Below are positions 1-64,000 of a stretch of DNA of 64,000 nt, piece after piece. The number at the start of each line of letters is the position of its first letter. Position 1 is the first letter of the stretch. The notes beneath the pieces were generated by a model. The model was not told the origin of the DNA. It saw only the letters and a program-made list of their open reading frames with translations, and ran no database searches. Source of the DNA: Candidatus Omnitrophota bacterium (GTDB lineage: Bacteria; Omnitrophota; Gorgyraeia; Gygaellales; Profunditerraquicolaceae); assembly GCA_041651115.1 (NCBI GenBank), contig JBAZJY010000001.1, positions 325,165 to 389,164 of the forward strand. The letters are read 5' to 3'. The translations under genes were made by a program, and so were the position numbers.

Positions 1-437
1 ATAAAGCGGGGATTGAAACGCGTATATCGCGCGATATAAAAGGGCTTTTATGGTCAAAGCTTATCATTAACGCCGGGATCAACGCGCTGGCGGCGATCGT
101 CCGCGTTAAAAATGGCAGGCTTATTGAACTTGAGCCTTGCCGCAGGATAATGCAGGATGCGGTAAGCGAAGCGGCAAAGATCGCCAAGCGCAAAAGGATC
201 AAGCTGATTTATGATGATCCGCTGTCAAAGGTCGAGGCGGTTTGCGAAGCTACTGCCGCTAATGTATGTTCAATGCTGCAGGATATTTTGAAAAAAAAGC
301 GCACAGAAATCGATTTTATTAACGGCGCGATCGTGCGCCAGGCTCAAGGATTGGGCATCCCGGTTCCGGCGAACGCAATGCTTACCGACCTTATAAAAGC
401 GATTGAGGCAAGCTATAATATCAGCGAAGTTAAATGA
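1..437 (+). CDS. panE: 2-dehydropantoate 2-reductase (ketopantoate reductase), C-terminal part; 5' end lies outside the window
   Basis: Open frame runs from position 3 with no stop until 435-437. The translation ...IDFINGAIVRQAQGLGIPVPAN... resembles the ApbA/PanE C-terminal domain. panB lies 2.6 kb downstream. Confidence 0.65.
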   Translation, partial: KAGIETRISRDIKGLLWSKLIINAGINALAAIVRVKNGRLIELEPCRRIMQDAVSEAAKIAKRKRIKLIYDDPLSKVEAVCEATAANVCSMLQDILKKKRTEIDFINGAIVRQAQGLGIPVPANAMLTDLIKAIEASYNISEVK

Positions 438-2143
438 AAAACCCGGAGATCGCCAAAGTATTCAGGGATATTGCCGCGATTTTAGAAATAAAGGCGGACA
501 ATCCTTTCCGTATCCGCGCGTATGAGCGGGCAGCGCAGAATATTGAGAATTTGCCGGGTGACATCGCCGATTATGCTGCCGGAGGTAAATTAAGGCAGAT
601 CCCGGGCATAGGCCAGGACCTCGCGGATAAAATAAACGAATTCCTAAAGACCGGCAAGATCAAGTTTTATTCCCAGTTACGCAAACAGGTCCCGCTGGCA
701 ATATTGGAGTTGCTGGAAATCCCCGGTGTCGGGCCAAAAACCGCCAAATTGCTGCACGAGCAGCTGCAGGTAAAAAGCTTATCCGGGTTGGAAAAAGCGA
801 TCAGGAGTAAAAAATTAGAAGGTTTACCCGGGATAAAGCAAAAATCAATTGAGAATATCGTAAAAGGCATCGCTATATTGAAAGAAGGCAGGCAGCGGAT
901 GAGCCTTGCCGTGGCCAAACAGGTCAGCGATGAATTCATCCGGCCGTTGGAAAAGCTGCCGGAAACGGAAAATATTTCTGCTGCAGGCAGCCTCAGGCGC
1001 AGGAAAGAAACAGTCAGGGATATAGACATTCTTGTTACCAGCCGCAAGCCGGAAAAGATCATGGGCGTGTTTATAAAATTACCTCCGGTAAAAGACGTCC
1101 TGGCGCATGGCCTGACAAAGTCGGCTGTGCGCACCAAAGATGGAGTGCAAGTGGATTGCCGCGTAGTGGAAGCCCGGTCTTTTGGCGCGGCGTTGGTATA
1201 TTTTACCGGCTCAAAGAATTTTAATATCAAATTAAGGAAGCTGGCGATAAAAAAAGGGCTGAAAGTAAATGAATACGGGGTATTCAAAAAAGATAAATTT
1301 ATCTGCGGAGGCAGCGAAGAAGAGGTTTTTAAGGCGTTGGGCATGAAGTTTATTGAACCGGAGCTGCGCGAAGATAATGGTGAGGTTGAATTGGCATTGC
1401 GGGGTAAGCTCCCGGAATTGGTTTCGCTGGGGGATATCAAAGGCGACCTGCACGCGCATTCAACCTGGTCTGATGGCGGTAGTTCTATTGAAGAGATGGC
1501 CAGCGCCTGTAAGAAGCGGGGTTATTCTTATGTAGCGATCACGGATCATTCTCAAGGGTTAAAGATTGCCGGCGGCTTGAGCCCGGAAGATTTAATCAGA
1601 AAAAAACGCCAGATTGATAAAATCAATCAAGGTTTGAAAGGCTTCCGGGTTTTGTTTGGCGCGGAGGTAGATATAGATTCTCAGGGTAACCTCGATTATC
1701 CCGATGGGATACTTAAGGAATTTGATATTGTGGTCGCGGCCATTCATAGCGGTTTTAAGCAGTCAAAGGAAATCCTGACAAGAAGGCTGGTAAATGCGTG
1801 CAAGAATAAATACGCACATATCATTGCCCACCCTACCGGCAGGCTTTGGGGCAGCCGTGAGGCTTATGATCTTGATTTCAACGAGCTCTTTAAGGCGGCA
1901 GCCGGAACAAACACTTGTATGGAGATCAATTCATTTACCCAGCGTTTGGATTTAAATGATTCTAATTGCCGCCGCGCAAAGGAAATGGGCGTGAAAATCG
2001 CGATCAATACTGATGCGCATAGTACCGATCAGCTAAATGCAATGGAGCTGGGCATTTCAGTTGCCCGGCGCGGGTGGCTGGGGAAGGCGGATGTAATTAA
2101 TACGCTTTCGTTGCCGGAGTTATTAGCGGCGATCAAGAAATGA
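434..2143 (+). CDS. polX: DNA polymerase/3'-5' exonuclease PolX (family X polymerase with C-terminal PHP domain)
   Basis: The N-terminus MKNPEIAKVFRDIAAILEIKADNPFRIRAYERAA is typical of PolX helix-hairpin-helix. The C-terminus carries PHP His/Asp motifs (DLHAHSTWSDG, ITDH). ATGA overlap with upstream gene. Confidence 0.85.
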   Translation: MKNPEIAKVFRDIAAILEIKADNPFRIRAYERAAQNIENLPGDIADYAAGGKLRQIPGIGQDLADKINEFLKTGKIKFYSQLRKQVPLAILELLEIPGVGPKTAKLLHEQLQVKSLSGLEKAIRSKKLEGLPGIKQKSIENIVKGIAILKEGRQRMSLAVAKQVSDEFIRPLEKLPETENISAAGSLRRRKETVRDIDILVTSRKPEKIMGVFIKLPPVKDVLAHGLTKSAVRTKDGVQVDCRVVEARSFGAALVYFTGSKNFNIKLRKLAIKKGLKVNEYGVFKKDKFICGGSEEEVFKALGMKFIEPELREDNGEVELALRGKLPELVSLGDIKGDLHAHSTWSDGGSSIEEMASACKKRGYSYVAITDHSQGLKIAGGLSPEDLIRKKRQIDKINQGLKGFRVLFGAEVDIDSQGNLDYPDGILKEFDIVVAAIHSGFKQSKEILTRRLVNACKNKYAHIIAHPTGRLWGSREAYDLDFNELFKAAAGTNTCMEINSFTQRLDLNDSNCRRAKEMGVKIAINTDAHSTDQLNAMELGISVARRGWLGKADVINTLSLPELLAAIKK

Positions 2144-3090
2144 GAGTTAAACATCAGGTGTTTGGTGTTAGGTGTTTGGTGTTAGGTGTTTGGTGTATCC
2201 TAGGCGGATGCAATAATCAGCCGGCGCTGCACAAAGAATCGCGGGTAATCATGGGTACGTTCGCAGGGGTAATTTCTCCCGATGAACGGGCAGCAGGCAT
2301 TGCCTTCGCGGAGATCCGGCGCATAGAAAAACTATTAAGCAAATATGACCCGGACAGCGAAGTCAGTAAATTAAATTCTTCGGGCGAATTAAAGGCCAGC
2401 CCGGAAACATATTACATAATCAAGAAGTCAAAAGCATTTTCGGCCGAAAGCGCCGGTGCTTTTGATATTACCGTTGCGCCGCTGGTTGAATTATGGGGAT
2501 TTAAGGAAAAAAATTTTCGCGTGCCGGCAAAAGAAGAGATTGCCTCAACCCTGGAACGGGTAGGTTCGGATAAGATCATCCTTAACGACGCAGATAATTC
2601 CGTAAAATTCAGCGTATCCGGCATGAGTATAGATTTAGGCGCGGTTGCCAAGGGCTACGCGGTTGATTGCGCGGCCAGGAAATTAAAAGAAAGCGGTATT
2701 AGCAGCGCGATCGTCAACGTTGGCGGAGAAGTATACGCGTTAGGGCTAAAGTCCGGCAAGCCATGGGTTGTGGCAATACGCTCCCCGGATAAAAAAAGTT
2801 TCCATGGTAAACTGGAACTTATCGACCGCGCAGCCTCAACCTCGGGGAATTATGAACAGTTTTTTATTAAGGATAATATCCGTTACAGCCATATATTTGA
2901 TCCGAAGACCGGTATGCCGGTTGATTCCGGCATAAGGGGGATAACCGTGCTTGCCGACGATTGCCTGACTGCGGATAGTTTGGCAACTGCGATATTCGTG
3001 CTGGGGCCGGAAAAAGGGATCGCGCTGGCAGAAAAGATCTCGGGCGCTGAAGTGGCGAGAGTAATTAAGGAGAAGAAGAGGGGGCGATGA
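2140..3090 (+). CDS. apbE: FAD:protein FMN transferase (ApbE family) lipoprotein
   Basis: FDITVAPLVELWGF and C-terminal ApbE-like motifs. The N-terminal signal peptide/lipobox (LGVWCILGGC) is encoded by a 14-bp tandem repeat. Confidence 0.8.
   Translation: MRVKHQVFGVRCLVLGVWCILGGCNNQPALHKESRVIMGTFAGVISPDERAAGIAFAEIRRIEKLLSKYDPDSEVSKLNSSGELKASPETYYIIKKSKAFSAESAGAFDITVAPLVELWGFKEKNFRVPAKEEIASTLERVGSDKIILNDADNSVKFSVSGMSIDLGAVAKGYAVDCAARKLKESGISSAIVNVGGEVYALGLKSGKPWVVAIRSPDKKSFHGKLELIDRAASTSGNYEQFFIKDNIRYSHIFDPKTGMPVDSGIRGITVLADDCLTADSLATAIFVLGPEKGIALAEKISGAEVARVIKEKKRGR
2157..2196 (+). repeat. Tandem direct repeat (GGTGTTTGGTGTTA x about 2.9) inside the apbE 5' coding region
   Basis: Read directly: ggtgtttggtgtta ggtgtttggtgtta ggtgtttggtgt. 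It encodes the hydrophobic core of the signal peptide (VFGVRCLVLGVWC). Confidence 0.8.
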
Positions 3091-3917
3091 ATAAAATTAC
3101 TGTAAGCGATATAGTTGCTTTAAAAAACAAACGTAAGATCACTATGCTTACGGCCTATGATTATCCGATAGCTTCATTGGTGGATAAGGCGGGAATTGAC
3201 ATGATCCTCGTGGGCGATTCGCTGGCAAATGTTGTTTTAGGCCTGGAATCAACAACGCAAGTAGGGATGTGGGAAATGCTGCATCATGCCAAGGCAGTTA
3301 CCCGGGCAGTGAAAAATGCGCTGGTCGTCGGTGACATGCCTTATGAATCATATCAGGTTAATCCGGATGAATCGGTAAAAAATGCCATGAGATTCATTAA
3401 TGAGGCAAAATGCGGCGCGGTGAAGCTTGAGTGGTTTGATAAATGCCTGGAAGTAACAGGATCTATAGTTAAGGCCGGCATCCCGGTAATGGGTCATATC
3501 GGTTTAACTCCGCAAACTGCCGATAAGCTCGGCGGTTTTAAGGTGCAGGGAAAAGACGCGGAAGCTGCCAAGCGACTGCTGGAGCAGGCGCGCTTGCTAG
3601 AGCAAGCTGGATGCTTTGCAATTGTGCTTGAATGTGTACCGGATAAAATCGCGGAAATGATCACCAATAAACTGAAGATGCCGACTATCGGCATCGGCGC
3701 AGGCCCGCATTGCGATGGCCAGGTCCTTGTGATCAATGATATGGTAGGGCTATTTGAAAGATATACGCCGAAATTCGTCAAAAAATATATTAACCTCTCC
3801 GGCCAGATACAGGCCGCAATAGAAGATTATAAGCGCGAAGTAGTGGAAGGAAAATTCCCGGCGCCTGAACATTGCTTCACGATAAAAAAAGACGAGCTGG
3901 ATAAACTGGAAAGATGA
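3087..3917 (+). CDS. panB: 3-methyl-2-oxobutanoate hydroxymethyltransferase
   Basis: KITMLTAYDYPIASLVDKAGIDMILVGDSLANVVLG is a canonical PanB N-terminus. ATGA overlap with apbE. Confidence 0.9.
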   Translation: MNKITVSDIVALKNKRKITMLTAYDYPIASLVDKAGIDMILVGDSLANVVLGLESTTQVGMWEMLHHAKAVTRAVKNALVVGDMPYESYQVNPDESVKNAMRFINEAKCGAVKLEWFDKCLEVTGSIVKAGIPVMGHIGLTPQTADKLGGFKVQGKDAEAAKRLLEQARLLEQAGCFAIVLECVPDKIAEMITNKLKMPTIGIGAGPHCDGQVLVINDMVGLFERYTPKFVKKYINLSGQIQAAIEDYKREVVEGKFPAPEHCFTIKKDELDKLER

Positions 3918-3954
3918 CCTATCGTTTTCGTTTAGGGGAATCCCGAACGACCGG

Positions 3955-4725
3955 ATGGAGTTAGGGATGAAAAAGAAAATAAGAAGGATAATACTGCTTT
4001 CGGCCCTGCTGGTTGCCGGATTATTATTCGTAGCGAAGTTCGGCGGCCCGGCGATCTTACGGATGTATATTGAAGCCGGCGTGGGCGACTGTAAGAAAAT
4101 CCCCGTCCTTTGTATCGTGCCGCAGAGCAAGATGTCAGATCCCGTTATTGATGAAGAGTATGTAGACGGCCTGTTGCCGTACGTTTATCCGGAAGTAGAG
4201 GTGCGCCTGCCCAGAGGTTTTACGGTTGTCAAGCAGATCGTCAAGCGGGTATATTATAAGAAATGGAAAAAGCGCGCTAAAGGAGCGACGATCTATCTGT
4301 TGCATGAGCCGCCGGATTATTTTATCCGTTTATTCCCCCAGCTAAAAGGAGTAGCGGTTAAGAACGATTATGATTTTGTTTCCCGTTTAATGCACGCCCG
4401 GGTCAGTGAAATAAAGAATGTTACTGACGCCTTCTTTGTGGTCATGAAAGGTATCTTTATCCCTGATCTTGCCGATCAGAACAGCGTTAAGATCATCCAT
4501 TACAGCGGCCAGGGCAGAAAAGGATTTATCGGTTATAATATGGGGGCAAAAGAGAACTATTTTGACTGCAATATTGTCGGCCCGGACGGATACTTTAAAG
4601 TATATATCAAAGATATGGCAAAGACGCTGGATTTAGAAAAAGTCGCGGCAATCTTGTCTACGCTAAAAGCTAGGGACGGTTCTCAAGCTAATCTTAAAGT
4701 GTCCCCTCCAGAGGGGACACTTTAG
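3955..4725 (+). CDS. hypothetical membrane-anchored protein (single N-terminal TM helix)
   Basis: ORF with N-terminal hydrophobic segment ILLSALLVAGLLFVA. No recognisable family. Its last about 17 codons are encoded by the left arm of a long palindrome. Confidence 0.45.
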   Translation: MELGMKKKIRRIILLSALLVAGLLFVAKFGGPAILRMYIEAGVGDCKKIPVLCIVPQSKMSDPVIDEEYVDGLLPYVYPEVEVRLPRGFTVVKQIVKRVYYKKWKKRAKGATIYLLHEPPDYFIRLFPQLKGVAVKNDYDFVSRLMHARVSEIKNVTDAFFVVMKGIFIPDLADQNSVKIIHYSGQGRKGFIGYNMGAKENYFDCNIVGPDGYFKVYIKDMAKTLDLEKVAAILSTLKARDGSQANLKVSPPEGTL

Positions 4726-4748
4726 CTTTAAGTTGAGAACCGTCCCTA
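4671..4748. repeat. Long imperfect palindrome (about 38-bp arms) spanning the stop codon of the upstream ORF; probable intrinsic terminator or REP/MITE-like element
   Basis: tagggacggttctcaagctaatcttaaagtgtcccctc / gaggggacactttagctttaagttgagaaccgtcccta, with a central gtcccctc..gaggggac core. Confidence 0.6.
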
Positions 4749-4794
4749 TAAACTCCTTGACTTTTAGGGCATTTTGCGCTAAAACTAAACTTCT

Positions 4795-6135
4795 ATGAAT
4801 ACTTCTGAAAACTTGATGGATAAGGTAGTTTCACTCTGCAAGAGGCGAGGGTTCATCTTTCAGGGCAGCGACATCTATGGCGGCCTAAGTAACACCTGGG
4901 ACTACGGCCCATACGGCGTTGAACTGAAGAATAACCTTAAGCGCGCGTGGTGGAAGTCGGTTGTCTATGAGCGTAATGATATTTTCGGCATGGACGCGGC
5001 AATACTTATGCACCCGAAAGTCTGGGAGGCAAGCGGCCATGTGGAAAATTTCTTTGACTTAAAAAGCGATTGCAAATCCTGCAAAAAGCGCTTTAAACAT
5101 GAAGACTTGAAGGGTAAGAATGTTTGCCCTGAATGCGGCGGAGAGCTTACCGAAGCCAGGGCGTTCAACCTGATGTTTAAGACCCATCAGGGACCAGTTG
5201 AAGACGCGTCAAACCAGATCTATCTGCGTCCGGAAACCGCGCAGGGGATCTTTACGAATTTCCTGAATATCCTTGATTCGCGGCACCCTAAGCTTCCATT
5301 CGGTATCGCGCAGACCGGAAAGTCATTCCGTAATGAGATCACTCCGGGAAACTTTACTTTCCGCACCCGCGAATTTGAGCAGATGGAGATTGAGTATTTT
5401 GTCAATCCGGCTGAAGCAGATAAGGCTTATGAATATTGGGTTAACGAAAGGTTTAATTGGTATCTTGGCCTCGGTATGAAGGCTGATAATTTAAGGAAGC
5501 GGCCGCATGACAAAAAAGAGTTAGCGCACTATGCCAAGGCCTGCACTGATATCGAGTATAAATTTTTGTTCTCCGCCGGAGGCGGATCCGCCTGCGGCGG
5601 AGGTTGGAGCGAGCTGGAAGGCATTGCCAATCGCACGGATTTTGACTTAAAACAGCATGCTGAAGCAAGCGGTAAAGACATGCGCTATTTTGACGAGGCT
5701 GCGAAAGAAAGGTATTATCCTTATATTATTGAGCCTTCAGGCGGAGTAGACAGAAGTGTTCTGGCATTTTTAAGCGATGCGTATAACGAAGAACAGGTCA
5801 AAGATGATACGCGAGTTGTTTTGAAGTTGCACAAGGAGCTTGCCCCGGTAAAGGCGGCAGTGCTGCCGCTGTTAAGGAACCGTCCGGAGATCGTGGAATT
5901 AGCGAAGAATATTGCCCAAGACTTAAAGAAAAAATTTGTTACGGTTTACGACGACACCGGCGCGATCGGCAAGCTTTACCGCCGCCAGGATGAAGTTGGC
6001 ACGCTTTATTGCATCACCGTTGATGTCCAATCGTTGGAAGACAGGCAGGTTACTGTGCGTAACCGGGACACAATGCTGCAGGACAGGGTAGGAATCGATC
6101 AATTAAAACAATATTTGGAAGAGAAGTTAACTTAA
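4795..6135 (+). CDS. glyQS: glycine--tRNA ligase (alpha2 homodimeric type)
   Basis: MDKVVSLCKRRGFIFQGSDIYGGLSNTWDYGPYGVELKNNLKRAWW is the canonical GlyRS class II N-terminus. Confidence 0.9.
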   Translation: MNTSENLMDKVVSLCKRRGFIFQGSDIYGGLSNTWDYGPYGVELKNNLKRAWWKSVVYERNDIFGMDAAILMHPKVWEASGHVENFFDLKSDCKSCKKRFKHEDLKGKNVCPECGGELTEARAFNLMFKTHQGPVEDASNQIYLRPETAQGIFTNFLNILDSRHPKLPFGIAQTGKSFRNEITPGNFTFRTREFEQMEIEYFVNPAEADKAYEYWVNERFNWYLGLGMKADNLRKRPHDKKELAHYAKACTDIEYKFLFSAGGGSACGGGWSELEGIANRTDFDLKQHAEASGKDMRYFDEAAKERYYPYIIEPSGGVDRSVLAFLSDAYNEEQVKDDTRVVLKLHKELAPVKAAVLPLLRNRPEIVELAKNIAQDLKKKFVTVYDDTGAIGKLYRRQDEVGTLYCITVDVQSLEDRQVTVRNRDTMLQDRVGIDQLKQYLEEKLT

Positions 6136-6137
6136 TA

Positions 6138-6176
6138 GCACCCAATCCTATCGGATGGATTGGTGCGCACTTTTTG
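6138..6176 (+). terminator. putative intrinsic terminator after glyQS
   Basis: GC-rich imperfect hairpin gcacccaatcc-tatcggat-ggattggtgcgc followed by tttttg. Confidence 0.45.
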
Positions 6177-6200
6177 TGCAGAGGGAGGGTTTTAAAAGCA

Positions 6201-8945
6201 ATGGCAAAGAAGTATGTGTATTCATTCGGCGGTGGGAAGGCAGACGGCAACGAGAGCATGAAAAATCTCCTGGGTGGCAAAGGCGCCAACCTCGCGGAGA
6301 TGGCCGGGCATAAGGATCTGAAGCTTCCCGTTCCTCCGGGATTTACCCTTAGCACTGATGCCTGTACTTATTACTACGGCCACAAACGCTCTTATCCTAA
6401 AGAGCTTAAAGAACAGGTAAATAAAGCGTTGGCGCAGGTAGAAAAACTTATGGGCCGTAAATTCGGCGACGCAAATAATCCGCTTTTAGTTTCTGTACGT
6501 TCGGGCGCAAGAAAGTCAATGCCCGGGATGATGGAAACCGTGCTTAATGTCGGGCTTACCGAAAAAACTATCCCCGGTTTGGTCAAGCAGAGCAACGGAA
6601 ACGAGCGTTTTGTCTATGATGCTTATCGCAGGTTGATCATGATGTATTCCGACGTAGTTATGGAAAAGGCCGCAGGCATAGAGCCTAAGGACGATATGGG
6701 CATCCGTAAGCAGCTTGAACGGATCATGGACGAGCTTAAGAAATCAAAAGGTTATAAAGGCGACACGGACATGAATGCGAAAGATTTAAAAGAGCTCTGC
6801 GCGAAATTCAAGATAAGGATCAAAGAAATCCTGGGTAAAGAATTCCCGGATGAGCCTATGCAGCAGCTTTGGGGCGGTATCAGCGCGGTTTTTGCGTCAT
6901 GGAACGGCAAGCGCGCCATCAGCTACAGAAGAATAGAAAATATCCCCGATGAGTGGGGAACGGCAGTCAATGTTCAGACAATGGTTTTCGGTAATATGGG
7001 TAATGATTCGGCAACCGGCGTTGCCTTTACGCGCAACCCCGGCAACGGAGAGCCGTATTTCTATGGCGAGTACCTGATTAACGCGCAAGGCGAAGACGTA
7101 GTCGCCGGTATCCGCACGCCTGCTCCGATCAATGAATCTTCCAAATCAGGGCAGAATAAAGAATTGGTCAGCCTTGAAAAAGGTATGCCCAAAATTTACA
7201 AAGAGCTTTTTGACATTCAGAAGCGTCTGGAAAAACATTACCATGATATGCAGGATATTGAATTTACCATTGAAAAAGGCCGGCTGTTCATGCTGCAGTG
7301 CCGTATTGGAAAACGCAATGGCCCGGCAGCAGTGCGCATGGCAATGGATATGGTAAAAGAAAAGCTGATCAAAAAAGAAGACGCGGTTATGCGCGTTACC
7401 CCGGCGCAACTGGATGAACTATTGCATCCGGTCATTGATCCAAAGATCGAATTAACAAGCAAGCCGGTGGCAAAGGGATTACCTGCAGGCCCGGGCGGCG
7501 CATGCGGACAGGTAGTTTTTTCCGCGGCCGATGCGGTGGAATGGGCAAAGCAGGGCAAGAAAGTAATTCTTGTACGTGAAGAAACCAATCCTGAAGACGT
7601 TGAGGGTATGCGCGCTGCGCAGGCAATTTTAACTGCGCGCGGCGGCATGACTTCGCATGCGGCTTTGGTTGCACGCGGATGGGGAAAATGCTGTATTGTC
7701 GGATGCGGCGCAATGCACATTGAATACGCAAAAAAAGAAGCGCATATAGACGGAAAGATCCTTAGGGAAGGCGATTGGATCACCTTAAACGGCACTAAAG
7801 GTACGGTCTATGAAGGCAAGCTTCCGATGATGGATGCTACCGCGGAAAATACGCTTTTGAATGATTTCTTGAAGATTTGCAGTTCAATCAAGAAATTGGG
7901 TATCCGCACTAATGCCGAAACCCCTGATGACGCGCAAAAAGCGCGGCAATTCGGCGCCGAAGGCATCGGCTTGTTCAGGACCGAGCATATGTTTTACGGT
8001 AAAGGTTCTGATGAGCCCTTATTTCTTTTACGCAAAATGATCGTTTCCAACACGCTGGATGAACGTAAAAATGCGCTGGAAGGACTTTTTCCTTATGTTA
8101 AAAAGGATATAAAGGGAACCTTGGCGGCAATGGACGGATATCCGGTAGTTATCCGGTTGCTTGATCCTCCGTTGCATGAATTTGTGCCGCGCGAAAAAGC
8201 AAAGCTCGAACAGCTGGCGGCTGAACTGCAAATCTCCATGGACGAGCTGTCAAAGAGGGCAGATAGCCTGCATGAATCCAATCCGATGATGGGCCACCGC
8301 GGGGTGCGCCTGGGAGTAACTTATCCTGAAGTCAGCGCAATGCAGATCCGCGCGATATTGGAAGCAGCCGCGGAATTGATCAAGGAAGGCAAAAAGCCGT
8401 ATCCGGAGATCATGATCCCGGTTGTTTGCGATGTTAAGGAACTCAACGACCAATTAGCGCTTGCCAAGGCTGTTTACAAAGAAGTCCTGGCAAAGTATAA
8501 TATCAAAAGCATTAAGCACATGTTCGGCACGATGATCGAGATCCCGCGTGCTTGTATTGTCGCGGATAAGCTGGCAGCCGTAGCGCAGTTCTTCTCGTTC
8601 GGCACCAACGATCTTACCCAGATGAGCTTTGGTTTTTCACGCGACGATATAGGCGGATTTCTGCCGGATTATATACAGAAAGGCATCTTGCCGGAAGACC
8701 CGTTCCAATCAATTGACCAGGAAGGCGTGGGCGAATTGATTAAGATGGGTATTCAGCGCGGACGCTCGGCAAATAAAACGTTGGAAGTCGGAATCTGCGG
8801 CGAACACGGCGGTGAGCCGCGTTCAGTGGAGTTCTGCCATCGCGTAGGAATGGATTACGTCAGCTGTTCGCCATTCCGCGTGCCGATTGCCAAGCTCGCG
8901 GCAGCGCAGGCAGTATTGAAAGAGAAAGCGACAAAGAAGAAATAG
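6201..8945 (+). CDS. ppdK: pyruvate, phosphate dikinase
   Basis: MAKKYVYSFGGGKADGNESMKNLLGGKGANLAEMA N-terminus. PEP-utilizing His domain GGMTSHAALVARGWGKCCIVGC. C-terminal TIM-barrel motifs. GAGGGAGG RBS upstream of the ATG at 6201 (the six-frame track's 6174 is a TTG). Confidence 0.9.
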   Translation: MAKKYVYSFGGGKADGNESMKNLLGGKGANLAEMAGHKDLKLPVPPGFTLSTDACTYYYGHKRSYPKELKEQVNKALAQVEKLMGRKFGDANNPLLVSVRSGARKSMPGMMETVLNVGLTEKTIPGLVKQSNGNERFVYDAYRRLIMMYSDVVMEKAAGIEPKDDMGIRKQLERIMDELKKSKGYKGDTDMNAKDLKELCAKFKIRIKEILGKEFPDEPMQQLWGGISAVFASWNGKRAISYRRIENIPDEWGTAVNVQTMVFGNMGNDSATGVAFTRNPGNGEPYFYGEYLINAQGEDVVAGIRTPAPINESSKSGQNKELVSLEKGMPKIYKELFDIQKRLEKHYHDMQDIEFTIEKGRLFMLQCRIGKRNGPAAVRMAMDMVKEKLIKKEDAVMRVTPAQLDELLHPVIDPKIELTSKPVAKGLPAGPGGACGQVVFSAADAVEWAKQGKKVILVREETNPEDVEGMRAAQAILTARGGMTSHAALVARGWGKCCIVGCGAMHIEYAKKEAHIDGKILREGDWITLNGTKGTVYEGKLPMMDATAENTLLNDFLKICSSIKKLGIRTNAETPDDAQKARQFGAEGIGLFRTEHMFYGKGSDEPLFLLRKMIVSNTLDERKNALEGLFPYVKKDIKGTLAAMDGYPVVIRLLDPPLHEFVPREKAKLEQLAAELQISMDELSKRADSLHESNPMMGHRGVRLGVTYPEVSAMQIRAILEAAAELIKEGKKPYPEIMIPVVCDVKELNDQLALAKAVYKEVLAKYNIKSIKHMFGTMIEIPRACIVADKLAAVAQFFSFGTNDLTQMSFGFSRDDIGGFLPDYIQKGILPEDPFQSIDQEGVGELIKMGIQRGRSANKTLEVGICGEHGGEPRSVEFCHRVGMDYVSCSPFRVPIAKLAAAQAVLKEKATKKK

Positions 8946-9037
8946 TTCAGGTCATAGGTCTTAGGTGATAGGTTATAGATTATAGATGATAAGTTGGTAA
9001 TTGCCTAACACCTAGTACCTAACACCTAACACCTAAG
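8946..9037. repeat. Compound inverted repeat built from TAGGTGT/TAGGTGA units between ppdK and the sigma-factor gene; probable terminator/attenuator
   Basis: aggtcataggtcttaggtgataggttatag ... cctaacacctagtacctaacacctaacacctaa. The right arm is the reverse complement of the repeat family seen at 2157-2196. Confidence 0.5.
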
Positions 9038-9039
9038 CC

Positions 9040-9855
9040 ATGGAAGCGTTAAAGACTTACCTGAAAGAAGTTAAAACTATTCCCTTGCTGACAGCTGAAC
9101 AGGAAGTGAGCTTAAGCAAGCGGATCAAAAAAGGCGATGAACACGCGCGCAAGGAAATGATCCGTTCTAACCTGCGCCTGGTGATCAATATTGCCAAGAA
9201 GTATATGTATCTCGGGATTCCCCTCCTCGACCTGATAGAGGAGGGGAATCTTGGTTTAATGAAAGCAGTAGATAAATTCAATCATAAAAAAGGTTTTCGT
9301 TTTTCCACTTACGCCGCATGGTGGATCAGGCAGGGCATTACCCGCTCCATATCGGAACAGGGCAAGATGATCCGCGTGCCGGTTTACATGAACGAACTTA
9401 TTTCCAAGTGGCGGAAGAACAAAGAGCGCATGGCGCAAAAACTGAAAGCCGTGCCTACGGACGAACAGGTCGCCAAAAAATTAAAGCTGACTCCGGAAAA
9501 GGTAGAGCAGATAAATTTCTGGCTGTCTACCAAGACGTCGTCATTAGACGCGCCGATCGGCGAAGAAGAAGAGAGCCAGGTCATTGATCTGGTTGAAGAC
9601 CGGACTTCCGCAGCCCCGGACGCCGAGATCACCCGCATAATGAAGAAAGAGCACGTGGACAGCCTGCTTGAGATCATGAATGAAAGAGAGCGCAGGGTCC
9701 TGGATATGCGCTATGGCCTTGATGACGGAAAACAGCGGACCCTTGCCGAGGTGGCGGATGAAATGGGCGTTTCCCGCGAAAGGATCCGCCAGATTGAAGA
9801 GGTAGCGCTGAAGAAATTGAAAAAATTCGCCAACCAGCAGGAGAGTGAGTTATGA
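9040..9855 (+). CDS. RNA polymerase sigma factor, sigma-70 family (regions 1.2-4; no region 1.1)
   Basis: [18 protein letters not shown] (region 1.2/2.1), [37 protein letters not shown] (2.2-2.4) and a region 4 HTH ([21 protein letters not shown]). Confidence 0.85.
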
Positions 9856-10382
9856 AAAAAGCCGGGCTTGCATCTTGCATACGCAGTATACCGGATTTTC
9901 CCAAGCCCGGCATATTGTTCAGGGATATCACCACGCTTTTAAAGGACAAAGAAGCTTTTAAGCAGGCGATCGGCGAATTAGCCGAAAAATTCAAAAATAA
10001 AAAAATCGATTACGTAGTGGCAGTGGAGGCCAGGGGTTTTATCCTGGGAGGCGCGATTGCCGAAAAGATCAACGCGGGATTTATACCGGTGCGCAAAAAA
10101 GGCAAGCTGCCGTGGAGGACAAAGTCGGTGACATATGAATTGGAGTATGGAACCGATACTTTAGAGATCCACGAAGACGCGCTGGAACCCGGCTGCCGGG
10201 TTTTGATCATCGACGACCTTTTAGCTACCGGAGGCACGGTCAGCGCCGTAGCAAAGCTGGTTGAGGCGCAAGGCGCAAAAATCGAAGCGATCGCTTTTAT
10301 AATTGAATTAGTAGATTTAAAAGGCCGCGCAAAGCTAAAACAATACCCTGTTATTTCGCTGGTTGAATTTGAAGGAGAGTGA
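9852..10382 (+). CDS. apt: adenine phosphoribosyltransferase
   Basis: [16 protein letters not shown]...[16 protein letters not shown]...[17 protein letters not shown]-binding motif. ATGA overlap with the sigma gene. Confidence 0.9.
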
Positions 10383-10446
10383 GCTCCTTAAACTTTGGTT
10401 TAGCGAAATCCCTGCGAGTGAAGCGATCAGGGATGAGAAGTATATT

Positions 10447-10520
10447 GCGCCTGTAGCTCATAAGGATAGAGCAGCAGTTTCCTAAACTGCGTGCGGCAGG
10501 TTCGATTCCTGCCAGGCGCA
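10447..10520 (+). tRNA. tRNA-Arg (anticodon CCT)
   Basis: Manual cloverleaf: acceptor GCGCCTG/CAGGCGC, D-arm GCTC..GAGC, anticodon stem GCAGT/ACTGC with loop TTCCTAA (CCT), T-arm GCAGG-TTCGATT-CCTGC. 74 nt. Confidence 0.8.
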
Positions 10521-10632
10521 TTAATATACTTTATAAACGGCCGGCAGGTTCGTCCCGCCTCGCAAGCTCGGCGGGATTAATTCGGCCAGACAACTTACGT
10601 TCACTGTGTTCCGTAAGTTGTGGCCTCATTAA

Positions 10633-10648
10633 ATTCCTGCCAGGCGCA
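10633..10648 (+). repeat. 16-nt exact direct copy of the tRNA-Arg 3' end (attcctgccaggcgca), att-site-like
   Basis: Identical to tRNA positions 10505-10520. A second degenerate T-arm copy (cggcaggttcg) lies at 10542-10552. Confidence 0.6.
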
Positions 10649-10659
10649 CTTTATTTAAA

Positions 10660-11319
10660 ATGTACGATCTGCATACCCATTCTCTCTTGAGTGACGGAGC
10701 GCTGCTCCCTTCTGAAGTAGCCGCGCGTTATCAGAATGCCGGCTTCAAAGTTATTGCCATTTGTGACCACGCCGATTACAGCAATATAGACAATATCGTA
10801 GATTCTATCATTAATTTTAGCCGTAACTGGCCGGCAGGTTCTTTGATCAAGGTCTTGCCCGGCGTAGAATTGACGCATTTGCCGCTTAGCCATTTCCGGC
10901 CGCTGGCAGAATATAGCCGCTCAAAAGGAGTCAAGATCATTGTCGGCCACGGGCAGTCTCCGGTTGAGCCGGTGATCGCCGGAACCAATCGCGCGGCGCT
11001 TGAGGCAGGCATAGATATACTGGCGCACCCCGGTTTGATCACCGACGATGACGTTATGCTTGCAAAGGAAAGAGGGACCTTCCTTGAAATCACCTGCCGC
11101 GGCGGCCACGATAAGGGCAACCGGCATGTTGTAAAACAAGCGCTTAAGTTCGGGGCAAAGCTGGTTATTGATACGGATAGCCATTCACCAAGCGACATTC
11201 CGACATATGAGAAAATGCGCCAGGTGGGCCTTAAGGCAGGGCTTAAATCCGATCAGGTAGACCGTATTTTTAGCGATGTTCGGGAATTCCTTAGAACTAA
11301 GGGGGTAGAGTTATCATGA
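10660..11319 (+). CDS. PHP-domain metal-dependent phosphoesterase
   Basis: MYDLHTHSLLSDGALLPSEV ... ICDHAD ... DTDSHS: PHP (polymerase/histidinol phosphatase) His/Asp motifs. Confidence 0.7.
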   Translation: MYDLHTHSLLSDGALLPSEVAARYQNAGFKVIAICDHADYSNIDNIVDSIINFSRNWPAGSLIKVLPGVELTHLPLSHFRPLAEYSRSKGVKIIVGHGQSPVEPVIAGTNRAALEAGIDILAHPGLITDDDVMLAKERGTFLEITCRGGHDKGNRHVVKQALKFGAKLVIDTDSHSPSDIPTYEKMRQVGLKAGLKSDQVDRIFSDVREFLRTKGVELS

Positions 11320-11774
11320 CGCGTAAAACCTTTCTTGTTGTGGCGTTATTTTGTTTTATTATCGGTTTATTCGGATGTGCCGCGGTTTCGCAAAGGGATA
11401 GGGACACGATAAATCCGGCATTACTTGAGCCGCAGCCAATTGCCAGGTTCAGCGATGTTCCGGTACCGGTAGGCTTTAAGTTTATCCCGCAGGAATCATA
11501 TTCTTTTGAAACATCCGGCGTGCGCATGGGGCTTTTACGCTATCGCGGCAAAGGCAATCCCGACCTGGTCGTAAATTTCTACCGTGAGCAGATGGAAATG
11601 TATAATTGGCGACTGCTTAATGTCGTGGAATACGGCCAGCGCCTGATGAATTTTGACCGCGAAACCGAAACCTGCATTGTTAACATTATGCCAAGGTCCG
11701 GCAGCGTGGAGATCACTATTGCCGTAGGCCCAAAGGCCCAAGGTTCCAAGAAGGCTAAGCCGGTTGTCAAGTAA
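11316..11774 (+). CDS. hypothetical lipoprotein
   Basis: Signal peptide with lipobox (FIIGLFGC). No recognised family. ATGA overlap with the PHP gene. Confidence 0.5.
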   Translation: MTRKTFLVVALFCFIIGLFGCAAVSQRDRDTINPALLEPQPIARFSDVPVPVGFKFIPQESYSFETSGVRMGLLRYRGKGNPDLVVNFYREQMEMYNWRLLNVVEYGQRLMNFDRETETCIVNIMPRSGSVEITIAVGPKAQGSKKAKPVVK

Positions 11775-11988
11775 CTTGAAAAAACCCAGCCAAGTTTTAA
11801 CAACTAAGCAAGCAGCCGAATTCTTCCAGATACATCCGCTTACCATTAACCGCTACGCGCGCGAAGGGAAAATCCCCGCCTTTAAGATCGGCAGCGAATG
11901 GAAATTCCATAAGAAACAGCTTGCCAGATGGATCAAGGACAGGTCGCGCTATAAAATCGCCCGAAACGGCGAACGGCGGTTATTTTAA
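11764..11988 (+). CDS. excisionase-family helix-turn-helix DNA-binding protein (start uncertain: TTG at 11764 or 11776)
   Basis: LTTKQAAEFFQIHPLTINRYAREGKIPAFKIGSEWKF matches the excisionase/MerR-type HTH_17 signature (TIGR01764-like). No ATG start; near-cognate TTG. Confidence 0.6.
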   Translation: MSSNLKKPSQVLTTKQAAEFFQIHPLTINRYAREGKIPAFKIGSEWKFHKKQLARWIKDRSRYKIARNGERRLF

Positions 11989-11998
11989 AAACATTTGA

Positions 11999-12027
11999 TT
12001 GACAAAACACCCAAAGCATAATAAATT
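11999..12027 (+). promoter_or_regulatory. putative sigma-70 promoter upstream of the TonB-receptor / peptide cluster
   Basis: TTGACA (11999-12004), 17-nt spacer, TAAATT (12022-12027). Confidence 0.35.
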
Positions 12028-12124
12028 GATAGTATAGATTTGCCTGCATAGCTTATTGCAACTATACAGCTTACAACTCATCTTCAACTTTGAATCTCTA
12101 CGATTTAGCCTTATTCTCTTACAC

Positions 12125-13960
12125 GTGAAGCTTCTTCGCGCGATATTAATTTCCGGGTTAATCTTTGGTATATACGGCAGCGCACTAGCTGATGAGGTTG
12201 ATCTTGAAAGGATCGTGGTAACGAATAAACGCGCTTCCGGCGGCTTGGATGAGGCAGCGGAAAATATTGCGATTGTTGAAGAAGGGGAAATTGCTGAATT
12301 ACCTGCCAATGACTTGGGGGAGGTTTTAAGCTATGTGCCCGGCATTGATGTTGCGCCGACTAAAGGTTTTGGCAGGGCAAGCAGCCTAAGCATACAGGGC
12401 AGTGATTCCCGGCAGGTCAGGGTAATGATTGACGGTATCCCGTTAAATACCCAGTCTTCAGGACAGGTAAATCCGTCAGAATTTCCCATTGAGAATATTG
12501 CTAAGATTGAAGTGATTAAGGGCCCGGGTTCCAGCGTCTGGGGTTCAGGCCTGGGCGGTGTAATTAATATTATCACCAAAGAGACCGGAAAAACGTTTAT
12601 ACCTAAAGGCCGCGTTATCTCGTCTTATTCCGGCTTTGATACAAAAAGAGAGAGCGCGGAATTATCCGGAAAATTTTCTGGCCTCGGCTATTATCTATTC
12701 TCCAGCTATATGGATTCCGGCGGCAAGGGCTCGAAAAGTGACGTGCTGGAAAAGAAGGCTTTCAGCAAATTGTCGTATGATCTAAAGGCAGGCGGAAAGC
12801 TAACCGCTCTTTTTGGTTACAGCAGCGCTGACGTTAACAGCGGAGAGTTCCCCGGCGGCTCATGGCAGGCGCAGCCATACCGCGATCTTTATGGAAAGCT
12901 GGGGTGGGAAAATACCTTTGGGCCGGCTGACTTTAAAATTGATCTCAAGCATTTCAGAAAAGGCGTTGTTACAAAAGATTATTCTACCGTTTCAGATGAG
13001 GCGCCTTATTCGCGGGTTGACTCGAAAGATTATCTTTACCAGGTAAGCCTTAATTCAAGCCTGCGTCCGCGTAAAGTTGACCTTTTGGTAGCCGGTATGG
13101 ACTTTGACAATGATACTGTAAAATCGAGCCCGTATCTTTCTACGGCTAAGAACTTAAAGATCTACGCGCCGTATATAAACTACAGTTTGAAATTGAAACC
13201 GTGGGACATCAACTTTGGCCTGCGTTATGACAATAACAGTGAATTCGGCAGCGCTACCAGCCCGGCGTTAGGCGCAGTGTATCACTTTGAAAATTTACCG
13301 GGCACCCTGGTCCGGGCAGGGGTTTCGCGCGCGTTTAACGCGCCGCCGTTGCTTTGGAAATTTAATTATAATCCCGGTCTGAGCATTGCCCCGAATCCTG
13401 ATATAAAAGCGGAACGTGCCTGGGTATATGAAGCAGGGTTGGAAAGCCGGGCAATACCGCGGCTTTGGCTCAAGTTTTCACTTTATCGTTCTGATGTCAG
13501 GGACGCAATCAGCAGCGCGCAGAATGATGATAACCTTACCTACATGAAGAACTTCCAAAGGTTCTGCAGGCAGGGCTTGGAACTTGATTCAAGATTTGAG
13601 ATTTGCGACGGCCTGTATTTTCGCGTATCCGCGGCTTTTAACGACATAAAAGATACAGATACCGATCAGATTGTCAGGGGCGGAGGCAAGGCGCGCCAAA
13701 GTTTTAATACTGCCATAGAATATAAATCTAAATTCGGGCTTGCGGTTTCCCTTATCGGCTATTATAACCGCTGGAATGAACCGGCGGATTTCCAGCCCAA
13801 TGACCGCAAAATGCTTTGCGATCTGAAGATTACGCAGGAATGGAAGATGGTTTCCCTGTTCTTTAATGTGCATAATCTGAATAACAGCAGGTATTGGGCT
13901 GATTCTTACTTTCCTGTTCCGCAGAGGTATTTTGAAGGCGGGCTTAGCGTTAACTGGTAG
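12125..13960 (+). CDS. TonB-dependent outer-membrane receptor (small, about 610 aa)
   Basis: Signal peptide VKLLRAILISGLIFGIYGSALA. Plug domain (DEVDLERIVVT, GIDVAPTKGFGRASSLSIQGSDSRQVRVMIDGIPLN, IEVIKGPGSSVWGSGLGGVINIITK). C-terminal barrel ending in an aromatic residue. GTG start chosen (the track's 12056 is a TTG 23 codons upstream). Confidence 0.75.
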   Translation: MKLLRAILISGLIFGIYGSALADEVDLERIVVTNKRASGGLDEAAENIAIVEEGEIAELPANDLGEVLSYVPGIDVAPTKGFGRASSLSIQGSDSRQVRVMIDGIPLNTQSSGQVNPSEFPIENIAKIEVIKGPGSSVWGSGLGGVINIITKETGKTFIPKGRVISSYSGFDTKRESAELSGKFSGLGYYLFSSYMDSGGKGSKSDVLEKKAFSKLSYDLKAGGKLTALFGYSSADVNSGEFPGGSWQAQPYRDLYGKLGWENTFGPADFKIDLKHFRKGVVTKDYSTVSDEAPYSRVDSKDYLYQVSLNSSLRPRKVDLLVAGMDFDNDTVKSSPYLSTAKNLKIYAPYINYSLKLKPWDINFGLRYDNNSEFGSATSPALGAVYHFENLPGTLVRAGVSRAFNAPPLLWKFNYNPGLSIAPNPDIKAERAWVYEAGLESRAIPRLWLKFSLYRSDVRDAISSAQNDDNLTYMKNFQRFCRQGLELDSRFEICDGLYFRVSAAFNDIKDTDTDQIVRGGGKARQSFNTAIEYKSKFGLAVSLIGYYNRWNEPADFQPNDRKMLCDLKITQEWKMVSLFFNVHNLNNSRYWADSYFPVPQRYFEGGLSVNW

Positions 13961-13973
13961 ATAAAGACAAACA

Positions 13974-15557
13974 ATGCTTCGCGCCACAGCCATTTTTCTA
14001 TCAATGATGCTGTCCGTAGCAGTTTTAGAAGCTAAGGAAGTATCGCCGGAAACCAGCCGCTATGGCGGGACCCTGGTTTGGGGCGTTGCCTATAAACCCA
14101 CCATTATTAATCCCATCCTTACTACGCAAAGCGTATCTGCTTCGCTGCAGGGCCTGATTTTTAATGAGCTTATCCGTTTAAATGCAAAAGGCGAAATTGA
14201 ACCGGATTTGGCAGAATCTTGGGAGATTTCCGAAGACGGACTTGTTTATACCTTCCATTTGAGAAAAGGCGTTAAATTTCACGATGGAGTTGAGTGCACC
14301 GCCGAAGACGTAAAATTTACTTTTGATGCAGTAATTGATCCGAAAGTAAACTCGCCTTTTAGATCGTTTTTTAGTCTAGTTGCTGAATTTACGGCAGCTG
14401 ATAAATATACATTTCAGGTAGTTTTGACCAAGCCATCCGCACCGCTTCTTTACCGTTTTATCCGTCCGATAGCTCCCAAGCATATCTTAGGAAATGCCGA
14501 CCCCAAGAACTCGCCGTTTAATTACCGTCCGATCGGCACCGGGCCGTTTAAGTTTAGGGAATGGACAAAAGATGACCAAATTATCCTGGAATATAACCCG
14601 GATTATTATGAGGGCAGGCCGTATCTTGATAAGATCATAGTTAAAACCTATGCTAATTCTCAACAGCTTTGGGCAGCAATTATGCGGCAGGAAGTGGATC
14701 TGGTCCTGTTTATTGAGCGGGAAGATTATGATATTTTAAAAAATGACCCCTTGTTTAGAAATTATGCATATCCAATAGATCATTCGTTTGTTATTTCTTA
14801 TAATCTTAAAGATCCTATTCTGTCAGATTTAACGGTTAGAAAGGCCATAGCTTGCGGTATCAACAGGAAAGAGGTAATAGAAAAAATCTCGTTTGGGCAT
14901 GGAGTTGAGTGCAATGGTCCATTTTACTTTGGGTCGATTGGGTATAATCCGATGGTTAAGCCTTTTGGATTTAATCCGGGAAAAGCCAAGCAATTATTGG
15001 CAGAAGCTGCTTGGCAAGATCTGAATAATGATGGGATATTGGAAAAAGAAGGGCAGGATCTGGAAATTCGGATGCTGGTGGATGAACGTAATGAAATATA
15101 CCGTAAAATGGCCATGTTGTTCCGGCAACAACTTCAGGAAATTGGGATAAAACTTGTTATTTTTTTGTATAATGACGATATGGAACTGACGAAGAGCTTC
15201 TTGGAAAGAAATAAGATCCAGGCGCAATTGAATTTACTTCCAACCCGCGTTGATCCCGATCAAGTTTTTGAAGAATGGACTACCCAGGGGCCAGAAAAAA
15301 TTTATAAATTATGGGAATATGATAACTTTGAAGTTGAGCGGTACTTTTCGCTGGGAAAAGCTACCTTGGATAAAAATAAAAAGCGGTGGATTTATCAGGA
15401 AATTCATAAATTTATCTATGAAGACCAGCCGCTTTATTTTTTATATTTTCCATTTTTTTTCCATTCGGTTTCGTCAAGAATTGACAATACGGATGACTTT
15501 TTTACATTAAACATGCCCTACAATTCAATGCGAAAATGGTTTATTAAACACCAGTAG
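13974..15557 (+). CDS. ABC-transporter substrate-binding protein, family 5 (OppA/DppA/NikA-like); orphan, no cognate permease/ATPase nearby
   Basis: Signal peptide. GGTLVWGVAYKPTIINPIL...LIRLNAKGEIEPDLAESWEISEDGLVYTFHLRKGVKFHDG is typical SBP_bac_5. Confidence 0.8.
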   Translation: MLRATAIFLSMMLSVAVLEAKEVSPETSRYGGTLVWGVAYKPTIINPILTTQSVSASLQGLIFNELIRLNAKGEIEPDLAESWEISEDGLVYTFHLRKGVKFHDGVECTAEDVKFTFDAVIDPKVNSPFRSFFSLVAEFTAADKYTFQVVLTKPSAPLLYRFIRPIAPKHILGNADPKNSPFNYRPIGTGPFKFREWTKDDQIILEYNPDYYEGRPYLDKIIVKTYANSQQLWAAIMRQEVDLVLFIEREDYDILKNDPLFRNYAYPIDHSFVISYNLKDPILSDLTVRKAIACGINRKEVIEKISFGHGVECNGPFYFGSIGYNPMVKPFGFNPGKAKQLLAEAAWQDLNNDGILEKEGQDLEIRMLVDERNEIYRKMAMLFRQQLQEIGIKLVIFLYNDDMELTKSFLERNKIQAQLNLLPTRVDPDQVFEEWTTQGPEKIYKLWEYDNFEVERYFSLGKATLDKNKKRWIYQEIHKFIYEDQPLYFLYFPFFFHSVSSRIDNTDDFFTLNMPYNSMRKWFIKHQ

Positions 15558-15589
15558 TAGAAATCGGAGGAGAAAGGAGGTGAGGGCGA

Positions 15590-15679
15590 ATGGAGGTAAT
15601 CAGATATGGGTCAGATACGGTGATTGGTCCGCGTAGCTGTTGTTTCCCATCAGGGACAATGGGGTTAAGATTGAAATAG
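15590..15679 (+). CDS. unannotated small ORF (29 aa, MEVIRYGSDTVIGPRSCCFPSGTMGLRLK); candidate RiPP precursor peptide
   Basis: Strong SD (gaaAGGAGGTgagggcga-ATG, 8-nt spacing), 33 nt after the SBP stop and 75 nt before the radical-SAM/SPASM gene. Cys-Cys pair. Absent from the six-frame track (<60 aa). Confidence 0.4.
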   Translation: MEVIRYGSDTVIGPRSCCFPSGTMGLRLK

Positions 15680-15695
15680 TTGATAAATAAAGTTT

Positions 15696-15741
15696 CCTTG
15701 CGAGGTAAGGTTCTCATGGAAAAGAAACTTACCTCGCAAGG
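15696..15741 (+). promoter_or_regulatory. 14-bp-stem hairpin (ccttgcgaggtaag / cttacctcgcaagg) between the small ORF and the rSAM gene; putative attenuator/partial terminator. It contains the start of a 13-codon mini-ORF (15716-15757, MEKKLTSQGYFKL) whose TGA overlaps the rSAM ATG
   Basis: Read directly from the sequence. The ATGA overlap at 15754-15757 implies translational coupling. Confidence 0.4.
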
Positions 15742-15753
15742 ATATTTCAAATT

Positions 15754-17127
15754 ATGAAACTCTCACGTTTTAATATTTGGGTTAAGGATTATCCGCAGGC
15801 AGGCGACTATTTGTTATTTAACAGCCGCACGCAGGCGCTGATCCGTATCAGCAGCCAATTTAAAGCTGAACTGGATGCCTTTGTTTCTGGCGCAGCAGCT
15901 GCCAGCTGCGTTCAGGTCAGCCAGAACAGCGCTGCTTTAAGGAAAAATGGAATTATTGTTGAGGATGAGCAAGAAGAACAGGAAAAATTAGATGATTTTT
16001 TCCGGCAGCTCAAACACGAGTCCTGCGGCCTTAGTTTTGAAACCACCATACTCACCACCTATAGTTGCAATTTTAAATGCGTTTATTGCTTTGAGGAGCA
16101 GGTCAAGGAAAATGTTTTTCTTAACGCGGAAACCAGCGGTTTGATCGTTAACTGGCTGATCCACAAAGCCAAAGAAGGTAAATTCAGGACGATTCATCTG
16201 GTTTATTACGGCGGCGAGCCTTTGCTTAATCCGGCTCCGATTTACAATATCTCACGTAAGCTTTTTGCCTGGGCGCAGGATGAAGGCATTAAATTCGGTT
16301 TTTCTATAATTTCCAACGGCAGCCTGATCACTCCGCAATTGGTTGGCCGCTTGCTTAGCGTCGGCCTTAAGGAAATCCGGGTTACTATTGACGGCGACCG
16401 GCAGGCGCATAACCTGAAGCGGCCGTTCCTTGACGGATCCGGGTCGTTTGATGCGATCATCAATAATATAAAAAAAGTAATTGATAAGGTAAACATCGGC
16501 ATTGCCGGAAATTTTGACCGGCAAAGCTTTGCCAGTATTCCCCGTTTATTGGATTATCTGGAGGAAGAGGGGGTACTTTATCAGCTTAGCAGCATTAATT
16601 TTGCGCCGATTGTGCCGCGCTTAGGCCCGAAATCAGATCCCGGGGCAATTGAACTGGTAGAATGCGGCTCTTTTATCGGCAAGGAAGGCATGTTCAAGGA
16701 AACGATCGCTTTGAAAAAAGAATTAATCCGGCGCGGCTTAAAAATCAGCACCGGGCTTGCGGTCAATGCCTGCCCGTTATTCATGCAGAGCGCCGGAGTA
16801 ACCATAGACCCCAAAGGCGTGCTTTACAAATGTAATTCATTGCTTGGCCACCCGGAATTCTCCGTCGGAAACGTGCGCAATAAAGCTTACAATGAAAAAT
16901 CCCGGGAATTCTTTGAACTTGACGCCTGGAAAAAATGCCCTGCTGATTGCGCGTATGTGCCGATGTGCCAGGGCGGCTGCCGGTTCTTTTCTTACGTGGA
17001 AAACGGTAACTTTACCGATCTTTCCTGCAAGCGCGATTACTTTGACTACATAATCCCGGAGCTGATTAAGCTGGAATATGAAAAACTTAAAACTGAGGCC
17101 GTTCCTGCGGCTGCTAAAGCCGTATAA
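15754..17127 (+). CDS. radical SAM / SPASM-domain peptide-modifying enzyme (about 100-aa N-terminal extension, possible RRE)
   Basis: CNFKCVYC (CxxxCxxC) followed by YGGEPLLNP. C-terminal Cys-rich SPASM region (CPLFMQSAG...CNSLLGHP...CPADCAYVPMCQGGCRFF). Confidence 0.85.
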   Translation: MKLSRFNIWVKDYPQAGDYLLFNSRTQALIRISSQFKAELDAFVSGAAAASCVQVSQNSAALRKNGIIVEDEQEEQEKLDDFFRQLKHESCGLSFETTILTTYSCNFKCVYCFEEQVKENVFLNAETSGLIVNWLIHKAKEGKFRTIHLVYYGGEPLLNPAPIYNISRKLFAWAQDEGIKFGFSIISNGSLITPQLVGRLLSVGLKEIRVTIDGDRQAHNLKRPFLDGSGSFDAIINNIKKVIDKVNIGIAGNFDRQSFASIPRLLDYLEEEGVLYQLSSINFAPIVPRLGPKSDPGAIELVECGSFIGKEGMFKETIALKKELIRRGLKISTGLAVNACPLFMQSAGVTIDPKGVLYKCNSLLGHPEFSVGNVRNKAYNEKSREFFELDAWKKCPADCAYVPMCQGGCRFFSYVENGNFTDLSCKRDYFDYIIPELIKLEYEKLKTEAVPAAAKAV

Positions 17128-18838
17128 ACGGCAAATATCCTTTATTTTTTTGTCCATCATCATTGCCAATCTCGCGGGCCTGGTCTTTCCGTGGGTGGTG
17201 AAAATGGTAATTGATGAAATCATTCTTAAAAAAGATTTACGCTTGCTTAACAGCGCAGTAGCCTGGCTGGCCGTTAGTTTCATTGTTAAGGCGATTTTCG
17301 GATTTAGCCGCGAATACCTTGCTTCGCTGACCGGCGAAGGGATCATGGCTGACCTGCGTAACCGGATCTATTGGCACCTGCATCAGCTTTCGGTAAAATA
17401 CGTTGATAATACGCCTGCGGGAAAGATCATTTCCGGCCTCACCGGCGACGTAGAAAGCATAAAGGAATTTATTTCCGGCGGTGCGGTAGATTTCATTTAT
17501 TCTTTTTTTAGCCTCATTTTTGTGGCTGTGATGCTGGTAACGCTTGACTGGAAGCTTGCCTTTATTGCCCTGTTTTACTTGCCGGTATTTGCCGCAGCAT
17601 TCCTGAAGCTTTCTCCCCGCTTAAAAGAAAAACACGCAATAGTAAGGGAGAAATACAGCGAGATGACCTCGCGGATAAGCGAGGTATTGAACGGAATGCG
17701 CGTTGTTGCCGGGTTTTCCGGGGAGAAGAAAGAGACGGATATTTTCAGCGGAAAACAGAAAGAGATATTCAGCGCGGCTATGGGCAGCCATCGGTTAAGC
17801 ATATTTCTTTGGATGACAGCGGAATTTCTAAGTTCGCTGGGTTTAGCCATGCTTGTCTGGTTCGGGGCAAGGCAGGTGATCGCAGGGGATCTTTCCATCG
17901 GGACTTTAATGGCTTTTTATACGTATACCGGGCTGCTTTTTTACCCGGCGATCAGGATGGCGATCATCAATAATTATTATCAGGAAGCCTCTGCTTCAAT
18001 GGACCGGGTAGAGGCAGTATTAGCTACGGAGCCGGGAATAAAGGAGCGATTGCATCCAATCAGGCCTTCGCGAATTGAGGGGAATGTAATTTTTTCAGCA
18101 GTGACTTTTGGTTATGACGTTAACGCGCCCGTGCTTCAAGGCGTTAACCTTAATGTGGCCAAGTCGGAAACCGTGGCCATTGTCGGTAAAAGCGGCAGCG
18201 GCAAGACTACCCTGATAAACCTGCTTCTTAGATTTTACGATCCGGTCCAAGGAGATATTTTTATTGACGGATATAACCTGCGTGACCTGTCGCTTGAGGC
18301 ATACCGTTCGCGGATCGCCCTGGTCATTCAGGACGACTACTTATTCGGCTCCAGCATAAAAGAGAATATTGCTTATGCCAGGCCGGGGAGTTCCGACGAT
18401 GAAATCATCAAGGCGGCAAAACTGGCAAACGCTCATCAGTTTATCGTTGAATTGCCGGACGGCTATGATACCCAGATCGGCGAGCGCGGGATAAAGCTTT
18501 CTTTTGGCCAGCGCCAGAGAATCTCAATTTCCCGGGCGATCTTGCGCGATCCGGTAATACTTATCCTTGATGAAGCCACATCCGGCGTGGATTCCGAGAC
18601 CGAGCGCTTGATCATTGAGGATGCGTTTAAAAAGCTGATGCGGGGCAGGACGACTTTTGTCATTTCTCATCGCCTCAGCGCGTTAAACTACGCTGACAGG
18701 ATCATTTTCATTGAGGCCGGCAGGATAATTGAAACCGGCAGCCACGCCGAGCTTTTAGGAAAAAAGGGCAGTTATTGGAGAATGTGGTTCAGTGCGGAAG
18801 GTTATAAAAATAATGCGTATCAAGAGGCTGCTGGGTAG
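17078..18838 (+). CDS. ABC transporter, fused permease/ATP-binding exporter (MsbA-like); no C39 peptidase domain
   Basis: Six predicted TM helices then Walker A (GKSGSGKTT), signature (LSFGQRQR) and Walker B (ILILDEATS). Overlaps the rSAM gene by 50 nt. Confidence 0.85.
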   Translation: MKNLKLRPFLRLLKPYKRQISFIFLSIIIANLAGLVFPWVVKMVIDEIILKKDLRLLNSAVAWLAVSFIVKAIFGFSREYLASLTGEGIMADLRNRIYWHLHQLSVKYVDNTPAGKIISGLTGDVESIKEFISGGAVDFIYSFFSLIFVAVMLVTLDWKLAFIALFYLPVFAAAFLKLSPRLKEKHAIVREKYSEMTSRISEVLNGMRVVAGFSGEKKETDIFSGKQKEIFSAAMGSHRLSIFLWMTAEFLSSLGLAMLVWFGARQVIAGDLSIGTLMAFYTYTGLLFYPAIRMAIINNYYQEASASMDRVEAVLATEPGIKERLHPIRPSRIEGNVIFSAVTFGYDVNAPVLQGVNLNVAKSETVAIVGKSGSGKTTLINLLLRFYDPVQGDIFIDGYNLRDLSLEAYRSRIALVIQDDYLFGSSIKENIAYARPGSSDDEIIKAAKLANAHQFIVELPDGYDTQIGERGIKLSFGQRQRISISRAILRDPVILILDEATSGVDSETERLIIEDAFKKLMRGRTTFVISHRLSALNYADRIIFIEAGRIIETGSHAELLGKKGSYWRMWFSAEGYKNNAYQEAAG

Positions 18839-20639
18839 GTTCTTACTGAACAACTTTTACCGTAATATCCGGACGCAGATTGCGATCGTTTTGAGCATCG
18901 TGATCACTATCCCGGTTGTATTGCTGGGCGTTTCGCTGATTGATAATTCCCACCGGGCAGTAAAAAAATCCGTTTTGAGTAACCACAAGGAAATCGTTGC
19001 GCGCGCAGCCGAAGAGATCAGCTTGATCTTAAAACGTTCCGAAGACGTTTTAAGCGCGACTGCCGCAATGATCGGCTCGACGCATTTAGGGGCCTGGCAG
19101 CAGGAAACCGTGTTGGTCGGCCTTACGCTTGACAAGCCTGCTTTCATCAGGATAACTTCGTTTGAACTTTCAGGAAAAATGACGGCTACTTCCGACTTGG
19201 GTAAGTTCTTTGTACTTAATTACACCGATAACATAGTACAAAAGCCATTAGCCGGCCAGACCTATATTTCCGAAGTCAGGTTTCAGGATTCCAATCATCT
19301 GCCGTATCTTGGCATGTCTGTTCCGATAAGAGAAAACGGTAAGGTAAAAGGAATACTCGCGGCTGATATTAACCTGAGGAGCCTTTGGGATGTTGTTGAC
19401 GCCATACGCATCGGTACTACTGGCAGGGCATTCCTTGTATCCGGCGACGGTATTGTAATCGCTTCTCCGGACAAGAAGCAGGTCCTGAAGAATGAAAATA
19501 TCCGCTGGCAAAAAGACGTAAATGCCGCGCTCTTCGGTAAAAATGAGGCAGCGGCCTTTATCGATCCTGAAGGGAAAAAATGGATCAGTTCTTATGCGCC
19601 GGTGCCGGATACTGACTGGGGTATTGTCCTGCGGCAAGGAGAAAGGGAAGCGTATTCATTCTCCCGCGTAATGCAGTGGCAGGCATGGCTTATTATAATT
19701 TTCTGCGAGCTTGCAGCGCTCCTGGCGGCAGCATTGCTTTCCCGGCTATTCAGCCGGCCGGTCAGGATGCTGCTTTCACGGCTTAAAAGCGCCGGCAGCA
19801 GCGATTCGGAATATAAGATCGGCATAAAAAGGCACGATGAGCTGGGTGAGTTGATTAAGGTATTTAACGCGCTGGGAGATAAATTAAAGATAGCGCGGGC
19901 AAATGAGAAATTTTCCAGCATCGGCGAGGCAGCAGCCTGGGTAGCGCATGAGCTCAAAAACTCCCTTGCTCCGATAAAATCATTCGTACAGATGCTGCCG
20001 TCCCGCTATACCGACGGAAAGTTCATTGATAAATTCCAGGATATCGTGCCTGAAGAGATCATGCGCTGCGAACGCATGTTAAAAGAACTTTCGGACTTTT
20101 CTTCGTCCGCAGAATTGAAGGCGCGCCGGATCAACCTTAAAGACGTCATTGACGGCGCGTTAAAAACAATGGAAGCCAGGTTTACCGATAGCGGTATTGA
20201 CGTGAGGCTCCAGGCAGATACCACTAATCTTTATATACATGGAGACCATGATAAGCTCAAGCAGGTATTCATTAATTTATTCATTAACGCGCTCGGCGCC
20301 ATGCCGCATGGCGGCAGCATAAACCTGGCAATGCGCATCGCAAGGTCAATCTACGCTAAAGGCGATTTTTTTGTTGAAGTGAATATCGGCGATACGGGCA
20401 CCGGGATCCCCCGGGAGAGGTTGACGACCATATTCGAACCGTTCCGCAGTACCAAAAAAGACGGCATGGGCCTTGGCCTTGCCATAAGCCGCAGGATCAT
20501 TGAGCAGCACGGCGGCGAAGTCCTGGTGGAGAGCCAGCTTGATAAAGGCACGATATTTACAATACGCATTCCCCAGGCTGATCCCGGCGCTAAGGAAACA
20601 CCGGAAATCCCCTCGTTTCCTTCTGTTTTCTCAAGGTAG
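18813..20639 (+). CDS. sensor histidine kinase with periplasmic Cache-like sensor domain, HAMP, HisKA and HATPase_c
   Basis: TM1 IAIVLSIVITIPVVLLGV, about 250-aa periplasmic region, TM2, H-box AAWVAHELKNSLAP, G-boxes GDTGTGIP / GLGLAISRRIIEQHGGEV. The ATG at 18813 overlaps the ABC 3' end. Confidence 0.8.
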   Translation: MRIKRLLGRFLLNNFYRNIRTQIAIVLSIVITIPVVLLGVSLIDNSHRAVKKSVLSNHKEIVARAAEEISLILKRSEDVLSATAAMIGSTHLGAWQQETVLVGLTLDKPAFIRITSFELSGKMTATSDLGKFFVLNYTDNIVQKPLAGQTYISEVRFQDSNHLPYLGMSVPIRENGKVKGILAADINLRSLWDVVDAIRIGTTGRAFLVSGDGIVIASPDKKQVLKNENIRWQKDVNAALFGKNEAAAFIDPEGKKWISSYAPVPDTDWGIVLRQGEREAYSFSRVMQWQAWLIIIFCELAALLAAALLSRLFSRPVRMLLSRLKSAGSSDSEYKIGIKRHDELGELIKVFNALGDKLKIARANEKFSSIGEAAAWVAHELKNSLAPIKSFVQMLPSRYTDGKFIDKFQDIVPEEIMRCERMLKELSDFSSSAELKARRINLKDVIDGALKTMEARFTDSGIDVRLQADTTNLYIHGDHDKLKQVFINLFINALGAMPHGGSINLAMRIARSIYAKGDFFVEVNIGDTGTGIPRERLTTIFEPFRSTKKDGMGLGLAISRRIIEQHGGEVLVESQLDKGTIFTIRIPQADPGAKETPEIPSFPSVFSR

Positions 20640-20736
20640 AATCAGGACAGTAGAAAGTAGATTTAGCCCATTTACAATTCCGGAAAAAATAGTTATATTA
20701 GTTAGGGATACATATAAAATGCAACCGGGAGAAAAT

Positions 20737-21477
20737 ATGCCCTTAAGAGAAACGATCCTGATCGTAGATGATACAGAAAGCATTAGGAAGATATTCGTTA
20801 CGGCGTTTGACGAATACAGAATGATCACCGCGGCAAACGGGCAGGAAGCTTTGAGCATCCTGAATAGGCCTAATGATGTGGGGCTTGTGGTCTTGGATGT
20901 AATGATGCCCGGGATAAACGGCCTGGAACTTTTAAAAGAAATAAAACAGGCAAATCCCCGTTCCAAGGTTGTGATCATGACCGCATATAGCTCCAAGGAC
21001 ATCGCCGTTGAAGCTTTACGCTCAAATGCCGACGATTACATTGAGAAGCCGTTTGACATAGACGAGGTGAAGAAAATGTTTGATCGGCTACTCAAGCAGT
21101 CCGGTTATGGAGAAAGCGCAGGGCGCCCGGTTCAAAATGATAAGATCCAGTTGGCCCAGCGGCTGGTGAGACGGAATTACAACCGGCCGTTTTCCCTGCA
21201 GGATGCCTCAAAAGAGCTTTTTCTAAATTATAAATACCTAAGCCGGATATTCAAAAAGAAAACCGGCAAAGGCTTTAGCCAGTACCGTATGGAATTAAAG
21301 ATCAGCTCTGCAAAACAGATGCTAAGGGACAGCCGCGACAGTATTACCCTGATCGCTTATAAAGTTGGTTATCATAACCCGGATTCCTTCATGAAAATGT
21401 TCAAGCGGGTAACCGGCACAACGCCGTCAGACTTTCGTGCCGGCATCAGTGGCAAGGCTAAAGCCGAAAAAGTATAA
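20737..21477 (+). CDS. response regulator: receiver domain plus AraC-type HTH output
   Basis: ILIVDDTESIRKIF...VVLDVMMPGINGLELLKEIK (REC). C-terminal AraC HTH (ITLIAYKVGYHNPDSFMKMFKRVTGTTPSDFR). Confidence 0.8.
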   Translation: MPLRETILIVDDTESIRKIFVTAFDEYRMITAANGQEALSILNRPNDVGLVVLDVMMPGINGLELLKEIKQANPRSKVVIMTAYSSKDIAVEALRSNADDYIEKPFDIDEVKKMFDRLLKQSGYGESAGRPVQNDKIQLAQRLVRRNYNRPFSLQDASKELFLNYKYLSRIFKKKTGKGFSQYRMELKISSAKQMLRDSRDSITLIAYKVGYHNPDSFMKMFKRVTGTTPSDFRAGISGKAKAEKV

Positions 21478-21493
21478 TTAAAAGGGGTAACTA

Positions 21494-21856
21494 ATGGCTG
21501 GCCGTAATTTGGCGCTCGTTATTGATGACGACAAGGTTGTCAGGGACTTCCTGGTAAGGTTTCTGGAGCTTAAGGGGATGGCGGCCGTAGCCGTAGCTAC
21601 CGGCCAGGAAGCCATTGAAGAAATAAAGAAAAAGGCCTACAGTATTGTCCTTATCGAAGTAAAGATGCCTGGCATGGACGGCCTGGAAACACTTATTGAG
21701 CTTAAAAAAGTCAATACCGGCGTTAAATATGTGATGATGACCGGCGATTATACGGATCTGCGGATAAAATCGGCAGAGAGGGAAGGGGCGCTGATCTGTA
21801 TGAAAAAGCCGTTTGATATTGCCGAGCTTTCGCAAGTAATCGCTGAGTTTATATAA
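21494..21856 (+). CDS. single-domain response regulator (CheY-like receiver)
   Basis: LVIDDDKVVRDF...VLIEVKMPGMDGLETLIELKK...MMTG: receiver motifs, no output domain. Confidence 0.8.
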   Translation: MAGRNLALVIDDDKVVRDFLVRFLELKGMAAVAVATGQEAIEEIKKKAYSIVLIEVKMPGMDGLETLIELKKVNTGVKYVMMTGDYTDLRIKSAEREGALICMKKPFDIAELSQVIAEFI

Positions 21857-21872
21857 AAAGGGATATTTTTTG

Positions 21873-21915
21873 AAAAGGGGACGTTTCCCCTTCGGGAAAC
21901 GTCCCCTTTTTCTTT
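21873..21915 (+). terminator. strong rho-independent terminator closing the peptide/two-component cluster
   Basis: Perfect 17-bp stem aaaaggggacgtttccc / gggaaacgtcccctttt with cttcg loop, followed by tttttctttg. Confidence 0.8.
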
Positions 21916-21947
21916 GAGAAAACATCCCCTTTCTTGAGCTTTTTTTC

Positions 21948-21976
21948 TTGACGCTGACAAGGTTATGTGTTAAACT
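21948..21976 (+). promoter_or_regulatory. putative sigma-70 promoter for rplU-obg-proBA...
   Basis: TTGACG, 17-nt spacer, TAAACT, 36 nt upstream of the rplU ATG, which has an AAGGAGAG RBS. Confidence 0.45.
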
Positions 21977-22011
21977 TATTGTCTTATTCATGCCAAAAAG
22001 GAGAGTTAGAA

Positions 22012-22326
22012 ATGTATGCAATAGTTGAGGTTGGAGCAAAACAGTACAACGTAAAAAAGGGCGATGTGATTGAGGTTGAAAAGCTGGAAAACGAAGCCGG
22101 TAAAGCGCTTATTTTAGATAAGGTGCTGTTGGTTTCCGGTGATGGTAAGGCAGAAATCGGCCAGCCGTACATAAAAGGCGCGTCAGTAAAGGCAGCTGTG
22201 CTTGGCCAGATCAAGGCAGACAAGGTGATTACATATAAATACCGCCGCCGTAAAGCATACCATCTTAAAAAAGGCCATCGCCAGAAAATGACCAGGATCA
22301 AGATCGAAGAGATCAAAGCCGGTTAA
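22012..22326 (+). CDS. rplU: 50S ribosomal protein L21
   Basis: MYAIVEVGAKQYNVKKGDVIEVEKL is the canonical bL21 N-terminus. Confidence 0.9.
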   Translation: MYAIVEVGAKQYNVKKGDVIEVEKLENEAGKALILDKVLLVSGDGKAEIGQPYIKGASVKAAVLGQIKADKVITYKYRRRKAYHLKKGHRQKMTRIKIEEIKAG

Positions 22327-22329
22327 TCA

Positions 22330-23298
22330 ATGTTCATTGATAGCGCGAAAGTATTTGTTCAGGGCGGCCGAGGAGGCAAGGGCTGCAGGTGTTTTTACCG
22401 CGATAAATACACCCGCAATGGTATTCCCGACGGAGGTGACGGCGGAGACGGAGGAGATGTTATTTTTCGGGCAGACCGGAACTTGCGTACCCTGCTTGAT
22501 TTTCAGTATAACCGGCATTTTCGCGGCCAGGATGGCGCGCACGGCTCGGGGAAAAATAAAAAGGGCAGGAGCGGCCTTCCTTTACTGGTCAGGGTGCCCT
22601 GCGGCACGGAAATAAAGGATTCTGCCACAGGTTGCCTGTTGCGTTCTCTTGATAAAGACACAGAAGAGGTTGTTGTAGCTAACGGCGGCAAAGGCGGAAG
22701 AGGCAACCAGCACAACCATGAAGTTACTGATCCGCAGCCCGGAGAAGAAAAAGAGCTTTTGCTTGACTTAAAGCTGATTGCCGATGCCGGCGTGGTAGGT
22801 TTTCCGAATGCCGGAAAGTCAACTTTGATCGGCGCGATTTCCAATGCGCAGCCGAAAACCGCTGCCTATCCGTTTACGACCAAATTCCCCGTGCTCGGGG
22901 TAGTTGGAGTAAAAGAAGAATCATTTATTATTGCGGATATCCCCGGGTTGATCGAAGGGTCCTCGCATGGCCGCGGATTGGGGGATAAGTTCCTGCGGCA
23001 TGTTGAGCGGACAAAAGTGCTTGTCCACATTATAGATATGGCCGGCTCCGAAGGCAGGGATCCGCTCTATGACTATCGCACGATAAATGCCGAAATAAAA
23101 AATTACAGCCGCGAAGTTTTTAAAAAGCCGCAGGTCCTTGTTGCCAATAAAATGGACCTGCCGGCAGCCAAAAAGAATTTAGAACGCTTCAAGAAAGAGA
23201 TTGGAAAACGCATTTATCCGATCTCGGCTTTGAAGCGGCAAGGTTTGGAGGAATTAATTGAAGCAATCAGGAAGACATTGCAAAAGGATCGTCGTTAA
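22330..23298 (+). CDS. obg: GTPase Obg
   Basis: MFIDSAKVFVQGGRGGKGCRCFYRDKY...GGDGGDGGDVIF Obg fold. G-domain GFPNAGKST. Confidence 0.9.
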   Translation: MFIDSAKVFVQGGRGGKGCRCFYRDKYTRNGIPDGGDGGDGGDVIFRADRNLRTLLDFQYNRHFRGQDGAHGSGKNKKGRSGLPLLVRVPCGTEIKDSATGCLLRSLDKDTEEVVVANGGKGGRGNQHNHEVTDPQPGEEKELLLDLKLIADAGVVGFPNAGKSTLIGAISNAQPKTAAYPFTTKFPVLGVVGVKEESFIIADIPGLIEGSSHGRGLGDKFLRHVERTKVLVHIIDMAGSEGRDPLYDYRTINAEIKNYSREVFKKPQVLVANKMDLPAAKKNLERFKKEIGKRIYPISALKRQGLEELIEAIRKTLQKDRR

Positions 23299-24334
23299 GA
23301 TCGGCAGCAGCCTGTTTTTTAGGAAACAGGACTCCTCAGGCATTGATCTTGATTTTAATATTTTGCACGGCATTGCCCGGCAAATTACCGATTTGATGGA
23401 AGCCGGAAATGAGGTGGTAATCGTTTCTTCCGGCGCAATTGCATTAGGGATGTCGCTATTAAAAGTATCGGCAAGGCCGAAAGAATTGTCCCGTTTACAG
23501 GCAATGGCAGCAATCGGCCAGCATGAGCTGATGGATATATACCGCGAGCTGTTTAACCGTAGTAAGTTGAATTGCGGGCAGGTGCTTTTGACTTACGAGG
23601 ATTTTAATGACAGGCAGCGTTATCTTAACGCCAAGAATACCCTGCTGACGCTTTTAAAATTGAAAAGCGTGCCGGTGATCAATGAAAATGATACGGTATC
23701 AACGGAAGAGATAAAATTCGGAGATAACGACAAGTTGTCCGCGTTAGTTGCCAGCCTGATTTCAGCGGATATCCTGGTTATGCTTTCCGACGTTGACGGG
23801 CTTCTGGATAATAATAAGAAAGTGATCAAAGTAGTAACGAAGATAAACCAGCAGATAAAAAGCTTTGCTTGTCCGACCGACAAAGTTACCTGCGTCGGAG
23901 GCATGATCGCCAAGATTGATGCTGCCAAGATCGCGGTTGATTCAGGGATTGCCTGCGTAATTGCCAATGGCCGCCGGGAGAACGTTCTTGCCCGGATCGC
24001 GGATGACCCGATGGCAAGCGGCACATTGTTCCTGCCGGAAAAGCGGCTTGATGAACGGCAGCGCTGGATCGCCTTCGGTACCAAGTCAAAAGGCAGGATC
24101 ATCGTTGACGACGGAGCGAAAAAGGCGCTTTTAAATAAGAAAAGCCTACTATCCGTCGGGATCAGCGACGCGGAAGGGTTATTTGAGTGCGGAGATGTTG
24201 TCAGTATTGTTGATGCGCGCGGTAATGAATTTGCCCGCGGTAAGACCTGCGTTTCCTGCCATCAACTGGGAAAAATTAAGGGCAGGCATTCTGATAAAGA
24301 AGTAATCCATTGCGATAATATTGTCATGCTATGA
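23258..24334 (+). CDS. proB: glutamate 5-kinase (with PUA domain); TTG start, 41-nt overlap with obg
   Basis: KRIVVKIGSSLF...VVIVSSGAIALGM and C-terminal PUA-like region. No in-frame ATG; TTG immediately follows an in-frame TAA. Confidence 0.8.
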   Translation: MKQSGRHCKRIVVKIGSSLFFRKQDSSGIDLDFNILHGIARQITDLMEAGNEVVIVSSGAIALGMSLLKVSARPKELSRLQAMAAIGQHELMDIYRELFNRSKLNCGQVLLTYEDFNDRQRYLNAKNTLLTLLKLKSVPVINENDTVSTEEIKFGDNDKLSALVASLISADILVMLSDVDGLLDNNKKVIKVVTKINQQIKSFACPTDKVTCVGGMIAKIDAAKIAVDSGIACVIANGRRENVLARIADDPMASGTLFLPEKRLDERQRWIAFGTKSKGRIIVDDGAKKALLNKKSLLSVGISDAEGLFECGDVVSIVDARGNEFARGKTCVSCHQLGKIKGRHSDKEVIHCDNIVML

Positions 24335-25587
24335 ACATTAAAATAGAAATGATAAAAATTGCTAGAGCGGCACAAGAAGCTTCAAGGGGGCTCGCCTGTC
24401 TTTCCAGCGCAGAAAAGAACCGCGTATTGGAAGAGATGGCTGCTGCGTTGCTGGAAAAAAGCTGCGTTATCCTTAAGGCGAACAAGGCCGATGTTGACGC
24501 CGCAGTGAAAAATAAGCTTCCCAGGCCCCTGGTTGATCGCCTTACTTTAAACGAAAAGCGGCTCAGGGATATGGCAGATTCTTTGATCGAGCTTACCAAG
24601 CTGGCTGATCCGGTAGGCGAAGTTATGAAGGCATGGCGCAGGCCAAACGGCCTGTGGATACATAAAGTGCGCACGCCTATCGGCGTAGTGGCAATAATCT
24701 ATGAATCAAGGCCGAACGTAACCGCTGATTGCGCCGGGCTCTGTTTTAAATCCGGCAACAGCGTGATCTTAAAGGGCGGCAGTGAGGCGCTGAATTCCAA
24801 TTTGGCGATTTATGAAGCATTGCGGCAGGTACTGGTGTGCAACGGTATTCCTGAAGCCGCGGTGAGCATGATTGCTTCATCCCGGAGGTCTGCGGTTGAT
24901 GCGCTCCTTAAATTAAACGATTACATTGACGTGGTTATTCCGCGCGGCGGCGAAGGCCTGATCAAAAAAGTCGTGGAATGTTCGCGCATACCGGTAATCA
25001 AGCATTACAAGGGTATCTGCCATGTTTTCGTGGATGAGTTTGCAAGCCTGAAAATGGCGCAGGAGATTTGTTTTAATGCCAAAGTCCAGAGGCCGGGAGT
25101 ATGCAATGCCATGGAAAGCATGCTGGTGCATAAGAATATCGCCGTTAAATTTTTGCCGGCAATGGCAAGGCGCTTTAAAAAAGCAGGCGTTGAAATCCGC
25201 GGGTGCGCAGCTACGCGCAAGCTGATCAGGTGGGCAAAAAAAGCAACGGAAAAGGATTTCCGCACGGAATATCTTGATTTAAAGCTTTCCGTCCGGGTGG
25301 TTGATAACCTGGAACAAGCAATCGGCCATATAAATGTTTACGGGTCGCGCCATTCCGACAGCATTATTACGGAAAACTATGATAACGCAATGCGTTTTTT
25401 AAGGGCTGTGGATTCTGCCTGCGTCTACGTGAATGCCTCTACGCGTTTTACCGACGGTTATCAGTTCGGCATGGGCGCGGAGATCGGGATTTCCACGGAC
25501 AAGCTGCACTGCCGCGGCCCGATGGCGCTGGAAGAGCTGACAACCTATAAATATATGGTCTTTGGAAACGGGCAAATTCGCTCATGA
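24331..25587 (+). CDS. proA: gamma-glutamyl phosphate reductase
   Basis: VVAIIYESRPNVTADCAGLCFKSGNSVILKGGSEA, an aldehyde-dehydrogenase-type ProA motif. ATGA overlap with proB. Confidence 0.9.
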   Translation: MNIKIEMIKIARAAQEASRGLACLSSAEKNRVLEEMAAALLEKSCVILKANKADVDAAVKNKLPRPLVDRLTLNEKRLRDMADSLIELTKLADPVGEVMKAWRRPNGLWIHKVRTPIGVVAIIYESRPNVTADCAGLCFKSGNSVILKGGSEALNSNLAIYEALRQVLVCNGIPEAAVSMIASSRRSAVDALLKLNDYIDVVIPRGGEGLIKKVVECSRIPVIKHYKGICHVFVDEFASLKMAQEICFNAKVQRPGVCNAMESMLVHKNIAVKFLPAMARRFKKAGVEIRGCAATRKLIRWAKKATEKDFRTEYLDLKLSVRVVDNLEQAIGHINVYGSRHSDSIITENYDNAMRFLRAVDSACVYVNASTRFTDGYQFGMGAEIGISTDKLHCRGPMALEELTTYKYMVFGNGQIRS

Positions 25588-26153
25588 AGCTAGGCATATT
25601 AGGCGGCACATTTAATCCCGTGCATATCGGGCATTTGATCCTGGCAGAGGAGATCAGGGAAAAAGCCGGGCTTGATAAAATCATCTTTGTGCCCGCTTAC
25701 CTGCCGCCGCACAAAGTAAGCTCGGACATTGCCGCTGCTTCAGACCGTTTTAATATGCTGAAGATGGCGCTCAAGGGCAATCCGCATTTCGGCATATCCG
25801 ACGCAGAAATAAAGCGCCAAGGCCAATCGTATACGATTGATACGGTCAGGCAGCTTAAGGACAGGTTCCCCGATGATGAGCTTTATTTTATTACCGGCTC
25901 AGACCTTTTAAAATACCTTGATGAGTGGAAGGACCTTTCTGAAATTTTGCAGCTGGTTAAGTTCATCGTCGCGACGCGGCCCGGATATCCTCTGGAAAAG
26001 ATACCGGCATATATCTCAACCGTATCTATCCGCGCAGTGGACGTATCGGGTTTTGAAGTAAGGCAGGCGGCAAAAGGCGGGAAATCGTTCCGCTATCTCG
26101 TTCCGGAGCAGGTATTTAATTATATTACGAAAAGGAAACTTTATACGAAATGA
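25584..26153 (+). CDS. nadD: nicotinate-nucleotide adenylyltransferase
   Basis: LGILGGTFNPVHIGHLILAEE (HxGH nucleotidyltransferase motif). Confidence 0.85.
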   Translation: MKLGILGGTFNPVHIGHLILAEEIREKAGLDKIIFVPAYLPPHKVSSDIAAASDRFNMLKMALKGNPHFGISDAEIKRQGQSYTIDTVRQLKDRFPDDELYFITGSDLLKYLDEWKDLSEILQLVKFIVATRPGYPLEKIPAYISTVSIRAVDVSGFEVRQAAKGGKSFRYLVPEQVFNYITKRKLYTK

Positions 26154-26791
26154 TCAAGATCGCCCCTTCAATTTTATCCGCGGATTTCAGCTGCCTCGGT
26201 AAAGAAATAAAAAAAGTGGAGCAGGCGGGAGCTGACCTTATCCACGTTGATATTATGGACGGCCATTTTGTCCCGAATATTACCATTGGCCCGGCCGTAG
26301 TAAAGGACATCAGGCGGCATACAAAACTGCCTCTTGACGTGCACTTGATGATCAAATGCCCGTGGAATTTCGTTGCCAAGTTTGTTGATGCCGGAAGCGA
26401 TATGATCACCGTGCATGTAGAAACGATAACTGCCGGCCGTTTTAAGGCGCTGGCAAAAAACTTAAAAAACCGAAGGATAAGAGTGGGGATATCCCTGAAC
26501 CCCGCTACTCCTATGGCAAAACTTATTCCGGTATTGAAATTTTGTGATTTTGTGCTGGTAATGTCCGTGAATCCGGGTTTTGGCGGACAGGATTTTATGT
26601 TGCAGGCGTTGCCTAAGATCAAGCAGCTGCGCAGGGTATTTAAAAAGGATATTTCCGTGGATGGCGGGATAAATGAAAAGACAGCGGGCCTGGTAATATC
26701 TGCCGGCGCCAACATCCTGGCTGCCGGTTCGTATATTTTCAAATCAAAAAATTATAGGGAGGCCATAGGGAGACTAAGATGTGCGAAATAA
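26150..26791 (+). CDS. rpe: ribulose-phosphate 3-epimerase
   Basis: IAPSILSADFSCLGKEIKKVEQAGADLIHVDIMDGHFVPNITIGP. Confidence 0.9.
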   Translation: MIKIAPSILSADFSCLGKEIKKVEQAGADLIHVDIMDGHFVPNITIGPAVVKDIRRHTKLPLDVHLMIKCPWNFVAKFVDAGSDMITVHVETITAGRFKALAKNLKNRRIRVGISLNPATPMAKLIPVLKFCDFVLVMSVNPGFGGQDFMLQALPKIKQLRRVFKKDISVDGGINEKTAGLVISAGANILAAGSYIFKSKNYREAIGRLRCAK

Positions 26792-28200
26792 AAGATGAAA
26801 TTAAATTCGGCACCGACGGCTGGAGAGGGATAATCAGCGATAATTTTACTTTTGAGAATGTCCGCAGGGTAGCGCAGGCAATCGCGGATTACTATAACGG
26901 AAAATTACTTGCTTCCGGGAAGAATCCGCAAATGGCGGTAGGCTATGACACCCGCTTCCTTTCGGAAAAATACGCGCGCACAGTAAGCGAGGTGCTCGTG
27001 CAGAACGGCATCAGCGCCATTCTTTCGGACAAGCCGGTGCCTACGCCCACGGTAAGCTTTGCCGTAAAACACCGAAAGCTGGATGCGGGCGTGATGATCA
27101 CTGCCAGCCATAACCCGGCGGACTATAATGGCATTAAGATCAAGACTGCCGCAGGCGGAGCAGCAGGAACGGATATTACTAAAGAAGTAGAGAGGCTTAT
27201 TGTGGAGCGGCCGGAGATAAAGGCAGGCCAGCCGGGGAAGCTGGTTAAAGCCGACCTGACCAAAGATTATATAAATTTTTTACGGCATTATATAAGTTTG
27301 CCCAAGATAAAGAATGCCAAGTTCCGGGTGCTGGTAGACCCGATGCATGGCAGCGGTAATAGTTTTATCCGAGATGTTCTTAAAGGTACCCGGATCAAAC
27401 TGGATTTTACCCGCCAGGAAATAAACCCTTCTTTTGGCGGCTTAAGGCCTGAGCCGATACTGGAAAATCTGCTCAATACGCAAAAGTTGCTCAAAAACGG
27501 AAAATACGACATTTGCCTTGTGCTTGACGGCGATGCCGACCGGATAGCGGCTTTTACCGGTGACGGCGAATTCATTAATCCGCAAAAAGTCCTCGGGCTG
27601 TTGATCCTGCATCTTGCGCAGGACCGCAAGATGTCCGGCGGGATCGTAAAGACGATTGTCGGGTCAAATATGCTGGATAATATCGCAGCTAAACTTGGCC
27701 GCAAGCTCCATGAAACTCCGGTAGGTTTTAAATATATTTCCGAACTAATGATCAATGATGATATTCTTGTCGGCGGGGAAGAGGCAGGCGGGATGGGTTT
27801 TAAGAATTATATACCGGAACGCGACGGTTCGCTCGCCGGGCTCCTGCTGCTTGAGATGATGGTACAACGCAAGAAATCGATCGACCGGATATTAAAAGAA
27901 ATGGAAAAAGAATTCGGCAGGTATTATTACGTTAAGGATAACGTTGAGTTAAAGAGCCTGAGCGTCGATATCCGGGATTTTAGAGGCGTCGAGCAACTTC
28001 TCGGGAAAAAAGTCGTAAAGGTCAGTGATGATGACGGCGTAAAATTGATCTGTTCTGATTCCAGCTGGCTGATGTTCAGGGGATCAGGCACTGAACCGAT
28101 CATGCGGTTCTACGCGGAATCAAAAAACCAGTCACAAGCAAAAAAATTGCTTGAGCTGGGGAAAGAAATGATCCTTAAGGGTGGTGCGGCGGTTGTATAA
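26779..28200 (+). CDS. phosphoglucomutase/phosphomannomutase family protein
   Basis: FGTDGWRG and the active-site loop TASHNPADYNGIK. Confidence 0.8.
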   Translation: MCEIKDEIKFGTDGWRGIISDNFTFENVRRVAQAIADYYNGKLLASGKNPQMAVGYDTRFLSEKYARTVSEVLVQNGISAILSDKPVPTPTVSFAVKHRKLDAGVMITASHNPADYNGIKIKTAAGGAAGTDITKEVERLIVERPEIKAGQPGKLVKADLTKDYINFLRHYISLPKIKNAKFRVLVDPMHGSGNSFIRDVLKGTRIKLDFTRQEINPSFGGLRPEPILENLLNTQKLLKNGKYDICLVLDGDADRIAAFTGDGEFINPQKVLGLLILHLAQDRKMSGGIVKTIVGSNMLDNIAAKLGRKLHETPVGFKYISELMINDDILVGGEEAGGMGFKNYIPERDGSLAGLLLLEMMVQRKKSIDRILKEMEKEFGRYYYVKDNVELKSLSVDIRDFRGVEQLLGKKVVKVSDDDGVKLICSDSSWLMFRGSGTEPIMRFYAESKNQSQAKKLLELGKEMILKGGAAVV

Positions 28201-28771
28201 ATTCGGCAGGTTTCTTTGTTGGCTGTATTGCGCGCCTTTTATCCGTCTGAAAGTCAGCGGAAGGAATAATATTCCCAAAAAAGGGGGATTTATTTTAGCG
28301 AGCAACCACGTGAGCTATCTTGACCCTATGGTTCTGGGATTTGCCTGCCCGCGTAATTTAAATTTTATGGCTAAGGCAGAATTGTTCCGTAATGCCCTGT
28401 TTGGCCGGTTAATCGGCAGCGTCGGGGCATTCCCGGTAAAACGGAAAAGCGGAGACGCCTCTGCCTTAAAAGAAGCGATCCGGAGAATAGTTTCCGGCAA
28501 GGGGTTGGTTTTATTTCCGGAAGGCGGCCGCGGAAACGGCGCTAACCTGCAGCAGCCGGAAGCAGGCATAGGATTTATTGCCGCGAAGGCAGCTGTGCCG
28601 GTAATACCGGTTTTTATCAGGGGTACGGGAATCGCCCTGCCTAAAGGAAGCAGGAAGATCAAGCGCGCGCAGGTCAGCGTTGTTTTTGGGAAGCCGCTCT
28701 TTATTGAAAAAAATATGGAGTATCAAGATGCCGCCAATTTGATCATGGCGAATATCAGGCATCTTTCATGA
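28181..28771 (+). CDS. plsC: 1-acyl-sn-glycerol-3-phosphate acyltransferase
   Basis: ILASNHVSYLDPMVLG (HxxxxD) and FPEGGR motifs. Confidence 0.8.
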   Translation: MVRRLYKFGRFLCWLYCAPFIRLKVSGRNNIPKKGGFILASNHVSYLDPMVLGFACPRNLNFMAKAELFRNALFGRLIGSVGAFPVKRKSGDASALKEAIRRIVSGKGLVLFPEGGRGNGANLQQPEAGIGFIAAKAAVPVIPVFIRGTGIALPKGSRKIKRAQVSVVFGKPLFIEKNMEYQDAANLIMANIRHLS

Positions 28772-28932
28772 TAAAAAAATACCTGTCCTTTTGTTTTTGA
28801 AAAAAAGGCGCAGGAGTCAGGAGGTGTTGTTTAGTAGTGAGAAATTAAAAATTTAAAAAAACATTAAAAATTTCGCCGAAGGCGAATCCGCCTGCGGCGG
28901 GAAAAAATAATCCTTAAGGAGGAACTATAGAA

Positions 28933-30474
28933 ATGTCAGAAGATAGAGCTATTTTGGAAGAGCTGTATAAGCAAAGCATAAAGATCATCAAAGAAGGTGA
29001 AGTCGTAAAAGGAAAGATTGTTTCCGTAAAGCCGAAAGAAGTCATCGTGGACGTCGGTTTTAAATCCGAGGGCATTGTCCCGGTAGCGGAATTCGGCAGG
29101 GAAGACCTTGAAGTCGGTAAAGAACTCGATTTTCTTATTGAATCAATCGAGAATGACGCCGGCATTATCACGCTTTCCCGCGAAAAGGCCCAGCGCATCA
29201 AGGGCTGGTACAAGATCGTCAAGAACCAGACCGAAGGCGACCTGGTTGACGGCAGGCCGGTGAAAAAAGTAAAGGGCGGTTTTATCGTGGATGTCATGGG
29301 CATAGAAGGGTTTTTGCCTGCGTCCTTATCCGCGTTCAAGGGCGTCCTTGACAAAGACATTCTCGGGAAGTCGTATAAGTTCAAGATCGTCAAGATCAAT
29401 AATCTTCGCCACAGCATTATCCTTTCCCGCCGCGAAGCGCTGCATAAAGAAAAAGAAGCAGTCAAAGAAAAAATCTGGCTGGAATTGAAGATCGGCAATG
29501 TCCATTCCGGCATGGTGAAGGCAATAACTGATTTCGGCGCGTTTATTGACCTCGGCGGCGTTGACGGGCTGCTGCATATTACAGATATGTCGTGGTCAAA
29601 GATCAGTCATCCTTCGGAAGTGGTGGCATTGGGGGATAAGATTGAGGTGATGATACTTAATTTTGACAAGGAATCCGGAAAGGTTTCGCTCGGCCTTAAG
29701 CAGCGTCTGCCTGATCCGTGGCAGGACGTGGCAACCAAATTCTCCGCCGGCACAAAAGTAAAAGGCAAGGTTGTAAATATCCTTCCTTACGGCGTGTTTG
29801 TGGAGCTGGAAAAAGGCATTGAGGGATTGATACATATTTCCGAGATGTCATGGACAAAGCGGGTGAATAATCCGGCAGAAATGTTCGCAGTGGGAGATAT
29901 GGTTGAAGCGCAGATATTGAACATCGACAAGGAATCGCGCAGGATCTCTTTAAGCATCAAGCAGCTGGAGCAGAACCCATGGCTGGAGGCTGATTCGCGC
30001 TATCCTGCCGGCAGCAAAGTCCAAGGCAAAGTCCGTGGCTTTACCGATTATGGCGCGTTCGTGGAGTTAGACGGTAATCTTGAAGGGATGATCCACGTTT
30101 CAGATATGTCATGGACAAAAAGAGTGGCGCACCCCCAGGACGTATTAAAAAAGGGCCAGAAGGTTGACGTGATGGTCCTTTCCGTGGATGCGCAAAACCG
30201 CAGGATCTCTTTAGGCCTGAAACAGCTTCAATTGAACCCATGGTCGGAGATCGCGGTAAAGTATCCGCTTGATACGGTGCTGGAAACCGAAGTGGTGAAT
30301 ATTACCGATTTCGGGGTATTTGTGAAGATCAGCGAAGACCTGGAAGGGCTGATCTACGCCAGTGAGATCGATAAAGAAACCGTAGCGCAGCTTAAGCCCG
30401 GAGATAAGATCCAGGCAAAAGTAATGAAGGTGGATGTTGATCAGGCGAAGATCGGCCTGTCAGCTAAAGTATAA
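28933..30474 (+). CDS. rpsA: 30S ribosomal protein S1 (multiple S1 domains)
   Basis: Repeated S1-domain modules (VKGKV...FGAFV...GLLHISD/HISEMSW). GGAGG RBS. Confidence 0.9.
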   Translation: MSEDRAILEELYKQSIKIIKEGEVVKGKIVSVKPKEVIVDVGFKSEGIVPVAEFGREDLEVGKELDFLIESIENDAGIITLSREKAQRIKGWYKIVKNQTEGDLVDGRPVKKVKGGFIVDVMGIEGFLPASLSAFKGVLDKDILGKSYKFKIVKINNLRHSIILSRREALHKEKEAVKEKIWLELKIGNVHSGMVKAITDFGAFIDLGGVDGLLHITDMSWSKISHPSEVVALGDKIEVMILNFDKESGKVSLGLKQRLPDPWQDVATKFSAGTKVKGKVVNILPYGVFVELEKGIEGLIHISEMSWTKRVNNPAEMFAVGDMVEAQILNIDKESRRISLSIKQLEQNPWLEADSRYPAGSKVQGKVRGFTDYGAFVELDGNLEGMIHVSDMSWTKRVAHPQDVLKKGQKVDVMVLSVDAQNRRISLGLKQLQLNPWSEIAVKYPLDTVLETEVVNITDFGVFVKISEDLEGLIYASEIDKETVAQLKPGDKIQAKVMKVDVDQAKIGLSAKV

Positions 30475-30479
30475 AATAG

Positions 30480-30597
30480 GTTAAGGTTAGGGTGAAGAAG
30501 CCGGTATGGCTTAGGGGTTAAGGTTAAGTTGTTGATGCTTAACCTTAACCTGTTTACCATACTGGCTTCTTAACCATGACCTGATAACTTAACCAGC
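30480..30597 (+). terminator. compound nested inverted repeat after rpsA; probable terminator
   Basis: gaagaagccggtatgg...ggttaaggttaag-ttgttgatg-cttaaccttaacc...ccatactggcttcttaacc. Confidence 0.5.
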
Positions 30598-30608
30598 CTA
30601 TAATTCCT

Positions 30609-31784
30609 ATGATAAGAGATTTAAATAACCAATTGAAGATCATTAAGCGCGGGGCAGTGGATATAATCTCCGAGCCGGAATTGAAGGCAAAGCTTGAGCA
30701 GAGTATTGCGAAAAACAAGCCATTGAACATAAAGGCTGGGTTTGACCCTACTGCTCCGGATCTGCATCTTGGGCATACGGTATTGCTCAGGAAGCTGAAA
30801 CAATTTCAGGATTTAGGCCATAAAGTATTTTTCTTGATCGGCGATTTTACCGGCCGCATCGGTGACCCTACGGGCAGGTCGGAATTACGAAAACAGCTTA
30901 CACCGGAAGAAGTGGCGAAGAACGCCGAGACATATAAAAAACAGGTATCCAAAATATTGGATATTGATAAAATCAAGGTTGTATTTAACAGCGCGTGGTT
31001 TGATAAGATGTCGGTACTTGAGCTGCTCAGGCTGACTGCGCATGCGACGGTATCACAGACCCTGGCGCGCGCTGACTTTAAGAAGCGGATGGCAAAAAAC
31101 GAAGATGTTTCGCTGCTTGAATTCATGTATCCGCTGCTCCAGGGGTACGATTCGGTGCAGCTTGAAGCGGACATTGAGCTCGGCGGTACTGACCAGATAT
31201 TTAACTTGCTTATGGGCCGGGACATACAGAAAGATTTTGGGCAACCGCAGCAGGTAGTGATAACCATGCCGCTATTGGAAGGTACTGATGGCGTGCAGAA
31301 GATGAGTAAATCTTACAGTAATTATATCGGCATTAATGAAGACGCTGGCTCGATGTTCGGCAAGGTGATGTCAATTTCCGATGAGATGATGTTCAAATAT
31401 TACACACTTTTAACGGATGAAGACCTTGCCCAGGTCAAGGCAATGCATCCGAAAGAGGCAAAGTTACGGTTGGCGGAGATCATCGTTTCACAATATCATT
31501 CGCCGGCAGCAGCTAGTCAGGGGCGGGATAGTTTTCAGCGCGTGTTCAGTTCCCGCGAACTCCCCGAAGAGATCCAGGAATATAAGATCCCTGCCGCAGG
31601 CAAGCCTTTAGTCGATATACTTACCGGCTCCGGCCTTGTAAAAAGCAAGAATGAAGCCCGCCGGCTTATCCAGCAAGGCGGCGTGGCAGCCGATGGCAAA
31701 GTTATTGCCGGTGAAGACATAATTATCGACAGGGAATGTGTCCTGAAAGTAGGGAAGCGGCGTTTTTTAAAGCTTTCCAAGTAA
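30609..31784 (+). CDS. tyrS: tyrosine--tRNA ligase (with C-terminal S4 domain)
   Basis: [28 protein letters not shown] (HIGH) and KMSKS present. Confidence 0.9.
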
Positions 31785-31787
31785 ATA

Positions 31788-33032
31788 ATGCTCAAAAAAA
31801 TAGACAGCTTTGGCAAGAATGTCATTATTGTATTAGCTGGGACCTCGCTTTTAAATTTTTTCAATCTTGTCTGCCAGTTATTGATCGCCCACCGTTTTAA
31901 TCCGGCTGATTTCGCGGCTTTTAATTCATTGCTTGCGTTGTGCGTGATCATTGCCGCTCCTTTTGGCACGCTTCAGCCGGCAATTACGAAGTATATCGCG
32001 GAATTTCACGCCAGGGGGGAAACGGAAAAAATCAGGGTTTTTCTTTCCGCTCTCTTAAAGATATCCGGCTTGATCGGCGTGCTTATTCTTTGCGCATTTT
32101 ATTTTACTTCCCCGTTCATCGCAGAAAAGTTCAAGCTTTCCAGCGTGTTTCCCGTTTATATGCTGGGGGGGTTGATTTCTCTAGCGTGCGTCATGCCGGT
32201 TTTTTCCGGCGCGGTCCAGGGCCGGGAATTATTCGGCTGGTTTTCGGCGGTATCGGTAACCGGCGGCCTGCTGAAATTAGGTTTGATATTTATTTTTATC
32301 ATTCTTGGTTTCGGGATCACCGGGGCCATCGGGGCATTCCTTATCGCTTCCGCAATTTCCATCCTGCTATTTTTTCCGCCGCTGAAAGACTATTTTGTTC
32401 CGCCGGCCCATAAGACGAAAATAAATTTTAAAGAGCTCTTTTTCTATTTGGTCCCCGTAGCGGTAAGCTACTTCTGCTTTATGGTCATCGTCAGCTCTGA
32501 TATGATCATGGTTAAATATTACTTTAGCGCGGAAGAATCCGGGACATATGCAGTTGCGCAAGTGATCGGGAAAATATTTATGTTTTTGCCCGGGGCAATA
32601 AATATGGTGATGTTCCCGCGGACAAGCAGCCTGCACGCGAAAAACCTGGATACAACGGTGATATTAAAGCGGTCGCTGCTGTATGCAGCCGGCCTGTGCG
32701 GCATTGCCGCCGTATTCTATAATCTCTGGCCGCAGTTCTCGCTTAATGTACTTACGGGTAAGGCCGGTTATGAATCAGCTGCTTTGGGCAGGATGTTCAG
32801 CTTTTCCATGACGCTTTTTGCCTTGGTGTGGATAATGGTCATGTATTTTCTTTCGAAGCGGGACTTTCGGTTTATAAGCTGGCTTGTGCTGTTGACGTTT
32901 GCGCAGATATCCGCCATTGTCTTTTTTCACGCAACCCTGTTCCAGGTGCAGGCAGTGCTTTGCGCGGTTGCCATTTTACTTTTTTGCGTTTATTCCGTCA
33001 TATTTTTTAGCGCCCCCAAAAGGAAACGATGA
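31788..33032 (+). CDS. polysaccharide biosynthesis protein / oligosaccharide flippase (Wzx-like, MOP superfamily)
   Basis: About 12 predicted TM helices. Starts 4 nt after the tyrS stop. Confidence 0.65.
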   Translation: MLKKIDSFGKNVIIVLAGTSLLNFFNLVCQLLIAHRFNPADFAAFNSLLALCVIIAAPFGTLQPAITKYIAEFHARGETEKIRVFLSALLKISGLIGVLILCAFYFTSPFIAEKFKLSSVFPVYMLGGLISLACVMPVFSGAVQGRELFGWFSAVSVTGGLLKLGLIFIFIILGFGITGAIGAFLIASAISILLFFPPLKDYFVPPAHKTKINFKELFFYLVPVAVSYFCFMVIVSSDMIMVKYYFSAEESGTYAVAQVIGKIFMFLPGAINMVMFPRTSSLHAKNLDTTVILKRSLLYAAGLCGIAAVFYNLWPQFSLNVLTGKAGYESAALGRMFSFSMTLFALVWIMVMYFLSKRDFRFISWLVLLTFAQISAIVFFHATLFQVQAVLCAVAILLFCVYSVIFFSAPKRKR

Positions 33033-33823
33033 AGAATATCCTGGAAAAAGTCTCCATAGTAATGCCGGCGTACAACGAAGAAGGCCGCATTGTTGCCAGC
33101 ATTGAAGAAATCGTAATGACATTCAATGACTTCGGCTGCACGTGGGAACTTATAGTTATCGACGACGGCTCAACCGATAAGACTTATGCGCGTGCGAGTT
33201 CGTTAATAGAGAAATATTCCGGCCGCTTGATCGTCAAAAAGAACCCGCTTAATCTTGGAAAGGGCAGGGCGCTGAAAAAATCGCTTCATTATATAAGCGG
33301 CGATTATGCGGTATTTATCGATGCGGATATGGACCTGCATCCGATCCAGGTGCAGACATTGTTTGATATTATGCGATTGGACAATGCCGATATCGTGATC
33401 GGCTCCAAGCTCCATCCTAATTCGCGCGTTAATTATCCATTGCAGCGGCGGGTCATCAGTTTCGTTTACTATCTCTTGGTAAAAATCTTGTTTAAGTTGC
33501 CCTGCCACGACACGCAGACCGGCTTGAAGCTGTTTAAGACGGATGTCCTGCGCGCGGTTTTCCCCAGGATACTCGTAAAAAAATTCGCTTTTGACCTGGA
33601 GGTTTTAGCAAACGCGCATCATTTGGGGTATCGCATTGCCGAGGCGCCGATTGTGCTTGATTCCCGCAGGCGCTATGGCCGCATCGGCCCGACGTCAATA
33701 TTTACCACTTTTTGGGATACGTTAGCGATCTTTTACCGGATGCATATCGCAAAATACTATGACCGTATCGATTATCATCGCCGTAAAAACATGGCAAAGG
33801 AATTTAGAAGAGTGCGTCGCTAA
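33029..33823 (+). CDS. glycosyltransferase family 2 (polyprenyl-phosphate sugar synthase-like)
   Basis: VSIVMPAYNEEGRI...LIVIDDGSTDKT...DADMD GT2 motifs. Confidence 0.75.
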   Translation: MKNILEKVSIVMPAYNEEGRIVASIEEIVMTFNDFGCTWELIVIDDGSTDKTYARASSLIEKYSGRLIVKKNPLNLGKGRALKKSLHYISGDYAVFIDADMDLHPIQVQTLFDIMRLDNADIVIGSKLHPNSRVNYPLQRRVISFVYYLLVKILFKLPCHDTQTGLKLFKTDVLRAVFPRILVKKFAFDLEVLANAHHLGYRIAEAPIVLDSRRRYGRIGPTSIFTTFWDTLAIFYRMHIAKYYDRIDYHRRKNMAKEFRRVRR

Positions 33824-34712
33824 ATGCCGGGAGCTGGATTTTCCGGATTTCGAGATTATTGTCCTGCCGGACGGCCCGGTTAGCGAAGCGCAAAAAGAGG
33901 TCCGGATTATCCCTACCGGCCCGGTAAGCCCGGCGCATAAGCGGGATATCGGCTTTAAGCAGGCAAATGGCGAGATCATCGCGTTCCTGGATGACGATGC
34001 CTGGCCGGAAAAAGCCTGGCTTAAGAACGCAATAAGGCATTTTAGCGATGCTTCAATTGCCGCGGTCGGCGGTCCGGCAGTCACTCCTGTTGACGATAGC
34101 TTGTGGCAGAAGGCCAGCGGAGCGGTTTATTCCTCGCCATTGGTCAGCGGAAAGTATATTTACCGTTATATGCCGAGGCAACTGCGGCAGGTAGATGATT
34201 ACCCCAGCTGTAATTTCATTGTCCGTAAGGCAGTGTTGGAGAAAACAGGGGGGTTTAACACTAATTTTTGGCCGGGCGAAGATACAAAGCTCTGCCTTGA
34301 CATTACTCAAAAGCTTGGAAAAAAGATAATCTATGATCCGCAGGTCCTGGTCTATCATCATCGCCGCCCGGTTTTTCTTCCTCATCTGAAGCAGATTGCC
34401 AGTTATGCCGTGCACCGGGGCTATTTTGTAAAAAGATACCCTGAAACTTCCTTAAGGCCGGCTTATTTTGTGCCTTCAATTTTTCTCATAGGAATAGTGC
34501 TGGGAATGCTGGTTTCTTTGTTCGTGCCGGTAATCCGGCTTGTCTACTTGCCAGGTGTGTTTCTATACTTACTTTTGGTTCTTATCTTTAGCCTTTCTAA
34601 TGGGTTAAGCTTGCTTGGCCTGGTTTTATTTGGTATAATAACAACCCATATCACCTATGGCGCATTCTTCATAAAGGGCTTATTAACAAAACAGCTTTCA
34701 GAAGAAAATTAA
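33759..34712 (+). CDS. glycosyltransferase family 2 with C-terminal transmembrane helices
   Basis: VSIIIAVKTWQRNLEECV...FLDDDAWPEKAW GT2 motifs plus a hydrophobic C-terminus. Confidence 0.7.
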   Translation: MTVSIIIAVKTWQRNLEECVAKCRELDFPDFEIIVLPDGPVSEAQKEVRIIPTGPVSPAHKRDIGFKQANGEIIAFLDDDAWPEKAWLKNAIRHFSDASIAAVGGPAVTPVDDSLWQKASGAVYSSPLVSGKYIYRYMPRQLRQVDDYPSCNFIVRKAVLEKTGGFNTNFWPGEDTKLCLDITQKLGKKIIYDPQVLVYHHRRPVFLPHLKQIASYAVHRGYFVKRYPETSLRPAYFVPSIFLIGIVLGMLVSLFVPVIRLVYLPGVFLYLLLVLIFSLSNGLSLLGLVLFGIITTHITYGAFFIKGLLTKQLSEEN

Positions 34713-34715
34713 TCA

Positions 34716-36194
34716 ATGAAAATCTTAATTTCGTATCCGCCGCTCAGCACTAAAAAAGGCTGTCCGACTTTGGGCCAAAACCGGCAGTTCCAGTATTTTA
34801 AGGAACCGACTTTTATTTATCCGGTTGTCCCGGCGCTTGCTGCGACACTGCTTAAAAAAGCCGGCCATGAAGCGGTCTGGAATGATTGTTTGGCCCAGGG
34901 GTGGGATTTTCCAACTTTTCTGAATTTTATCCGGAAGGAACAGCCGGGTGTAATTGTTTTTGAAACGAAGACCCCGGTTATAAAGCAGCATTGGAAAATG
35001 ATTGATGATATTAAGGGATTGTTTGCGCCGGAAACCGGGCCTAAATTTGTTTTAATGGGTGATCACGTTACCGCGTTGCCCGAAGAATCGTTTGAGAAAT
35101 CGCAGGTTGATTTTGTCCTTACCGGCGGAGATTATGATTTTCTTCTTTTGAACCTTTGTAACTATTTACGTTCGCCTGAGACCAATCTTGAGCCGGGTAT
35201 TTATTTTCGCGACGGAAAAACGGTCAAGAATACCGGTAAATTCAAATTGGACCATGACCTGGATGCACTGCCGTTCATTGACCGCGAATTGACAAAATGG
35301 CAACTCTATGCGTCTAAAAACGGCAATTATAAAAGGACGCCCGGTACATATATCATGTCCGGCCGCGATTGCTGGTGGGGCAAATGCAGTTTTTGCAGCT
35401 GGCCGGGGATGTATCCAACGTTCCGCAGCCGCTCAACGCAGAACGTACTGGAAGAGGTCGGATACTTGATCGATAAATATTCGGTCAAGGAAATAATGGA
35501 TGATACCGGCTGTTTCCCGGCAGGCGAGTGGTTGAGGGAGTTCTGCCGGGGCATGGATGAGCTTGGCTTTAGCCGGAAAGCCTATTTTGACTGCAATATG
35601 CGTTTCGGCAGCTTGAGCGTCGATGATTTTGCGCTGATGAAAAAAGCTAACTTCCGGTTGCTGCTTTTTGGCTTGGAATCCGCCAATCAGGCGACGCTGG
35701 ACAGGATTAACAAGAACTTGAAAGTCGAACGGATAATTGAAGATTGCAAGGCGGCGACGCAAGCCGGACTTTTCCCGCATATTACGATCATGTTCGGATA
35801 CCCCTGGGAGGATTACGCGCAGGCAAAGAAGACGCTGGAGTTAGGAAAGTATTTACTGCGCAAGGGATATGCTTATACGATGCAGGCAACCGTGGTCATC
35901 CCTTATCCGGGAACTCCATTGTTTGAAGAATGCAAACGCAGCCATTTGTTGAAAACTGTTGATTGGGATGATTACGATATGAAGTCGCCGGTGATGAAAA
36001 CTGCGGTCGCAGATGAAAGGATTATGGGATTGGTGCAGGGCATGTACGGGGCTTCTTTCCAGCCGGAGTTTATTTTCAGGAAAATAGCGGCCTTGAGAGA
36101 TACCGATGATCTCCGGTATTACCTGCGGGCCTTAAAAAAGGTTATCGGCCATATGTTTGATTTCAGGAGAAATCGGTTATGCTCTGGAAAATAG
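34716..36194 (+). CDS. B12-binding-domain radical SAM protein (class B)
   Basis: N-terminal cobalamin-binding-like domain. Cys cluster CWWGKCSFC. 492 aa. Confidence 0.75.
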   Translation: MKILISYPPLSTKKGCPTLGQNRQFQYFKEPTFIYPVVPALAATLLKKAGHEAVWNDCLAQGWDFPTFLNFIRKEQPGVIVFETKTPVIKQHWKMIDDIKGLFAPETGPKFVLMGDHVTALPEESFEKSQVDFVLTGGDYDFLLLNLCNYLRSPETNLEPGIYFRDGKTVKNTGKFKLDHDLDALPFIDRELTKWQLYASKNGNYKRTPGTYIMSGRDCWWGKCSFCSWPGMYPTFRSRSTQNVLEEVGYLIDKYSVKEIMDDTGCFPAGEWLREFCRGMDELGFSRKAYFDCNMRFGSLSVDDFALMKKANFRLLLFGLESANQATLDRINKNLKVERIIEDCKAATQAGLFPHITIMFGYPWEDYAQAKKTLELGKYLLRKGYAYTMQATVVIPYPGTPLFEECKRSHLLKTVDWDDYDMKSPVMKTAVADERIMGLVQGMYGASFQPEFIFRKIAALRDTDDLRYYLRALKKVIGHMFDFRRNRLCSGK

Positions 36195-36454
36195 TCGGCC
36201 TGACTGCCGCGTTGTTAACCACCTTTTCTTTTGTCCCGCAGATCATAAAAGTGAGGAGGTCGCGGTCAGTCAAAGATGTCAGCCTGATAACCCTGGTCCA
36301 GTTTTCTGCCGGCGTTTTCTTGTGGGCCCTGTACGGCATTTTTTTAAGGGACGTGATTATAATCAGCGCTAACTGCGTGACGCTGGTAACGCTGTGTATC
36401 CTGCTATCGCTTTATTTTAAATATTCTAAAATGGAGAAGCCCGATGAGGCTTAA
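36179..36454 (+). CDS. SemiSWEET / PQ-loop family small sugar transporter
   Basis: 91 aa with three TM helices and a PQ motif (FSFVPQIIKV). Confidence 0.6.
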   Translation: MLWKIVGLTAALLTTFSFVPQIIKVRRSRSVKDVSLITLVQFSAGVFLWALYGIFLRDVIIISANCVTLVTLCILLSLYFKYSKMEKPDEA

Positions 36455-37853
36455 AGACAAAGAAAGCTATTACGCGGTAATTTTAGCCGGCGGCCAGGGA
36501 AGCCGTTTCTGGCCGCAAAGCCGCACGCTTGAGCCGAAACAATTCCTCTCTTTCTACCGGGATAAAAGCCTTTTTGAGCAGACCCTGGAGCGGATTAAGC
36601 CGCTTATACCTGCCGAGAATACGATTATTGTTACTTCCGACCTATACCGCCATCAGATCCATGAGTTCATTAAACCGTTTAATATTCCCGACGATAACCT
36701 GATTTTTGAGCCGGAAGGAAAGAATACTGCTCCTTCGATTGCCGTAGCAGCGCAGATGATCTTTAGTCGTGATCCGGATTCCCGTGTTTGCGTCATGCCT
36801 TGCGACCACCTGATTAAGCATAGCCGGCAATTCATAAAGATCATTAGCCGCGCATTAGCTTTGTGTAAAGACCGCATGGTCATATTTGGAATACCGCCGC
36901 ACAGGCCAGCTACTGGATATGGTTATATCAAGGCAGGTAAAAAAACCGGGGCCTTCCTGAAGGTAGACAGGTTTTGCGAAAAGCCCGACATTGCCACTGC
37001 CCGGCGGTTTGTGAAAAGCGGAGCTTATTTTTGGAATAGCGGGATATTCGCCGCTTCCAGCCGGACTTTCCTTGAAGAATTTAAGACTTATCTTCCGGAT
37101 CTTTACCGTCAAACCCTGAAGATCAACAGCGCAAGCGATCTAAAGATCGTTTGGAAAAAAATAAAACCGGAATCCTTTGATTACGGGATTTTAGAGAAAT
37201 CCCGCAGGCTATTAATGATCCCCGCGGAAGGGTTGGGTTGGTCAGACCTTGGCAGTTGGCAGGCCTGGGATGAAGTGCTGGAAAAAGACAAAGATACGAA
37301 TATCCTTAATGCCGACGTGGTAAGCCTGCATAGCAAGAACATTACGGTTGTGGGTAATAACCGGCTCATTGCCACGATCGGGCTGGACGATTTGATCATT
37401 GTGGATACCGCAGACGCGCTTTTGGTCGCCCGTAAAAACAAGACCGAGCATGTTAAGAGCGTAGTGGATATCCTTAAACAAAAGGGCAGGCTGGAACATT
37501 ATGCGCATCGCACGGTAAAACGGCCATGGGGATCTTATACGGTTTTAGAATCCGGCAGCGGATATAAAGTCAAGCTGGTAGAGGTCAAGCCAAAGCATTC
37601 ACTTAGCCTGCAGTATCATAATAAGCGCAGCGAGCATTGGGTGGTTGTGGAAGGCCGGGCAAGGCTCGTTAAAGGTAAAAGGACCTGTGTTTTGGAAACA
37701 AACCAAAGCATTTATGTACCGGTAGGCTGCGTGCACCGGATCACTAATCCCGGGGACGGCATATTAAAGATCATTGAAGTACAGGCAGGCGCCTACCTGG
37801 GCGAGGATGATATTGTGCGGCTAAAGGATGACTTCGGCCGTTTGAGCAGATAA
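36444..37853 (+). CDS. manC: mannose-1-phosphate guanylyltransferase / mannose-6-phosphate isomerase (cupin C-terminus)
   Basis: YAVILAGGQGSRFWPQSRTLEPKQFL. C-terminal cupin HRITNPGDG. Confidence 0.85.
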   Translation: MRLKDKESYYAVILAGGQGSRFWPQSRTLEPKQFLSFYRDKSLFEQTLERIKPLIPAENTIIVTSDLYRHQIHEFIKPFNIPDDNLIFEPEGKNTAPSIAVAAQMIFSRDPDSRVCVMPCDHLIKHSRQFIKIISRALALCKDRMVIFGIPPHRPATGYGYIKAGKKTGAFLKVDRFCEKPDIATARRFVKSGAYFWNSGIFAASSRTFLEEFKTYLPDLYRQTLKINSASDLKIVWKKIKPESFDYGILEKSRRLLMIPAEGLGWSDLGSWQAWDEVLEKDKDTNILNADVVSLHSKNITVVGNNRLIATIGLDDLIIVDTADALLVARKNKTEHVKSVVDILKQKGRLEHYAHRTVKRPWGSYTVLESGSGYKVKLVEVKPKHSLSLQYHNKRSEHWVVVEGRARLVKGKRTCVLETNQSIYVPVGCVHRITNPGDGILKIIEVQAGAYLGEDDIVRLKDDFGRLSR

Positions 37854-37873
37854 TCAGCTAATAGGGGGATCAA

Positions 37874-38854
37874 ATGATAAAAAACAAACGGGTGATGGTC
37901 AGCGGCGCCGGCGGTTTTATCGGCAGCCATTTAGCAAGAGAACTAAGCGAACAGGGAAATTTTGTACGGGCGGTGGATATTAAATGGGATGATTATATTG
38001 CTGATCCGCGCTATTCGGAAAAACTTACACTTGATCTGCGCCAGCCGGAGAGCTGCTTTAAGGCAACGCAAGGCATGGACTATGTATTTAACCTCGCGGC
38101 AAATATGGGAGGTATCGGGTTTATTTCTTCTGTCGGCGCGGAAGTAATGTATGACAACGTACTGATCAATGCGCACATTGCCCGGTCTTGCGTGAAAAAT
38201 AAGGTAAAGCGGTTATTCTTTTCGTCATCCGCCTGCATCTATCCCACTTACCGCCAGGAAAGCCCGGAAGTAAAACCGCTGAAGGAAGCAGACGCTTATC
38301 CGGCTAACCCGGATAATTTCTACGGCTGGGAGAAATTATATGCGGAGATAATGTTGGAGGCTTTTAATAAGGACAACGGCCTGGATGTCCGGATTGCCCG
38401 TTTTCATAACGTCTACGGACCAGAAGGCACTTATACCGGAGGCAGAGAAAAATCTCCTGCGGCAATCTGCCGTAAAGTTGCGGAAGCCGCTAATCCGGGC
38501 GAGATTGAGATATGGGGCGATGGCCTGCAGACACGCTCTTACTGTTATATTGACGACTGTGTGCGCGGCATCATCATGCTTATGGGGTCTGATTATGGCA
38601 AACCGCTGAATATCGGATCTGACCGGCTGGTTACGATCAATCAGCTGGCGGATATTGCGATAAATGTTTCAGGCAAGAAGATCGCGAAAAAATATGCCCG
38701 CAGCGCCCCGCAGGGGGTAAGGGGCAGGAATGCCGATCTTACTTTGGTAAAAAAAGTTCTAGGCTGGCATCCGGAAATAAGCCTTGAGCAGGGAATAGAG
38801 AATACGTATTTATGGATCGAAAAAATGATCAGCGCCAAAGTAAAAATGGCATAA
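37874..38854 (+). CDS. NAD-dependent epimerase; GDP-mannose 3,5-epimerase-like
   Basis: VMVSGAGGFIGSHLARELSEQGNFVRAVDIKWDDY and ARFHNVYGPEGTYTGGREKSPAAICRK match GME-family signatures recalled from plant/bacterial GME. Confidence 0.65.
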   Translation: MIKNKRVMVSGAGGFIGSHLARELSEQGNFVRAVDIKWDDYIADPRYSEKLTLDLRQPESCFKATQGMDYVFNLAANMGGIGFISSVGAEVMYDNVLINAHIARSCVKNKVKRLFFSSSACIYPTYRQESPEVKPLKEADAYPANPDNFYGWEKLYAEIMLEAFNKDNGLDVRIARFHNVYGPEGTYTGGREKSPAAICRKVAEAANPGEIEIWGDGLQTRSYCYIDDCVRGIIMLMGSDYGKPLNIGSDRLVTINQLADIAINVSGKKIAKKYARSAPQGVRGRNADLTLVKKVLGWHPEISLEQGIENTYLWIEKMISAKVKMA

Positions 38855-39762
38855 TGGCTATTTCAAGGATTCTTCGAAGTTTTATCTGGAGAATCTGGAA
38901 GATAACTTTCCCCTTTTGGCAAAGGCTGGGTTTGCATGTAGTGCCGAACCACTATAATTATCCTTTGCCGGATATACGCGGCCTTCGCGATGATCTATGG
39001 TCGCGGCATTCGGAATTGCCGGGGATAAATATGAACGTAGAAAATCAGATCCGCCTGCTTTCCCGGTTTACATACATAAGGCCTGAATACGATGGGCTGC
39101 CGAAAGAAAAGACGGCAATTCCTCATCAATATTACATAAATAACGGTACGTTTGCTGCGGTTGACGGAGAAATTTCTTATTGCATGATCCGGTATTTCAA
39201 GCCGAAGATATTTTTCGAAATCGGCGCCGGTAATTCTACGTATTTAGCGGCACAAGCAATCGTGAAGAACCAAGAAGCTGAAGGGGTGGAATGTGAGTTG
39301 ATTGCCTGTGAGCCTTATCCCGATAATATCCTGAAACGTGGTTTTCCCGGCCTTTCCCGGTTAATACCGTCCAAGGTCCAGGATGTTCCTTTGGCGGAAT
39401 TTAACCGGTTGCAGGAAAATGATATTCTTTTTATTGATTCCAGCCATGCTTTATATACTGGCAGCGACGTCCAGTATGAATTTCTGGAATTATTGCCCCG
39501 GCTTAACAGGGGGGTGATCGTACATGTCCACGATATTTTCTTGCCCGCGGAATACCCGCGGGACTTAATTATGGACAAGTACTGTTTTTTTAATGAGCAA
39601 TATTTGCTACAGGCATTTTTAACTTTTAATGATACTTTTGAAATCCTTTGGGCAGGCCGGTTTATGCATCTACGCCACCCGGAAAAATTATCCGTTGCCT
39701 TTAGCTCTTATGAGCAGAATCCGGCATGGCCGGTAAGTCTTTGGATGAGAAAAATGAAATGA
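38854..39762 (+). CDS. putative class I SAM-dependent methyltransferase (Methyltransf_24/CmcI-like)
   Basis: FFEIGAGNSTYLA glycine-rich motif and IDSSH. Weak family assignment. Confidence 0.4.
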   Translation: MAISRILRSFIWRIWKITFPFWQRLGLHVVPNHYNYPLPDIRGLRDDLWSRHSELPGINMNVENQIRLLSRFTYIRPEYDGLPKEKTAIPHQYYINNGTFAAVDGEISYCMIRYFKPKIFFEIGAGNSTYLAAQAIVKNQEAEGVECELIACEPYPDNILKRGFPGLSRLIPSKVQDVPLAEFNRLQENDILFIDSSHALYTGSDVQYEFLELLPRLNRGVIVHVHDIFLPAEYPRDLIMDKYCFFNEQYLLQAFLTFNDTFEILWAGRFMHLRHPEKLSVAFSSYEQNPAWPVSLWMRKMK

Positions 39763-39784
39763 AGGATTTATTAAAGGAGCAGTT

Positions 39785-40654
39785 ATGAAAGGAATAATCC
39801 TTGCGGGAGGAAAGGCAACGCGGCTGCATCCGATTACCAAGGGCGTATGTAAGCAGATGCTGCCGGTTTACGACAAGCCGATGGTCTATTATCCATTATC
39901 GGTATTAATGCTTGCCGGCATAAGGGATGTCCTTATCATCTCTACACCGAGGGATATTCCCCGCTTTAAAGATATCTTTGGTGTGGGGAGTGATTTAGGT
40001 ATGCGTATTTCTTATGCGCCTCAAGCCGAGCCGGCTGGTATTGCCGAGGCGTTCATTATCGGCGAGAAATTCATCCATGATGATACCGTTTGTTTAATTT
40101 TAGGCGACAATATTTTTTTCGGCCACGGGCTGCGGGATATCCTGCAGGAGGCGTCTTGCCTTAGGGAGGGTGCGTTGATCTTCGGCTATTATGTGCGTGA
40201 TCCCGAGAGATACGGCGTTATAGAGTTCGATAAATACGGCAATGCCGTATCGATTGAAGAGAAACCTAAGCAACCGCGTTCGAATTACGCTGTCAGCGGT
40301 CTTTACTTTTATGACAATAACGTGGTCGAGATTGCTAAAAAAATAAAACCTTCCAAAAGAGGAGAGCTGGAGATCACCGGCGTGATCAACGAATATCTTA
40401 AACGGGGGAACCTTAAAATTAAAATGATGGGCCGCGGCTATGCGTGGCTTGATACCGGGACTTATGATTCCCTTATTGACGCATCCCTGTTTATTAAAAC
40501 GATTGAAGACAGGCAGGGCCTGAAGATCGGCTGCGTAGAAGAAGTTGCTTATCGCATGGGTTACATTGACCGCCGTAAACTGGCGGCGTTGGCAAAGCAG
40601 ATAAATACTGCTTACGGAGAATACCTGATGAGAATATTAAAGGAGGCGGATTAA
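39785..40654 (+). CDS. rfbA: glucose-1-phosphate thymidylyltransferase
   Basis: MKGIILAGGKATRLHPITKGVCKQMLPVYDKPMVYYPLSVLMLAGIRDVLIIST. Confidence 0.9.
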   Translation: MKGIILAGGKATRLHPITKGVCKQMLPVYDKPMVYYPLSVLMLAGIRDVLIISTPRDIPRFKDIFGVGSDLGMRISYAPQAEPAGIAEAFIIGEKFIHDDTVCLILGDNIFFGHGLRDILQEASCLREGALIFGYYVRDPERYGVIEFDKYGNAVSIEEKPKQPRSNYAVSGLYFYDNNVVEIAKKIKPSKRGELEITGVINEYLKRGNLKIKMMGRGYAWLDTGTYDSLIDASLFIKTIEDRQGLKIGCVEEVAYRMGYIDRRKLAALAKQINTAYGEYLMRILKEAD

Positions 40655-41218
40655 GTGGCATTTAATTTCAGAAAATTAGAGATTTCCGACGTCATCCTCA
40701 TTGAGCCGGCTGTGTTCAGTGATGACCGCGGATTTTTCATGGAGACTTATAAATATCCGGATTTTAGCCGGGCCGGGATATCCTGCAATTTTCTTCAGGA
40801 TAATCATTCCAAGTCCAGCCAAAAGGGCGTATTGCGAGGCCTGCATTACCAGGTCAAGCCAAAGACCCAGAGTAAGCTCGTCCGGGTGGCCCGCGGAAGC
40901 ATTTTTGATGTTGCCGTTGATTTGCGGGGAGATTCGCCGAATTTCGGTAAATGGATATCTGTAGTTTTAAGCGCCGCTAACAAGTTGATGCTCTATATTC
41001 CCGAAGGTTTTGCCCACGGATATTGCACGTTAGATCCGGAGACAGAGGTCATTTATAAGTGTTCGGATGTTTACGCGCCGGAATACGAGAGGGGCATTAT
41101 CTGGAACGATAAAGAGATTAATATTGCCTGGCCGATACAAAACCCGGTATTATCCGGCCGCGACATGAAATTTCCGGCTTTAAGCCAGGCAAGGGCCAAG
41201 GGGTTGATTGATGAGTAA
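40655..41218 (+). CDS. rfbC: dTDP-4-dehydrorhamnose 3,5-epimerase
   Basis: LIEPAVFSDDRGFFMETY...LRGLHYQ...KLVRVARGSIFDVAVDLR cupin motifs. Confidence 0.85.
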   Translation: MAFNFRKLEISDVILIEPAVFSDDRGFFMETYKYPDFSRAGISCNFLQDNHSKSSQKGVLRGLHYQVKPKTQSKLVRVARGSIFDVAVDLRGDSPNFGKWISVVLSAANKLMLYIPEGFAHGYCTLDPETEVIYKCSDVYAPEYERGIIWNDKEINIAWPIQNPVLSGRDMKFPALSQARAKGLIDE

Positions 41219-42182
41219 AAGCATTCTGGTTACCGGAGGCTGCGGTTTTATCGGGTCACATTTTATCCGGCATATGCTTGAGCATGATAAAACATGCCGG
41301 GTCTCTAACCTGGATAACTTAAGCTATGCCGGAGACTTGAAGCGACTGCGGGATGTTAACAAAGATAAAAGATACGAATTTATCAGGGGGGACATACGAA
41401 AATCCGGCGATATCGCCAGAGCGTTTTTCCGTAAGATAGATGCCGTTGTGCATTTTGCCGCCGAAAGCCATGTTGATAATTCCATCCGCGACCCGTTAAT
41501 TTTTGAAGAAGTAAACGTGCGCGGCACGCTTAACCTTTTGGCTGCGGCGCGGCAAAAAGGGATAAAAAAGTTCATCCACATTTCTACCGACGAAGTTTAT
41601 GGAGAGATCCACGGAGGAAAATTCAGGGAAGATTCGCCGCTGGCGCCGAATTCCCCGTATTCAGCCAGTAAAGCAGCGGCTGATTCTTTTGTCCGCGCTT
41701 TTATGCGCACATATAAATTTCCGGCATTAATTGTCCGGCCGTGCAATAACTATGGGCCGTGGCAGTATCCGGAAAAGTTCATCCCGGTTGCGATTTGCAG
41801 CTTAATGAAGAACAGGCCGATCCCGGTTTACGGCCGCGGATTAAACTGCCGGGAATGGCTCTATGTTACCGATACGGCAGCGGCGATCGCCATGCTTTTA
41901 ACCAAAGGTAAGGCCGGTGAAGTTTATAATGTCGGCTCAGGAGTGGAGACCCGCAATCTGGACTTGGCGCGTAAGATACTTAAAATTTCCGCTAATCCGG
42001 GAAAACTGATCGAATTTGTTGCGGATCGGCCCGGCCATGACTTCCGTTATGCCCTTGATTCGGCAAAGATCCGCAATCTCGGCTGGAACCCGGAAATAAC
42101 ATTCCCGGAGGGGCTAAAAGCCACTATTAGCTGGTATTTAAGGCAAAAAGACTGGCTGTTCAAAAGGCATAAAACGCCTTGA
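41208..42182 (+). CDS. rfbB: dTDP-glucose 4,6-dehydratase
   Basis: ILVTGGCGFIGSHFIRHML...ISTDEVYG...YSASKAAAD...NNYGPWQYPEKFIP. Confidence 0.9.
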   Translation: MMSKSILVTGGCGFIGSHFIRHMLEHDKTCRVSNLDNLSYAGDLKRLRDVNKDKRYEFIRGDIRKSGDIARAFFRKIDAVVHFAAESHVDNSIRDPLIFEEVNVRGTLNLLAAARQKGIKKFIHISTDEVYGEIHGGKFREDSPLAPNSPYSASKAAADSFVRAFMRTYKFPALIVRPCNNYGPWQYPEKFIPVAICSLMKNRPIPVYGRGLNCREWLYVTDTAAAIAMLLTKGKAGEVYNVGSGVETRNLDLARKILKISANPGKLIEFVADRPGHDFRYALDSAKIRNLGWNPEITFPEGLKATISWYLRQKDWLFKRHKTP

Positions 42183-42206
42183 CTTTTTTGACCTGTTTGT
42201 TAAAAT
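42179..42206 (+). promoter_or_regulatory. putative promoter producing a leaderless transcript for the MarR-type gene
   Basis: TTGACT, 16-nt spacer, TAAAAT ending 7 nt before the ATG at 42214. Confidence 0.35.
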
Positions 42207-42213
42207 ATGTTCA

Positions 42214-43501
<1,288 letters not shown>

Positions 43502-43508
43502 CGGTAAG

Positions 43509-44489
43509 ATGGCTTTAAACAAAAAAATAACCTGTATCGCCGGCGCAACTGGAATGGTAGGCAGCAGTATTCTCAGCCAGCTGCTTATTATTAATGGCAA
43601 TGCGCAGATCCGCGCGTCTTCTCATAATGCGGAGCCGCTCATTCGTGACCGGCGCATTGAATATATACGCGCCGACCTAAGATCCCTGGAAGACTGCAAA
43701 CAGATGCTGCGCGGCTGCGGTTGTCTTGTGATGGCAGCGGGATATGGCGGGGGAGCAAAAAATACCCGGGCATTTCCCTGGCAGCATATCAATGAAAATT
43801 TAACCATGAATAAGCAGGTATTAGAGGCTGCCTGCCTGGAAGGCGTCAGGCGCGTCATCCTTATCAGCTCGGCTACCCTGTATCAGGAATTTTCCGGCAA
43901 TGTCAAAGAGGACCAGCTTGATTGGAACAAGGATCCCCACGAAGCGCATTTTGCCTTTGGTTGGACAATGCGGTTCATTGAAAAATTATGTATGTTTGTA
44001 CATAAACGCTACGGCATAGAAGTCATTATCGCAAGGGCGGCGAACATTTTCGGCCCTTTTGACAAATTTAACCCCGAAATCTCTAATTTTATCCCCGCGC
44101 TCATCCGTAAGGCAACGGATAAATTGGATCCTTTTGAGGTATGGGGTTCTCCGGATGTGGTCAGGGATGTCCTTTATTCGGAAGATTTGGCCCGGGCAAT
44201 AACAGCCATGCTTGAAAAGGACAATTTAGGCGGCTATGGCGTTTTTAACCTTGGCTCTGGAAGGGCGACCACAGTCGGAGAAGTAGTCCAGTGGGCATTA
44301 AAATACGCCCAGCACACACCAACAGATATTAAGTATGCGCAAGATAAGCCGGTAACTATCAAATCCAGGATACTTGACTGCGGCAAGGCTGCAGATGTCC
44401 TTGGCTGGAGGCCGCAATATACCATTGAAGAAGGGATAAGGAAGACAACCCAATGGTGGATGGAGAATAAAAAATGGTGGAAAAAATGA
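43509..44489 (+). CDS. SDR-family NAD-dependent sugar epimerase/reductase (paralog 1 of 3)
   Basis: IAGATGMVGSSI...RIEYIRADLRSLEDC. Paralogous to the ORFs at 49536 and 52748. Confidence 0.7.
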   Translation: MALNKKITCIAGATGMVGSSILSQLLIINGNAQIRASSHNAEPLIRDRRIEYIRADLRSLEDCKQMLRGCGCLVMAAGYGGGAKNTRAFPWQHINENLTMNKQVLEAACLEGVRRVILISSATLYQEFSGNVKEDQLDWNKDPHEAHFAFGWTMRFIEKLCMFVHKRYGIEVIIARAANIFGPFDKFNPEISNFIPALIRKATDKLDPFEVWGSPDVVRDVLYSEDLARAITAMLEKDNLGGYGVFNLGSGRATTVGEVVQWALKYAQHTPTDIKYAQDKPVTIKSRILDCGKAADVLGWRPQYTIEEGIRKTTQWWMENKKWWKK

Positions 44490-45244
44490 AAACAGAAAAA
44501 CATGATGCGATTACTTTATCCAGCGTTGAAGAAAAAGAGGCGATAAGGCGGTTTGTGGGGCATTTCAAAGAATCCCCGCTTCCCGATGATGAGATCCTGC
44601 CTAATATCGGGCTCTTTTTGACTTCTAAGAACCTTTCGCGAATATTATTTTTTTATGAGATATATAAGAAGATCATCAACCATCACGGCGTGATCATGGA
44701 ATTCGGCGTGCGCTGGGGCCAGCTTGCCTCCGTATTAGTGGCGCTGAGGAGTATTTTTGAGCCTTTTAACCGGCACAGAAAATATATCGGTTTTGATACA
44801 TTCGAAGGATTCAGGGGAATGTGCAAGAAGGACGGCCAGGCCTGTGAAAGCAAAGATGGTTCTTTTTCTGTCCCCCCGGGATATGAAGAATATCTGGGCA
44901 AGATCATACGCATGCAGGAACAATTGAATCCAATGTCGCATTTAAGCCGTTATGAGCTGATCAAGGGCGATGCGGTAGAAACGGTGCGCGCATACCTAAG
45001 CAAGCATCCGGAAACAGTCATTTCTCTGGCGATATTTGATTTTGATATTTATACTCCGACCAAGGCAGCGCTTGAAGCAATTAAGCCGCATTTGACTAAA
45101 GGCAGTATTTTAGTGTTTGATGAACTTTGCGATGATATCCATCCCGGCGAGACAATTGCCGTACAAGAGGTCTTAGGGTTAAATAACCTAAAGATCCAGA
45201 GGATGCCGATGACGGCAAGAGTGTCTTATGTGGAGATAGGATGA
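44474..45244 (+). CDS. TylF/MycF-family (macrocin-type) O-methyltransferase
   Basis: IMEFGVRWGQLASVL...YIGFDTFEGF matches the TylF pattern ECGV.RGGS...FDSFEG. Confidence 0.6.
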   Translation: MVEKMKTEKHDAITLSSVEEKEAIRRFVGHFKESPLPDDEILPNIGLFLTSKNLSRILFFYEIYKKIINHHGVIMEFGVRWGQLASVLVALRSIFEPFNRHRKYIGFDTFEGFRGMCKKDGQACESKDGSFSVPPGYEEYLGKIIRMQEQLNPMSHLSRYELIKGDAVETVRAYLSKHPETVISLAIFDFDIYTPTKAALEAIKPHLTKGSILVFDELCDDIHPGETIAVQEVLGLNNLKIQRMPMTARVSYVEIG

Positions 45245-46023
45245 CCCCGGTTTGCGCCGAAATCAGAAAAAGAATGATCGATATTTCCATGGTCAGCGGG
45301 CATGGCCACCTGCCGTCCTGCTTTTCCGTGATTGAGATCTTATATGCGGTATATAGCGTAATAAAGCATGACCCCAAGAACCCGCTCTGGGAAGAACGTG
45401 ACATATTTATTTTGAGCAAAGGCCACGCCGCGCTTGCTCAATATTGCGTCTTGGCGGAATTCGGTTACTTTAACAAGAAAGATCTGGCAGCTTACGGCGC
45501 GTTTATGTCTAATTTTGGCTGTCATGCCGACAGGTCAAAGATCCCGGGCGTAGAGGCTTCCACAGGTTCATTAGGACATGGGATAGGGATTGCCGTCGGC
45601 ATGGCGCTGGCGAATAAGATCAAGAAACATAAGCGGCGTATCCTGACGCTGATTGGCGACGGGGAAGCAAATGAAGGTACGGTATGGGAAGCAATGATGG
45701 TGGCAGAAAATTTAAAACTTAGCAACTTAACCGTTATCTATGACAACAACCTTTCCCATGCCCGGGGGCTGCAAATACGCAATCCCGCTGAACGTTTCCG
45801 GGCATTCGGGTGCCAGGTTTCGGAAGTAAGCGGCCATGATATCGCTGAGCTGAAAAAGAAAATTACAGAATCGGCGGATACGGTTAAAGTCATCGTGGCA
45901 AATACGCAAAAAGGATACGGATGCAAAACGCTGGTCGATAACCAGTATGAATGGCATAGAAAATCACCGAACGCAGAACAGAAGAATAAATTAATCGAGG
46001 AGATCTGTGCGGAAACAATTTAA
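45241..46023 (+). CDS. transketolase, N-terminal (ThDP-binding) subunit of a split transketolase
   Basis: GHGHLPSCFSVIEILYAVY...GSLGHGIGIAVGMALANK...GDGEANEG. Confidence 0.8.
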   Translation: MTPVCAEIRKRMIDISMVSGHGHLPSCFSVIEILYAVYSVIKHDPKNPLWEERDIFILSKGHAALAQYCVLAEFGYFNKKDLAAYGAFMSNFGCHADRSKIPGVEASTGSLGHGIGIAVGMALANKIKKHKRRILTLIGDGEANEGTVWEAMMVAENLKLSNLTVIYDNNLSHARGLQIRNPAERFRAFGCQVSEVSGHDIAELKKKITESADTVKVIVANTQKGYGCKTLVDNQYEWHRKSPNAEQKNKLIEEICAETI

Positions 46024-46891
46024 AGAGACCGTTATGGACCTGGCCCGGCACGACGATAAGATCGTCCTGGTTTTTGGCGATATCAGCGTTTATCTCTTTC
46101 AGGATTTTAGCGCGCAGTATCCCGGCCGTTTCTACAATATGGGGATTTGCGAGAATACGTTAGTGAGCGTCGGGGCGGGATTAAGCTCGCAAGGCCTTTT
46201 TCCGTTCGTGCATACGATCACTCCTTTTGTGACGGAAAGGAGTTACGAGCAGATCAAGCTGGATATGTGCTATAACCGTTTCGGCGGCAATATAATTTCC
46301 TGCGGCGCGTCCTTTGATTATGCCTGGGATGGCGCTACCCACCATGCCTATACGGATTTATCTTTATTACGCCTGCTTCCCGGGGCAGAAGTGATTCAGC
46401 CGGGGTCAAGGAAGGAACTGGATGCTTTGCTGCGCAGCCAATACAATAACGGGAAGATGACCTATTTCCGCCTTTCCGACTATCCCCATACAATTGATAC
46501 GCCGGTTGAATTCGGTAAAGGCGTTATCCTGAAAAATAATAACGCATCGGTAACAGTCATGACTGCCGGACCGTTATTGGGCAATGTCCTGGAGGCATGC
46601 AAAGGCCTTAATGTTAACCTTGTATATTTCCATACGATAAAACCCATAGATAAAGAAATGATCCGTAAGTTTCGTAATACCGACATTCTCGTTATCCACG
46701 ATGCCTTTGGGTTGTATGAAGCAATATGCGAAGTCCCCAATATTTCAGTTTCGTATTACGGCCTGCCGGATGAATTTATCAGCTGTTATGGAAAGCTTGA
46801 CCAGATAAGAAAGCACATCGGCCTTGATGTAGACGGGATCAGGGGGAAGGTCAAAGGTCAGATCAGCGCTTCTGCGAAGAATAAAAGGTAA
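46007..46891 (+). CDS. transketolase, C-terminal (pyrimidine-binding) subunit
   Basis: FGDISVYLFQDFSAQYPGRFYNMGICENTLVSVGAGLS. Overlaps the N-terminal subunit gene. Confidence 0.8.
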   Translation: MRKQFKETVMDLARHDDKIVLVFGDISVYLFQDFSAQYPGRFYNMGICENTLVSVGAGLSSQGLFPFVHTITPFVTERSYEQIKLDMCYNRFGGNIISCGASFDYAWDGATHHAYTDLSLLRLLPGAEVIQPGSRKELDALLRSQYNNGKMTYFRLSDYPHTIDTPVEFGKGVILKNNNASVTVMTAGPLLGNVLEACKGLNVNLVYFHTIKPIDKEMIRKFRNTDILVIHDAFGLYEAICEVPNISVSYYGLPDEFISCYGKLDQIRKHIGLDVDGIRGKVKGQISASAKNKR

Positions 46892-46913
46892 CGGTGCTTA
46901 AATAGGAGTAAAT

Positions 46914-47948
46914 ATGGAAGATATTAAAAGGTCTCTTGAGCGGGCAATAGTTGAACAGGGGTGGTGCTTTGGCGATAAGGCAACACGCATAGGGTTGCCG
47001 TTTGAGTGGACGGAAAATGAACGTAAGCCTTTGATCCTGAGCTTGAAGGACCTGCTGGCAGTAGGGTTTTATTTTTCCATGTATTATGTGCAAAAGAAAA
47101 CTCCCGATACGATCATTACGAAGGATCATGATAAGGTGCAAAAGTATTGCCGGGAGCAATTATACGGCGTCTTTAAACATTTTTTTCCTTTTTTAGAACT
47201 GAATGGGACATGGAAAAACCATATTGAAAGTCAGGCATTGGCGCGGGCACAGGACTATTGTTTTATCAAGCGGTATTGCGATAAGTTGCCGAAGCGGTTA
47301 TCGCACGGCGATATCGGGGCAGGGCTGGGAACGACGACTTTATACAGCCTGAAATTCCTTAATTCAACTTTTTATGCACTTGAGGCCAGCCCGATGAGCT
47401 ACTCGGTGCAGCGGAACTATTTTCGTTTCGTTTCTCCATATCCGGGCGCCTATCTTGATGTTGTTGAGTGCGAGAATTTCCAATTGACGCAAGATGCTAT
47501 CCGGAAAGAACTGGGCAAAGATTCTTACCGTCTAAAACATGTTCCGACGTGGAGGTTCGGCCTGGTCCCCGCGCGTTCGCTAGACCTGCTCACGGCGACT
47601 TTTGTCCTGAATGAACTTAATTATGCGGGAATACTTTGGCTCCTTGCTCAGGCATCAAGGACATTGAGAAAGAATGGCTATTTTTATATCCGGGATAGTT
47701 TTATCCTTAAGGCGGGCACCCACTCCATAGATTACGACAAGGTACTGCTGAAGATCGGTTTTCAGCGCAAGGCGCAGTTTGAGATCGCTAATCGCCATGA
47801 TTTTTTCGGCATCCCTCGGCTTTATCGGAAAATCAGCGATAAAGCGTATTCGTTTGATGAAATGGTTGAGATGTGTTTAGGCAAATTTGCCTCTGTGGCA
47901 TCGGGTTCAAGCTATGCCTACAATATGGAATCAACCCCAAAGTTGTAA
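46914..47948 (+). CDS. hypothetical protein, possible class I methyltransferase fold
   Basis: The GDIGAGLGTTT glycine-rich loop is the only recognisable element. Confidence 0.35.
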   Translation: MEDIKRSLERAIVEQGWCFGDKATRIGLPFEWTENERKPLILSLKDLLAVGFYFSMYYVQKKTPDTIITKDHDKVQKYCREQLYGVFKHFFPFLELNGTWKNHIESQALARAQDYCFIKRYCDKLPKRLSHGDIGAGLGTTTLYSLKFLNSTFYALEASPMSYSVQRNYFRFVSPYPGAYLDVVECENFQLTQDAIRKELGKDSYRLKHVPTWRFGLVPARSLDLLTATFVLNELNYAGILWLLAQASRTLRKNGYFYIRDSFILKAGTHSIDYDKVLLKIGFQRKAQFEIANRHDFFGIPRLYRKISDKAYSFDEMVEMCLGKFASVASGSSYAYNMESTPKL

Positions 47949-47965
47949 AAGAATATTTAGCTAAG

Positions 47966-49507
47966 ATGAAAGAAATAATATTATTTTTCCCGCGCCCGTG
48001 GCCGGGAAAAGCCATGAGTGGCCGCATTCCTTATTCGCTGCTGTTTTTATACAACTACCTGCGCGATACGGATTTTAAGGTGCGGATCATCGATGAGAGG
48101 ATTGATAATATTCCGTCGGCGATACGGGCATTGGGAAAAGATATATTGTGTTTCGGCATCAGTTCGTTCACGGGTATCCAGATTAAAAACGGCCTTAATA
48201 TTGCCCGGCAGCTAAAAGCGCATAGCCCCGATGTGCCGATAGTCTGGGGAGGATGGCATCCTTCAAGTTTACCGGAACAAACGTTGCAGCATCCGCTTGT
48301 TGATATTGTCGTGCGGGGCCAGGGCGAGGTCACCTTTAAAGAATTGGTCTTTGCCTTAGATAAAGGCAATGACCTCTCAGGGATCGAAGGCGTATCGTAC
48401 AAAAAAAATGGCATCATCGTTCATAATCCGGACCGGCAGCTTTCGGGTGTGATTGAAAATATCCGTATTCCCTTTGAAGCTGTCCCGGTGGATAAATATA
48501 TTTACAAAAAACCTTTTGCTGAACAGTCCGACCGGACAATCGGCATTATTACCAGCTTAGGATGCCCGTATCACTGCGGGTTTTGCGCGGTTACGGGAGT
48601 TTATAAACGGAAAGTTTTCTTTCGGAATATGGATCATGTCCTGGAGGAGATCGATTATTTGGCCAATCAGCATAAAATTAGCAGCATTACGATCGATGAC
48701 GATAATTTTTTCGTTTCTCCGGAAAGAGTAATGAAATTTTCTCAGGCATTGCTTGGCCGGCCATATAAGATATCATGGGATGCCGGGGTGAGCGCGGATC
48801 TTTTATTAAGCAAATATGACGATGCTGCCCTGGATGTAATCAAAAGGTCGGGGTGCACTCAACTTTATATCGGCGCGGAATCAGGCTCGGATGAAGCCCT
48901 GCGCATGATCGGCAAGCAGGCAACCGTTGCCCATACCTATGAATTCGTAAAGAAAATGAAAGATGTCGGCATCCGGGCGTCTTTTTCTTCAATGGTCGGA
49001 TTGCCGGTTACTTCGCCCGATGAGGTACACCAAACAATAGATATGATCTTAAAATGCCGGGAAATCAACCCGGATTTTGATTACCGGCTGTTTTATTATA
49101 CCCCTTATCCGGCAACGCCTTTATATGAGCGCGCGCAGAATATGCACATGAAGGCGCCGGCTTCGCTTGAGGAATGGGCAAGCTATACGCCAAGAAGATT
49201 TAAGGCCCCATGGTTGGATAGTTCATATCGGCGGATGGTAAAATATTTCTGTTACTATTACTACCCGTATTCCGGAGAGATGAAGCATGTGCGGCACCAG
49301 CAGATAATAAAGCGGGCTGCCGAATTTATTTACCGTATGATTTTTGAAAATGCGATCTTAAAAAAGATCGCCTGCGTGCGTGTCAAACACCGTTATTTTA
49401 AATTCCCGGTTGATGCGGCGTTCGCCATACAGGGGGCGAGGTTCAAGAGTTGGTACGACCGTTTAGCGCATCAGAATGTGGATAAATTCGCTGAGCTTGA
49501 CAGTTAA
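47966..49507 (+). CDS. B12-binding-domain radical SAM protein (class B), second copy
   Basis: N-terminal B12-binding-like domain. CPYHCGFC cluster. Confidence 0.8.
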   Translation: MKEIILFFPRPWPGKAMSGRIPYSLLFLYNYLRDTDFKVRIIDERIDNIPSAIRALGKDILCFGISSFTGIQIKNGLNIARQLKAHSPDVPIVWGGWHPSSLPEQTLQHPLVDIVVRGQGEVTFKELVFALDKGNDLSGIEGVSYKKNGIIVHNPDRQLSGVIENIRIPFEAVPVDKYIYKKPFAEQSDRTIGIITSLGCPYHCGFCAVTGVYKRKVFFRNMDHVLEEIDYLANQHKISSITIDDDNFFVSPERVMKFSQALLGRPYKISWDAGVSADLLLSKYDDAALDVIKRSGCTQLYIGAESGSDEALRMIGKQATVAHTYEFVKKMKDVGIRASFSSMVGLPVTSPDEVHQTIDMILKCREINPDFDYRLFYYTPYPATPLYERAQNMHMKAPASLEEWASYTPRRFKAPWLDSSYRRMVKYFCYYYYPYSGEMKHVRHQQIIKRAAEFIYRMIFENAILKKIACVRVKHRYFKFPVDAAFAIQGARFKSWYDRLAHQNVDKFAELDS

Positions 49508-49535
49508 ACAAATAAGCAAAATAAAGAAAGGAAGG

Positions 49536-50525
49536 ATGACCATGTTTAAGGGGCGCAATGTCCTTGTTGCCGGCGGAGCCGGATTTACCGGCGCAAATTT
49601 AGTGCAGCGATTGGTATCGCTGGGGGCAAATGTCCGGGCGACGTTATATAAGAAAAACGCGATAATCCAGGACAAGCGGATCGAATATATCCGCTGCGAT
49701 TTAAGGCAAATGGAAGACTGTACAAAAGTCGTTAAGGATATGGAATACGTCTTTATGTGCGCAGCGAATACTTCAGGCGCCGCGGTAATCAAGGCTAATC
49801 CGCTTGCCCATGTGACCCCGAACCTGGTGATGAATGCGCAGATGCTGGAAGCTGCGTATTTTGCCAAGGTGAAGAAATTTTCCTTTATGAGCAGCAGCGT
49901 TGTTTACCCTCCTTCCGGCAGCCATCCGTGCAAGGAAGATGAAATGATGAATGGTGACCCGGCAGATATATATTTTCTCGCTGCCTGGATGAAACGGTAT
50001 ACGGAGATCTCCTGCCGTTATTTTTCACAGAAGATAAATAATCCCATCGGCACAGCGGTGATCCGGCCGGCAAATATTTACGGGCCGCATGATAATTACG
50101 ACCTCGCTACCTCGCATGTCATGTCGGCAATGATCCGTAAGGTCGTTGAACGGCAGAATCCTATCCAAGTCTGGGGGACCGGCGAAGATGTGCGCGACTG
50201 GATTTATGTTGAGGACCTGATAGACGGATTTTTGTTGGCAACCGAAAAATTGAATACTTACGATCCGGTAAATATTGCCCTTGGCAAAGGTTATACGATC
50301 ATGCAAATGCTGCAGATATTGCTGGAACTCGAAGACTACCGCGATGCTAAGATCATTTGCGATCCTTCCAAGCCGTCAATGATCCCGATACGGCTTTTTG
50401 ATACGACAAAAGCAGAAAAACTATTAGGCTTTAAGGCAAAGCATGACTTGAGGGAAGGGCTAAAGAAAACAATTGCCTGGTATAAGGCTACGCATAGCGT
50501 TCCGGCAAAATCTGCTGCGGCATAG
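49536..50525 (+). CDS. SDR-family NAD-dependent sugar epimerase/reductase (paralog 2)
   Basis: VLVAGGAGFTGANLVQRL...RIEYIRCDLRQMEDC. Confidence 0.7.
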   Translation: MTMFKGRNVLVAGGAGFTGANLVQRLVSLGANVRATLYKKNAIIQDKRIEYIRCDLRQMEDCTKVVKDMEYVFMCAANTSGAAVIKANPLAHVTPNLVMNAQMLEAAYFAKVKKFSFMSSSVVYPPSGSHPCKEDEMMNGDPADIYFLAAWMKRYTEISCRYFSQKINNPIGTAVIRPANIYGPHDNYDLATSHVMSAMIRKVVERQNPIQVWGTGEDVRDWIYVEDLIDGFLLATEKLNTYDPVNIALGKGYTIMQMLQILLELEDYRDAKIICDPSKPSMIPIRLFDTTKAEKLLGFKAKHDLREGLKKTIAWYKATHSVPAKSAAA

Positions 50526-50537
50526 CAAGAGAAAAGG

Positions 50538-51716
50538 ATGAAAGTATATATTAAGGGCCTGAATAGCTGCCTTACGCGCAAGCAAAAATTGCAGCAATAC
50601 AGGGATTTTCTGGTTGCCAACGGCCATGAGATAACGCATGACCATAAGAAGTGCGATAAGATCCTTCTGTGGACTTGTGCATACAGGGCAGATGTGCGCG
50701 ATAATTCAATCGCCCAATTGGATTATTACCGGCGCAATAGCAAGGCAGAGGTTATTGCCGCAGGCTGTCTTCCTGATATTGCCCCGGGGTTATTGGAAAA
50801 AAGTTTTCCCGGTCGTGTAATAAGCTGGCGGAAGGACAAAGATAAATTTGTACAAGTCTTCGGGCATCCAAAAATCAGATTTGCGGAAAATTGCCGCGTC
50901 TTCGTCGAACCGCCGCTTTGCGAAGATGCAGCAGTATTCCGCAAAAAACATCCGGGTAAGGACGTCACCTTCCTTGACCAGTTCGTTAAATTAGTTGTTT
51001 CCGAAGGATGCGGATTTAAGTGCTCTTACTGCTCTGAGCGCTTGGCATTTCCTGCTTATCGGAGTTTTCCCGAGGCAGCGCTGGTTCGCATGTGCCGCGC
51101 AATGATAAAAGAAAGCGGTAAGCAGGAGGTGGCCCTTATTGCCGACAGCCTAGGCGAGTATGGCCAGGATATCGGGGTTTCGCTTCCTTCTCTGGTTCGT
51201 AAATTAGCGGCAGTCAGTCCCGGCCTAAGGATCGCGTTAAATAATTTGAACCCAGGCAGTTTTCTGCGCTATAAGAAGGAGCTGTCCGGATTCATCGCAA
51301 AGGGGATTATCCGGCATATAAACTTGCCCATACAATCCGCATCCGGGCGCATGCTTGATCTGATGCAGCGGCCATACACGCGTAAGGATATTGATGAAAT
51401 ATTTACCTTATTCAATAAGCTTAAATTTACCGATTTTGATACGCATATTATTGTCGGCTTTCCGGGAGAAACCGAAGACGATCTTGCGGAAACCGTTAAA
51501 TTCGTTTTACGTTACCGGCCGAAATACGTATTAATAAATAAGTATATGGAGGCCCCGGAAATGCCTTCCGCAGGATTGCCGGGAAAGGTTCCGGCAAGGG
51601 TTATCGCTGCCAGGGCTAAGAAAGCAGCGCGGCAGATAAAGGCGGCAGGGATAATTTCTAATAACGACGGAAGTAAACGGGCCAAAGACCGCCTGGAAAG
51701 ATTGAATCATGGTTAA
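50538..51716 (+). CDS. radical SAM protein with methylthiotransferase-like (UPF0004) N-terminal domain, no TRAM domain
   Basis: KVYIKGLNSCLTRKQ...CDKILLWTCAYRA (MTTase N-domain-like) then CGFKCSYC. Confidence 0.65.
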   Translation: MKVYIKGLNSCLTRKQKLQQYRDFLVANGHEITHDHKKCDKILLWTCAYRADVRDNSIAQLDYYRRNSKAEVIAAGCLPDIAPGLLEKSFPGRVISWRKDKDKFVQVFGHPKIRFAENCRVFVEPPLCEDAAVFRKKHPGKDVTFLDQFVKLVVSEGCGFKCSYCSERLAFPAYRSFPEAALVRMCRAMIKESGKQEVALIADSLGEYGQDIGVSLPSLVRKLAAVSPGLRIALNNLNPGSFLRYKKELSGFIAKGIIRHINLPIQSASGRMLDLMQRPYTRKDIDEIFTLFNKLKFTDFDTHIIVGFPGETEDDLAETVKFVLRYRPKYVLINKYMEAPEMPSAGLPGKVPARVIAARAKKAARQIKAAGIISNNDGSKRAKDRLERLNHG

Positions 51717-52731
51717 TACTTTTGCGGAAAATCCTGACTTTAGAAAGACCGGTTTATATGCCTCATTTATTAAGCAGCCGCTGAGTTTCGTGGATGCCGG
51801 GGCGGCAGAAGGGGTATTTCCTTTGATTATGCCGATAGCTTCGCTTACCCACGCCATGTGTTTTGATCCTAATCAAGATGCGGCAGAAGAGCTTAGGGCT
51901 TGCGGGCAGTCATCCTTTGCCAAATATACGGTAGTTTCTTCCGCCTTGTATAATAAAACCGGCAGGCATAAATTTTTTGTGACGAAGAACCCGAACTGTT
52001 CATCACTCTTGATGCCGAATCTCCAGCTGGCAACCCGCTACGGCGCAAGCGGCTTGCCGGTAAAAAAGATAATATCGGTCCCGACAAAATCATTGGATCA
52101 GATTGCCTTTAGTCGCCGCTATATTGATGAAAGGATCGGCGAGTTCATTAAGCTTGATTGCCAGGGAGTAGAATACGATATCCTTTTAGGCGCAAAAAAA
52201 GTACTTGCAAGGCAGTGTATGGCGGTATGGTGCGAAGCGGAATTTATGCATATCTATGAAAAACAGAAGACCTTTTCTGAGCTGAATGCATATTTGCAGA
52301 AAAATGGATTTTTGCTTTACGGGCTTTATCCAAGGTATATTTCGGCAAAAAAAATCGACCGGAAGAAATGCGATACGGAAGAGAGGATACTCTGGGCAGA
52401 CGCCTTGTATTTTAAAGACCCGATAGACAAGGCTAACAAAAAGCGCTTATTTACAAAAAGGGACAAAGAGGTGATCCTGTTGGTCTATCTTATCGCTGGA
52501 TATTATGATGCCGCCCTGGAACTTATTGACGTTATTTATAAGGCGGCAGCGGATAAAAGACTGCTGAAAAATGTAGTTTATGGCCTGGCGCAAGGAAAGA
52601 AGAAAGCGATTGAAGCGGCAGCAGCGCAATTCATCCGCGATTGCCGCAAGGATCGTAAAAATACCTATTTGACGGCAAAGCGGTTTATCGATAAAAACAA
52701 AGCCAATAACAGCGTAGAGTTCGTTAAATAA
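51709..52731 (+). CDS. FkbM-family methyltransferase
   Basis: FVDAGAAEGVF...FIKLDCQGVEYDILLG matches the FkbM pattern (IKIDVEGAE..VL.G). Confidence 0.6.
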   Translation: MVNTFAENPDFRKTGLYASFIKQPLSFVDAGAAEGVFPLIMPIASLTHAMCFDPNQDAAEELRACGQSSFAKYTVVSSALYNKTGRHKFFVTKNPNCSSLLMPNLQLATRYGASGLPVKKIISVPTKSLDQIAFSRRYIDERIGEFIKLDCQGVEYDILLGAKKVLARQCMAVWCEAEFMHIYEKQKTFSELNAYLQKNGFLLYGLYPRYISAKKIDRKKCDTEERILWADALYFKDPIDKANKKRLFTKRDKEVILLVYLIAGYYDAALELIDVIYKAAADKRLLKNVVYGLAQGKKKAIEAAAAQFIRDCRKDRKNTYLTAKRFIDKNKANNSVEFVK

Positions 52732-52747
52732 TAACGTAAGGAGAATA

Positions 52748-53737
52748 ATGATCAAGGATGAGGTTCTATCAAGCTTTGCCGGTAAAAGAACGATAGTTAC
52801 CGGCGGCACGGGATTAATCGGCAGGCAGGTGGTTAAACTCTTGTGCGGCGCAGGGGCCAGGGTTACCATCATTTCTCTTGACGACGTGAAGGTTGAGGGA
52901 AAGGCAGAGTACGTAAAAGGCGATTTGACCAGCCTTGATTTTTGCAAGCAGGTAATAAAAGGCGCGGATTTTGTTTTTCATCTTGCAGGGGTTAAGGGTT
53001 CGGCCGTTGTCTCGCAGACCAAACTTGCCAGCCATTTTGTTCCGACACTGATGATGAATATGAACGTATTAGAAGCCAGCCGGATCAATAATGTAAAGAA
53101 ACTCGTGTATACAAGCTCGATAGGTTCATATTCGGCAGCGGAGGTATTTAAAGAATCTGATTACCGCCTGGACAGTCTGCCGATGGATTTTGCCGGATGG
53201 GCAAAGCGGATGGGCGAGTTACAGATCTATGCCTATAAAATTCAGTATAAGATGGAGAATTTTGCGATTGTCCGGCCGTGTAATGTATATGGCCCGGGAG
53301 ATAACTTTGACCCGGATAATGCCATGGTCATACCTTCGTTAATGTGCCGGATATACCGTAAAGAAGATCCCGTTAATGTATGGGGTGACGGCAGCGCAAT
53401 CCGCGATTTTGCGTATAGCCGTGATGTTGCCGAAGGCCTGATCCTGGCGCTGTATCACGGAACGCATGGAGAATTCTTGAATTTAGGCAGCGGTAAGGGT
53501 TATTCGGTTAAAGAACTGGTCGAGGCGCTCAATAGCTTCCTTGATTTTAATTATAGATTTGACCCCGCAAAGCCTTCCGGGTATCCTCGGCGGGTTATGG
53601 ACATCAGCCGTGCGAAAAGCGAGATTGGTTACGAGCCGACAACTTCTTTGCGCGAAGGTTTAAAAGAAACCTGGGATTGGTTTGTTAATAATCAGGATGA
53701 ATATATGAGAAAGAAAAATTATTTTGTGGAGAAGTGA
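52748..53737 (+). CDS. SDR-family NAD-dependent sugar epimerase/reductase (paralog 3)
   Basis: IVTGGTGLIGRQVVKLL... The fold and length resemble paralogs 1 and 2. Confidence 0.7.
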   Translation: MIKDEVLSSFAGKRTIVTGGTGLIGRQVVKLLCGAGARVTIISLDDVKVEGKAEYVKGDLTSLDFCKQVIKGADFVFHLAGVKGSAVVSQTKLASHFVPTLMMNMNVLEASRINNVKKLVYTSSIGSYSAAEVFKESDYRLDSLPMDFAGWAKRMGELQIYAYKIQYKMENFAIVRPCNVYGPGDNFDPDNAMVIPSLMCRIYRKEDPVNVWGDGSAIRDFAYSRDVAEGLILALYHGTHGEFLNLGSGKGYSVKELVEALNSFLDFNYRFDPAKPSGYPRRVMDISRAKSEIGYEPTTSLREGLKETWDWFVNNQDEYMRKKNYFVEK

Positions 53738-54234
53738 TGAGAGTAGAAAAGACAAACCTCGATGGCGTATTACTGGTTACTTTAGATGTATTTAAAGACC
53801 ACCGGGGGGAATACGTTGAGACGTATAATAAAAAATTATATGCGGATAACGGGATCGATGTGGAATTCGTTCAGGACGACATATCGGTATCTTCAAAAAA
53901 CGTATTAAGAGGGATCCATGGCGATGGGCGTACCTGGAAGCTGATCTCCTGCCCTTATGGGAAAATATACTTTGTGGTGGTTGTTTGCAATCCGGCATCC
54001 CGGCAGTTCGGCCAATGGCAATCGTTTATTTTATCCGAAGAAAATCGTCAACAGGTATTGGTTCCGCCAAAATTCGGTAATGCGCACCTGGTTTTAAGCG
54101 ATAAGGCGATCTTCCAATATAAGCAGACAAGCTATTACGATCCGGGATCGCAGTTTTCCTGCAAATGGAATGACCCGCGTTTTAAGATCACCTGGCCGGT
54201 TAGCGAACCGATATTATCTAAACGCGATGGATAA
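53734..54234 (+). CDS. dTDP-4-dehydrorhamnose 3,5-epimerase-family cupin (short, RmlC-like)
   Basis: VLLVTLDVFKDHRGEYVETY...LRGIHGD. 166 aa. Confidence 0.7.
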   Translation: MMRVEKTNLDGVLLVTLDVFKDHRGEYVETYNKKLYADNGIDVEFVQDDISVSSKNVLRGIHGDGRTWKLISCPYGKIYFVVVVCNPASRQFGQWQSFILSEENRQQVLVPPKFGNAHLVLSDKAIFQYKQTSYYDPGSQFSCKWNDPRFKITWPVSEPILSKRDG

Positions 54235-55177
54235 AGCCATTTTGAACATGGAAGAGAAAGTAGCCTTAGAAATATTAGTTGAAGATGACGCCGCTGCCAT
54301 GGCATCAATGATCGGTAAATTGTATGCGATCAAACGGCCGCCGGAATATTATGCCTGGCATTGTTTTCAATCTCCGGATCTTACGGTTACGGTTGGATTG
54401 AAAAGCAGGGGAGAATTAGGCGGGGTCTTCAGCATGCAAAAAAGACGGCTGAATAATGATCTATTATGCGGACAGGCCAATCATTTGAATATCGCTGCCG
54501 AATTGCAAGGTAAAGGATATTTTTCAAAATTAGGCGAAAAAGCAATGCACCGCTTTAAAGATATCGGTATGGTCTGTGTTTTCGCCAATAAACAGGCAAA
54601 GCCAGCCTGTGAATCATCATTGGGTATGAAGACAATCGGGATTATCCCGGCGATGGTATTGAATGTAAACGGCATTACGGATGATAGCGGAGCCAATAAT
54701 ACCTGCAAACCGATAAGTGAAGACACGGTTTTCCCGTCTTGTCAGGAAGATAAAGACATTATTATGTTTAAATATCTGTCTTCGCATCGCAGCTGGCGAT
54801 ATGCCAAGCATCCGATGTATTCGTATTACATAGTGTATATTGATAGCGGTGAATATGCCATCATTAAGAAGTTTTCTGATCCACAAACAAGGGTTAGTCT
54901 AGGCGATATCGTTGATCTTGAGTGCCCGCTTAACGACAAGGAAAAGCTGCATAAAATTATTAAGGCAGCATCCTGGCATTTAAAACAGCAAGGCGTATCG
55001 ACAATTACTTGCTGGGCAGTTCCGGGCGGCGTTGTTAATCAAGTAATGAAAGATATCGGCTTTCGTCCGGCCGGGCATGAAACGTATTTTTGCATTAAGG
55101 TATTGAGGCCGGAATACGATCATCTATGTGATTTTTCACGATGGCATTTAAGGATGGCCGATGCGACGAATTATTAA
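54230..55177 (+). CDS. hypothetical protein, possible GNAT-like acyltransferase
   Basis: Weak GNAT-like motif (GQANHLNIAAELQGKGYFSKLGEKAMHRF). Start chosen at MDKAIL, overlapping the upstream stop. Confidence 0.3.
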   Translation, partial: DKAILNMEEKVALEILVEDDAAAMASMIGKLYAIKRPPEYYAWHCFQSPDLTVTVGLKSRGELGGVFSMQKRRLNNDLLCGQANHLNIAAELQGKGYFSKLGEKAMHRFKDIGMVCVFANKQAKPACESSLGMKTIGIIPAMVLNVNGITDDSGANNTCKPISEDTVFPSCQEDKDIIMFKYLSSHRSWRYAKHPMYSYYIVYIDSGEYAIIKKFSDPQTRVSLGDIVDLECPLNDKEKLHKIIKAASWHLKQQGVSTITCWAVPGGVVNQVMKDIGFRPAGHETYFCIKVLRPEYDHLCDFSRWHLRMADATNY

Positions 55178-55189
55178 GCCTAACGGGGG

Positions 55190-56194
55190 TTGGTTAAAAT
55201 GATCATTACAAGGACACCATTCCGTATTTCATTTTTTGGCGGCGGTACAGACTACCCTGTTTGGTATAAAGAAAATAAGGGCGCGGTTTTAAGCACAACG
55301 ATCAATAAATATTGCTATATTAGCTGCAGGTATCTCCCGCCGTTCTTTAATTATAAATATTTGATCAGGTATAGATTGCGCGAGGAAGTGCGAAACGCCA
55401 AAGACATAAATCATCCGGCAGTGCGCGAGGCTTTAAAATACCTGCGGATAAAAAACGGCGTGGAGATCGTTCATACCAGCGATATCCCGGCGCAATCAGG
55501 GGTAGGCTCAAGTTCTTCTTTTACGGTCGGGCTTTTGCATACTTTGTATGCTTTAAAGGGGAAGATCGTGACAAAGAGAAAGCTTGCAGATGACGCGATC
55601 CATATCGAACAGAATATAATAAACGAGAATGTCGGTTCACAGGACCAGGTGGCAGTTGCCTTCGGAGGGTTTAATAAAATAGAGTTTGGCGGCGACAATG
55701 AATTCTATGTGCATCCCATTACCTTATCTAAGGAAAGGGTGGACCTTTTACAGGATCATTTAATGCTTTTCTTTACCGGCTTTTCCCGGACCGCTTCAGA
55801 AATAGCAAGCGAGCAGATCCGGCAGACTAATAACAAAAAGAAAGAGCTGACTAATTTATTGGAGATGGTTGATGCTGCCGTGAACATCCTTAACGGTAAT
55901 TCCGATTTAAATAAATTCGGAAAATTATTGCATGAATCATGGGAAATCAAGAGAGACCTGACGCATCTGATCACAACGCATAAGATCAATGAAATTTACG
56001 ATACGGCTCTAAGGAGTGGGGCGCTGGGAGGAAAGGTTTTAGGCGCCGGTGGCGGTGGATTTATCCTTTTATTTGTCCCGCCTCAATATCATGGCCGGGT
56101 CAGGGAAAAGTTAAAAAGGCTGTTGCATGTTCCGTTCGGCTTTGAGAAACTGGGCAGTCAGGTTGTTTTATATGCAGCGCAGGACTTCTATTAA
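55190..56194 (+). CDS. GHMP-family sugar kinase (D-glycero-D-manno-heptose 7-phosphate kinase HddA-like)
   Basis: MIITRTPFRISFFGGGTDYPVWY and the ATP loop PAQSGVGSSSSF. Confidence 0.65.
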   Translation: MVKMIITRTPFRISFFGGGTDYPVWYKENKGAVLSTTINKYCYISCRYLPPFFNYKYLIRYRLREEVRNAKDINHPAVREALKYLRIKNGVEIVHTSDIPAQSGVGSSSSFTVGLLHTLYALKGKIVTKRKLADDAIHIEQNIINENVGSQDQVAVAFGGFNKIEFGGDNEFYVHPITLSKERVDLLQDHLMLFFTGFSRTASEIASEQIRQTNNKKKELTNLLEMVDAAVNILNGNSDLNKFGKLLHESWEIKRDLTHLITTHKINEIYDTALRSGALGGKVLGAGGGGFILLFVPPQYHGRVREKLKRLLHVPFGFEKLGSQVVLYAAQDFY

Positions 56195-56198
56195 CCAA

Positions 56199-56900
56199 AT
56201 GAAGAATATTGCCGCAGTGGTCTTATGTGGGGGGCAAGGCAGCCGGCTTAAGGGTTTGGTCAGCGACCGGCCTAAACCGATGGCGGATATCAGCGGTTCG
56301 CCTTTTATGGATATTTTGATCAGGCATCTACGAAGTTTCGGAATAAAAAAATATATCTTATGCGCAGGGTTTATGGCCGGCTATATTGAAGAATATTATC
56401 ATCGTGAAATGGCGGCGGGGGATTTGGTTATTGTAAAAGAAAAACTGCCGTTGGGAACTGCAGGGGCGATAAGCCACGCGCAGGATTTCATTGAAACCGA
56501 TCATTTTTTGGTTGTGAACGGTGATTCATTTTGCGCTGCTGACCTTAATGCATTTTTAGACTTTCATTCGGCTAAAAAGGCACGGTTGTCCATGGTTGTG
56601 TCCCGTATAGACAATGCAGCGGATTGCGGCAGCATTATTTTAGATGATACGAATAGGGTCGTAAGATTTGAGGAAAAGAAACATAGAGGTACGGCGTTGG
56701 CCAATGCCGGGATTTATCTGTTTAGCAGGGAAGTACTTTCATTGGTGCCTAAGGGCCTAAAGTATTCCCTGGAGAGAGATCTCTTCCCCCGGATGGCAGG
56801 AAAAGATTTCTACGGTTTTTTGACCGACGCCAAGCTTTTCGATATCGGGACGCCCGAGCGTTACGCAGAGGCAAAGACGTATTTCAAGGATAAAAAATAG
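56199..56900 (+). CDS. sugar-1-phosphate nucleotidyltransferase (heptose-1-P guanylyltransferase HddC-like)
   Basis: AAVVLCGGQGSRLKGLVSDRPKPMADISGSPFMD. About 235 aa. Confidence 0.7.
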   Translation: MKNIAAVVLCGGQGSRLKGLVSDRPKPMADISGSPFMDILIRHLRSFGIKKYILCAGFMAGYIEEYYHREMAAGDLVIVKEKLPLGTAGAISHAQDFIETDHFLVVNGDSFCAADLNAFLDFHSAKKARLSMVVSRIDNAADCGSIILDDTNRVVRFEEKKHRGTALANAGIYLFSREVLSLVPKGLKYSLERDLFPRMAGKDFYGFLTDAKLFDIGTPERYAEAKTYFKDKK

Positions 56901-56912
56901 AGGGCGCTGCTC

Positions 56913-59306
56913 ATGGCAGAAAAAAGAAAAAAGGCGATTATTTTGGGTGCCGGGCCGCTCGGCCTGGTCACCGGTTGGCAGTTACTGCTTCACGACTGGT
57001 CAGTAGACATTTACGAAAAAGAAGCGCAGACCGGCGGGGCATGTAAAACCTGGAAATGGGACGGTTTTCTTGTTGATACGGGGCCGCATATCTATCATAC
57101 TCCGGACCAGGAATTAGCCAAATTCTGGGAGGCCGAATTCGCAGGCCTGTTCATTAAGGATGATTTTTGGTGCAAGAACGTCAAAGGAGAAGGTTTTACG
57201 GAATTCTGGGATTATCCGTTGTCATGGGAGAGCATTTCCCGCTATCCAAAAACGTTAAAAGAGAAGATTGTTAGAGAGTTGGATAACTTAAGCCTTGAAA
57301 CAAAAGCCAAGGCGCGCAATTACGCAGAATATATGCAGGCGCAGGTAGGCCCGACTTTAAACGAAATATTCTTTAAGAAATATCCCGCGAAGATCTGGGG
57401 TATATCTACCGATGATATGGCTGCGGATTGGGCTCCTAAAAGGATAGAATTTCGTCAAAAGGTAACGCCATTTTATCATAAGCAGTGGAATGCTGCAGGT
57501 AAGTACGGCACAGGCTGCATCTTTCAAAGGATCGAAGAGAAAATATTAAAATTAGGCGGCAAGATCCATATTAATGCGGAAGTAACCGGCATATCAGCAA
57601 AATCTAATACGATTACCGCGGTAAAGATCAATCATGCAAAAAATATTCCCGTTGGCAGTGACGATATGGTGATTTCCAGCCTACCGATAACCCTGCTTTC
57701 CAGGTTCCTTGGCTATGCAAGCAAATTGCATTTTCGCTCTTTGCGCACAGTTTATCTGGCTTATAATAAAGAAACGGTCTTACCGCAGGGCATACACTGG
57801 TTGTATTATGATTCCGATAAAGTCCTTTTCCACCGGATCACCGAGCCTAAAAAGCTCTCTGCCTTCGTTGCTCCTAAAGGTAAGACCTATCTTGCTGCCG
57901 AGATAACCTGTGATAAGGACGACCGCATATATAGCATGGAAGAAAAAACGCTTATTAAGAAAATAGCCGAGCAGGTCGAACAAGTCGGGTTGGCGCGTAG
58001 GAAAGACATGATTAATGGCGCAACGCACAGGCAAGATGCAGTTTATCCGGTTCAATATCGGGGATATCAGAACGAGCTTGCAAAAGTGCGTTCCCGGATT
58101 GCTAAATACCAGCAGCTTTATTCGCTCGGTACGGGCGGAGAATTCCATTATTCCGATATACAGGTGATCTTCCATAAAGCCTTTGATACCGCGGCAATGC
58201 TTTGCGGAAAGGATTCTTCTTTTGCGCAGGTATTGCGTTGTGCCAGCCGTTGTGAATTAAACCGGCAGGTTACGATAGGCAGAAGAAAGATCGGCGAGGG
58301 CAACCGGGCTTACATTATCGCAGAGGCCGGCTTGAACCATAACGGGAGCATAGATCTTGCTAAAAAGTTGATTGATGCTGCCAAGAAAACCGGCTGTGAT
58401 GCAATAAAATTCCAGGCGTTTAGGGCGGAAAGCCGGGTTTCAAAAAAAGTAAAGGCCGCCAGATACGCGGAAAAGATCATCGGCACGGAAGAGACACTGT
58501 TTGAGATGTTTGACCGTTTATCTTTGAGTTTCAAGGCGCAGGAAGAGATCTTCCGGTATGCCCGGAAAACCGGCATAGAGATTTTTTCTACGCCGTTTGA
58601 TTTTGAGAGTGTGGACTTCCTGGAATCTTTAGGCGTGAAGGCCTATAAGATCGCCTCTATGGATCTGGTAAATCTACCGTTTATCCGCTACGTTGCCAAA
58701 ACAAAAAAGCCGGTCATTCTTTCTACGGGCATGTCAACATTGGGCCAGATCGAGGAGGCTGTTGAGGCGGTTGCAAGCGAAGGGAACTCTAATCTTGTCC
58801 TGTTGCATTGTAATTCTTCTTATCCGGCAGCTCCGGAAGAGATGAATCTCAATGTTATGCGTGCGCTAAGAGAATGCTTTGCCGTGCCGGTCGGGCTCTC
58901 CGATCATACCTTGGGCCTGTTCGTATCCCGCATTGCCATAGCTATCGGAGCAAATGTTATTGAGCGACATTTTACCTTAAACCGGATGTTCGAAGGTCCC
59001 GATCATATCCTGTCTTCTGAACCGGAGGAAATGAAACAGCTGGTAGATGCGGCAAAAATGATCCCGCTTGTCCTTGGCGATAGCGGCAAGCGGATCCAGC
59101 CTAATGAATACGATACGCTTAACGCTCAAAGAAAAAGCCTTTATGCGGCGAGGCGCATCAGAAAAGGAGAGGCGATTGCTTCGGGTATGATCGCTGTAAA
59201 AGGCCCGGGTGGCGGCATACTGCCGCGATACATGGATATAGTCGTCGGGCGGAATGCGAGAACTGATATTGAGCAGGACTATCCGATAACCTGGGATGTG
59301 ATATGA
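56913..59306 (+). CDS. fusion protein: N-terminal FAD-dependent UDP-galactopyranose-mutase-like domain plus C-terminal NeuB-family (sialic/nonulosonic acid synthase) domain with SAF domain
   Basis: N-terminus AIILGAGPLGLVTGWQLL...GPHIYHT (UGM GPHIFHT motif). C-terminus RAYIIAEAGLNHNGSIDLAKKLIDAAKKTGCDAIKFQAF plus a C-terminal SAF region. 797 aa in a single ORF. Confidence 0.65.
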   Translation: MAEKRKKAIILGAGPLGLVTGWQLLLHDWSVDIYEKEAQTGGACKTWKWDGFLVDTGPHIYHTPDQELAKFWEAEFAGLFIKDDFWCKNVKGEGFTEFWDYPLSWESISRYPKTLKEKIVRELDNLSLETKAKARNYAEYMQAQVGPTLNEIFFKKYPAKIWGISTDDMAADWAPKRIEFRQKVTPFYHKQWNAAGKYGTGCIFQRIEEKILKLGGKIHINAEVTGISAKSNTITAVKINHAKNIPVGSDDMVISSLPITLLSRFLGYASKLHFRSLRTVYLAYNKETVLPQGIHWLYYDSDKVLFHRITEPKKLSAFVAPKGKTYLAAEITCDKDDRIYSMEEKTLIKKIAEQVEQVGLARRKDMINGATHRQDAVYPVQYRGYQNELAKVRSRIAKYQQLYSLGTGGEFHYSDIQVIFHKAFDTAAMLCGKDSSFAQVLRCASRCELNRQVTIGRRKIGEGNRAYIIAEAGLNHNGSIDLAKKLIDAAKKTGCDAIKFQAFRAESRVSKKVKAARYAEKIIGTEETLFEMFDRLSLSFKAQEEIFRYARKTGIEIFSTPFDFESVDFLESLGVKAYKIASMDLVNLPFIRYVAKTKKPVILSTGMSTLGQIEEAVEAVASEGNSNLVLLHCNSSYPAAPEEMNLNVMRALRECFAVPVGLSDHTLGLFVSRIAIAIGANVIERHFTLNRMFEGPDHILSSEPEEMKQLVDAAKMIPLVLGDSGKRIQPNEYDTLNAQRKSLYAARRIRKGEAIASGMIAVKGPGGGILPRYMDIVVGRNARTDIEQDYPITWDVI

Positions 59307-60361
59307 GCATGAATTACGAGAAGACTGCGCGGGAGTTAATCAGCAGAGTAACAGATACGGCAAAAACAAAAAAGAAACTTTCCGGATTTTGCATCGGTAA
59401 TACTGCAAAGATCGAGAATAACGATTTATATTTTACTCCCCTGAGAGAAATACATAATATGTCCATTGCCGGGGTAATTGTTTATAGCGAAAAGCAGGCG
59501 ATTGATATTGCCAGGGAGGCAGATGGCAAGGTAGATTATATCCTGGTAGATGCGGAAAAAAAGATACCGGAATGCATGTCGCGCCTTGGCACGCCGGCGA
59601 ATGTTGAGCGGGCAGTAAGAGAAACCGTAAAAAAATCTTCGCTTTGGGTATACAAAGGGAATGATCTGGCAGTCGAAGCATTAGACGGGTTACTCGCGTA
59701 TCTTACTAAAGATTCTTTGCAGGGGATAGGCGGGAAAAAGATCGCGATCATCGGCGCGGGAAATCTGGGGTGTAAGTTAGCCATTAAGCTCGTAGAAAGA
59801 GGGGCGCATATATTTATTACCCGCAGGGATGCTGCAAAGATAAAAATCATTGCCAAAGCGATTAATCATATTAAACCTGCCTATACTATTGCAAAAGTCA
59901 TCGGCATGACTGATAACTTGGCTGCCTGCAAAGGAGCGGACATTTTGATCGGGATGACTGCGGGGATCCCGGTGATCACCGCGGAAATGATAAGGAGCCT
60001 TGCCCCGGGGGCCATTGTCGTTGACGGTGGAAAAGGCACGTTATACCCGGAAGCAATAGGCGCCGCTTATAAATCGGGTATTGAGGTTTACCGTCTTGAT
60101 GTCAGCGCTGCCTTTGAAGGGTTGATCAGCCATCTCTTTGCTTGCGAGAACCTGGTGAGAAAACGCATGGGCCGCCGGGTTTTTAGGGGAGAGCCGATCG
60201 TCTCCGGAGGATTAATGGGCAGAAAAGGGGATATCGTCGTAGATAATGTCCATGCCCCTAGTATGGCCTATGGTATTGCCGACGGCAAAGGAGATTTTAT
60301 CCGCTCCCTTTCCCAAAAACACTTAGCGCGTATGAAAAGTATTAAAGTGCAAGAAAAGTAA
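59303..60361 (+). CDS. hypothetical protein with Rossmann NAD(P)-binding domain (shikimate/quinate-DH-like)
   Basis: GKKIAIIGAGNLGCKLAIKLVERGAHIFITRRD. Confidence 0.35.
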   Translation: MSMNYEKTARELISRVTDTAKTKKKLSGFCIGNTAKIENNDLYFTPLREIHNMSIAGVIVYSEKQAIDIAREADGKVDYILVDAEKKIPECMSRLGTPANVERAVRETVKKSSLWVYKGNDLAVEALDGLLAYLTKDSLQGIGGKKIAIIGAGNLGCKLAIKLVERGAHIFITRRDAAKIKIIAKAINHIKPAYTIAKVIGMTDNLAACKGADILIGMTAGIPVITAEMIRSLAPGAIVVDGGKGTLYPEAIGAAYKSGIEVYRLDVSAAFEGLISHLFACENLVRKRMGRRVFRGEPIVSGGLMGRKGDIVVDNVHAPSMAYGIADGKGDFIRSLSQKHLARMKSIKVQEK

Positions 60362-60383
60362 AAGGACAGGTAAAAGATTAATT

Positions 60384-62135
60384 ATGCATTATGAAGACTT
60401 GATCCCTGAAAATGGATATGTAGTTGCCGAGATTGCCTGTGGGCATGGCGGCGATCCGGCAAAACTTAAAAAACTGATTGATTGCGCTGCTTTAAGCAAT
60501 GCCAGGATCGTTAAATTCCAGATTTTTACCCTGGAGGAAAGGCTGGATCCTCGCTGGGATATTTTTGCTAAACTGGTGCTGCCGCAGCAGGCATGGGAAG
60601 AAGCAGCGCGCTATGCGCGTCAAAAAGGACTCGTCATATTTGCAGATATCTTTGGCGAGAGCAGCCTAAAGCTTGCCCGGGAATTGGGCGTTGAAGGTTT
60701 TAAAGTGCATTCCGAGGACATGTTGAACAGTTCTTTTGTTGCCAAGGTCGCCGCAGAAGGAAAGATCACAATGATCAGCGTAGGGGGTGCGCACCGTATA
60801 GAAATATATCAACTGGTAAATTTTCTAAAGACCCTGGGGTTGCTTAAAAATATTATATTAGTTACCGGATTTCAGGCTTATCCTACCCCGATAGAAGATC
60901 ACTCTTTATGGGAAGTCGCGGATTTGATCGAAAAATATTCGCCTTACGGCATAAAAGTTGCGTTTGCCGATCATGTTTCCGGAGATTTGCCCGAAGCCAA
61001 GGCAATACCCCTGATGGCGCTTGCGAAAGGCGCCTGCCTTGTTGAAAAACATATTACCGTTAATCGCAAGCGTAAGTGGGTAGATTATCAGTCGGCGTTA
61101 AGTAAAGACGATTTTACAGATTTTATCGGGCAGGTGAATCAGCTGGCTCCTTTATTGAAAAAAACCGGCTATTTTACGTCTTCCGAAGAAAAATACCGGA
61201 AGACATTTAAAAAAAGTGCCTGCGCTGCATCTGACTTGAAAAATGGCCGCATCCTGGCGCCGGATGACTTTGGGTTCAATAAAAATAATACTGATGAAGT
61301 GCCTTCCCTTGCTGCCTTAAGCCTGATCGGCAAAGAACTCAAGGTAGATGTTAAAAAAGGAGAATTTTTTCGCTCTTCGCAGATGAAGGGTAAAGTTGGC
61401 GGGATCATTGTTGCCCGCTGCTCATCAAATCGGCTGCCGAATAAAGCGTTATGCCTGATTGACGGCCGCGAGTCGATAGCGGTGCTTATTGACCGGATCA
61501 AGCGCTGCAAGCGTTTAGATTGCATTATCCTGGCAACTTCTACCGATCATTCCGATGATATTCTGGTTGAGATAGCTAATCGTGAGGGCATTTTGCCTTT
61601 CCGGGGATCTTTGGAAAATGTTTCGTCGCGGTTCTACGAAGCGGCTAAATATTACGGATTAGACCATTTCGTGCGTATCACCGGAGATGCCATTCTTTGT
61701 GACGAAGTAATGATCGACCATGCAGTAAAAAGCCATTTACATAGTTGTTGTGATGCGACTTTTATGAAAAATATGCCTTTTGGCACACATAAAGAAGTAG
61801 TCAGCATGAATACAATAAGAACGATCCTTGATACCGCTGCCATCCCATCCAATACCGAATATCTGGAATATTACCTGGAGAACAGCCGCTATTTTAACAT
61901 CAATTACGTCGCTGCCGATTACGTATTTGACCATAATTTACGCATTACGCTGGACTACGAAGAAGACCTGGAATTATTCAGGCGCATATACGGCCATTTT
62001 AATAAAATTAACCCGGCGTTTACGTTACGCGATGCCCTTGCCTGGTTGGGGGAGCATCCGGAAATCGCAAAAATCAATATGCACAAACGGCAAAAGTTTT
62101 TAAGCCACCAGCTCAATGTCGAGCTACACATTTAA
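60384..62135 (+). CDS. fusion protein: divergent NeuB-like TIM-barrel domain plus SpsF/NeuA-type cytidylyltransferase domain
   Basis: N-terminus YVVAEIACGHGGDPAKLKKLIDCAALSNARIVKFQIF (NeuB-like, no SAF domain). C-terminus GGIIVARCSSNRLPNKALCLIDG (acylneuraminate cytidylyltransferase/SpsF-like). Confidence 0.6.
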   Translation: MHYEDLIPENGYVVAEIACGHGGDPAKLKKLIDCAALSNARIVKFQIFTLEERLDPRWDIFAKLVLPQQAWEEAARYARQKGLVIFADIFGESSLKLARELGVEGFKVHSEDMLNSSFVAKVAAEGKITMISVGGAHRIEIYQLVNFLKTLGLLKNIILVTGFQAYPTPIEDHSLWEVADLIEKYSPYGIKVAFADHVSGDLPEAKAIPLMALAKGACLVEKHITVNRKRKWVDYQSALSKDDFTDFIGQVNQLAPLLKKTGYFTSSEEKYRKTFKKSACAASDLKNGRILAPDDFGFNKNNTDEVPSLAALSLIGKELKVDVKKGEFFRSSQMKGKVGGIIVARCSSNRLPNKALCLIDGRESIAVLIDRIKRCKRLDCIILATSTDHSDDILVEIANREGILPFRGSLENVSSRFYEAAKYYGLDHFVRITGDAILCDEVMIDHAVKSHLHSCCDATFMKNMPFGTHKEVVSMNTIRTILDTAAIPSNTEYLEYYLENSRYFNINYVAADYVFDHNLRITLDYEEDLELFRRIYGHFNKINPAFTLRDALAWLGEHPEIAKINMHKRQKFLSHQLNVELHI

Positions 62136-62188
62136 CACAAGTTCAATGAAGAGCTAAAATTATTATCAGAAACCATGGAGATGATAAT

Positions 62189-64000
62189 ATGAAGCTGAGG
62201 ATCATTGCTGGCCGCGGGCTGGTAGAAAAATATCGTTCTGAAAAAGAATTAAAGAATATCTATGTATCTGCTGATTTTTTGGTGCAAGGCGATTCTTCGG
62301 TAATCACAATCGAAGATAAGGCCCGGGCCAGGGCATTTTTTTACGGGCGCGTTATCGGCAGGCGCAGCGGTCCGGATACGATGGACAGCTTAAGCAAGAC
62401 GGACGTTAATTTTAAATCGTTTGTATCCTCGCAGCCGACAGACAAGTGCCTGGCGGAACTGGAAGGCCGGTTTATCCTTGTTAAGATCACTGATAAACAG
62501 GGATGCGAGGTCTGTTGCGACCGTTTCGGCCGGATCGACCTTTATTACCAGCAAATAAACGAAGGGGCGGTATTTGCGTCTGACCTAAGCCTACTGCCGT
62601 TTAAGGACGGCACAGTAAAATATGACCCGGTTGGCATTGCCCACGCACTTTATATCTACGGGTTCCGGCCGGCAAAGCAGCATACTATTTACCGCGATGT
62701 AAAGAGGCTGGGGGTAGGTGAAATTGCTTCTTGGCAAGATAACAAGCTTGGATTCCGGCAATTTGTATTCCCCAGAATAGAAACTAACGAGAATTACGGC
62801 GAAAAAGATATTAAGAGATATTATGACATTATCATTGATGCAATAGCAAAACGCGCATCGAGTAACGGTAATCTGATTTATCTTTCTTCAGGGTGGGACT
62901 CCAGCTCGCTACTTTCCCTGTTAGTAAAACTCTATGGAGCAAATAAGACAAGGGCATTGATCGGCCGGATGCACCTGTCTAAGCGCGCCGGTGTGATCAA
63001 TCAATTTGAGATCGACCGCGCTAAACGGATTGCCGATTATTTCGGCATAAAATTAGAGATTGCAGAATATGATTTTTGGCAAAGAAGCGATGAGCTGATC
63101 GCGGAATTGCAGCCGTTTATGCGTTCGCATATGCTTACCAGCATGTCATTCTTTTTCTGGGCAGTATTAGCTGCCCAGGCGGCAAAAACCAGCCGCGGCG
63201 AAGCCGTATTCGCAGGCGAGACCAGCGACGGCGCGCATAACCTGGGCTTTGCGCAGTTTACCACTATTTTTCATCCGGTACTGGAATTCCGCGAGTACAG
63301 CGATAAAATGGCCTCGTATCTTTTTGGGCCGACATTCCTTAGGTCTATACAGAACGGTAAATTTAATACAGACCCGATCTATAACTTGTTAAAACAAAAA
63401 TACCAGGGGCGCGTTTTTGATTCTCCGGCAAGCAGCCCGGATGGCTGCGCGCGCCAATTATTTGCCGCTCTTTTTAGCCGCGATAACCGCATGCCGCTTT
63501 GGTCATTAAAAAATACAAAGCTGATGACCGATAGAGGGCGGCAGGGTTACAGCGACGAGATGGAAGGAACGTACTTCAATAAGCTGGAAACTTCTCCGGA
63601 AACGCTATATGCTTCTTACTTGCGCCTATACAACTCTTTTCATTGGCAAGGCGGCACAGTGTCAACGCTGGCGTTCACGGCCAATAACTACGGACTGGAA
63701 ATGAACCTTCCGTATTGGGACAGCCGGATGCAGGATTTCTTATCGGCAATGCCGGAATCCTGGGGCAGGGGCCTGGAAATAAAGCCGACCAAGTATCCTT
63801 TAAAAGCCATGCTCCGGCAATACGTTGATTATCCCTGGCATCTGCAGGCAGGGCCGCATTCTTACCTGTATGATATCGATCCTAATTTCAGCCCTGTCGG
63901 CGAGTTTATTTATGATTCTGCGTTTACGCCGCATTTAAAAAGATTATTGAAAAGCCGCGCGTATGAAAGTATCTTGTCGCCGGAATTTTTCGATCTGGAT
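62189..64000 (+). CDS. asparagine-synthetase-family amidotransferase lacking the N-terminal Cys nucleophile (PseA/WbpG-like); 3' end outside the window
   Basis: PP-loop LSSGWDSSSLLSLL (AsnB SGGLDSS-like). The N-terminus is MKLRIIAG, with no Cys2. GGAGATGA RBS. The ORF runs off the window end and is absent from the track. Confidence 0.65.
   Translation, partial: MKLRIIAGRGLVEKYRSEKELKNIYVSADFLVQGDSSVITIEDKARARAFFYGRVIGRRSGPDTMDSLSKTDVNFKSFVSSQPTDKCLAELEGRFILVKITDKQGCEVCCDRFGRIDLYYQQINEGAVFASDLSLLPFKDGTVKYDPVGIAHALYIYGFRPAKQHTIYRDVKRLGVGEIASWQDNKLGFRQFVFPRIETNENYGEKDIKRYYDIIIDAIAKRASSNGNLIYLSSGWDSSSLLSLLVKLYGANKTRALIGRMHLSKRAGVINQFEIDRAKRIADYFGIKLEIAEYDFWQRSDELIAELQPFMRSHMLTSMSFFFWAVLAAQAAKTSRGEAVFAGETSDGAHNLGFAQFTTIFHPVLEFREYSDKMASYLFGPTFLRSIQNGKFNTDPIYNLLKQKYQGRVFDSPASSPDGCARQLFAALFSRDNRMPLWSLKNTKLMTDRGRQGYSDEMEGTYFNKLETSPETLYASYLRLYNSFHWQGGTVSTLAFTANNYGLEMNLPYWDSRMQDFLSAMPESWGRGLEIKPTKYPLKAMLRQYVDYPWHLQAGPHSYLYDIDPNFSPVGEFIYDSAFTPHLKRLLKSRAYESILSPEFFDLD

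Follow-up and report, generated by a model that had tools for sequence, protein, structure and literature searches.

Why would a short peptide, a radical-SAM enzyme and an exporter be encoded together with an outer-membrane receptor, a periplasmic binding protein and a two-component system? The question is raised by positions 11999 to 21915 of the window, by which we mean the whole 64,000-nucleotide stretch of DNA analyzed, from an uncultured Omnitrophota bacterium. A first-pass annotation had proposed that these genes form a RiPP-like circuit in which a peptide is produced, exported, sensed and reimported.

Layout and conservation of the cluster

All ten elements claimed for the region were found, all on the plus strand and each at or close to the coordinates first given. 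From 5' to 3' they are separated by gaps of 13, 32 and 74 nt, followed by overlaps of 50 nt (between the maturase and exporter genes) and 47 nt, and then by gaps of 97, 16 and 15 nt, in agreement with the earlier description of gaps of at most about 100 nt or overlaps. The candidate sigma-70-like promoter at 11999-12027 matches the consensus at 10 of 12 positions (TTGACA-17-TAAATT). Because the promoter scan of the region returned 24 sites against 17.6 ± 4.5 in shuffled sequences, a total not clearly above expectation, its position is what speaks for this candidate. A second promoter-like site at 15481-15508 (TTGACA-16-TACATT, also 10 of 12 matches) lies within the 3'-terminal part of the binding-protein gene, 80 nt ahead of the precursor. 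No sigma-54 promoter was found. At the other end, the intrinsic terminator at 21872-21911 has a perfect stem of 18 bp, one more than first counted, with a UUCG loop and a U-rich tail (-32.2 kcal/mol, z = -5.8).

The 5' boundary needs to be moved. The gene at 11764-11988 (plus strand), just outside the start first drawn at 11999, encodes a 74-aa HTH_17 DNA-binding protein (Pfam, E 6e-15) and is a probable component of the system. In three related loci (L004, L085 and L086) the equivalent slot upstream of the receptor is taken by HTH_17-REC fusion regulators.

The same order of receptor, binding protein, peptide, radical-SAM enzyme, exporter (where present), kinase and regulator is shared with 20 related loci in metagenome-assembled genomes of Omnitrophota, Planctomycetota, 'Deltaproteobacteria', Zixibacteria and Latescibacterota, all of them anaerobic lineages. 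A six-frame scan of all loci with the precursor pattern gave one match per locus, always adjoining the radical-SAM gene on its upstream side. The arrangement is far beyond chance, and the linkage of the small ORF to the receptor, binding-protein and two-component genes is kept across several phyla.

The maturase and its family

The radical-SAM enzyme (15754-17127) carries a CX3CX2C motif and seven invariant C-terminal Cys residues. Its best NCBIfam match is TIGR04280, the geopeptide radical SAM maturase (318.6 bits, cut-off 400). CefB (184 bits), TIGR04463 (168 bits) and PapB (129 bits, cut-off 340) follow, and the top matches are all maturases for Cys-rich peptides; the SCIFF maturase model gave 87 bits against 425. 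A sulfatase maturase was considered and rejected, as the enzyme reached only 65.5 bits on the anSME model, whose cut-off is 349. Judged by these profile scores, the enzyme is a peptide maturase and does not group with sulfatase or cofactor maturases, a grouping that the first-pass annotation had named as speaking against its interpretation.

Pfam detected neither a SPASM domain nor a PqqD/RRE domain in the sequence, although both had been proposed. In the AlphaFold2 model (pLDDT 91.4), residues 1-64 fold into three strands and three helices. The prediction superposes over its full length, N-terminal domain included, on CteB (5WGG/5WHY) with TM scores of 0.65-0.69, TigE being the next match. 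CteB is also the top PDB match by sequence. The model thus supports an RRE-like fold of the N-terminus, and the assignment of a SPASM-type C-terminus draws on the seven invariant Cys residues together with the predicted fold.

Within TIGR04280, which NCBIfam lists as a hypothetical equivalog defined in silico, a true member (L016) scored 546 bits, compared with 318.6 for the window enzyme and 255-281 for its relatives. By these scores the window enzyme is in a sister clade of the geopeptide maturase family, so the layout is not wholly unrecognized. Four true geopeptide loci contain a TonB-dependent receptor, a CC-peptide, a radical-SAM enzyme, a binding protein, a kinase and a regulator, and the view that this layout matches no described family could not be maintained. 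A literature search found no experimental paper on the geopeptide family or the window clade.

The precursor and its hairpin

The 29-aa ORF at 15590-15679 encodes MEVIRYGSDTVIGPRSCCFPSGTMGLRLK and is preceded by the Shine-Dalgarno sequence GGAGGTGA. The peptide is absent from the public protein collection. A homologue is found immediately upstream of the radical-SAM gene in all 19 window-type loci with upstream sequence. Alignment of 22 loci gives a leader motif MEvIxxGSD and a core motif CC[FWY]PxG[ST], with M1, G7, C17 and C18 invariant and P20 conserved in at least 90%; besides the Cys-Cys pair, the core holds no conserved His, Asp or Glu as a further metal ligand. By this protein-level conservation, the Cys-Cys ORF noticed in the first pass is a real precursor.

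The hairpin between the precursor and maturase genes was also recovered, one nucleotide wider on each side than first marked. It spans 15695-15742 with a perfect 15-bp stem, and the 81-nt fold has an energy of -32.6 kcal/mol (z = -8.0). No clear U-run is present 3' of it. All 23 loci have a strong hairpin between the two genes, and many of these hairpins are canonical terminators with a T-run. The window hairpin is a putative attenuator or transcript-stabilizing element.

Uptake, export and signaling genes

The receptor ORF (12056-13960) contains Plug and TonB_dep_Rec barrel domains. Its true start is probably GTG 12125, which is followed by a signal peptide ending in ALA before DE and by a TonB box (ERIVVT). 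The receptor belongs to the small BtuB/CirA size class, with CirA and BtuB as best PDB matches (E ~1e-22) and the PQQ transporter 9C4O also among the matches. It falls below every NCBIfam cut-off. Of the 18 window-type loci that are informative here, 17 encode such a receptor. The periplasmic family-5 binding protein (13974-15557; SBP_bac_5, E 2e-88, with a signal peptide) matches the CcNikZ-II structure 8EFZ (1e-60) and AppA 1XOC (1.5e-59) best, with CjNikZ third. AppA, an oligopeptide binder, is about as similar to it as NikZ is, and neither the Glu60 loop nor the His-His prong of NikZ is present. The description of this protein as an orphan is borne out: no partner permease is encoded nearby, the flanking genes checked are housekeeping genes, and no inner-membrane permease or importer occurs in any window-type or geopeptide locus examined.

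The ABC half-transporter (17078-18838; ABC_membrane and ABC_tran) scores 463 bits on MsbA_rel, below the cut-off, and the domain search found no C39 peptidase domain, as had been noticed earlier. Of 19 window-type loci, 14 encode it and 5 do not, and it is absent from all four geopeptide loci. Neither a leader protease nor an outer-membrane export component is encoded.

Domain searches likewise returned the predicted Cache-type kinase, REC-AraC regulator and lone receiver. The kinase (18792-20639) is conserved downstream in all informative loci and is built of a transmembrane segment, a periplasmic dCache domain, a second transmembrane segment, HAMP, HisKA and HATPase, with the hydrophobic stretches starting near residues 25-36 and 293-303. 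The REC-AraC regulator (20737-21477, 246 aa) starts at ATG 20737, not at the ORF start 20500, and has orthologues of 235-259 aa in most loci. The CheY-like receiver (21494-21856; Response_reg, E 3e-22) has counterparts after the AraC regulator in L006, L008, L018 and L084. Further regulators, namely a sigma-54 activator, HTH_17-REC proteins and a lone receiver, recur around the cluster, which suggests an output broader than a single uptake operon.

Proposed recapture and sensing of the peptide

Then, what may these parts do together? The cluster is very probably a geopeptide-like RiPP system. The RRE-like N-terminal domain of the CteB-like enzyme would bind the precursor leader, and the enzyme would act on the invariant Cys-Cys core, most likely to form one or two thioether cross-links derived from Cys. 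The hairpin that separates the two genes would keep the precursor transcript in excess of the enzyme transcript. The MsbA-type exporter would carry the product out of the cytoplasm. As the product outside would be too large for porins, it would re-enter the periplasm through the dedicated TonB-dependent receptor and be captured there by the binding protein, acting as a co-sensor and not as an import component. The dCache kinase would then read the binding protein with its ligand, or else the peptide directly, and phosphorylate the REC-AraC regulator and accessory receivers, turning on the cluster and possibly other genes. We lean towards such a loop of recapture and sensing. That the secreted, cross-linked peptide is a cue rather than a metal carrier, re-imported to the periplasm and sensed by the binding-protein, kinase and regulator triad, is our tentative reading, with a probability of about 0.45. 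On this reading the peptide would be a self-made extracellular cue that has to be actively transported across the outer membrane to be received; we know of no peptide pheromone sensed via a TonB-dependent receptor.

The circuit proposed in the first pass is thus supported in part. Reimport is arguable as far as the periplasm and no further, given the lack of an inner-membrane permease in the loci examined. In the geopeptide loci the binding protein is a PF04392 protein, non-homologous to SBP_bac_5 and coupled to the kinase, and in L081 its gene stops 1 nt short of the kinase gene. A kinase-coupled, non-homologous binding protein in the sister clade fits sensing better than transport. Against the loop stands the exporter, missing from 5 of 19 window-type and all four geopeptide loci, as well as the lack of an encoded outer-membrane exporter or leader protease. 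The cue reading itself has to contend with core residues (CC and Pro/Gly) that are more conserved than pheromone cores usually are.

Alternative functions

In characterized clusters a receptor gene adjoining biosynthesis genes nearly always marks a metallophore. In anoxic, sulfidic habitats, where anaerobic hosts would let thiol ligands survive, a methanobactin-like peptide could use its two adjacent invariant Cys residues to capture a scarce thiophilic metal (Ni, Co, Cu, Zn, Mo or W); the complex would pass through the receptor to the binding protein, for which the PDB ranking puts the Ni(II)-binding CcNikZ-II first and CjNikZ third, and the arrival of the complex would induce the system through the kinase and regulator, as in PfeS/PfeR or PchR for siderophores. 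Methanobactin operons combine comparable parts (PMC3621798). We nevertheless consider this function somewhat less likely than that of a cue. The nearest characterized enzymes spend Cys thiols in thioether bonds, the core offers no other conserved ligand, and the binding protein lacks the Glu60 essential in NikZ as well as the His-His prong. Profile searches revealed no metal-responsive regulator gene within the cluster, and scans detected no known riboswitch, metal riboswitches included, and no Fur-like box, the consensus for the latter being that of E. coli, which may not apply in these phyla. The absence of an inner-membrane importer and the sister-clade binding protein count against metal transport as well.

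Precursor, radical-SAM enzyme and ABC exporter would also suit a bacteriocin. Sactipeptides are often antibacterial, and lantibiotic clusters carry autoinducing kinase/regulator pairs such as nisRK; here the pair would boost production in the nisin style, and the receptor and binding protein would serve recycling, self-protection or entry into relatives. This is improbable for a cluster with no recognizable immunity gene, an exporter dispensable in many loci and a core highly conserved across phyla, and it would be odd for a producer to retain an uptake receptor for its own toxin in the operon of essentially every locus. Quite improbable, too, is a periplasmic cofactor or shared micronutrient with salvage, by analogy with PQQ, a cofactor of the periplasm that a radical-SAM/SPASM enzyme derives from PqqA and that is scavenged via the TonB-dependent transporter PqqU. 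The enzyme type and RRE logic would recall PqqE/PqqD, 9C4O is among the receptor matches, and the missing inner-membrane importer would fit periplasmic use; yet the loci hold no conserved protease, further tailoring enzyme or candidate client enzyme, and a kinase/regulator pair with a binding protein is untypical of cofactor pathways. Short ORFs and promoter-like hexamers do arise by chance, as the promoter scan illustrates, and one might suppose a peptide/nickel uptake set that merely adjoins a radical-SAM gene, or a sulfatase or cofactor maturase next to a spurious ORF. Such a supposition is hardly credible, being contradicted by the anSME score, an order kept in more than 20 loci across phyla and a precursor whose protein sequence is conserved and which matches exactly once per locus.

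Comparison with known systems

In methanobactin operons the gene for the ribosomal precursor is accompanied by genes for modifying enzymes, for export (of the MATE type), for TonB-dependent uptake (MbnT, with periplasmic binding proteins encoded downstream of it) and for regulation (PMC3621798). The precursor with essential Cys, dedicated enzyme(s), inner-membrane exporter, TonB importer with an orphan binding protein beside it and uptake-responsive regulator are likenesses to the window. However, MbnB is a DUF692/MNIO iron enzyme unrelated to the radical-SAM enzyme, the window exporter is of the ABC type, and regulation in methanobactin operons runs through an ECF sigma/anti-sigma pair and an N-terminal receptor extension, whereas the window receptor lacks the extension and a kinase/regulator pair is present. 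The Itf cluster of Bacteroides thetaiotaomicron, with the radical-SAM enzyme ItfD, YcaO ItfB, ABC/C39 ItfE, TonB-dependent transporter ItfF and precursor ItfA, is likewise a diderm radical-SAM RiPP cluster with its own TonB-dependent transporter and ABC exporter (PMC11002830). It differs in its Trp-Ile C-C cross-link and amidine and in the C39 peptidase on the exporter, and no binding protein or kinase/regulator pair has been described for it.

CteB is the closest fold over the full length, and the window enzyme has seven C-terminal Cys residues and a Cys-containing substrate. Sequence identity to CteB/SCIFF and PapB enzymes is only ~17%, and the SCIFF and PapB models score below their cut-offs; their precursors have six spaced Cys or CX3D repeats instead of two adjacent Cys, and their clusters lack a receptor, binding protein and two-component system. 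LuxP-LuxQ and S. aureus HptASR (binding protein, kinase and REC-AraC regulator) are established binding-protein-assisted sensors. They share with the window a permease-less binding protein, periplasmic or extracellular, adjoining a membrane kinase whose sensor domain is of the tandem PAS/Cache type and, in HptR, the REC-AraC architecture, but sense small metabolites not made by their own operon and need no outer-membrane transporter.

The maturase, precursor and receptor all have homologues in the geopeptide system: the maturases are ~30% identical in a full-length alignment, both precursors are short and combine an ME..I/V..G leader with an invariant Cys-Cys ~17-24 residues in, and the BtuB-sized receptor is encoded directly upstream (27% identity over the full length in L016). 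A hairpin or terminator again separates the peptide and enzyme genes, and the locus also encodes a periplasmic binding protein, a sensor kinase and a response regulator. Whereas the geopeptide core is CC[KR][PG], the window core is CC[FWY]PxG[ST]; the binding protein is SBP_bac_5 within the operon rather than a divergently transcribed, kinase-coupled PF04392 protein, and the regulator has an AraC-type output, compared with GerE/LuxR in the geopeptide loci. The dCache domain of the kinase and the ABC exporter further set the window apart from its sister clade.

Organization of the locus

The first-pass annotation had described a series of elements on one strand between 11999 and 21915, and all of them were found on the plus strand, at or near the positions reported there. 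The ORF listing, Pfam and NCBIfam together identified a TonB-dependent receptor gene at 12056-13960, for which GTG 12125 is the probable start, the gene of an SBP_bac_5 solute-binding protein (SBP5, 13974-15557) and a radical SAM gene (15754-17127). Between the latter two lie a 29-aa ORF (15590-15679), with a GGAGGTGA ribosome-binding site in front, and a hairpin (15695-15742) with a 15-bp stem and a z of -8.0. The radical SAM gene has a genuine 50-nt overlap with the gene of an ABC_membrane/ABC_tran half-transporter (17078-18838), which was correctly annotated as an exporter without a C39 peptidase; neither Pfam nor NCBIfam gave a peptidase domain in this protein. Pfam further identified a dCache-HAMP-HisKA-HATPase kinase (18792-20639), a REC-AraC regulator, the start of which was revised to ATG 20737, and a lone receiver (REC, 21494-21856). 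The terminator, annotated at 21873 with a 17-bp stem, is present, but its stem is 18 bp and spans 21872-21911, with a UUCG loop, a U-rich tail and a z of -5.8. The proposed promoter was also located, as a promoter-like site at 11999 with 10/12 matches; the total of the promoter scan was not in excess of shuffles, so the support for this site is positional. A second promoter-like site, TTGACA-16-TACATT, lies at 15481-15508 on the same strand, within the 3' end of the binding protein gene and 80 nt 5' of the precursor start, and could drive a separate transcript for the precursor.

A 74-aa HTH_17 protein encoded on the same strand at 11764-11988, just 5' of the annotated range, probably belongs to the cluster. 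The flanking genes that were checked upstream encode PolX, ApbE, PanB, a class-II tRNA synthetase, PPDK, sigma-70, a phosphoribosyltransferase, a PHP phosphatase and a lipoprotein, and those downstream are rplU, obg, proB and proA. When Pfam was run on ten flanking ORFs, nine were housekeeping genes and the ORF at 3955-4725 had no match. No Opp/Dpp/Nik permease was found by Pfam or NCBIfam among the flanking genes checked, which leaves the binding protein an orphan. The lipoprotein is a predicted 152-aa protein (11316-11774) with a signal peptide ending in LFGC, encoded between the PHP phosphatase and HTH_17 genes; it has no match in Pfam or NCBIfam and is not conserved beside the cluster elsewhere. 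The GC content of the window is about 47% and falls to 40.6% at 14001-16000, which covers the binding protein gene and the precursor. All 58 long ORFs of the window are on the plus strand, except for a few antisense shadow ORFs, and the GC skew is positive in every 2-kb bin, so the whole window looks like a single co-oriented block on the apparent leading strand.

Conservation of the cluster

A search of species-representative genomes with the radical SAM protein yielded 18 true relatives at 29-61% identity (loci L001-L018), from Omnitrophota, 'Deltaproteobacteria', Planctomycetia/Planctomycetales, Zixibacteria, Latescibacterota and Nitrospirae MAGs, and three loci (L084-L086) were added from exact look-ups of homologues. 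Gene order was derived from tblastn with the window proteins, ORF maps and Pfam-annotated gene tables. The common order is receptor, SBP5, small ORF, radical SAM gene, ABC exporter where present, dCache kinase and REC-AraC. Among the informative loci of the window clade (window-type loci), to which all component counts refer, SBP5 and the kinase are each present in 19/19, the receptor in 17/18 (it lies downstream in L005 and is missing from L014), the ABC exporter in 14/19 and REC-AraC in most. Conservation of the gene order in relatives, which the annotation had named as a check, thus holds in window-type loci from several phyla. All-against-all clustering of the ORFs of 19 loci returned only the radical SAM, two-component, SBP, receptor and ABC families together with shadow ORFs, and no further conserved protease, permease, immunity or tailoring gene.

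Two long-read MAG contigs carry the receptor, SBP and radical SAM genes split into several ORFs (L017:6100-11350 and L018:8100-11400), a pattern that frameshifts from sequencing error, or decay of these copies, could explain. In an Omnitrophota MAG, two extra receptor paralogues lie just 3' of the cluster (L008:16866-18833 and 19030-20970); these could serve related peptides.

Additional regulators are encoded upstream of the receptor in several loci. A sigma-54 NtrC-type activator occupies this place in L001, L006, L007, L014 and L085, and an HTH_17-REC protein in L004, L085 and L086. At the HTH_17-REC position the window encodes a protein with HTH_17 alone, and its lone REC comes last in the cluster; given the single HTH_17-REC protein in those three loci, the window may carry a split form of this regulator. 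No sigma-54 promoter was found upstream of the receptor, SBP or peptide in 18 loci, despite the adjacent sigma-54 activators in some of them. With the E. coli Fur-box consensus, which may not apply here, the best sites upstream of the receptor in 19 loci reached at most 13/19 matching positions, no better than elsewhere in the loci.

The precursor peptide and the hairpin

Wherever the sequence 5' of the radical SAM gene was available, one small ORF of 27-42 aa with a strong GGAGG site was found there. In an alignment of 22 precursors M1, G7, C17 and C18 are invariant and P20 is kept in at least 90%, and the window-clade precursors follow the pattern ME[IV][ILV]xxG[ST][DE] ... CC[FWY]PxG[ST]. 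When all loci were scanned in six frames with a regular expression, each gave exactly one precursor match and none elsewhere. With a homologue in 19/19 informative window-type loci and an invariant CC, the 29-aa Cys-Cys ORF appears from its sequence to be the genuine precursor that the annotation had taken it for. The window precursor is absent from a collection of 15 billion protein sequences and is unannotated in its genome, and those of its relatives that are called as genes are unnamed. No NCBIfam family was matched by the 29-aa peptide and four relatives at E <= 10.

A strong stem-loop separates the peptide stop from the radical SAM start in 23/23 loci, many of them canonical terminators with a T-run. 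A stem-loop after the precursor gene is the usual layout of RiPP operons that need the precursor in excess. The post-precursor hairpins of six loci share the apical loop GGGCGGCCGACC, with GGGCGTACGACC in L003, on stems that differ (approximately L001:9860-9900, L002:1930-1965, L003:2745-2775, L006:9930-9965, L007:9890-9925 and L085:9925-9955). The shared loop GGGCGGCCGACC, which is absent from the hairpin of the window itself, may represent a conserved RNA element or a binding site for a protein.

The maturase

The radical SAM protein is 100% identical to an entry annotated 'SPASM domain-containing protein'. Its top-ranked NCBIfam model is TIGR04280, 'geopeptide radical SAM maturase', at 318.6 bits, below the cut-off of 400, and the models ranked next are further maturases of Cys-rich peptides: CefB (184 bits), TIGR04463 (168), FlmE/OhkG (153), Clo7bot (140), PapB (NF047865, 129.3 against a cut-off of 340) and the SCIFF maturase (TIGR03974, 87.2 against 425). 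An anaerobic sulfatase-maturating enzyme was considered and rejected: the corresponding model, TIGR03942, gave 65.5 bits against a cut-off of 349, and the protein carries an RRE-like domain and is paired with a conserved precursor. The model search suggested in the annotation therefore places the enzyme with the peptide-modifying proteins.

The CX3CX2C motif reads CNFKCVYC, and C105, C109 and C112 are invariant in 51 aligned homologues, as are seven C-terminal cysteines (C340, C360, C395, C399, C405, C409 and C425). Pfam Radical_SAM was matched at 43 bits against a cut-off of 29.5. The protein has full-length matches to radical SAM/SPASM family models in NCBIfam and no Pfam SPASM match even at E <= 10, and neither PqqD nor SPASM was matched by Pfam in the isolated N-terminal 96 aa or C-terminal 175 aa. 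In an AlphaFold2 model (pLDDT 91.4), residues 1-64 fold into three strands and then three helices, with a pLDDT of about 90 or higher. The suspected N-terminal RiPP recognition element (RRE) is thus present by predicted fold alone, but not by a PqqD match at the sequence level.

Foldseek against the PDB ranked CteB first (E about 1e-19 to 1e-20, TM 0.65-0.69, full-length alignment), followed by TigE and then anSME, ChlB and SuiB. CteB, which forms thioethers, is also the top PDB match by sequence. The seven-Cys SPASM domain of CteB reportedly leaves one auxiliary-cluster site free for a substrate cysteine, and from this likeness we infer that the window maturase would form Cys-derived thioethers.

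Relation to the geopeptide family

The enzyme of L016, a Nitrospirae locus, scores 545.7 bits on TIGR04280 and is a true member of the family, and its homologues are labelled 'geopeptide radical SAM maturase' at NCBI. The window-clade enzymes score 255-319 bits (281 in L004, 258 in L008, 255 in L012). A geopeptide-clade query retrieved 1,583 proteins at E <= 1e-40, and a window-clade query gave at least 120 relatives at 54-77% identity among the matches listed. By these comparisons the cluster would be a radical SAM RiPP of the geopeptide superfamily, below the threshold of the curated family.

The comparison with true geopeptide loci used four of them (L016 and L081-L083), which come from Nitrospirae, Deltaproteobacteria and Deferribacteres. 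In 4/4, the receptor, a CC-peptide, a terminator, the radical SAM gene and a REC-GerE regulator lie on one strand, with a PF04392 binding protein and a HAMP kinase divergent on the opposite strand; in L081 only 1 nt separates the end of the binding protein gene from the kinase gene. These binding proteins carry signal peptides, and about 150 aa of the kinases make up a periplasmic domain. The geopeptide loci have a six-part logic in common with the window clade, and their CC-peptide precursor stands directly 5' of the radical SAM gene, as in the window, whose peptide aligns with all four with M1, G7 and CC invariant. The binding protein of the geopeptide loci, however, is not homologous to the SBP5 of the window clade, and the output of the regulator differs. 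No permease was found in the loci examined of either clade. The swapped binding protein, the different regulator output and the lack of a permease in both clades fit a binding protein that acts as a co-sensor of the kinase better than one that feeds an importer.

Receptor and binding protein

The receptor has a signal peptide after GTG 12125, followed by the TonB box ERIVVT, and lacks an N-terminal signalling extension. It is a small barrel of BtuB/CirA size, with CirA and BtuB as its best PDB matches (E about 1e-22), and falls far under every NCBIfam cut-off. A BtuB-like role in cobalamin import was rejected, as neither a cobalamin riboswitch nor any other riboswitch was found and Rfam gave only chance hairpin matches.

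The binding protein is equally near the Ni(II)-binding CcNikZ-II (8EFZ, 1e-60) and the oligopeptide binder AppA (1XOC, 1.5e-59) in the PDB. Although CcNikZ-II is the top match, direct nickel binding of the NikZ type is rejected, since both of its hallmarks are missing: the Glu60 loop, TEDKYT in NikZ, aligns to TTQSVSASLQ, which has no Glu, and the last 60 residues contain no HH pair for a His-His prong. A peptide is therefore the more likely ligand for this protein than a bare metal ion.

Discussion

Then, what would such a set of genes do? The RRE-bearing radical SAM enzyme would mature the precursor, and the product would be exported, by the ABC transporter in those loci that have it. The dedicated receptor would return the product across the outer membrane, the orphan binding protein would capture it in the periplasm, and the kinase would read it and signal to REC-AraC and the accessory receivers. 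We favour this recapture-and-sense loop and, within it, the peptide as a cue, the latter at a probability of about 0.45. The cue reading is favoured by the binding protein of the sister clade, which is swapped and kinase-coupled, by the lack of a permease in any locus examined, by the several regulators associated with the loci, and by the established paradigm of the three-component sensor. The negative scans for Fur boxes, riboswitches and sigma-54 promoters argue in the same direction.

The same product could instead carry a metal. A receptor gene beside a biosynthetic cluster is usually the signature of a metallophore, methanobactin operons are a close parallel, the cysteine pair is invariant and the hosts are anaerobic; we regard a metallophore as possible and as the less probable of the two. 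Readings of the locus as a bacteriocin, a cofactor pathway or a chance adjacency of genes share among them what probability remains. It is possible, though less likely than not, that the cue extends to a diderm peptide pheromone system, widespread in anaerobic, mostly uncultured phyla (Omnitrophota, Nitrospirota, Desulfobacterota, Planctomycetota, Zixibacteria and Deferribacteres), in which a radical SAM-cross-linked Cys-Cys peptide would be released and then received through energised outer-membrane import by the TonB-dependent receptor and a periplasmic SBP/kinase/regulator triad.

The superfamily is large, is restricted to poorly known, mostly uncultured anaerobes of at least six phyla, and is known from sequence alone, its sole public label being an in-silico family name. 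Since substrate, enzyme, exporter, importer, periplasmic binder and sensor are all encoded together in a compact region, the locus is directly testable by heterologous expression. A metallophore would be the first ribosomal one made by a radical SAM enzyme, for anoxic habitats; a cue would be the first diderm peptide cue received via a TonB-dependent transporter. The cluster could also inform how Omnitrophota interact with other cells.

The first-pass annotation did not recognize the layout from any described family. We found no paper on the layout or on the geopeptide family in the library searched, the term 'geopeptide' matching only 'gageopeptide' papers, but the four geopeptide loci have the same six-part logic. 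The window cluster differs from them in its accessory set of SBP5, ABC exporter, dCache kinase and REC-AraC. RiPP clusters with their own TonB-dependent transporter have precedents in methanobactin (PMC3621798) and in the Itf cluster of Bacteroides thetaiotaomicron (PMC11002830). In methanobactin, MbnA is modified by MbnB (DUF692/MNIO) and MbnC, whereas neither was found among the domains of any protein of the window cluster, and only the logic of transport and regulation is held in common. Peptide quorum sensing of the Agr/Com/nisin type joins a precursor and its exporter to a membrane kinase with a response regulator; the same set, which is conserved across the loci, is co-encoded in the window.

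Follow-up and report, generated by a model that had tools for sequence, protein, structure and literature searches.

A conserved 29-codon gene for a Cys-Cys peptide adjoining a radical-SAM/SPASM enzyme gene in Omnitrophota

Background

A reading frame of only 29 codons, lying between the gene of a periplasmic family-5 SBP and that of a radical-SAM (rSAM)/SPASM enzyme in the 64-kb stretch of DNA analysed here (the window), proves to be a genuine gene that is conserved and encodes a very small Cys-Cys peptide. The peptide family, comprising at least 57 distinct sequences, is unnamed, occurs in Omnitrophota bacteria and is nearly invisible to protein databases; all organisms with the peptide loci are uncultured MAGs. 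Taken as a whole, the gene is likely to be a translated RiPP precursor gene, the product of which would be matured by the rSAM enzyme, exported, re-captured and sensed.

The reading frame and its start signals

The initial annotation had drawn attention to an unannotated ORF with a strong ribosome-binding site in the 196-nt gap between the SBP and rSAM genes. Its sequence and coordinates proved exact (Table 1), with a start at the ATG at position 15590 and a TAG stop codon at 15677-15679, and the length of the gap agrees with an SBP stop codon at 15557 and an rSAM ATG at 15754. The gap is fully explained by the ORF (90 nt) and a strong hairpin (15690-15747). In keeping with a gene that had escaped annotation, the exact peptide MEVIRYGSDTVIGPRSCCFPSGTMGLRLK is absent from a collection of 15 billion proteins, in which the adjacent rSAM enzyme of the same contig is present (P0001, NCBI).

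Table 1. Features of the peptide locus and its neighbourhood (positions in the window)
Feature	Coordinates	Strand	Remarks
Small HTH_17 DNA-binding protein	11764..11988	+	PF12728, 6e-15; upstream edge of the island
TonB-dependent outer-membrane receptor, CirA/BtuB-like	12056..13960	+	Plug, TonB_dep_Rec_b-barrel; PDB CirA, BtuB 1e-22
Periplasmic family-5 SBP	13974..15557	+	PF00496 1.7e-88; Sec signal peptide, no lipobox
Sigma-70-like promoter candidate TTGACA-16-TACATT	15481..15508	+	consensus scan, 10/12 matches
Shine-Dalgarno AGGAGGT	15575..15581	+	8-nt spacer to peptide ATG
Precursor peptide gene (putative)	15590..15679	+	29 codons + stop; encodes MEVIRYGSDTVIGPRSCCFPSGTMGLRLK
Cys17-Cys18 codons (TGT TGT)	15638..15643	+	proposed modification site; invariant in 10 rSAM-anchored peptides
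Stable stem-loop	15690..15747	+	-31.7 kcal/mol, z -7.4, 0/200 shuffles equally stable
RRE-rSAM-SPASM peptide maturase (predicted), 457 aa	15754..17127	+	Pfam Radical_SAM, TIGR04280 318.6 bits
MsbA-type ABC exporter, fused TMD-NBD, no C39 peptidase domain	17078..18838	+	ABC_membrane, ABC_tran
Sensor histidine kinase: periplasmic dCache_1, HAMP, HisKA, HATPase	18792..20639	+	position conserved in orthologous loci
Response regulator, AraC-type HTH output	20500..21477	+	Response_reg, HTH_18; start codon uncertain

The Shine-Dalgarno sequence had been ranked among the strongest of the window, and AGGAGGT followed by an ATG after 4 to 10 nucleotides is indeed found there only once. At least one such site was obtained in 42 of 100 shuffles, so that this signal is not significant by itself. 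Its significance is carried by conservation: GGAGG is present 5 to 11 nt upstream of the ATG in 49 of the 57 distinct orthologous peptide genes. The sigma-70-like promoter candidate lies within the 3' end of the SBP gene, approximately 80 nt upstream of the peptide ATG, and is weakly supported, such sites being no more frequent in the region than in shuffles. An antisense ORF of 68 aa (15544-15750, minus strand) was rejected, since its frames are closed in most orthologues.

Conservation of the peptide as a protein

Ten loci were retrieved via the rSAM enzyme alone, independently of the peptide, with enzymes 37-77% identical to that of the window, and the ORF was intact in each of them. Metagenomes were also scanned with a DNA pattern derived from the peptide alone, and 53 of the 58 matches were genuine. 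Pooling of both sets resulted in 57 distinct peptide genes, with the reading frame open in all 63 loci. The pattern enforced ME[IV][IV]xxG and CC[FYW]PxG[ST], so the invariance of the 53 metagenome peptides at these positions is by construction and only the ten rSAM-anchored loci form an unbiased set; in these ten peptides M1, G7, C17, C18, P20 and G22 are invariant.

The nucleotide substitutions are those of a coding sequence under purifying selection at the protein level. Codon-position entropy in the 57 distinct genes was 0.88, 0.81 and 1.47 at positions 1, 2 and 3, respectively, with a pS of 0.73 versus a pN of 0.32, and pS exceeded pN in 45 of 45 pairs of the rSAM-anchored set. The Cys, Gly, Pro, Ser and Asp codons show synonymous variation among orthologues, including TGT/TGC exchanges at both cysteines, length differences correspond to whole codons with all indels in frame, and stop codons break up the five remaining frames in 70-98% of the loci. 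The initial annotation had called for a comparison of orthologous intergenic regions, expecting conserved cysteine positions in the case of a true peptide and conservation of RNA structure only in the opposite case. These regions do carry an ORF conserved at the amino-acid level, with an invariant Cys pair encoded by synonymously variable codons. Conservation at the RNA level is also present, but in the separate hairpin after the stop codon, and it does not replace the ORF.

We propose a leader of approximately residues 1-15, with the conserved sequence ME[VI]IxxG[ST][DE]x[VIL], and a core with the motif CC[FYW]PxG[ST]xGxR.

No Pfam or NCBIfam model matched the peptide. A HMMER search in which the peptide, preceded by an Arg, served as 30-residue query identified two genuine called relatives, the only two among 1.84 billion representative proteins, while a further match, P0131, was rejected as a repeat artefact. 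No family member of up to 31 aa was present among the called genes.

The hairpin after the stop codon

The stem-loop downstream of the peptide gene contains a perfect core stem of 15 bp (15695-15709 / 15728-15742), is followed by ATATTTCAAATT, a weak U-tract, and includes in its 3' arm the AAGGA preceding the rSAM ATG. The orthologous loci have a hairpin at the same place, with a median of -29.5 kcal/mol and z < -2 in 44 of 57; in 26 of the 57 its loop is the invariant GCGGCCGA and its stem covaries. The ORF lies outside the hairpin, and its own region shows weak folding. Searches of Rfam gave no family at the gathering threshold in the gap of the window, only hairpin-like miRNA noise far below it, and no family in 10 orthologous loci. 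We propose that the hairpin acts as a leaky terminator or as an mRNA-stabilising element.

The rSAM/SPASM enzyme

The enzyme contains the rSAM motif CX3CX2C (C105/C109/C112) and the SPASM cysteines C304, C340, C360, C395, C399, C405, C409 and C425, which include the C-terminal 7-Cys motif for two auxiliary [4Fe-4S] clusters, and thereby belongs to the SPASM class. Among 17 homologues with 54-77% identity, C105, C109, C112, C340, C360, C395, C399, C405, C409 and C425 are invariant and C304 is at least 90% conserved; the closest relative is P0002 (77% identity). In the AF2 model (pLDDT 81) an N-terminal domain of three strands and three helices (residues 1-88) is confidently predicted, and in this model it appears RRE-like, as expected for this general class of maturases. 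The best full-length Foldseek matches were the CteB structures 5why/5wgg (TM 0.63-0.71), and CteB, a thioether-forming, RRE-containing enzyme, was also the best solved-structure match by sequence (5wgg, 1.2e-17). By family models the enzyme scored 318 bits for the geopeptide maturase, 184 for CefB, 168 for TIGR04463, 129 for PapB and 87 for SCIFF; the best-scoring families are thus peptide maturases, mostly for Cys-containing peptides. A scan of genome contigs with [VI]PMCQGGC and CNF[RKS]CVYC, motifs that are generic for SPASM/rSAM proteins, yielded only two relevant relatives, L001 and L004, among the matches listed.

The peptide gene and the enzyme gene are co-oriented and adjoin each other across clusters. 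Besides the 10 of 10 rSAM-anchored loci, the peptide-first loci with enough flanking sequence have the rSAM gene within 700 nt downstream in 41 of 44 cases, and the SBP gene immediately upstream in 44 of 44. The subfamilies of both partners co-vary, CCWPPG peptides being found with enzymes 36-39% identical to that of the window and CCFPxG peptides with enzymes 53-68% identical to it. The cluster offers no other candidate for a peptide substrate of the maturase. It also encodes neither a leader protease nor a C39 peptidase domain.

The ORF had been described as positioned like a radical-SAM substrate peptide, with a resemblance to thioether-forming RiPP cores. The data support this reading: the Cys pair is invariant, and the adjoining enzyme has an RRE-rSAM-SPASM architecture, with peptide maturases for Cys-containing substrates both as its nearest families and, in CteB, as its nearest solved fold. 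Modification of the peptide by the adjacent enzyme appears very likely; that the chemistry is of the thioether type has, in our estimation, an even chance. The variable aromatic residue after the Cys pair would also suit a cyclophane-type C-C cross-link.

The surrounding cluster

Pfam analysis of every island ORF revealed the HTH_17 protein, the TonB receptor, the SBP, the rSAM enzyme, the ABC exporter, the kinase and the response regulator only. HTH_17 response regulators occupy the place of the small HTH_17 protein in L082 and L089. The TonB receptor, the true start of which is probably downstream of the TTG at 12056, is conserved in orthologous loci. The nearest PDB entries to the SBP are 8efz, AppA and NikZ-type SBPs, its best NCBIfam matches include NikA and the staphylopine-binding CntA, and the cluster contains no cognate permease or ATPase genes for it. 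The exporter is present in 21 of the 24 loci with enough flanking sequence and absent from three; an overlap of its ORF with the 3' end of the rSAM gene leaves the start codon uncertain, and its alignments to peptidase-containing exporters start at approximately residue 130-175 of those models. The AraC-type response regulator is conserved in L081, L084, L086, L088 and L090. The set of TonB receptor, permease-less SBP, kinase, exporter, Cys-Cys peptide and rSAM enzyme outlasts rearrangements of the gene order in L093, L100, L110 and L146.

Inspection by eye of the printed regions upstream of the TonB receptor genes showed no shared Fur, Zur, NikR or sigma-54 box, and in many loci the gene of a sigma-54-type response regulator ends just upstream of the receptor gene. 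No outer-membrane export component is encoded in the cluster. One lineage (L143, L114 and L091) has kept the SBP and the peptide without the rSAM enzyme, the exporter and the kinase; its peptide gene is followed by a terminator and convergent housekeeping genes.

Comparison with known systems

The closest known system is that of the geopeptides, defined by bioinformatics through the peptide model TIGR04229 and the maturase model TIGR04280, for which we found no experimental paper in the literature searched (geopeptide/GeoRSP). TIGR04280 is the best family for the rSAM enzyme; the homology extends along the entire protein, and identity to the true members L002 and L003 is 31-32%. The enzyme reaches 318.6 bits against a cutoff of 400, while L003 and L002 score 517 and 526 bits, and we therefore regard it as a member of a sister family of the geopeptide system. 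Both systems have a peptide of about 30-38 aa encoded immediately upstream of the rSAM gene, a leader with a hydrophobic strand, Gly and Asp followed some 10-12 residues later by an invariant Cys pair, a hairpin after the peptide gene, and clusters that include a TonB receptor, a permease-less SBP, a histidine kinase, an exporter, the Cys-Cys peptide and the rSAM enzyme. The Cys pair is the only core motif common to both peptide types: the core is CC[FYW]PxG[ST] here, whereas in geopeptides variable residues follow the cysteines. The systems also differ in the SBP (family 5, PF00496, here versus PF04392), in the exporter (ABC here versus MFS), in the kinase, which here carries its own dCache sensor, and in the host, Omnitrophota here versus Desulfobacterota or Nitrospirota. 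Against the 22-position model TIGR04229, with its cutoff of 30 bits, the peptide of the window and one peptide of subfamily B gave no match at E <= 10, and peptides from TIGR04280-positive loci themselves scored 11-13.5 bits, below that cutoff. A hhalign comparison of the peptide family with geopeptide-type peptides (A2 versus A4) gave a probability of 43% and a P of 2.5e-4, aligning G-x-D...CC...P. In L002 and L150, two loci with true geopeptide maturases, no recognisable Cys-Cys peptide adjoins the rSAM gene.

With SCIFF (CteA-CteB) and other ranthipeptide/sactipeptide systems the locus shares the RRE-rSAM-SPASM architecture and a short Cys-containing precursor encoded next to the enzyme. 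In contrast, CteB is only 17-18% identical to the rSAM enzyme of the window, SCIFF peptides have six cysteines in a C-terminal motif instead of two adjacent ones, and SCIFF clusters lack the set of TonB receptor, SBP and kinase. By the SCIFF models (TIGR03973/TIGR03974) the locus falls outside the family, with two Cys in the peptide and 87 bits for TIGR03974 against a cutoff of 425.

The methanobactin operon encodes the MbnA precursor, the TonB-dependent transporter MbnT, the OppA-like binding protein MbnE and the exporter MbnM, and is a precedent for a TonB receptor and an OppA-like SBP without known permease that serve a ribosomal peptide (PMC7558416). The transport logic is common to both: a short precursor of ribosomal origin whose cysteines are essential, an exporter in the inner membrane, re-uptake through a TonB receptor of its own, a family-5 SBP without known permease, and no known exit route across the outer membrane (PMC7558416). 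Unlike methanobactin, the present system has an rSAM/SPASM maturase instead of MbnBC and two-component regulation instead of an ECF sigma factor; the peptides have no sequence relationship, and metal binding by the present one would be an analogy. The Pfam analysis of the island ORFs showed neither MbnB/MbnC maturases nor an MbnA-type precursor, and no other maturase-type gene.

Peptide-pheromone circuits employ dedicated OppA-like binding proteins and adjacent kinase/regulator pairs, and include the rSAM-modified, quorum-sensing-regulated RaS-RiPPs of streptococci. As here, the precursor, the modifying enzyme, an ABC exporter and the sensor kinase/regulator are encoded together, and a family-5 SBP serves, or here would serve, as peptide receptor; in contrast, their hosts are monoderm and need no outer-membrane step. 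We know of no other circuit of this kind with a TonB receptor. The literature searched contained nothing relevant on rSAM enzymes with TonB receptors or SBPs, or on OhkG/FlmE/CefB.

Proposed mechanism and alternative explanations

We propose that the leader, the conserved N-terminal part of the peptide, is probably bound by the RRE-like domain at the N-terminus of the adjacent enzyme, which would then modify the core around the Cys-Cys-aromatic-Pro-x-Gly-Ser/Thr motif, most likely by joining the cysteines to other residues through one or two intramolecular thioethers, in the manner of ranthipeptides and sactipeptides. The hairpin probably makes the precursor transcript short, stable and abundant and lets part of transcription continue into the maturase and exporter genes. 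The MsbA-type exporter probably moves the modified peptide into the periplasm, from where it would leave the cell; the TonB-dependent receptor of the cluster would bring it back across the outer membrane, the permease-less SBP would capture it in the periplasm, and the dCache kinase and the AraC-type response regulator would report the captured peptide. A loop of export, re-uptake and periplasmic sensing is, on balance, the reading that we favour from the gene content. Its purpose may be that of a self-produced extracellular signal, which we rate at somewhat below an even chance. A thiol/thioether metallophore is a possibility that we hold in some doubt, and a purpose other than these two appears just as doubtful.

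Other readings of the ORF itself were also weighed. With just 29 codons, an AGGAGGT-ATG site that is not improbable by chance once per 64 kb and a conserved RNA hairpin nearby, it could be a chance open frame with conservation arising from RNA structure only. The frame open in every locus and the third-position and synonymous substitutions contradict this at the codon level, the hairpin is outside the weakly folding ORF, Rfam gave no match, and the ten rSAM-anchored loci argue against an artefact of the search pattern, making such a frame exceedingly improbable. Hardly less remote is a regulatory leader peptide (uORF), modelled on trp and his attenuation, in which stalling at the tandem Cys codons would sense Cys-tRNA and control the hairpin and the rSAM gene. 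The invariance of these codons, the strong hairpin between the ORF and the rSAM gene in orthologous loci and, in the window, the AAGGA within its 3' arm are in line with this idea. However, amino-acid conservation spans the whole peptide and not the Cys pair alone, 33-40 nt separate the Cys codons from the stop and about 8-45 nt the stop from the start of the hairpin, and the fold of 201 nt shows no alternative pairing that involves the ORF. Furthermore, an RRE-bearing maturase needs a peptide substrate, the ORF being the sole candidate, and the lineage with the terminator and convergent genes has kept the peptide gene with nothing downstream to regulate. A genuine peptide that functions without modification, perhaps as ligand or partner of the SBP, with the rSAM enzyme acting elsewhere, would fit the adjacency of peptide and SBP, which is tighter than that of peptide and rSAM enzyme, and the lineage with an SBP-peptide pair devoid of the enzyme. 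These orphan pairs could be matured in trans, however; the enzyme carries an RRE-like leader-binding domain, has peptide maturases as closest relatives and co-varies with the peptide in its subfamilies. The peptide has no signal peptide and thus requires the exporter for access to the periplasmic SBP. We consider an unmodified peptide improbable.

The metallophore differs from these alternatives in accepting both the gene and its maturation. Like methanobactin, the secreted peptide would capture Cu, Ni, Zn or Co, a thiophilic metal in short supply in sulfidic anoxic habitats, and return via the TonB receptor to the NikA/CntA-like SBP. The peptide has its invariant Cys pair, and the SBP matches NikA and CntA among its families. 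The TonB receptor, the permease-less SBP of OppA/NikA type, the precursor, the maturase and the exporter mirror MbnT/MbnE/MbnA/MbnM (PMC7558416). Several features point away from it: the absence, by eye, of any box resembling those of Fur, Zur or NikR ahead of the TonB receptor genes, regulation by a dCache kinase and an AraC-type regulator instead, the lack of an inner-membrane importer, and the consumption of the thiols if the rSAM enzyme forms thioethers. In addition, the SBP of geopeptide loci is of the unrelated family PF04392 and adjoins the kinase, more like a co-sensor. We regard the metallophore as doubtful, as stated above.

Significance

The finding is a reminder that gene callers systematically miss genes of fewer than 30 codons adjoining RiPP maturases. 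It provides a probable substrate for a large clade of proteins annotated as 'SPASM domain-containing protein' in Omnitrophota, a phylum without cultured members whose natural-product chemistry is little known, and connects these proteins with the geopeptide system, which is just as uncharacterised. Because a TonB receptor, a permease-less SBP and a two-component system constantly accompany the peptide, it can be put as a testable hypothesis that a modified peptide is secreted, re-captured and sensed, with a role as signal or metallophore in anoxic habitats. As a tentative proposal, the cluster may constitute a two-membrane peptide-signalling circuit, in which an exported, rSAM-modified Cys-Cys peptide is actively re-imported by a dedicated TonB receptor and detected in the periplasm by a permease-less SBP and a kinase. 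A like design, built from non-orthologous parts, is seen again in the large and uncharacterised geopeptide family of Desulfobacterota and Nitrospirota; if the proposal is true, this recurrence would make it a widespread, unrecognised form of communication or of shared-product sensing among anaerobes.

A conserved small gene between the SBP and rSAM genes

Re-reading of the window sequence recovered the 29-codon frame and its AGGAGGT at 8-nt spacing as the initial annotation had given them. The coordinates also agreed with the proposed location, the 196-nt gap between the stop of a family-5 solute-binding protein (SBP) gene at 15557 and the start of a radical-SAM/SPASM maturase (rSAM) gene at 15754. 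AGGAGGT-N4-10-ATG occurs once across the 64-kb window; since at least one such site was also present in 42 of 100 shuffles, the Shine-Dalgarno (SD) sequence by itself is no proof of a gene. The ORF had been described as unannotated, and the exact peptide MEVIRYGSDTVIGPRSCCFPSGTMGLRLK indeed had no match in a collection of 15 billion proteins. That collection does contain the neighbouring rSAM from this contig (P0001, NCBI, 'Candidatus Omnitrophota bacterium'), and the peptide gene has therefore gone uncalled in every source of the collection, including the NCBI record of the rSAM. Neither Pfam nor NCBIfam holds a model matching the window peptide. The best match of an exhaustive protein search, P0131, is a highly repetitive 650-aa protein with ten matching stretches (…GSDVRPGVVWRRLGTGADFVAGAALCCLPRGRMY…), which looks like a translated repeat artefact and was discarded as a relative.

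Two sets of loci were compared. The enzyme-first set (L001, L004, L081, L082, L084, L086, L088, L089, L090 and the window; n = 10) was gathered via the rSAM protein only and is unbiased as to the peptide; its rSAMs are 37-77% identical to that of the window. For the peptide-first set, the peptide alone was back-translated into a DNA pattern and this was run over metagenome contigs, giving 58 stretches (53 family members and 5 chance matches). At the corresponding position all enzyme-first loci (10/10) have a small ORF, oriented alike and with a strong SD ahead of it. Across these ten aligned peptides M1, G7, C17, C18, P20 and G22 are invariant, and E2, I4 and R27 nearly so. The 53 metagenome sequences have the same invariants, by construction where the pattern forces ME[IV][IV]xxG and CC[FYW]PxG[ST].

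The coding signature was evaluated on the pooled 57 distinct genes, 49 of which have GGAGG 5-11 nt 5' of the ATG. Entropy at codon positions 1/2/3 was 0.88/0.81/1.47, and mean pS was 0.73 versus a mean pN of 0.32, with pS exceeding pN in 45/45 enzyme-first pairs and 1593/1596 pairs overall. Synonymous codons differ between loci at conserved Cys, Gly, Pro, Ser and Asp, including the invariant cysteine pair whose conservation the initial annotation had proposed to check, and length differences between loci are whole codons. The other five frames are broken by stops in 70-98% of loci, which also rules out an antisense ORF of 68 aa. We conclude that the ORF codes for a protein and evolves under purifying selection.

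The peptides fall into two subfamilies which track rSAM divergence and are told apart by the residues after CC: subfamily A (CC[FY]PxG[TS]xGxR), with partner rSAMs 53-68% identical to that of the window, and subfamily B (CCWPPG[ST]E...PE), with partners 36-39% identical.

Gene neighbourhood

Among the peptide-first loci with enough flank, a family-5 SBP gene ends just 5' of the peptide in 44/44, the rSAM starts at most 700 nt 3' of it in 41/44, and an ABC exporter is present in 21/24. The island gene order (see table) is kept across family loci. The SBP is nearest to AppA, NikZ and DppA-type proteins, and no importer permease or ATPase was found among the island genes. In L093, L100, L110 and L146 the TonB receptor gene follows the kinase instead of preceding the SBP, the gene set being kept; in L106, L110 and L122 a kinase match comes directly after the rSAM, with no ABC exporter match between them. 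A second regulator gene, encoding a sigma-54-dependent or HTH_17 response regulator, usually lies 5' of the TonB receptor; its counterpart in the window is only a 74-aa HTH_17 protein. The L090 cluster also contains an rpoN-like gene (11199-12587). In the window, the ORFs listed for the exporter, the kinase and the response regulator each begin 47-140 nt before the gene ahead of them ends (17078-17127, 18792-18838 and 20500-20639); their true starts probably lie further downstream. The same probably holds for the TonB receptor, in which a signal-peptide-like segment begins about 33 codons after the listed TTG.

Three loci (L143, L114 and L091) form an orphan lineage in which only the family-5 SBP and the peptide are kept; a strong terminator comes next, and then housekeeping genes in convergent orientation. 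Near these pairs there is no rSAM and no exporter, TonB receptor or kinase gene, so that the peptide is linked more tightly to the SBP than to the rSAM.

Coordinates of features in the window and in compared loci (L numbers)
Feature	Location	Remarks
tRNA gene	10447-10520	sole Rfam match at gathering threshold in the 64-kb window; between phosphoribosyltransferase and PHP-domain genes, ~1.2 kb 5' of island
Gene island	11764-21477	housekeeping genes on both sides
1, HTH_17 protein	11764-11988	74 aa
2, TonB receptor	listed TTG start 12056	CirA/BtuB-like
3, family-5 SBP	stop 15557	Sec-exported, without lipobox
SD AGGAGGT	15575-15581	8 nt 5' of peptide ATG
4, peptide ORF	15590-15679 (TAG 15677-15679)	29 codons; product MEVIRYGSDTVIGPRSCCFPSGTMGLRLK
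Hairpin	15690-15747	15-bp perfect core stem
5, rSAM	15754-17127	457 aa
6, ABC exporter	listed ORF from 17078	MsbA-type, without peptidase domain
7, dCache histidine kinase	listed ORF from 18792	
8, AraC-type response regulator	listed ORF from 20500	
TGGGCGGCCGACCA-motif hairpin	L001:5925-5965, L086:5917-5958	21 further fetched loci
Second-regulator genes	L086:668-2035, L088:725-2140, L090:617-2014, L082:919-1545, L089:1779-2381	window: 11764-11988
Orphan SBP-peptide pairs	L143:3250-5142, L114:38-733	oriented coordinates; also L091; peptide MEIIKQGTNDIINATIPGCCWPPGTEVQENPN
TIGR04280 loci	L149:1-6332, L150:1-7664, L151:1-7062, L003:201-8102	

A hairpin between the peptide and rSAM genes

The hairpin following the peptide stop in the window has a stability of -31.7 kcal/mol (z -7.4), equalled in 0/200 shuffles, and orthologous loci carry a stable hairpin at the same place (median -29.5 kcal/mol; z < -2 in 44/57). 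In subfamily B a U-run comes after it, which makes it an intrinsic terminator there. An absolutely invariant 8-nt loop, GCGGCCGA, was found in 26 of the 57 distinct loci. Its 6-bp inner stem is 96.7% paired, with compensatory changes at 5/6 pairs, a level reached in 0/500 shuffles, and an outer CTTGCAG...CTGCAAG stem often encloses it. Among the fetched loci, 23 contain the extended motif TGGGCGGCCGACCA, each a single time and always in the peptide-rSAM spacer; it is absent from the window, where the hairpin has a different interior. Neither the gap nor the orthologous hairpins matched an Rfam family. Conservation at the RNA level is thus real, but it lies beside the ORF and does not replace it. 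Conservation of the GCGGCCGA loop exceeds that of the coding sequence on either side, which suggests recognition by a specific protein or RNase, beyond a mere terminator.

In RiPP and bacteriocin operons a hairpin after the precursor gene yields a stable, abundant mRNA with partial read-through, and by analogy the window hairpin would act likewise. Within 15728-15756, the sole SD-like sequence before the rSAM, AAGGA about 12 nt ahead of its ATG, belongs to the 3' arm of the 15-bp stem, so that the structure ending the precursor transcript may also limit translation of the maturase.

The rSAM enzyme and related systems

The rSAM has a Radical_SAM domain, and C105, C109 and C112 (CX3CX2C), C340, C360, C395, C399, C405, C409 and C425 are invariant in 17 homologues, C304 being at least 90% conserved. 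These cysteines include the full SPASM set for two auxiliary clusters. The top NCBIfam ranks are peptide maturases, mostly for Cys-containing peptides: the geopeptide maturase TIGR04280 (318.6 bits, below the cutoff of 400), CefB (184), TIGR04463 (168), PapB (129) and SCIFF (87); cyclophane formers score just 49-62 bits. The AF2 model (pLDDT 81, pTM 0.82) contains a confident N-terminal domain of three strands and three helices with RRE topology. By sequence and fold the best solved structures are those of thioether-forming CteB (5wgg/5why; full-length TM 0.63-0.71), followed by TigE, anSME, ChlB and SuiB.

TIGR04280 is a large family: at E <= 1e-40 it takes in 1742 proteins, and NCBI calls many of them 'geopeptide radical SAM maturase'. 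The distant rSAM relatives in L003 and L002 are true members (517 and 526 bits). Of the four TIGR04280 loci examined, L149, L151 and L003 combine, like the window, a TonB receptor, a CC peptide of 33-38 aa (MQEQIIVLDQGMDEAKVAIMGTCCVGKPSTPATAAPTK, MEREEIIILDEGIDLREVGPDGPCCSTTTAPIR, MAKKRVIVLDQGVTRKRVAATMACCPSGSPRVTVIEEE) and an rSAM, whereas L150 has receptor and rSAM and no recognisable CC peptide. A permease-less SBP lies beside a histidine kinase in these loci; it matches PF04392 by Pfam in L149-L151, and in L003 only an NCBIfam TrpX-like model. L150 and L151 carry MFS transporter genes (putative exporters), whereas the window has an ABC exporter. Peptides of both systems share a hydrophobic strand, Gly and Asp, and CC some 10-12 residues on; profile-profile comparison of the two families (probability 43%, P 2.5e-4) is suggestive only. 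The geopeptide model TIGR04229 does not match the window's peptide family; since peptides from TIGR04280 loci themselves reach only 11-13.5 bits against a cutoff of 30, the model seems drawn too narrowly to cover much of the family it stands for. With a homologous enzyme and the same functional logic, and with SBP and exporter swapped for non-orthologous parts, the window's system and the geopeptide system are sister families. Among the papers we searched, none reported experiments on either of them. In transport logic the nearest characterised analogue is the methanobactin operon, with the TonB transporter MbnT, the OppA-like MbnE without known permease and the exporter MbnM; the route of methanobactin across the outer membrane on its way out is not known (PMC7558416).

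Interpretation

A chance ORF or a purely RNA-level element is excluded by the codon analysis, through both position entropy and the excess of pS over pN; the ORF is conserved in all ten enzyme-first loci, contrary to the outcome named by the initial annotation as speaking against it. The adjacent cysteines could instead make the ORF an attenuation leader responding to Cys codons. This is unlikely, as the whole peptide is conserved, a ribosome stalled at CC would be wrongly placed to act on the hairpin, and the orphan lineage keeps the peptide gene without a downstream gene to regulate. Use of the peptide in unmodified form is possible but disfavoured, given the RRE on the modelled maturase and the co-variation of peptide and enzyme in subfamilies A and B.

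The finding is thus real and the substrate reading of the initial annotation is supported. The peptide is very probably the rSAM substrate, its conserved N-terminal segment serving as the RRE-bound leader. Chemistry would centre on the CC pair, most likely as thioether formation, to which we give an even chance; some other chemistry is a lesser prospect, and a C-C link to the variable aromatic residue is improbable. We lean towards a complete loop in which the product would leave via the ABC pump, come back in through the TonB receptor and be bound by the SBP, with the kinase and regulator reporting it. As to purpose, a signal is our tentative choice, while a metallophore is doubtful and a different purpose equally so. 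Periplasmic sensing is slightly favoured over nutrient import, because the SBP is permease-less in both families and lies beside the kinase in geopeptide loci.

The system is an uncurated form of a bioinformatically known, experimentally uncharacterised kind and is not categorically new; its value lies in the unusual context of receptor, binding protein and kinase, and in its direct testability.

Follow-up and report, generated by a model that had tools for sequence, protein, structure and literature searches.

For miharamycin and amipurimycin, a transketolase encoded by split genes has been proposed to attach hydroxyacetyl to a keto-sugar (PMC12247030). Here we describe a locus in which a split transketolase lies among sugar-modifying genes, found in a 64-kb stretch of DNA from a Candidatus Omnitrophota bacterium (hereafter the window). 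Described relatives of its neighbors include a Campylobacter GDP-heptose C4-dehydrogenase (PDB 6vo6, which we take to be Cj1427) and the TDP-rhamnose 3'-O-methyltransferase CalS11 (4gf5/3tos), along with GDP-D-glycero-4-keto-D-lyxo-heptose epimerases (8db5, 8dco and 8dcl).

Extent and layout of the locus

The gene upstream of position 31788 is of the TyrRS type (Pfam tRNA-synt_1b, S4 and SYY_C); the tyrS TAA stop ends at 31784, leaving 3 nt before the flippase ATG at 31788. From there to position 64000, the ORF listing and Pfam/NCBIfam scans yielded 31 plus-strand genes, the last truncated by the window end (Table 1). Taking the most probable starts, intergenic gaps are all at most 53 nt, and overlaps are frequent. 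Nearly all of the genes encode nucleotide-sugar or glycan enzymes, which bears out the same-strand glycan locus of more than 32 kb proposed in a preliminary description. Position 64000 is not its end, as the cluster runs on for at least another 8 kb. The entire 64-kb window is coded on the plus strand, so co-directionality is not peculiar to the glycan locus, and promoter and terminator scans gave no signal above shuffled controls.

These genes form a real cell-surface sugar-synthesis cluster of more than 40 kb in an uncultured Omnitrophota bacterium. Mosaic in structure, the locus divides into module A (31.8-42.2 kb), module B (42.2-56.9 kb) and module C (from 56.9 kb to 72 kb or beyond), which may serve one glycan or several. 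Each of the three is also found separately in other genomes; modules B and C are widespread yet uncharacterised cassettes whose products are probably complex sugars. Gene content and family assignments, together with the conservation and linkage of the cassettes, are established by these comparisons. We consider it fairly probable that the genes described here make up one end of a surface-glycan locus on the chromosome that spans at least 40 kb and whose chief role is to make activated, tailored sugars, a judgment that covers jointly the surface-glycan locus, the three-module mosaic and the chemistries proposed below.

Table 1. Genes of the glycan locus with window coordinates and main supporting matches (bits vs. 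cut-off where given)
Product	Position	Strand	Support
Wzx-like MOP-family flippase, 414 aa	31788..33032	+	PF01943 Polysacc_synt, 56 bits vs. 28
GT2, soluble, polyprenyl-phosphate-sugar-synthase-like	33029..33823	+	PF00535, 96 bits
GT2 with two C-terminal membrane segments	33759..34712	+	PF00535, PF13632
Radical SAM, class-B (B12)-like, 492 aa	34716..36194	+	PF04055
SemiSWEET, 91 aa, 3 TM	36179..36454	+	PF04193, PF03083; NF037968 SemiSWEET_2, 87 bits vs. 80
ManC, mannose-1-phosphate guanylyltransferase / mannose-6-phosphate isomerase	36444..37853	+	TIGR01479, 500 bits vs. 373; Pfam domains
Extended SDR, GDP-fucose-synthase / GME-like	37874..38854	+	PF01370; NF047922, 144 bits vs. 500
Class I methyltransferase-like (Methyltransf_24)	38812..39762	+	PF13578, 50 bits vs. 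26
RmlA	39785..40654	+	TIGR01207, 466 bits vs. 361
RmlC	40655..41218	+	TIGR01221, 251 bits vs. 156
RmlB	41208..42182	+	TIGR01181, 412 bits vs. 365
MarR-family EPS-associated transcriptional regulator (MarR_EPS)	42214..42564	+	TIGR04176, 106 bits vs. 88
Close homologue of Campylobacter GDP-heptose C4-dehydrogenase	42551..43501	+	PDB 6vo6/6vo8
Extended SDR, non-canonical catalytic motif FGWTM	43509..44489	+	PF01370
NDP-sugar O-methyltransferase, CalS11/TylF type	44474..45244	+	PDB 4gf5/3tos
Split transketolase-like, N-terminal (ThDP-binding) subunit	45241..46023	+	PF00456
Split transketolase-like, C-terminal (pyrimidine-binding) subunit	46007..46891	+	PF02779; PDB 6yaj, 113 bits
344-aa protein, weakly class I methyltransferase-like	46914..47948	+	GDIGAGLG motif
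B12-binding radical SAM, class B	47873..49507	+	PF02310, PF04055
Extended SDR, GME / GDP-fucose-synthase-like, motif AAWMK	49476..50525	+	PF01370, PDB matches
MiaB/RimO-family radical SAM without TRAM domain	50538..51716	+	PF00919, PF04055; TIGR00089, 164 bits vs. 251
FkbM-family methyltransferase	51709..52731	+	PF05050; TIGR01444, 60 bits vs. 38
GDP-fucose-synthase-like SDR with AGWAK motif, probable C4 reductase	52748..53737	+	PDB matches
Second RmlC-like cupin, GDP-4-keto-heptose 3,5-epimerase-like	53734..54234	+	PDB matches
309-aa protein, no assigned family	54248..55177	+	ELQGKGY stretch, Q-x-x-G-x-G/A-like
GHMP kinase, HddA-like	55199..56194	+	PF00288, PF08544; NF049969, 146 bits vs. 600
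Sugar-1-phosphate nucleotidyltransferase, HddC / ManB-like	56199..56900	+	PF00483
Fusion of UGM/PPO-like FAD domain, NeuB and SAF, 797 aa	56913..59306	+	PF03102, 305 bits; PF03275, PF01593, PF08666
352-aa NAD(P)-binding protein	59303..60361	+	PF01488, PF03807
NeuB-like domain with CMP-sugar cytidylyltransferase domain, 583 aa	60384..62135	+	PF03102, 117 bits; PF02348, 73 bits
AsnB-superfamily (asparagine-synthase-like)	62189..64000 (cut by window end)	+	PF00733, 30 bits vs. 21

Predicted lipid-linked steps and sugar supply in module A

RmlA, RmlC, RmlB, ManC and SemiSWEET all score above NCBIfam equivalog cut-offs, and these calls, together with the flippase (10 predicted hydrophobic transmembrane segments) and the two GT2 enzymes, agree with the preliminary description. 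The best NCBIfam matches of the soluble GT2 (PpgS, AglJ, ArnC and a dolichyl-P hexose transferase) are all below cut-off, and the membrane GT2 is MftF-like at 122 bits against a cut-off of 280. The SDR at 37874 has the canonical catalytic motif YGWEK; the methyltransferase-like protein that follows, which has no match in NCBIfam, may alternatively start at 38854. No RmlD is present in module A. ManC would supply GDP-mannose and RmlA/B/C, without RmlD, dTDP-4-keto-6-deoxy-hexose, with the Wzx-like flippase, the polyprenyl-phosphate-sugar-synthase-like GT2, the membrane GT2 and SemiSWEET predicted to carry out the lipid-linked steps. Neither Wzy, Wzz nor a priming transferase was found in the window or in the 8 kb beyond it (~40 kb of locus), extending past the window the earlier observation that a polymerase and chain-length regulator are missing.

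The radical SAM enzyme of this module matches mostly B12-binding radical SAM families in NCBIfam (HpnJ, 139 bits vs. 578; BchE; others), reaching no cut-off there and giving no B12-binding match in Pfam. Three radical SAM enzymes were expected in the locus and three are present; two had been called B12-binding, but a Pfam B12-binding domain occurs in one (47873), another (34716) has B12-type best matches alone, and the third belongs to the MiaB family.

Module B and a candidate GDP-heptose pathway

The MarR_EPS regulator probably marks the start of module B. A weak promoter-like site (42179-42206) lies in the 31-nt gap 5' of this gene, in scans not above shuffled controls.

The protein encoded at 42551 aligns over its full length with 6vo6/6vo8 (E 3e-123, 414 bits) and has a conserved YGRLK motif. 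The best PDB matches of the second RmlC-like protein are the three heptose epimerases named above (E 8e-37); its TIGR01221 score, 153.2 bits, is under the cut-off of 155.75. As predicted for HddA/HddC-type activation, a GHMP kinase and a nucleotidyltransferase are present. The kinase best matches 3k85, 4usk/4usm and 4n3o, of which 3k85 and 4n3o are named heptose phosphate kinases and 4usk/4usm are deposited merely as sugar kinase; the nucleotidyltransferase scores 162 bits vs. 440 with NF052502 and 130 bits vs. 300 with NF049965, and HddA/HddC-type scores are far under equivalog cut-offs. The matches of the 42551 protein, the RmlC-like protein and the kinase strengthen the idea of a heptose. 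The heptose route needs GmhA and GmhB, neither of which occurs in the window or the 8 kb that follow; only 3-4 of 33 cassette loci contain them.

Six extended SDRs were found in place of the four paralogues described earlier, and they are not recent paralogues, since their mutual identity is merely 22-32%. The canonical catalytic Tyr is absent from three SDRs, making reductase or epimerase roles uncertain. Orthologues of the SDR at 43509 in cassette loci are 37-57% identical. The SDR at 49476 (probable start near 49536) adjoins the MiaB-like gene in most loci, and orthologues of that at 52748 adjoin the RmlC-like gene (64-71% identity). The reductase-like SDRs have GDP-fucose synthase and GME as PDB matches, which for the SDR at 52748 include GDP-fucose synthases and also 7m13, 7anc and 7anh, deposited under the name GDP-L-fucose synthase.

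Methyltransferase-like genes number four (38812, 44474, 46914 and 51709) and not five. The product of 44474 matches CalS11 at 196 bits (E 5e-57). The assignment of 46914 is weak (CpaM, 20.7 bits; Methyltransf_11, E 0.22), and this protein has an orthologue at 63% identity in locus L028. The B12 radical SAM enzyme, with a probable start at 47966, reaches no NCBIfam equivalog; its orthologues in L026 and L028 are 54-55% identical. The gene at 54248 had been called GNAT-like; it has no Pfam or NCBIfam match, and the PDB offers just one, to a GNAT, with E=1.3.

The split transketolase is present as described. The N-terminal subunit best matches the split transketolase 6yak (175 bits) and keeps the GDG/N motif and the conserved transketolase catalytic His positions; the cofactor Glu is also retained in the enzyme. 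By contrast, the phosphate-binding His of ATHAG is replaced by Gly, Ala or Ser in all cassette transketolases. The phosphate-binding Arg of RLGRS has become Asp in every homologue that shares 55-77% identity with the window protein, and a more distant subgroup retains it. We presume that these residues correspond to E. coli His461 and Arg520.

The MiaB-like enzyme retains six of six cluster cysteines. Among 27 homologues, five of them are invariant and the first N-terminal one is conserved in 90% or more. Its AF2 model (pLDDT 92) has an MTTase fold, with MtaB, MiaB and RimO as best folds (TM 0.70-0.74) and a mostly helical C-terminus; the enzyme lacks a TRAM domain.

We considered whether the radical SAM and transketolase genes instead belong to unrelated cofactor pathways. 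Their best family matches are cofactor, lipid or RiPP families, all far under cut-offs. The homologues lie inside sugar-nucleotide cassettes: in 27 of 33 related loci, the split transketolase and the MiaB-like gene are neighbors. The loci span about ten phyla, archaea included (Methanoperedens), with identities of up to 77%. Of the 33 loci, 22 hold the CalS11-like methyltransferase, which adjoins tktN there (46-72% identity), 17 the GHMP kinase and 12 the Cj1427-like SDR (52-72% identity); related loci also hold GmhA/GmhB, Wzm/Wzt, Wzz and glycosyltransferases. The cofactor-pathway alternative thus does not refute the earlier proposal: elsewhere, too, the neighbors of the transketolase and radical SAM genes are sugar enzymes.

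For a tailoring pathway in module B, we infer substrates, step order and the chemistry of the transketolase and MiaB-like enzyme from these family relationships. Module B would build a heavily modified GDP-heptose. The HddA/HddC-like kinase and nucleotidyltransferase would activate the heptose, the Cj1427-type dehydrogenase would oxidise C4, and the RmlC-like epimerase and GDP-fucose-synthase-like SDRs would reset stereocentres. O-methylation by the CalS11-like and FkbM methyltransferases and C-methylation by the B12 radical SAM enzyme may follow. The split transketolase-like ThDP enzyme, without the two sugar-phosphate-binding residues, could then move a two-carbon ketol unit onto the carbonyl of a nucleotide-linked keto-sugar, giving a branch or chain extension. 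Finally, the TRAM-less MiaB-family enzyme may act on the sugar by radical chemistry once more, through either methylthiolation or another two-cluster radical reaction.

NeuB fusion proteins of module C

Both NeuB-like fusion proteins (56913 and 60384) were recovered. The predicted cytidylyltransferase is present as the C-terminal half of the second, not as a separate gene. This second protein scores 150 bits with TIGR03569 (cut-off 400), and a CTP_transf_3 domain is fused to the NeuB-like domain in 24 of 42 fusion loci. The first comes closer, at 387 bits against the same cut-off and 324 vs. 340 for PseI, and its PF03275 GLF match (34 bits vs. 26) is above cut-off. In a fold search with its N-terminal domain (model pLDDT 69), UGM folds are among the best and protoporphyrinogen-oxidase folds score equally; a motif-level alignment with UGM, using what we take to be the E. 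coli Glf sequence, gave E 6e-7.

The last gene had been labeled PseA-like. It belongs to the AsnB superfamily, has no match to the PseA/WbuX family and begins MKLRII, and thus has no N-terminal Cys; its full length is 639 aa in locus L001 (TIGR01536, 51 bits vs. 267). Pfam/NCBIfam scans of the window detected no NeuC/LegG/PseG-type or aminotransferase genes.

Module C would follow a non-canonical route to a CMP-activated 3-deoxy-2-ulosonic acid. We hypothesize that the UGM-like flavin domain of the fusion displaces the nucleotide and opens the NDP-sugar ring, that its NeuB domain takes over the aldose and condenses it with PEP, and that the cytidylyltransferase domain then activates the NeuB product; the flavin chemistry is our proposal from the domain assignments. 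Taken with modules A and B, the evidence agrees with the earlier prediction of nucleotide-sugar supply and tailoring for heavily modified, possibly chain-extended, nonulosonic-type sugars rather than a plain O-antigen.

The preliminary description did not include the MarR_EPS regulator, the second RmlC-like epimerase or the 352-aa NAD-binding protein, and the mosaic of three cassettes also escaped it. The gene for the NAD-binding protein is an obligate neighbor of the fusion gene: of 42 fusion loci with flanks of 3 kb or more, 41 have the two side by side. The fusion itself has 714 homologues and at least 566 metagenome matches; the top 120 homologues are 755-819 aa long (mostly ~795) and 59-70% identical, and the fusion is conserved, with a mean column identity of 74%.

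Extent and composition of the glycan locus

Surface-glycan loci are common, and as a type this one is ordinary: a surface-glycan cluster of a known kind, rich in nucleotide-sugar genes. What our searches did not find described is the chemistry of two conserved cassettes within it, modules B and C, and it is in these that its interest lies.

The ORF listing places 31 genes between 31788 and 64000, with gaps of at most 53 nt and many overlaps of 4-17 nt. The first ATG of the locus, at 31788, follows a tyrS stop codon that ends at 31784, the 4-nt distance given in the preliminary description. The + strand carries every long ORF of the 64 kb and the cumulative GC skew climbs steadily, so the co-directionality of the locus is a property of the whole region. 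Using an 81-kb Logan contig that carries the same DNA as the window, we read a further 8 kb downstream and found that the cluster runs on for at least that distance (table). An exact look-up of the next protein and an exact 75-mer search of metagenome contigs, both aimed at DNA further downstream, gave no match. Domain and transmembrane (TM) scans of 31.8-64 kb and the next 8 kb detected neither Wzy, nor Wzz or another chain-length regulator, nor a priming phosphoglycosyltransferase, which agrees with the earlier remark that the window lacks a polymerase and a chain-length regulator. The only multi-TM proteins in this span are the Wzx flippase, GT2b, the SemiSWEET and the ABC exporter.

Features of the glycan locus and its flanks
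Feature	Position (nt)	Remark
457-aa radical SAM protein and neighbors	15754-18838	Upstream of locus
Phosphomannomutase/phosphoglucomutase	26779-28200	3.6 kb upstream of locus
Hairpin	30477-30591	rpsA-tyrS gap
Module A	31788-42182	
Polyprenyl-phosphate-sugar-synthase-like GT2	33029-33823	Module A
B12-type radical SAM protein	34716-36194	Module A
Module B	42214-56900	
SDR2	42551-43501	Cj1427-like
SDR3	43509-44489	
CalS11-like methyltransferase	44474 (start)	
tktN	45241-46023	Split transketolase
tktC	46007-46891	Split transketolase
Class B radical SAM protein	47873-49507	
SDR4	49476-50525	
MiaB-like protein	50538-51716	
SDR5	52748-53737	
Protein previously called GNAT-like	54248-55177	
Module C	56913 to at least 72 kb	
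Fusion protein	56913-59306	797 aa; UGM/PPO-like flavin domain, NeuB, SAF
NAD-binding partner	59303-60361	352 aa
Second NeuB-like protein	60384-62135	With cytidylyltransferase domain
Rest of AsnB-like gene	Past window end	Logan contig
Radical SAM/SPASM enzyme	Past window end	Logan contig
PtmA-like classical SDR	Past window end	130 bits vs cut-off 350; PtmA is a flagellin-modification family
Soluble 434-aa protein, no assigned family	Past window end	Logan contig
HepA/MsbA-like ABC exporter	Just past window end	Logan contig
GT2 of TIGR04440 type	Past window end	Logan contig
Two Gfo/Idh/MocA oxidoreductases	Past window end	Logan contig

Module A encodes a flippase, two GT2 proteins, a B12-type radical SAM protein, a SemiSWEET, ManC, an SDR resembling GME and GDP-fucose synthase, a Methyltransf_24 protein and RmlA, RmlC and RmlB. 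The flippase is of the Wzx type (PF01943, 56 bits; 10 TM segments), and domain and TM evidence likewise upholds the two GT2 genes. RmlA, RmlB, RmlC and ManC each score above their curated equivalog cut-offs. No RmlD 4-reductase was found, the best TIGR01214 score of any SDR being 61 bits against a cut-off of 224. Radical SAM is the sole Pfam match of the module A radical SAM protein, and its best matches are to B12-type families.

The SemiSWEET gene sits between the B12-type radical SAM gene and manC, with the polyprenyl-phosphate-sugar-synthase-like GT2 gene two genes further upstream. The assignment comes from NF037968 (87 bits against a cut-off of 80), PQ-loop and MtN3_slv Pfam matches, and the size of a single such unit (~90 aa) with three TM segments. 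Use of dolichol-P-mannose in eukaryotes requires the PQ-loop protein MPDU1, and by analogy a role for the SemiSWEET in using or flipping polyprenyl-P-sugars is conceivable. Our searches on SemiSWEET proteins with glycan operons returned no relevant literature and no conserved context.

Much of the gene list in the preliminary description, which was drawn up without database searches, is borne out. The rmlA/C/B, manC and SemiSWEET assignments all pass curated cut-offs, and domain scans recovered the split transketolase, the three radical SAM genes, the HddA/HddC-like pair and the two NeuB-containing fusion proteins. Four of the five proposed methyltransferase-like genes were found, one of them weakly, and the fifth was not. 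The cytidylyltransferase is present, but as a domain of the second NeuB-like protein and not as a separate gene. Four SDRs had been called paralogous; the six extended SDRs are only 22-32% identical to one another and each has orthologues elsewhere of up to 72% identity, so they are not recent paralogues. The supposed PseA-like amidotransferase is a distant member of the AsnB superfamily that lacks the N-terminal Cys and has no PseA or WbuX family match. For the protein called GNAT-like, there was no Pfam match at E ≤0.5 and a single, weak GNAT match in the PDB (E 1.3). Missing from the list were the MarR_EPS regulator, a second RmlC-like cupin and the 352-aa NAD-binding protein. In its main lines, the reading of the region as a nucleotide-sugar supply and tailoring locus, and not a plain O-antigen cluster, is supported.

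Module B, a putative heptose cassette with transketolase-like and MiaB-like enzymes

SDR2 matches PDB entries 6vo6 and 6vo8, which we take to be Cj1427, the Campylobacter jejuni GDP-heptose C4 dehydrogenase, over its full length (E 3e-123, 414 bits). The best matches of the second RmlC-like cupin are GDP-D-glycero-4-keto-D-lyxo-heptose epimerases, and the best PDB matches of the GHMP kinase are heptose-7-phosphate kinases. The HddA-like and HddC-like proteins both score well below their cut-offs (146 against 600 bits and 130 against 300 bits, respectively), and neither GmhA nor GmhB is present in the window or the next 8 kb. The matches of SDR4 and SDR5 are GDP-mannose 3,5-epimerase and GDP-fucose synthases, among them 7m13, 7anc and 7anh (deposited as GDP-L-fucose synthase). 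SDR5 is a GDP-fucose-synthase-like candidate C4 reductase, but it lacks the canonical catalytic Tyr. SDR3, SDR4 and SDR5 have FGWTM, AAWMK and AGWAK, respectively, in place of the YxxxK motif; their orthologues carry GVGWxxR (SDR3), mostly YGWMR (SDR4), and (Y)GGWAK or AGWAK (SDR5). The CalS11-like protein is named for its match to CalS11, an NDP-sugar O-methyltransferase, and the class B radical SAM protein combines a B12-binding domain (PF02310) with a radical SAM core (PF04055).

This set of genes recalls the modification of capsular GDP-heptose in C. jejuni, which uses HddA/HddC, the Cj1427 C4-dehydrogenase, Cj1430-type C3/C5 epimerases and Cj1428-type C4 reductases; the paper describing that pathway mentions no transketolase (PMC10680097). 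Shared with it are a Cj1427-type SDR, a cupin resembling GDP-4-keto-heptose epimerases, GDP-fucose-synthase-like SDRs, a heptose-kinase-like GHMP kinase and a guanylyltransferase-like enzyme. Unlike the C. jejuni pathway, module B adds a split transketolase-like enzyme, a MiaB-family radical SAM protein without a TRAM domain, a B12 radical SAM protein, and CalS11-like and FkbM methyltransferases; furthermore, its locus lacks GmhA and GmhB, and three of its SDRs are the ones without the canonical Tyr.

Aligned to the split transketolase 6yak, tktN keeps the ThDP motif and the conserved transketolase His positions, and tktC, aligned to 6yaj, keeps the cofactor-activating Glu and the DG-TH motif. 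However, two positions of tktC that we take to hold the substrate phosphate in transketolases, the His of the 'ATHAG' stretch and the Arg of 'RLGRS', are altered: the His is Gly, Ala or Ser in every cassette transketolase, and the Arg is Asp in every homologue 55-77% identical to that of the window. The loss of these phosphate-binding residues suggests that the cassette enzyme no longer acts on sugar phosphates. A second, distant subgroup (26-37% identity to the window; loci L011, L013, L014, L020-L022, L027, L034 and L036) keeps the 'RLGRS' Arg and has also lost the His; its genes usually lie directly before a methyltransferase and a MiaB-like gene.

Split-gene transketolases have been proposed to carry out C-branching of keto-sugars during miharamycin and amipurimycin biosynthesis, two Streptomyces nucleoside-antibiotic pathways in which the step is a proposal without an in vitro test (PMC12247030). 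Likened by description only, these pathways and module B share a two-gene transketolase among sugar oxidoreductases, with a keto-sugar as plausible acceptor; they differ in that the window enzyme is found in a GDP-heptose surface-glycan cassette. We also considered a transketolase that cleaves the side chain of a 6-keto-heptose and dropped it on chemical grounds: C5 bears the ring oxygen, not a free hydroxyl.

The MiaB-like protein has an N-terminal UPF0004 domain with three Cys followed by a CxxxCxxC radical SAM core. Both cluster-binding Cys triads are kept: in a set of 27 homologues, the first Cys occurs in at least 90% and the other five never vary. Its structural model (pLDDT 92) adopts the MtaB/MiaB/RimO fold (TM-score 0.70-0.74), with AprD4 also among the fold matches. 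It thus shares the UPF0004 domain, radical SAM core and fold of MiaB, RimO and MtaB, but is only ~20% identical to them and is encoded among nucleotide-sugar genes rather than translation genes. There is no TRAM match, and the C-terminal tail is modeled as mainly helical, not as a TRAM barrel. We infer that the enzyme performs a radical step on a sugar, possibly methylthiolation. Literature searches for sugar cassettes combining a transketolase with a radical SAM protein or methylthiotransferase, and for TRAM-less methylthiotransferases, found nothing relevant.

Using the MiaB-like protein as an anchor, we compared 3 annotated contexts and 32 genome loci with the window proteins. Its homologues number more than 2000, and the top 120 have lengths of 373-420 aa (mostly ~390) and identities of 46-60%; among their sources are Omnitrophota, Methanoperedens, Magnetococcales, Saganbacteria, Methylomirabilia, Desulfomonilaceae, Desulfovibrio and Patescibacteria. 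A split transketolase is present in 27 of the 33 MiaB-like loci. Four of the six loci without one are short or cut contigs or hold distant homologues (35-38% identical), and L019 is a real exception (46% identical, with 8.7 kb read upstream). The CalS11-like methyltransferase gene adjoins the transketolase genes in 22/33 loci, and transketolases flanked by CalS11-type methyltransferases and SDRs occur in 22-27 of the 33, including loci from Geobacter, Rhodospirillales and Pirellulales. GHMP kinases (17/33), Cj1427-like SDRs (12/33, 52-72% identity) and the pair of RmlC-like protein and SDR5 (~9 loci) also recur. Among the other genes of related loci are those for Wzz, Wzm/Wzt and several glycosyltransferases.

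Component proteins of module B are 45-77% identical across distant phyla. The archaeal Methanoperedens locus (L002/L005; GCA_028715885, 3142-16112) encodes counterparts of SDR2 (67% identity), the methyltransferase (70%), tktN (67%), tktC (77%) and the kinase (66%), together with GmhA- and GmhB-type genes, a DegT aminotransferase and Wzm/Wzt. A likeness of 66-77% implies recent transfer between domains. The recurrence of these genes across loci and phyla, archaea included, argues that module B is a horizontally spread cassette inside glycan loci. We found no description of either the module B or the module C cassette in the literature.

Module C, a flavin-domain-NeuB fusion and its partners

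The C-terminal half of the 797-aa fusion protein is a synthase of the NeuB/PseI type with a SAF domain (PF03102, 305 bits; PF08666), 30-35% identical to solved PseI and NeuB structures, which are its best fold matches. It falls just below the equivalog cut-offs of both families (NeuB 387 against 400 bits; PseI 324 against 340 bits). The N-terminal half matches the GLF family (PF03275, 34 bits against 26) and aligns to nearly the whole UDP-galactopyranose mutase (UGM) model TIGR00031 with a low score (40 against 304). Compared with an approximate E. coli Glf sequence, it gave E 6e-7 with GPHIYHT, KIWG and KRIEFR in register, corresponding to the UGM motifs GxHI(F/Y)HT, K-x-WG and KRIxxR. UGM is among its best folds but, on a weak model (pLDDT 69), protoporphyrinogen oxidase (PPO) matches equally, and in contrast to UGM the domain is joined to NeuB.

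The second NeuB-like domain has ADHVSG and EKHITV stretches that resemble LSDHT and ERHFT of the first, whose two His presumably bind the metal in NeuB.

In the known nonulosonic acid pathways (NeuB/NeuA, PseI, LegI), as here, a PEP-condensing NeuB-type domain with SAF is accompanied by a CMP-transferase domain. Further parallels to these pathways, of which that of LegI has GDP-linked precursors and Ptm genes, are the PtmA-like SDR nearby and the guanylyltransferase-like gene directly upstream of the fusion gene. Unlike in those pathways, the NeuB of the window is joined to a UGM/PPO-like flavin domain and paired with the 352-aa NAD-binding protein. Pfam scans found no NeuC/LegG/PseG-type hydrolase, Epimerase_2, DegT or aminotransferase gene in the window, nor did we find there the 4,6-dehydratase/aminotransferase/acetyltransferase set that supplies precursors of nonulosonic acids.

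The fusion protein has 714 homologues, of which the best 120 are 755-819 aa long (mostly ~795) and 59-70% identical, with a mean column identity of 74% in the alignment. Their sources include Margulisiibacteriota, Marinimicrobia, Thermodesulfobacteriota, Gammaproteobacteria, Magnetococcales and Nitrososphaerales archaea, and a metagenome scan gave matches in at least 566 stretches, marine assemblies contributing many of them. The 352-aa NAD-binding protein adjoins the fusion gene in 41 of the 42 loci whose flanks extend for at least 3 kb; of these 42, 24 have the NeuB-like/cytidylyltransferase fusion and 20 have a classical SDR. At least two annotated contexts encode the cytidylyltransferase as a separate gene. 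Gene order is the same as in the window in L040, L045 and L080, and component proteins are 50-70% identical across distant phyla. Homologues of the MarR_EPS regulator (37-51% identity) are found in the NeuB-fusion loci L061, L078, L086, L103, L114 and L115.

Proposed chemistry, alternative readings and flanking DNA

Tentatively, we propose that modules B and C may be two undescribed sugar pathways widespread in uncultured bacteria and archaea, B with transketolase and MiaB-family steps on GDP-4-keto-heptose and C with a route to CMP-ulosonic acids independent of NeuC/LegG. In module B, a transketolase that gave up sugar-phosphate binding would transfer a two-carbon ketol unit to a carbonyl of the GDP-keto-heptose, and the MiaB-family enzyme would then act on the nucleotide sugar and not on RNA or protein; this would yield a higher sugar with a branch or an extended chain, C/O-methylated and perhaps also methylthiolated. 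For module C, we start from two properties of the parent enzymes: NeuB needs a free aldose, not a furanose nucleotide, and in UGM chemistry the nucleotide is displaced by the reduced flavin, with opening of the sugar ring. Given that no NeuC/LegG/PseG-type hydrolase or aminotransferase was found in the window, the flavin domain is proposed to stand in for the hydrolase step, displacing the nucleotide, opening the ring and passing the open-chain sugar directly to the fused NeuB domain, after which the cytidylyltransferase domain would make the CMP-sugar.

The three modules might instead be unrelated neighboring operons, with A specifying an EPS- or O-antigen-like polymer, B a separate heptose glycan and C a nonulosonic sugar for glycosylation of a protein such as pilin, flagellin or an S-layer protein. 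Each module is found on its own in other genomes, a common orientation does not speak for unity in a window that is co-directional throughout, and there are two export routes, the Wzx-like flippase and the HepA/MsbA-like exporter, as well as a PtmA-like SDR. The only candidate internal boundary is the A/B junction, a 31-nt gap before the gene for the MarR-family EPS-associated regulator (itself above its equivalog cut-off), which holds a weak hairpin and a promoter-like TTGACT-16-TAAAAT site. Promoter and terminator scans of the window did not rise above shuffled controls; this site, at 42.18 kb, was alone notable, and sites of its kind are no commoner than in shuffled sequence. Against separate operons stand the short gaps throughout, in a locus where we found no convincing terminator, and the number of glycosyltransferases, since three in 40 kb are too few for three separate glycans. 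The B/C junction also recurs: in L118, GHMP, nucleotidyltransferase and fusion protein follow at 62, 43 and 67% identity; L039 (1198-10921) has transketolase, Cj1427-like SDR (78%) and GHMP genes directly before the fusion gene; and in L040 a Cj1427-like SDR gene precedes it. These arrangements hint that the heptose and NeuB cassettes are functionally linked, and we regard three separate operons as rather unlikely.

A more conventional account of the individual enzymes would have an ordinary split transketolase feeding sedoheptulose-7-phosphate to the heptose route, and radical SAM genes that belong to cofactor, lipid or RNA-modification pathways; a place for the radical SAM and transketolase genes in unrelated cofactor pathways is what the preliminary description had named as fatal to its reading. 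The best structural relative of the transketolase is indeed the housekeeping-type split enzyme of Carboxydothermus, it retains the catalytic His, the Glu and the ThDP motifs, and the related locus L002 also has a transaldolase; the best NCBIfam matches of the radical SAM proteins are HpnJ, BchE, ApyD and MiaB/RimO. All family scores are far under their cut-offs, however (139 against 578, 132 against 481 and, for TIGR00089 with the MiaB-like protein, 164 against 251 bits; 205 and 97 against 488 bits for the transketolase subunits with NF004559). Together with the altered phosphate-binding residues in every close homologue, the methyltransferase and SDR neighbors of the transketolase and the missing RNA-binding domain of the MiaB-like protein, this makes the account improbable. 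Still less credible is a secondary-metabolite cluster whose product is a small molecule that is glycosylated or derived from sugar, as in aminoglycoside or peptidyl-nucleoside pathways, in place of a cell-surface glycan. Natural-product enzymes are the nearest characterized relatives of the CalS11-like methyltransferase, the split transketolase (miharamycin/amipurimycin) and the B12 radical SAM methylases, AprD4 is a fold match, and the weak matches of the AsnB-like protein include lasso-peptide and macrolactam cyclases. Yet we saw no PKS, NRPS, aglycone or resistance genes, and the flippase, polyprenyl-phosphate-type GT2, MarR_EPS regulator and exporter here, the Wzz, Wzm/Wzt and glycosyltransferases of related loci, and the spread of the cassettes across many phyla and in marine metagenomes all fit a surface glycan.

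The proposal of two sugar pathways centers on a transketolase without two phosphate-binding residues, a MiaB-type enzyme without an RNA-binding domain and a flavin-NeuB fusion. If it is true, many uncultured microbes would carry new complex sugars on their surfaces and three well-studied enzyme families would have a wider substrate range. Each of the three is a soluble protein, open to in vitro work with enzymatically made GDP-heptose.

The DNA from 1 to 31784 is of housekeeping character, encoding in turn PolX, ApbE, PanB, a class II aminoacyl-tRNA synthetase, PPDK and a sigma-70 factor; tRNA-Arg(CCT), a TonB-dependent receptor, a solute-binding protein, a radical SAM protein and an ABC exporter; a sensor kinase and response regulators, then L21, Obg, ProB, ProA, NadD and Rpe; and lastly phosphomanno/phosphoglucomutase, PlsC, ribosomal protein S1 and TyrRS. 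An Rfam scan of the window returned tRNA only, the repeat search found SDR motif repeats and no mobile-element ends, and the composition profile showed no clear foreign island (GC 0.43-0.48 throughout). The rpsA-tyrS gap holds a very stable imperfect hairpin of ~115 nt with 45-nt arms (RNA minimum free energy -65.3 kcal/mol, z = -8.4 against shuffles), which has no Rfam family match and no U-tract after it. The phosphomannomutase/phosphoglucomutase could feed sugar-1-phosphates to ManC and RmlA. The 457-aa radical SAM protein lies beside an MsbA-type ABC exporter and the TonB receptor/solute-binding pair, and is apparently unrelated to the glycan locus.
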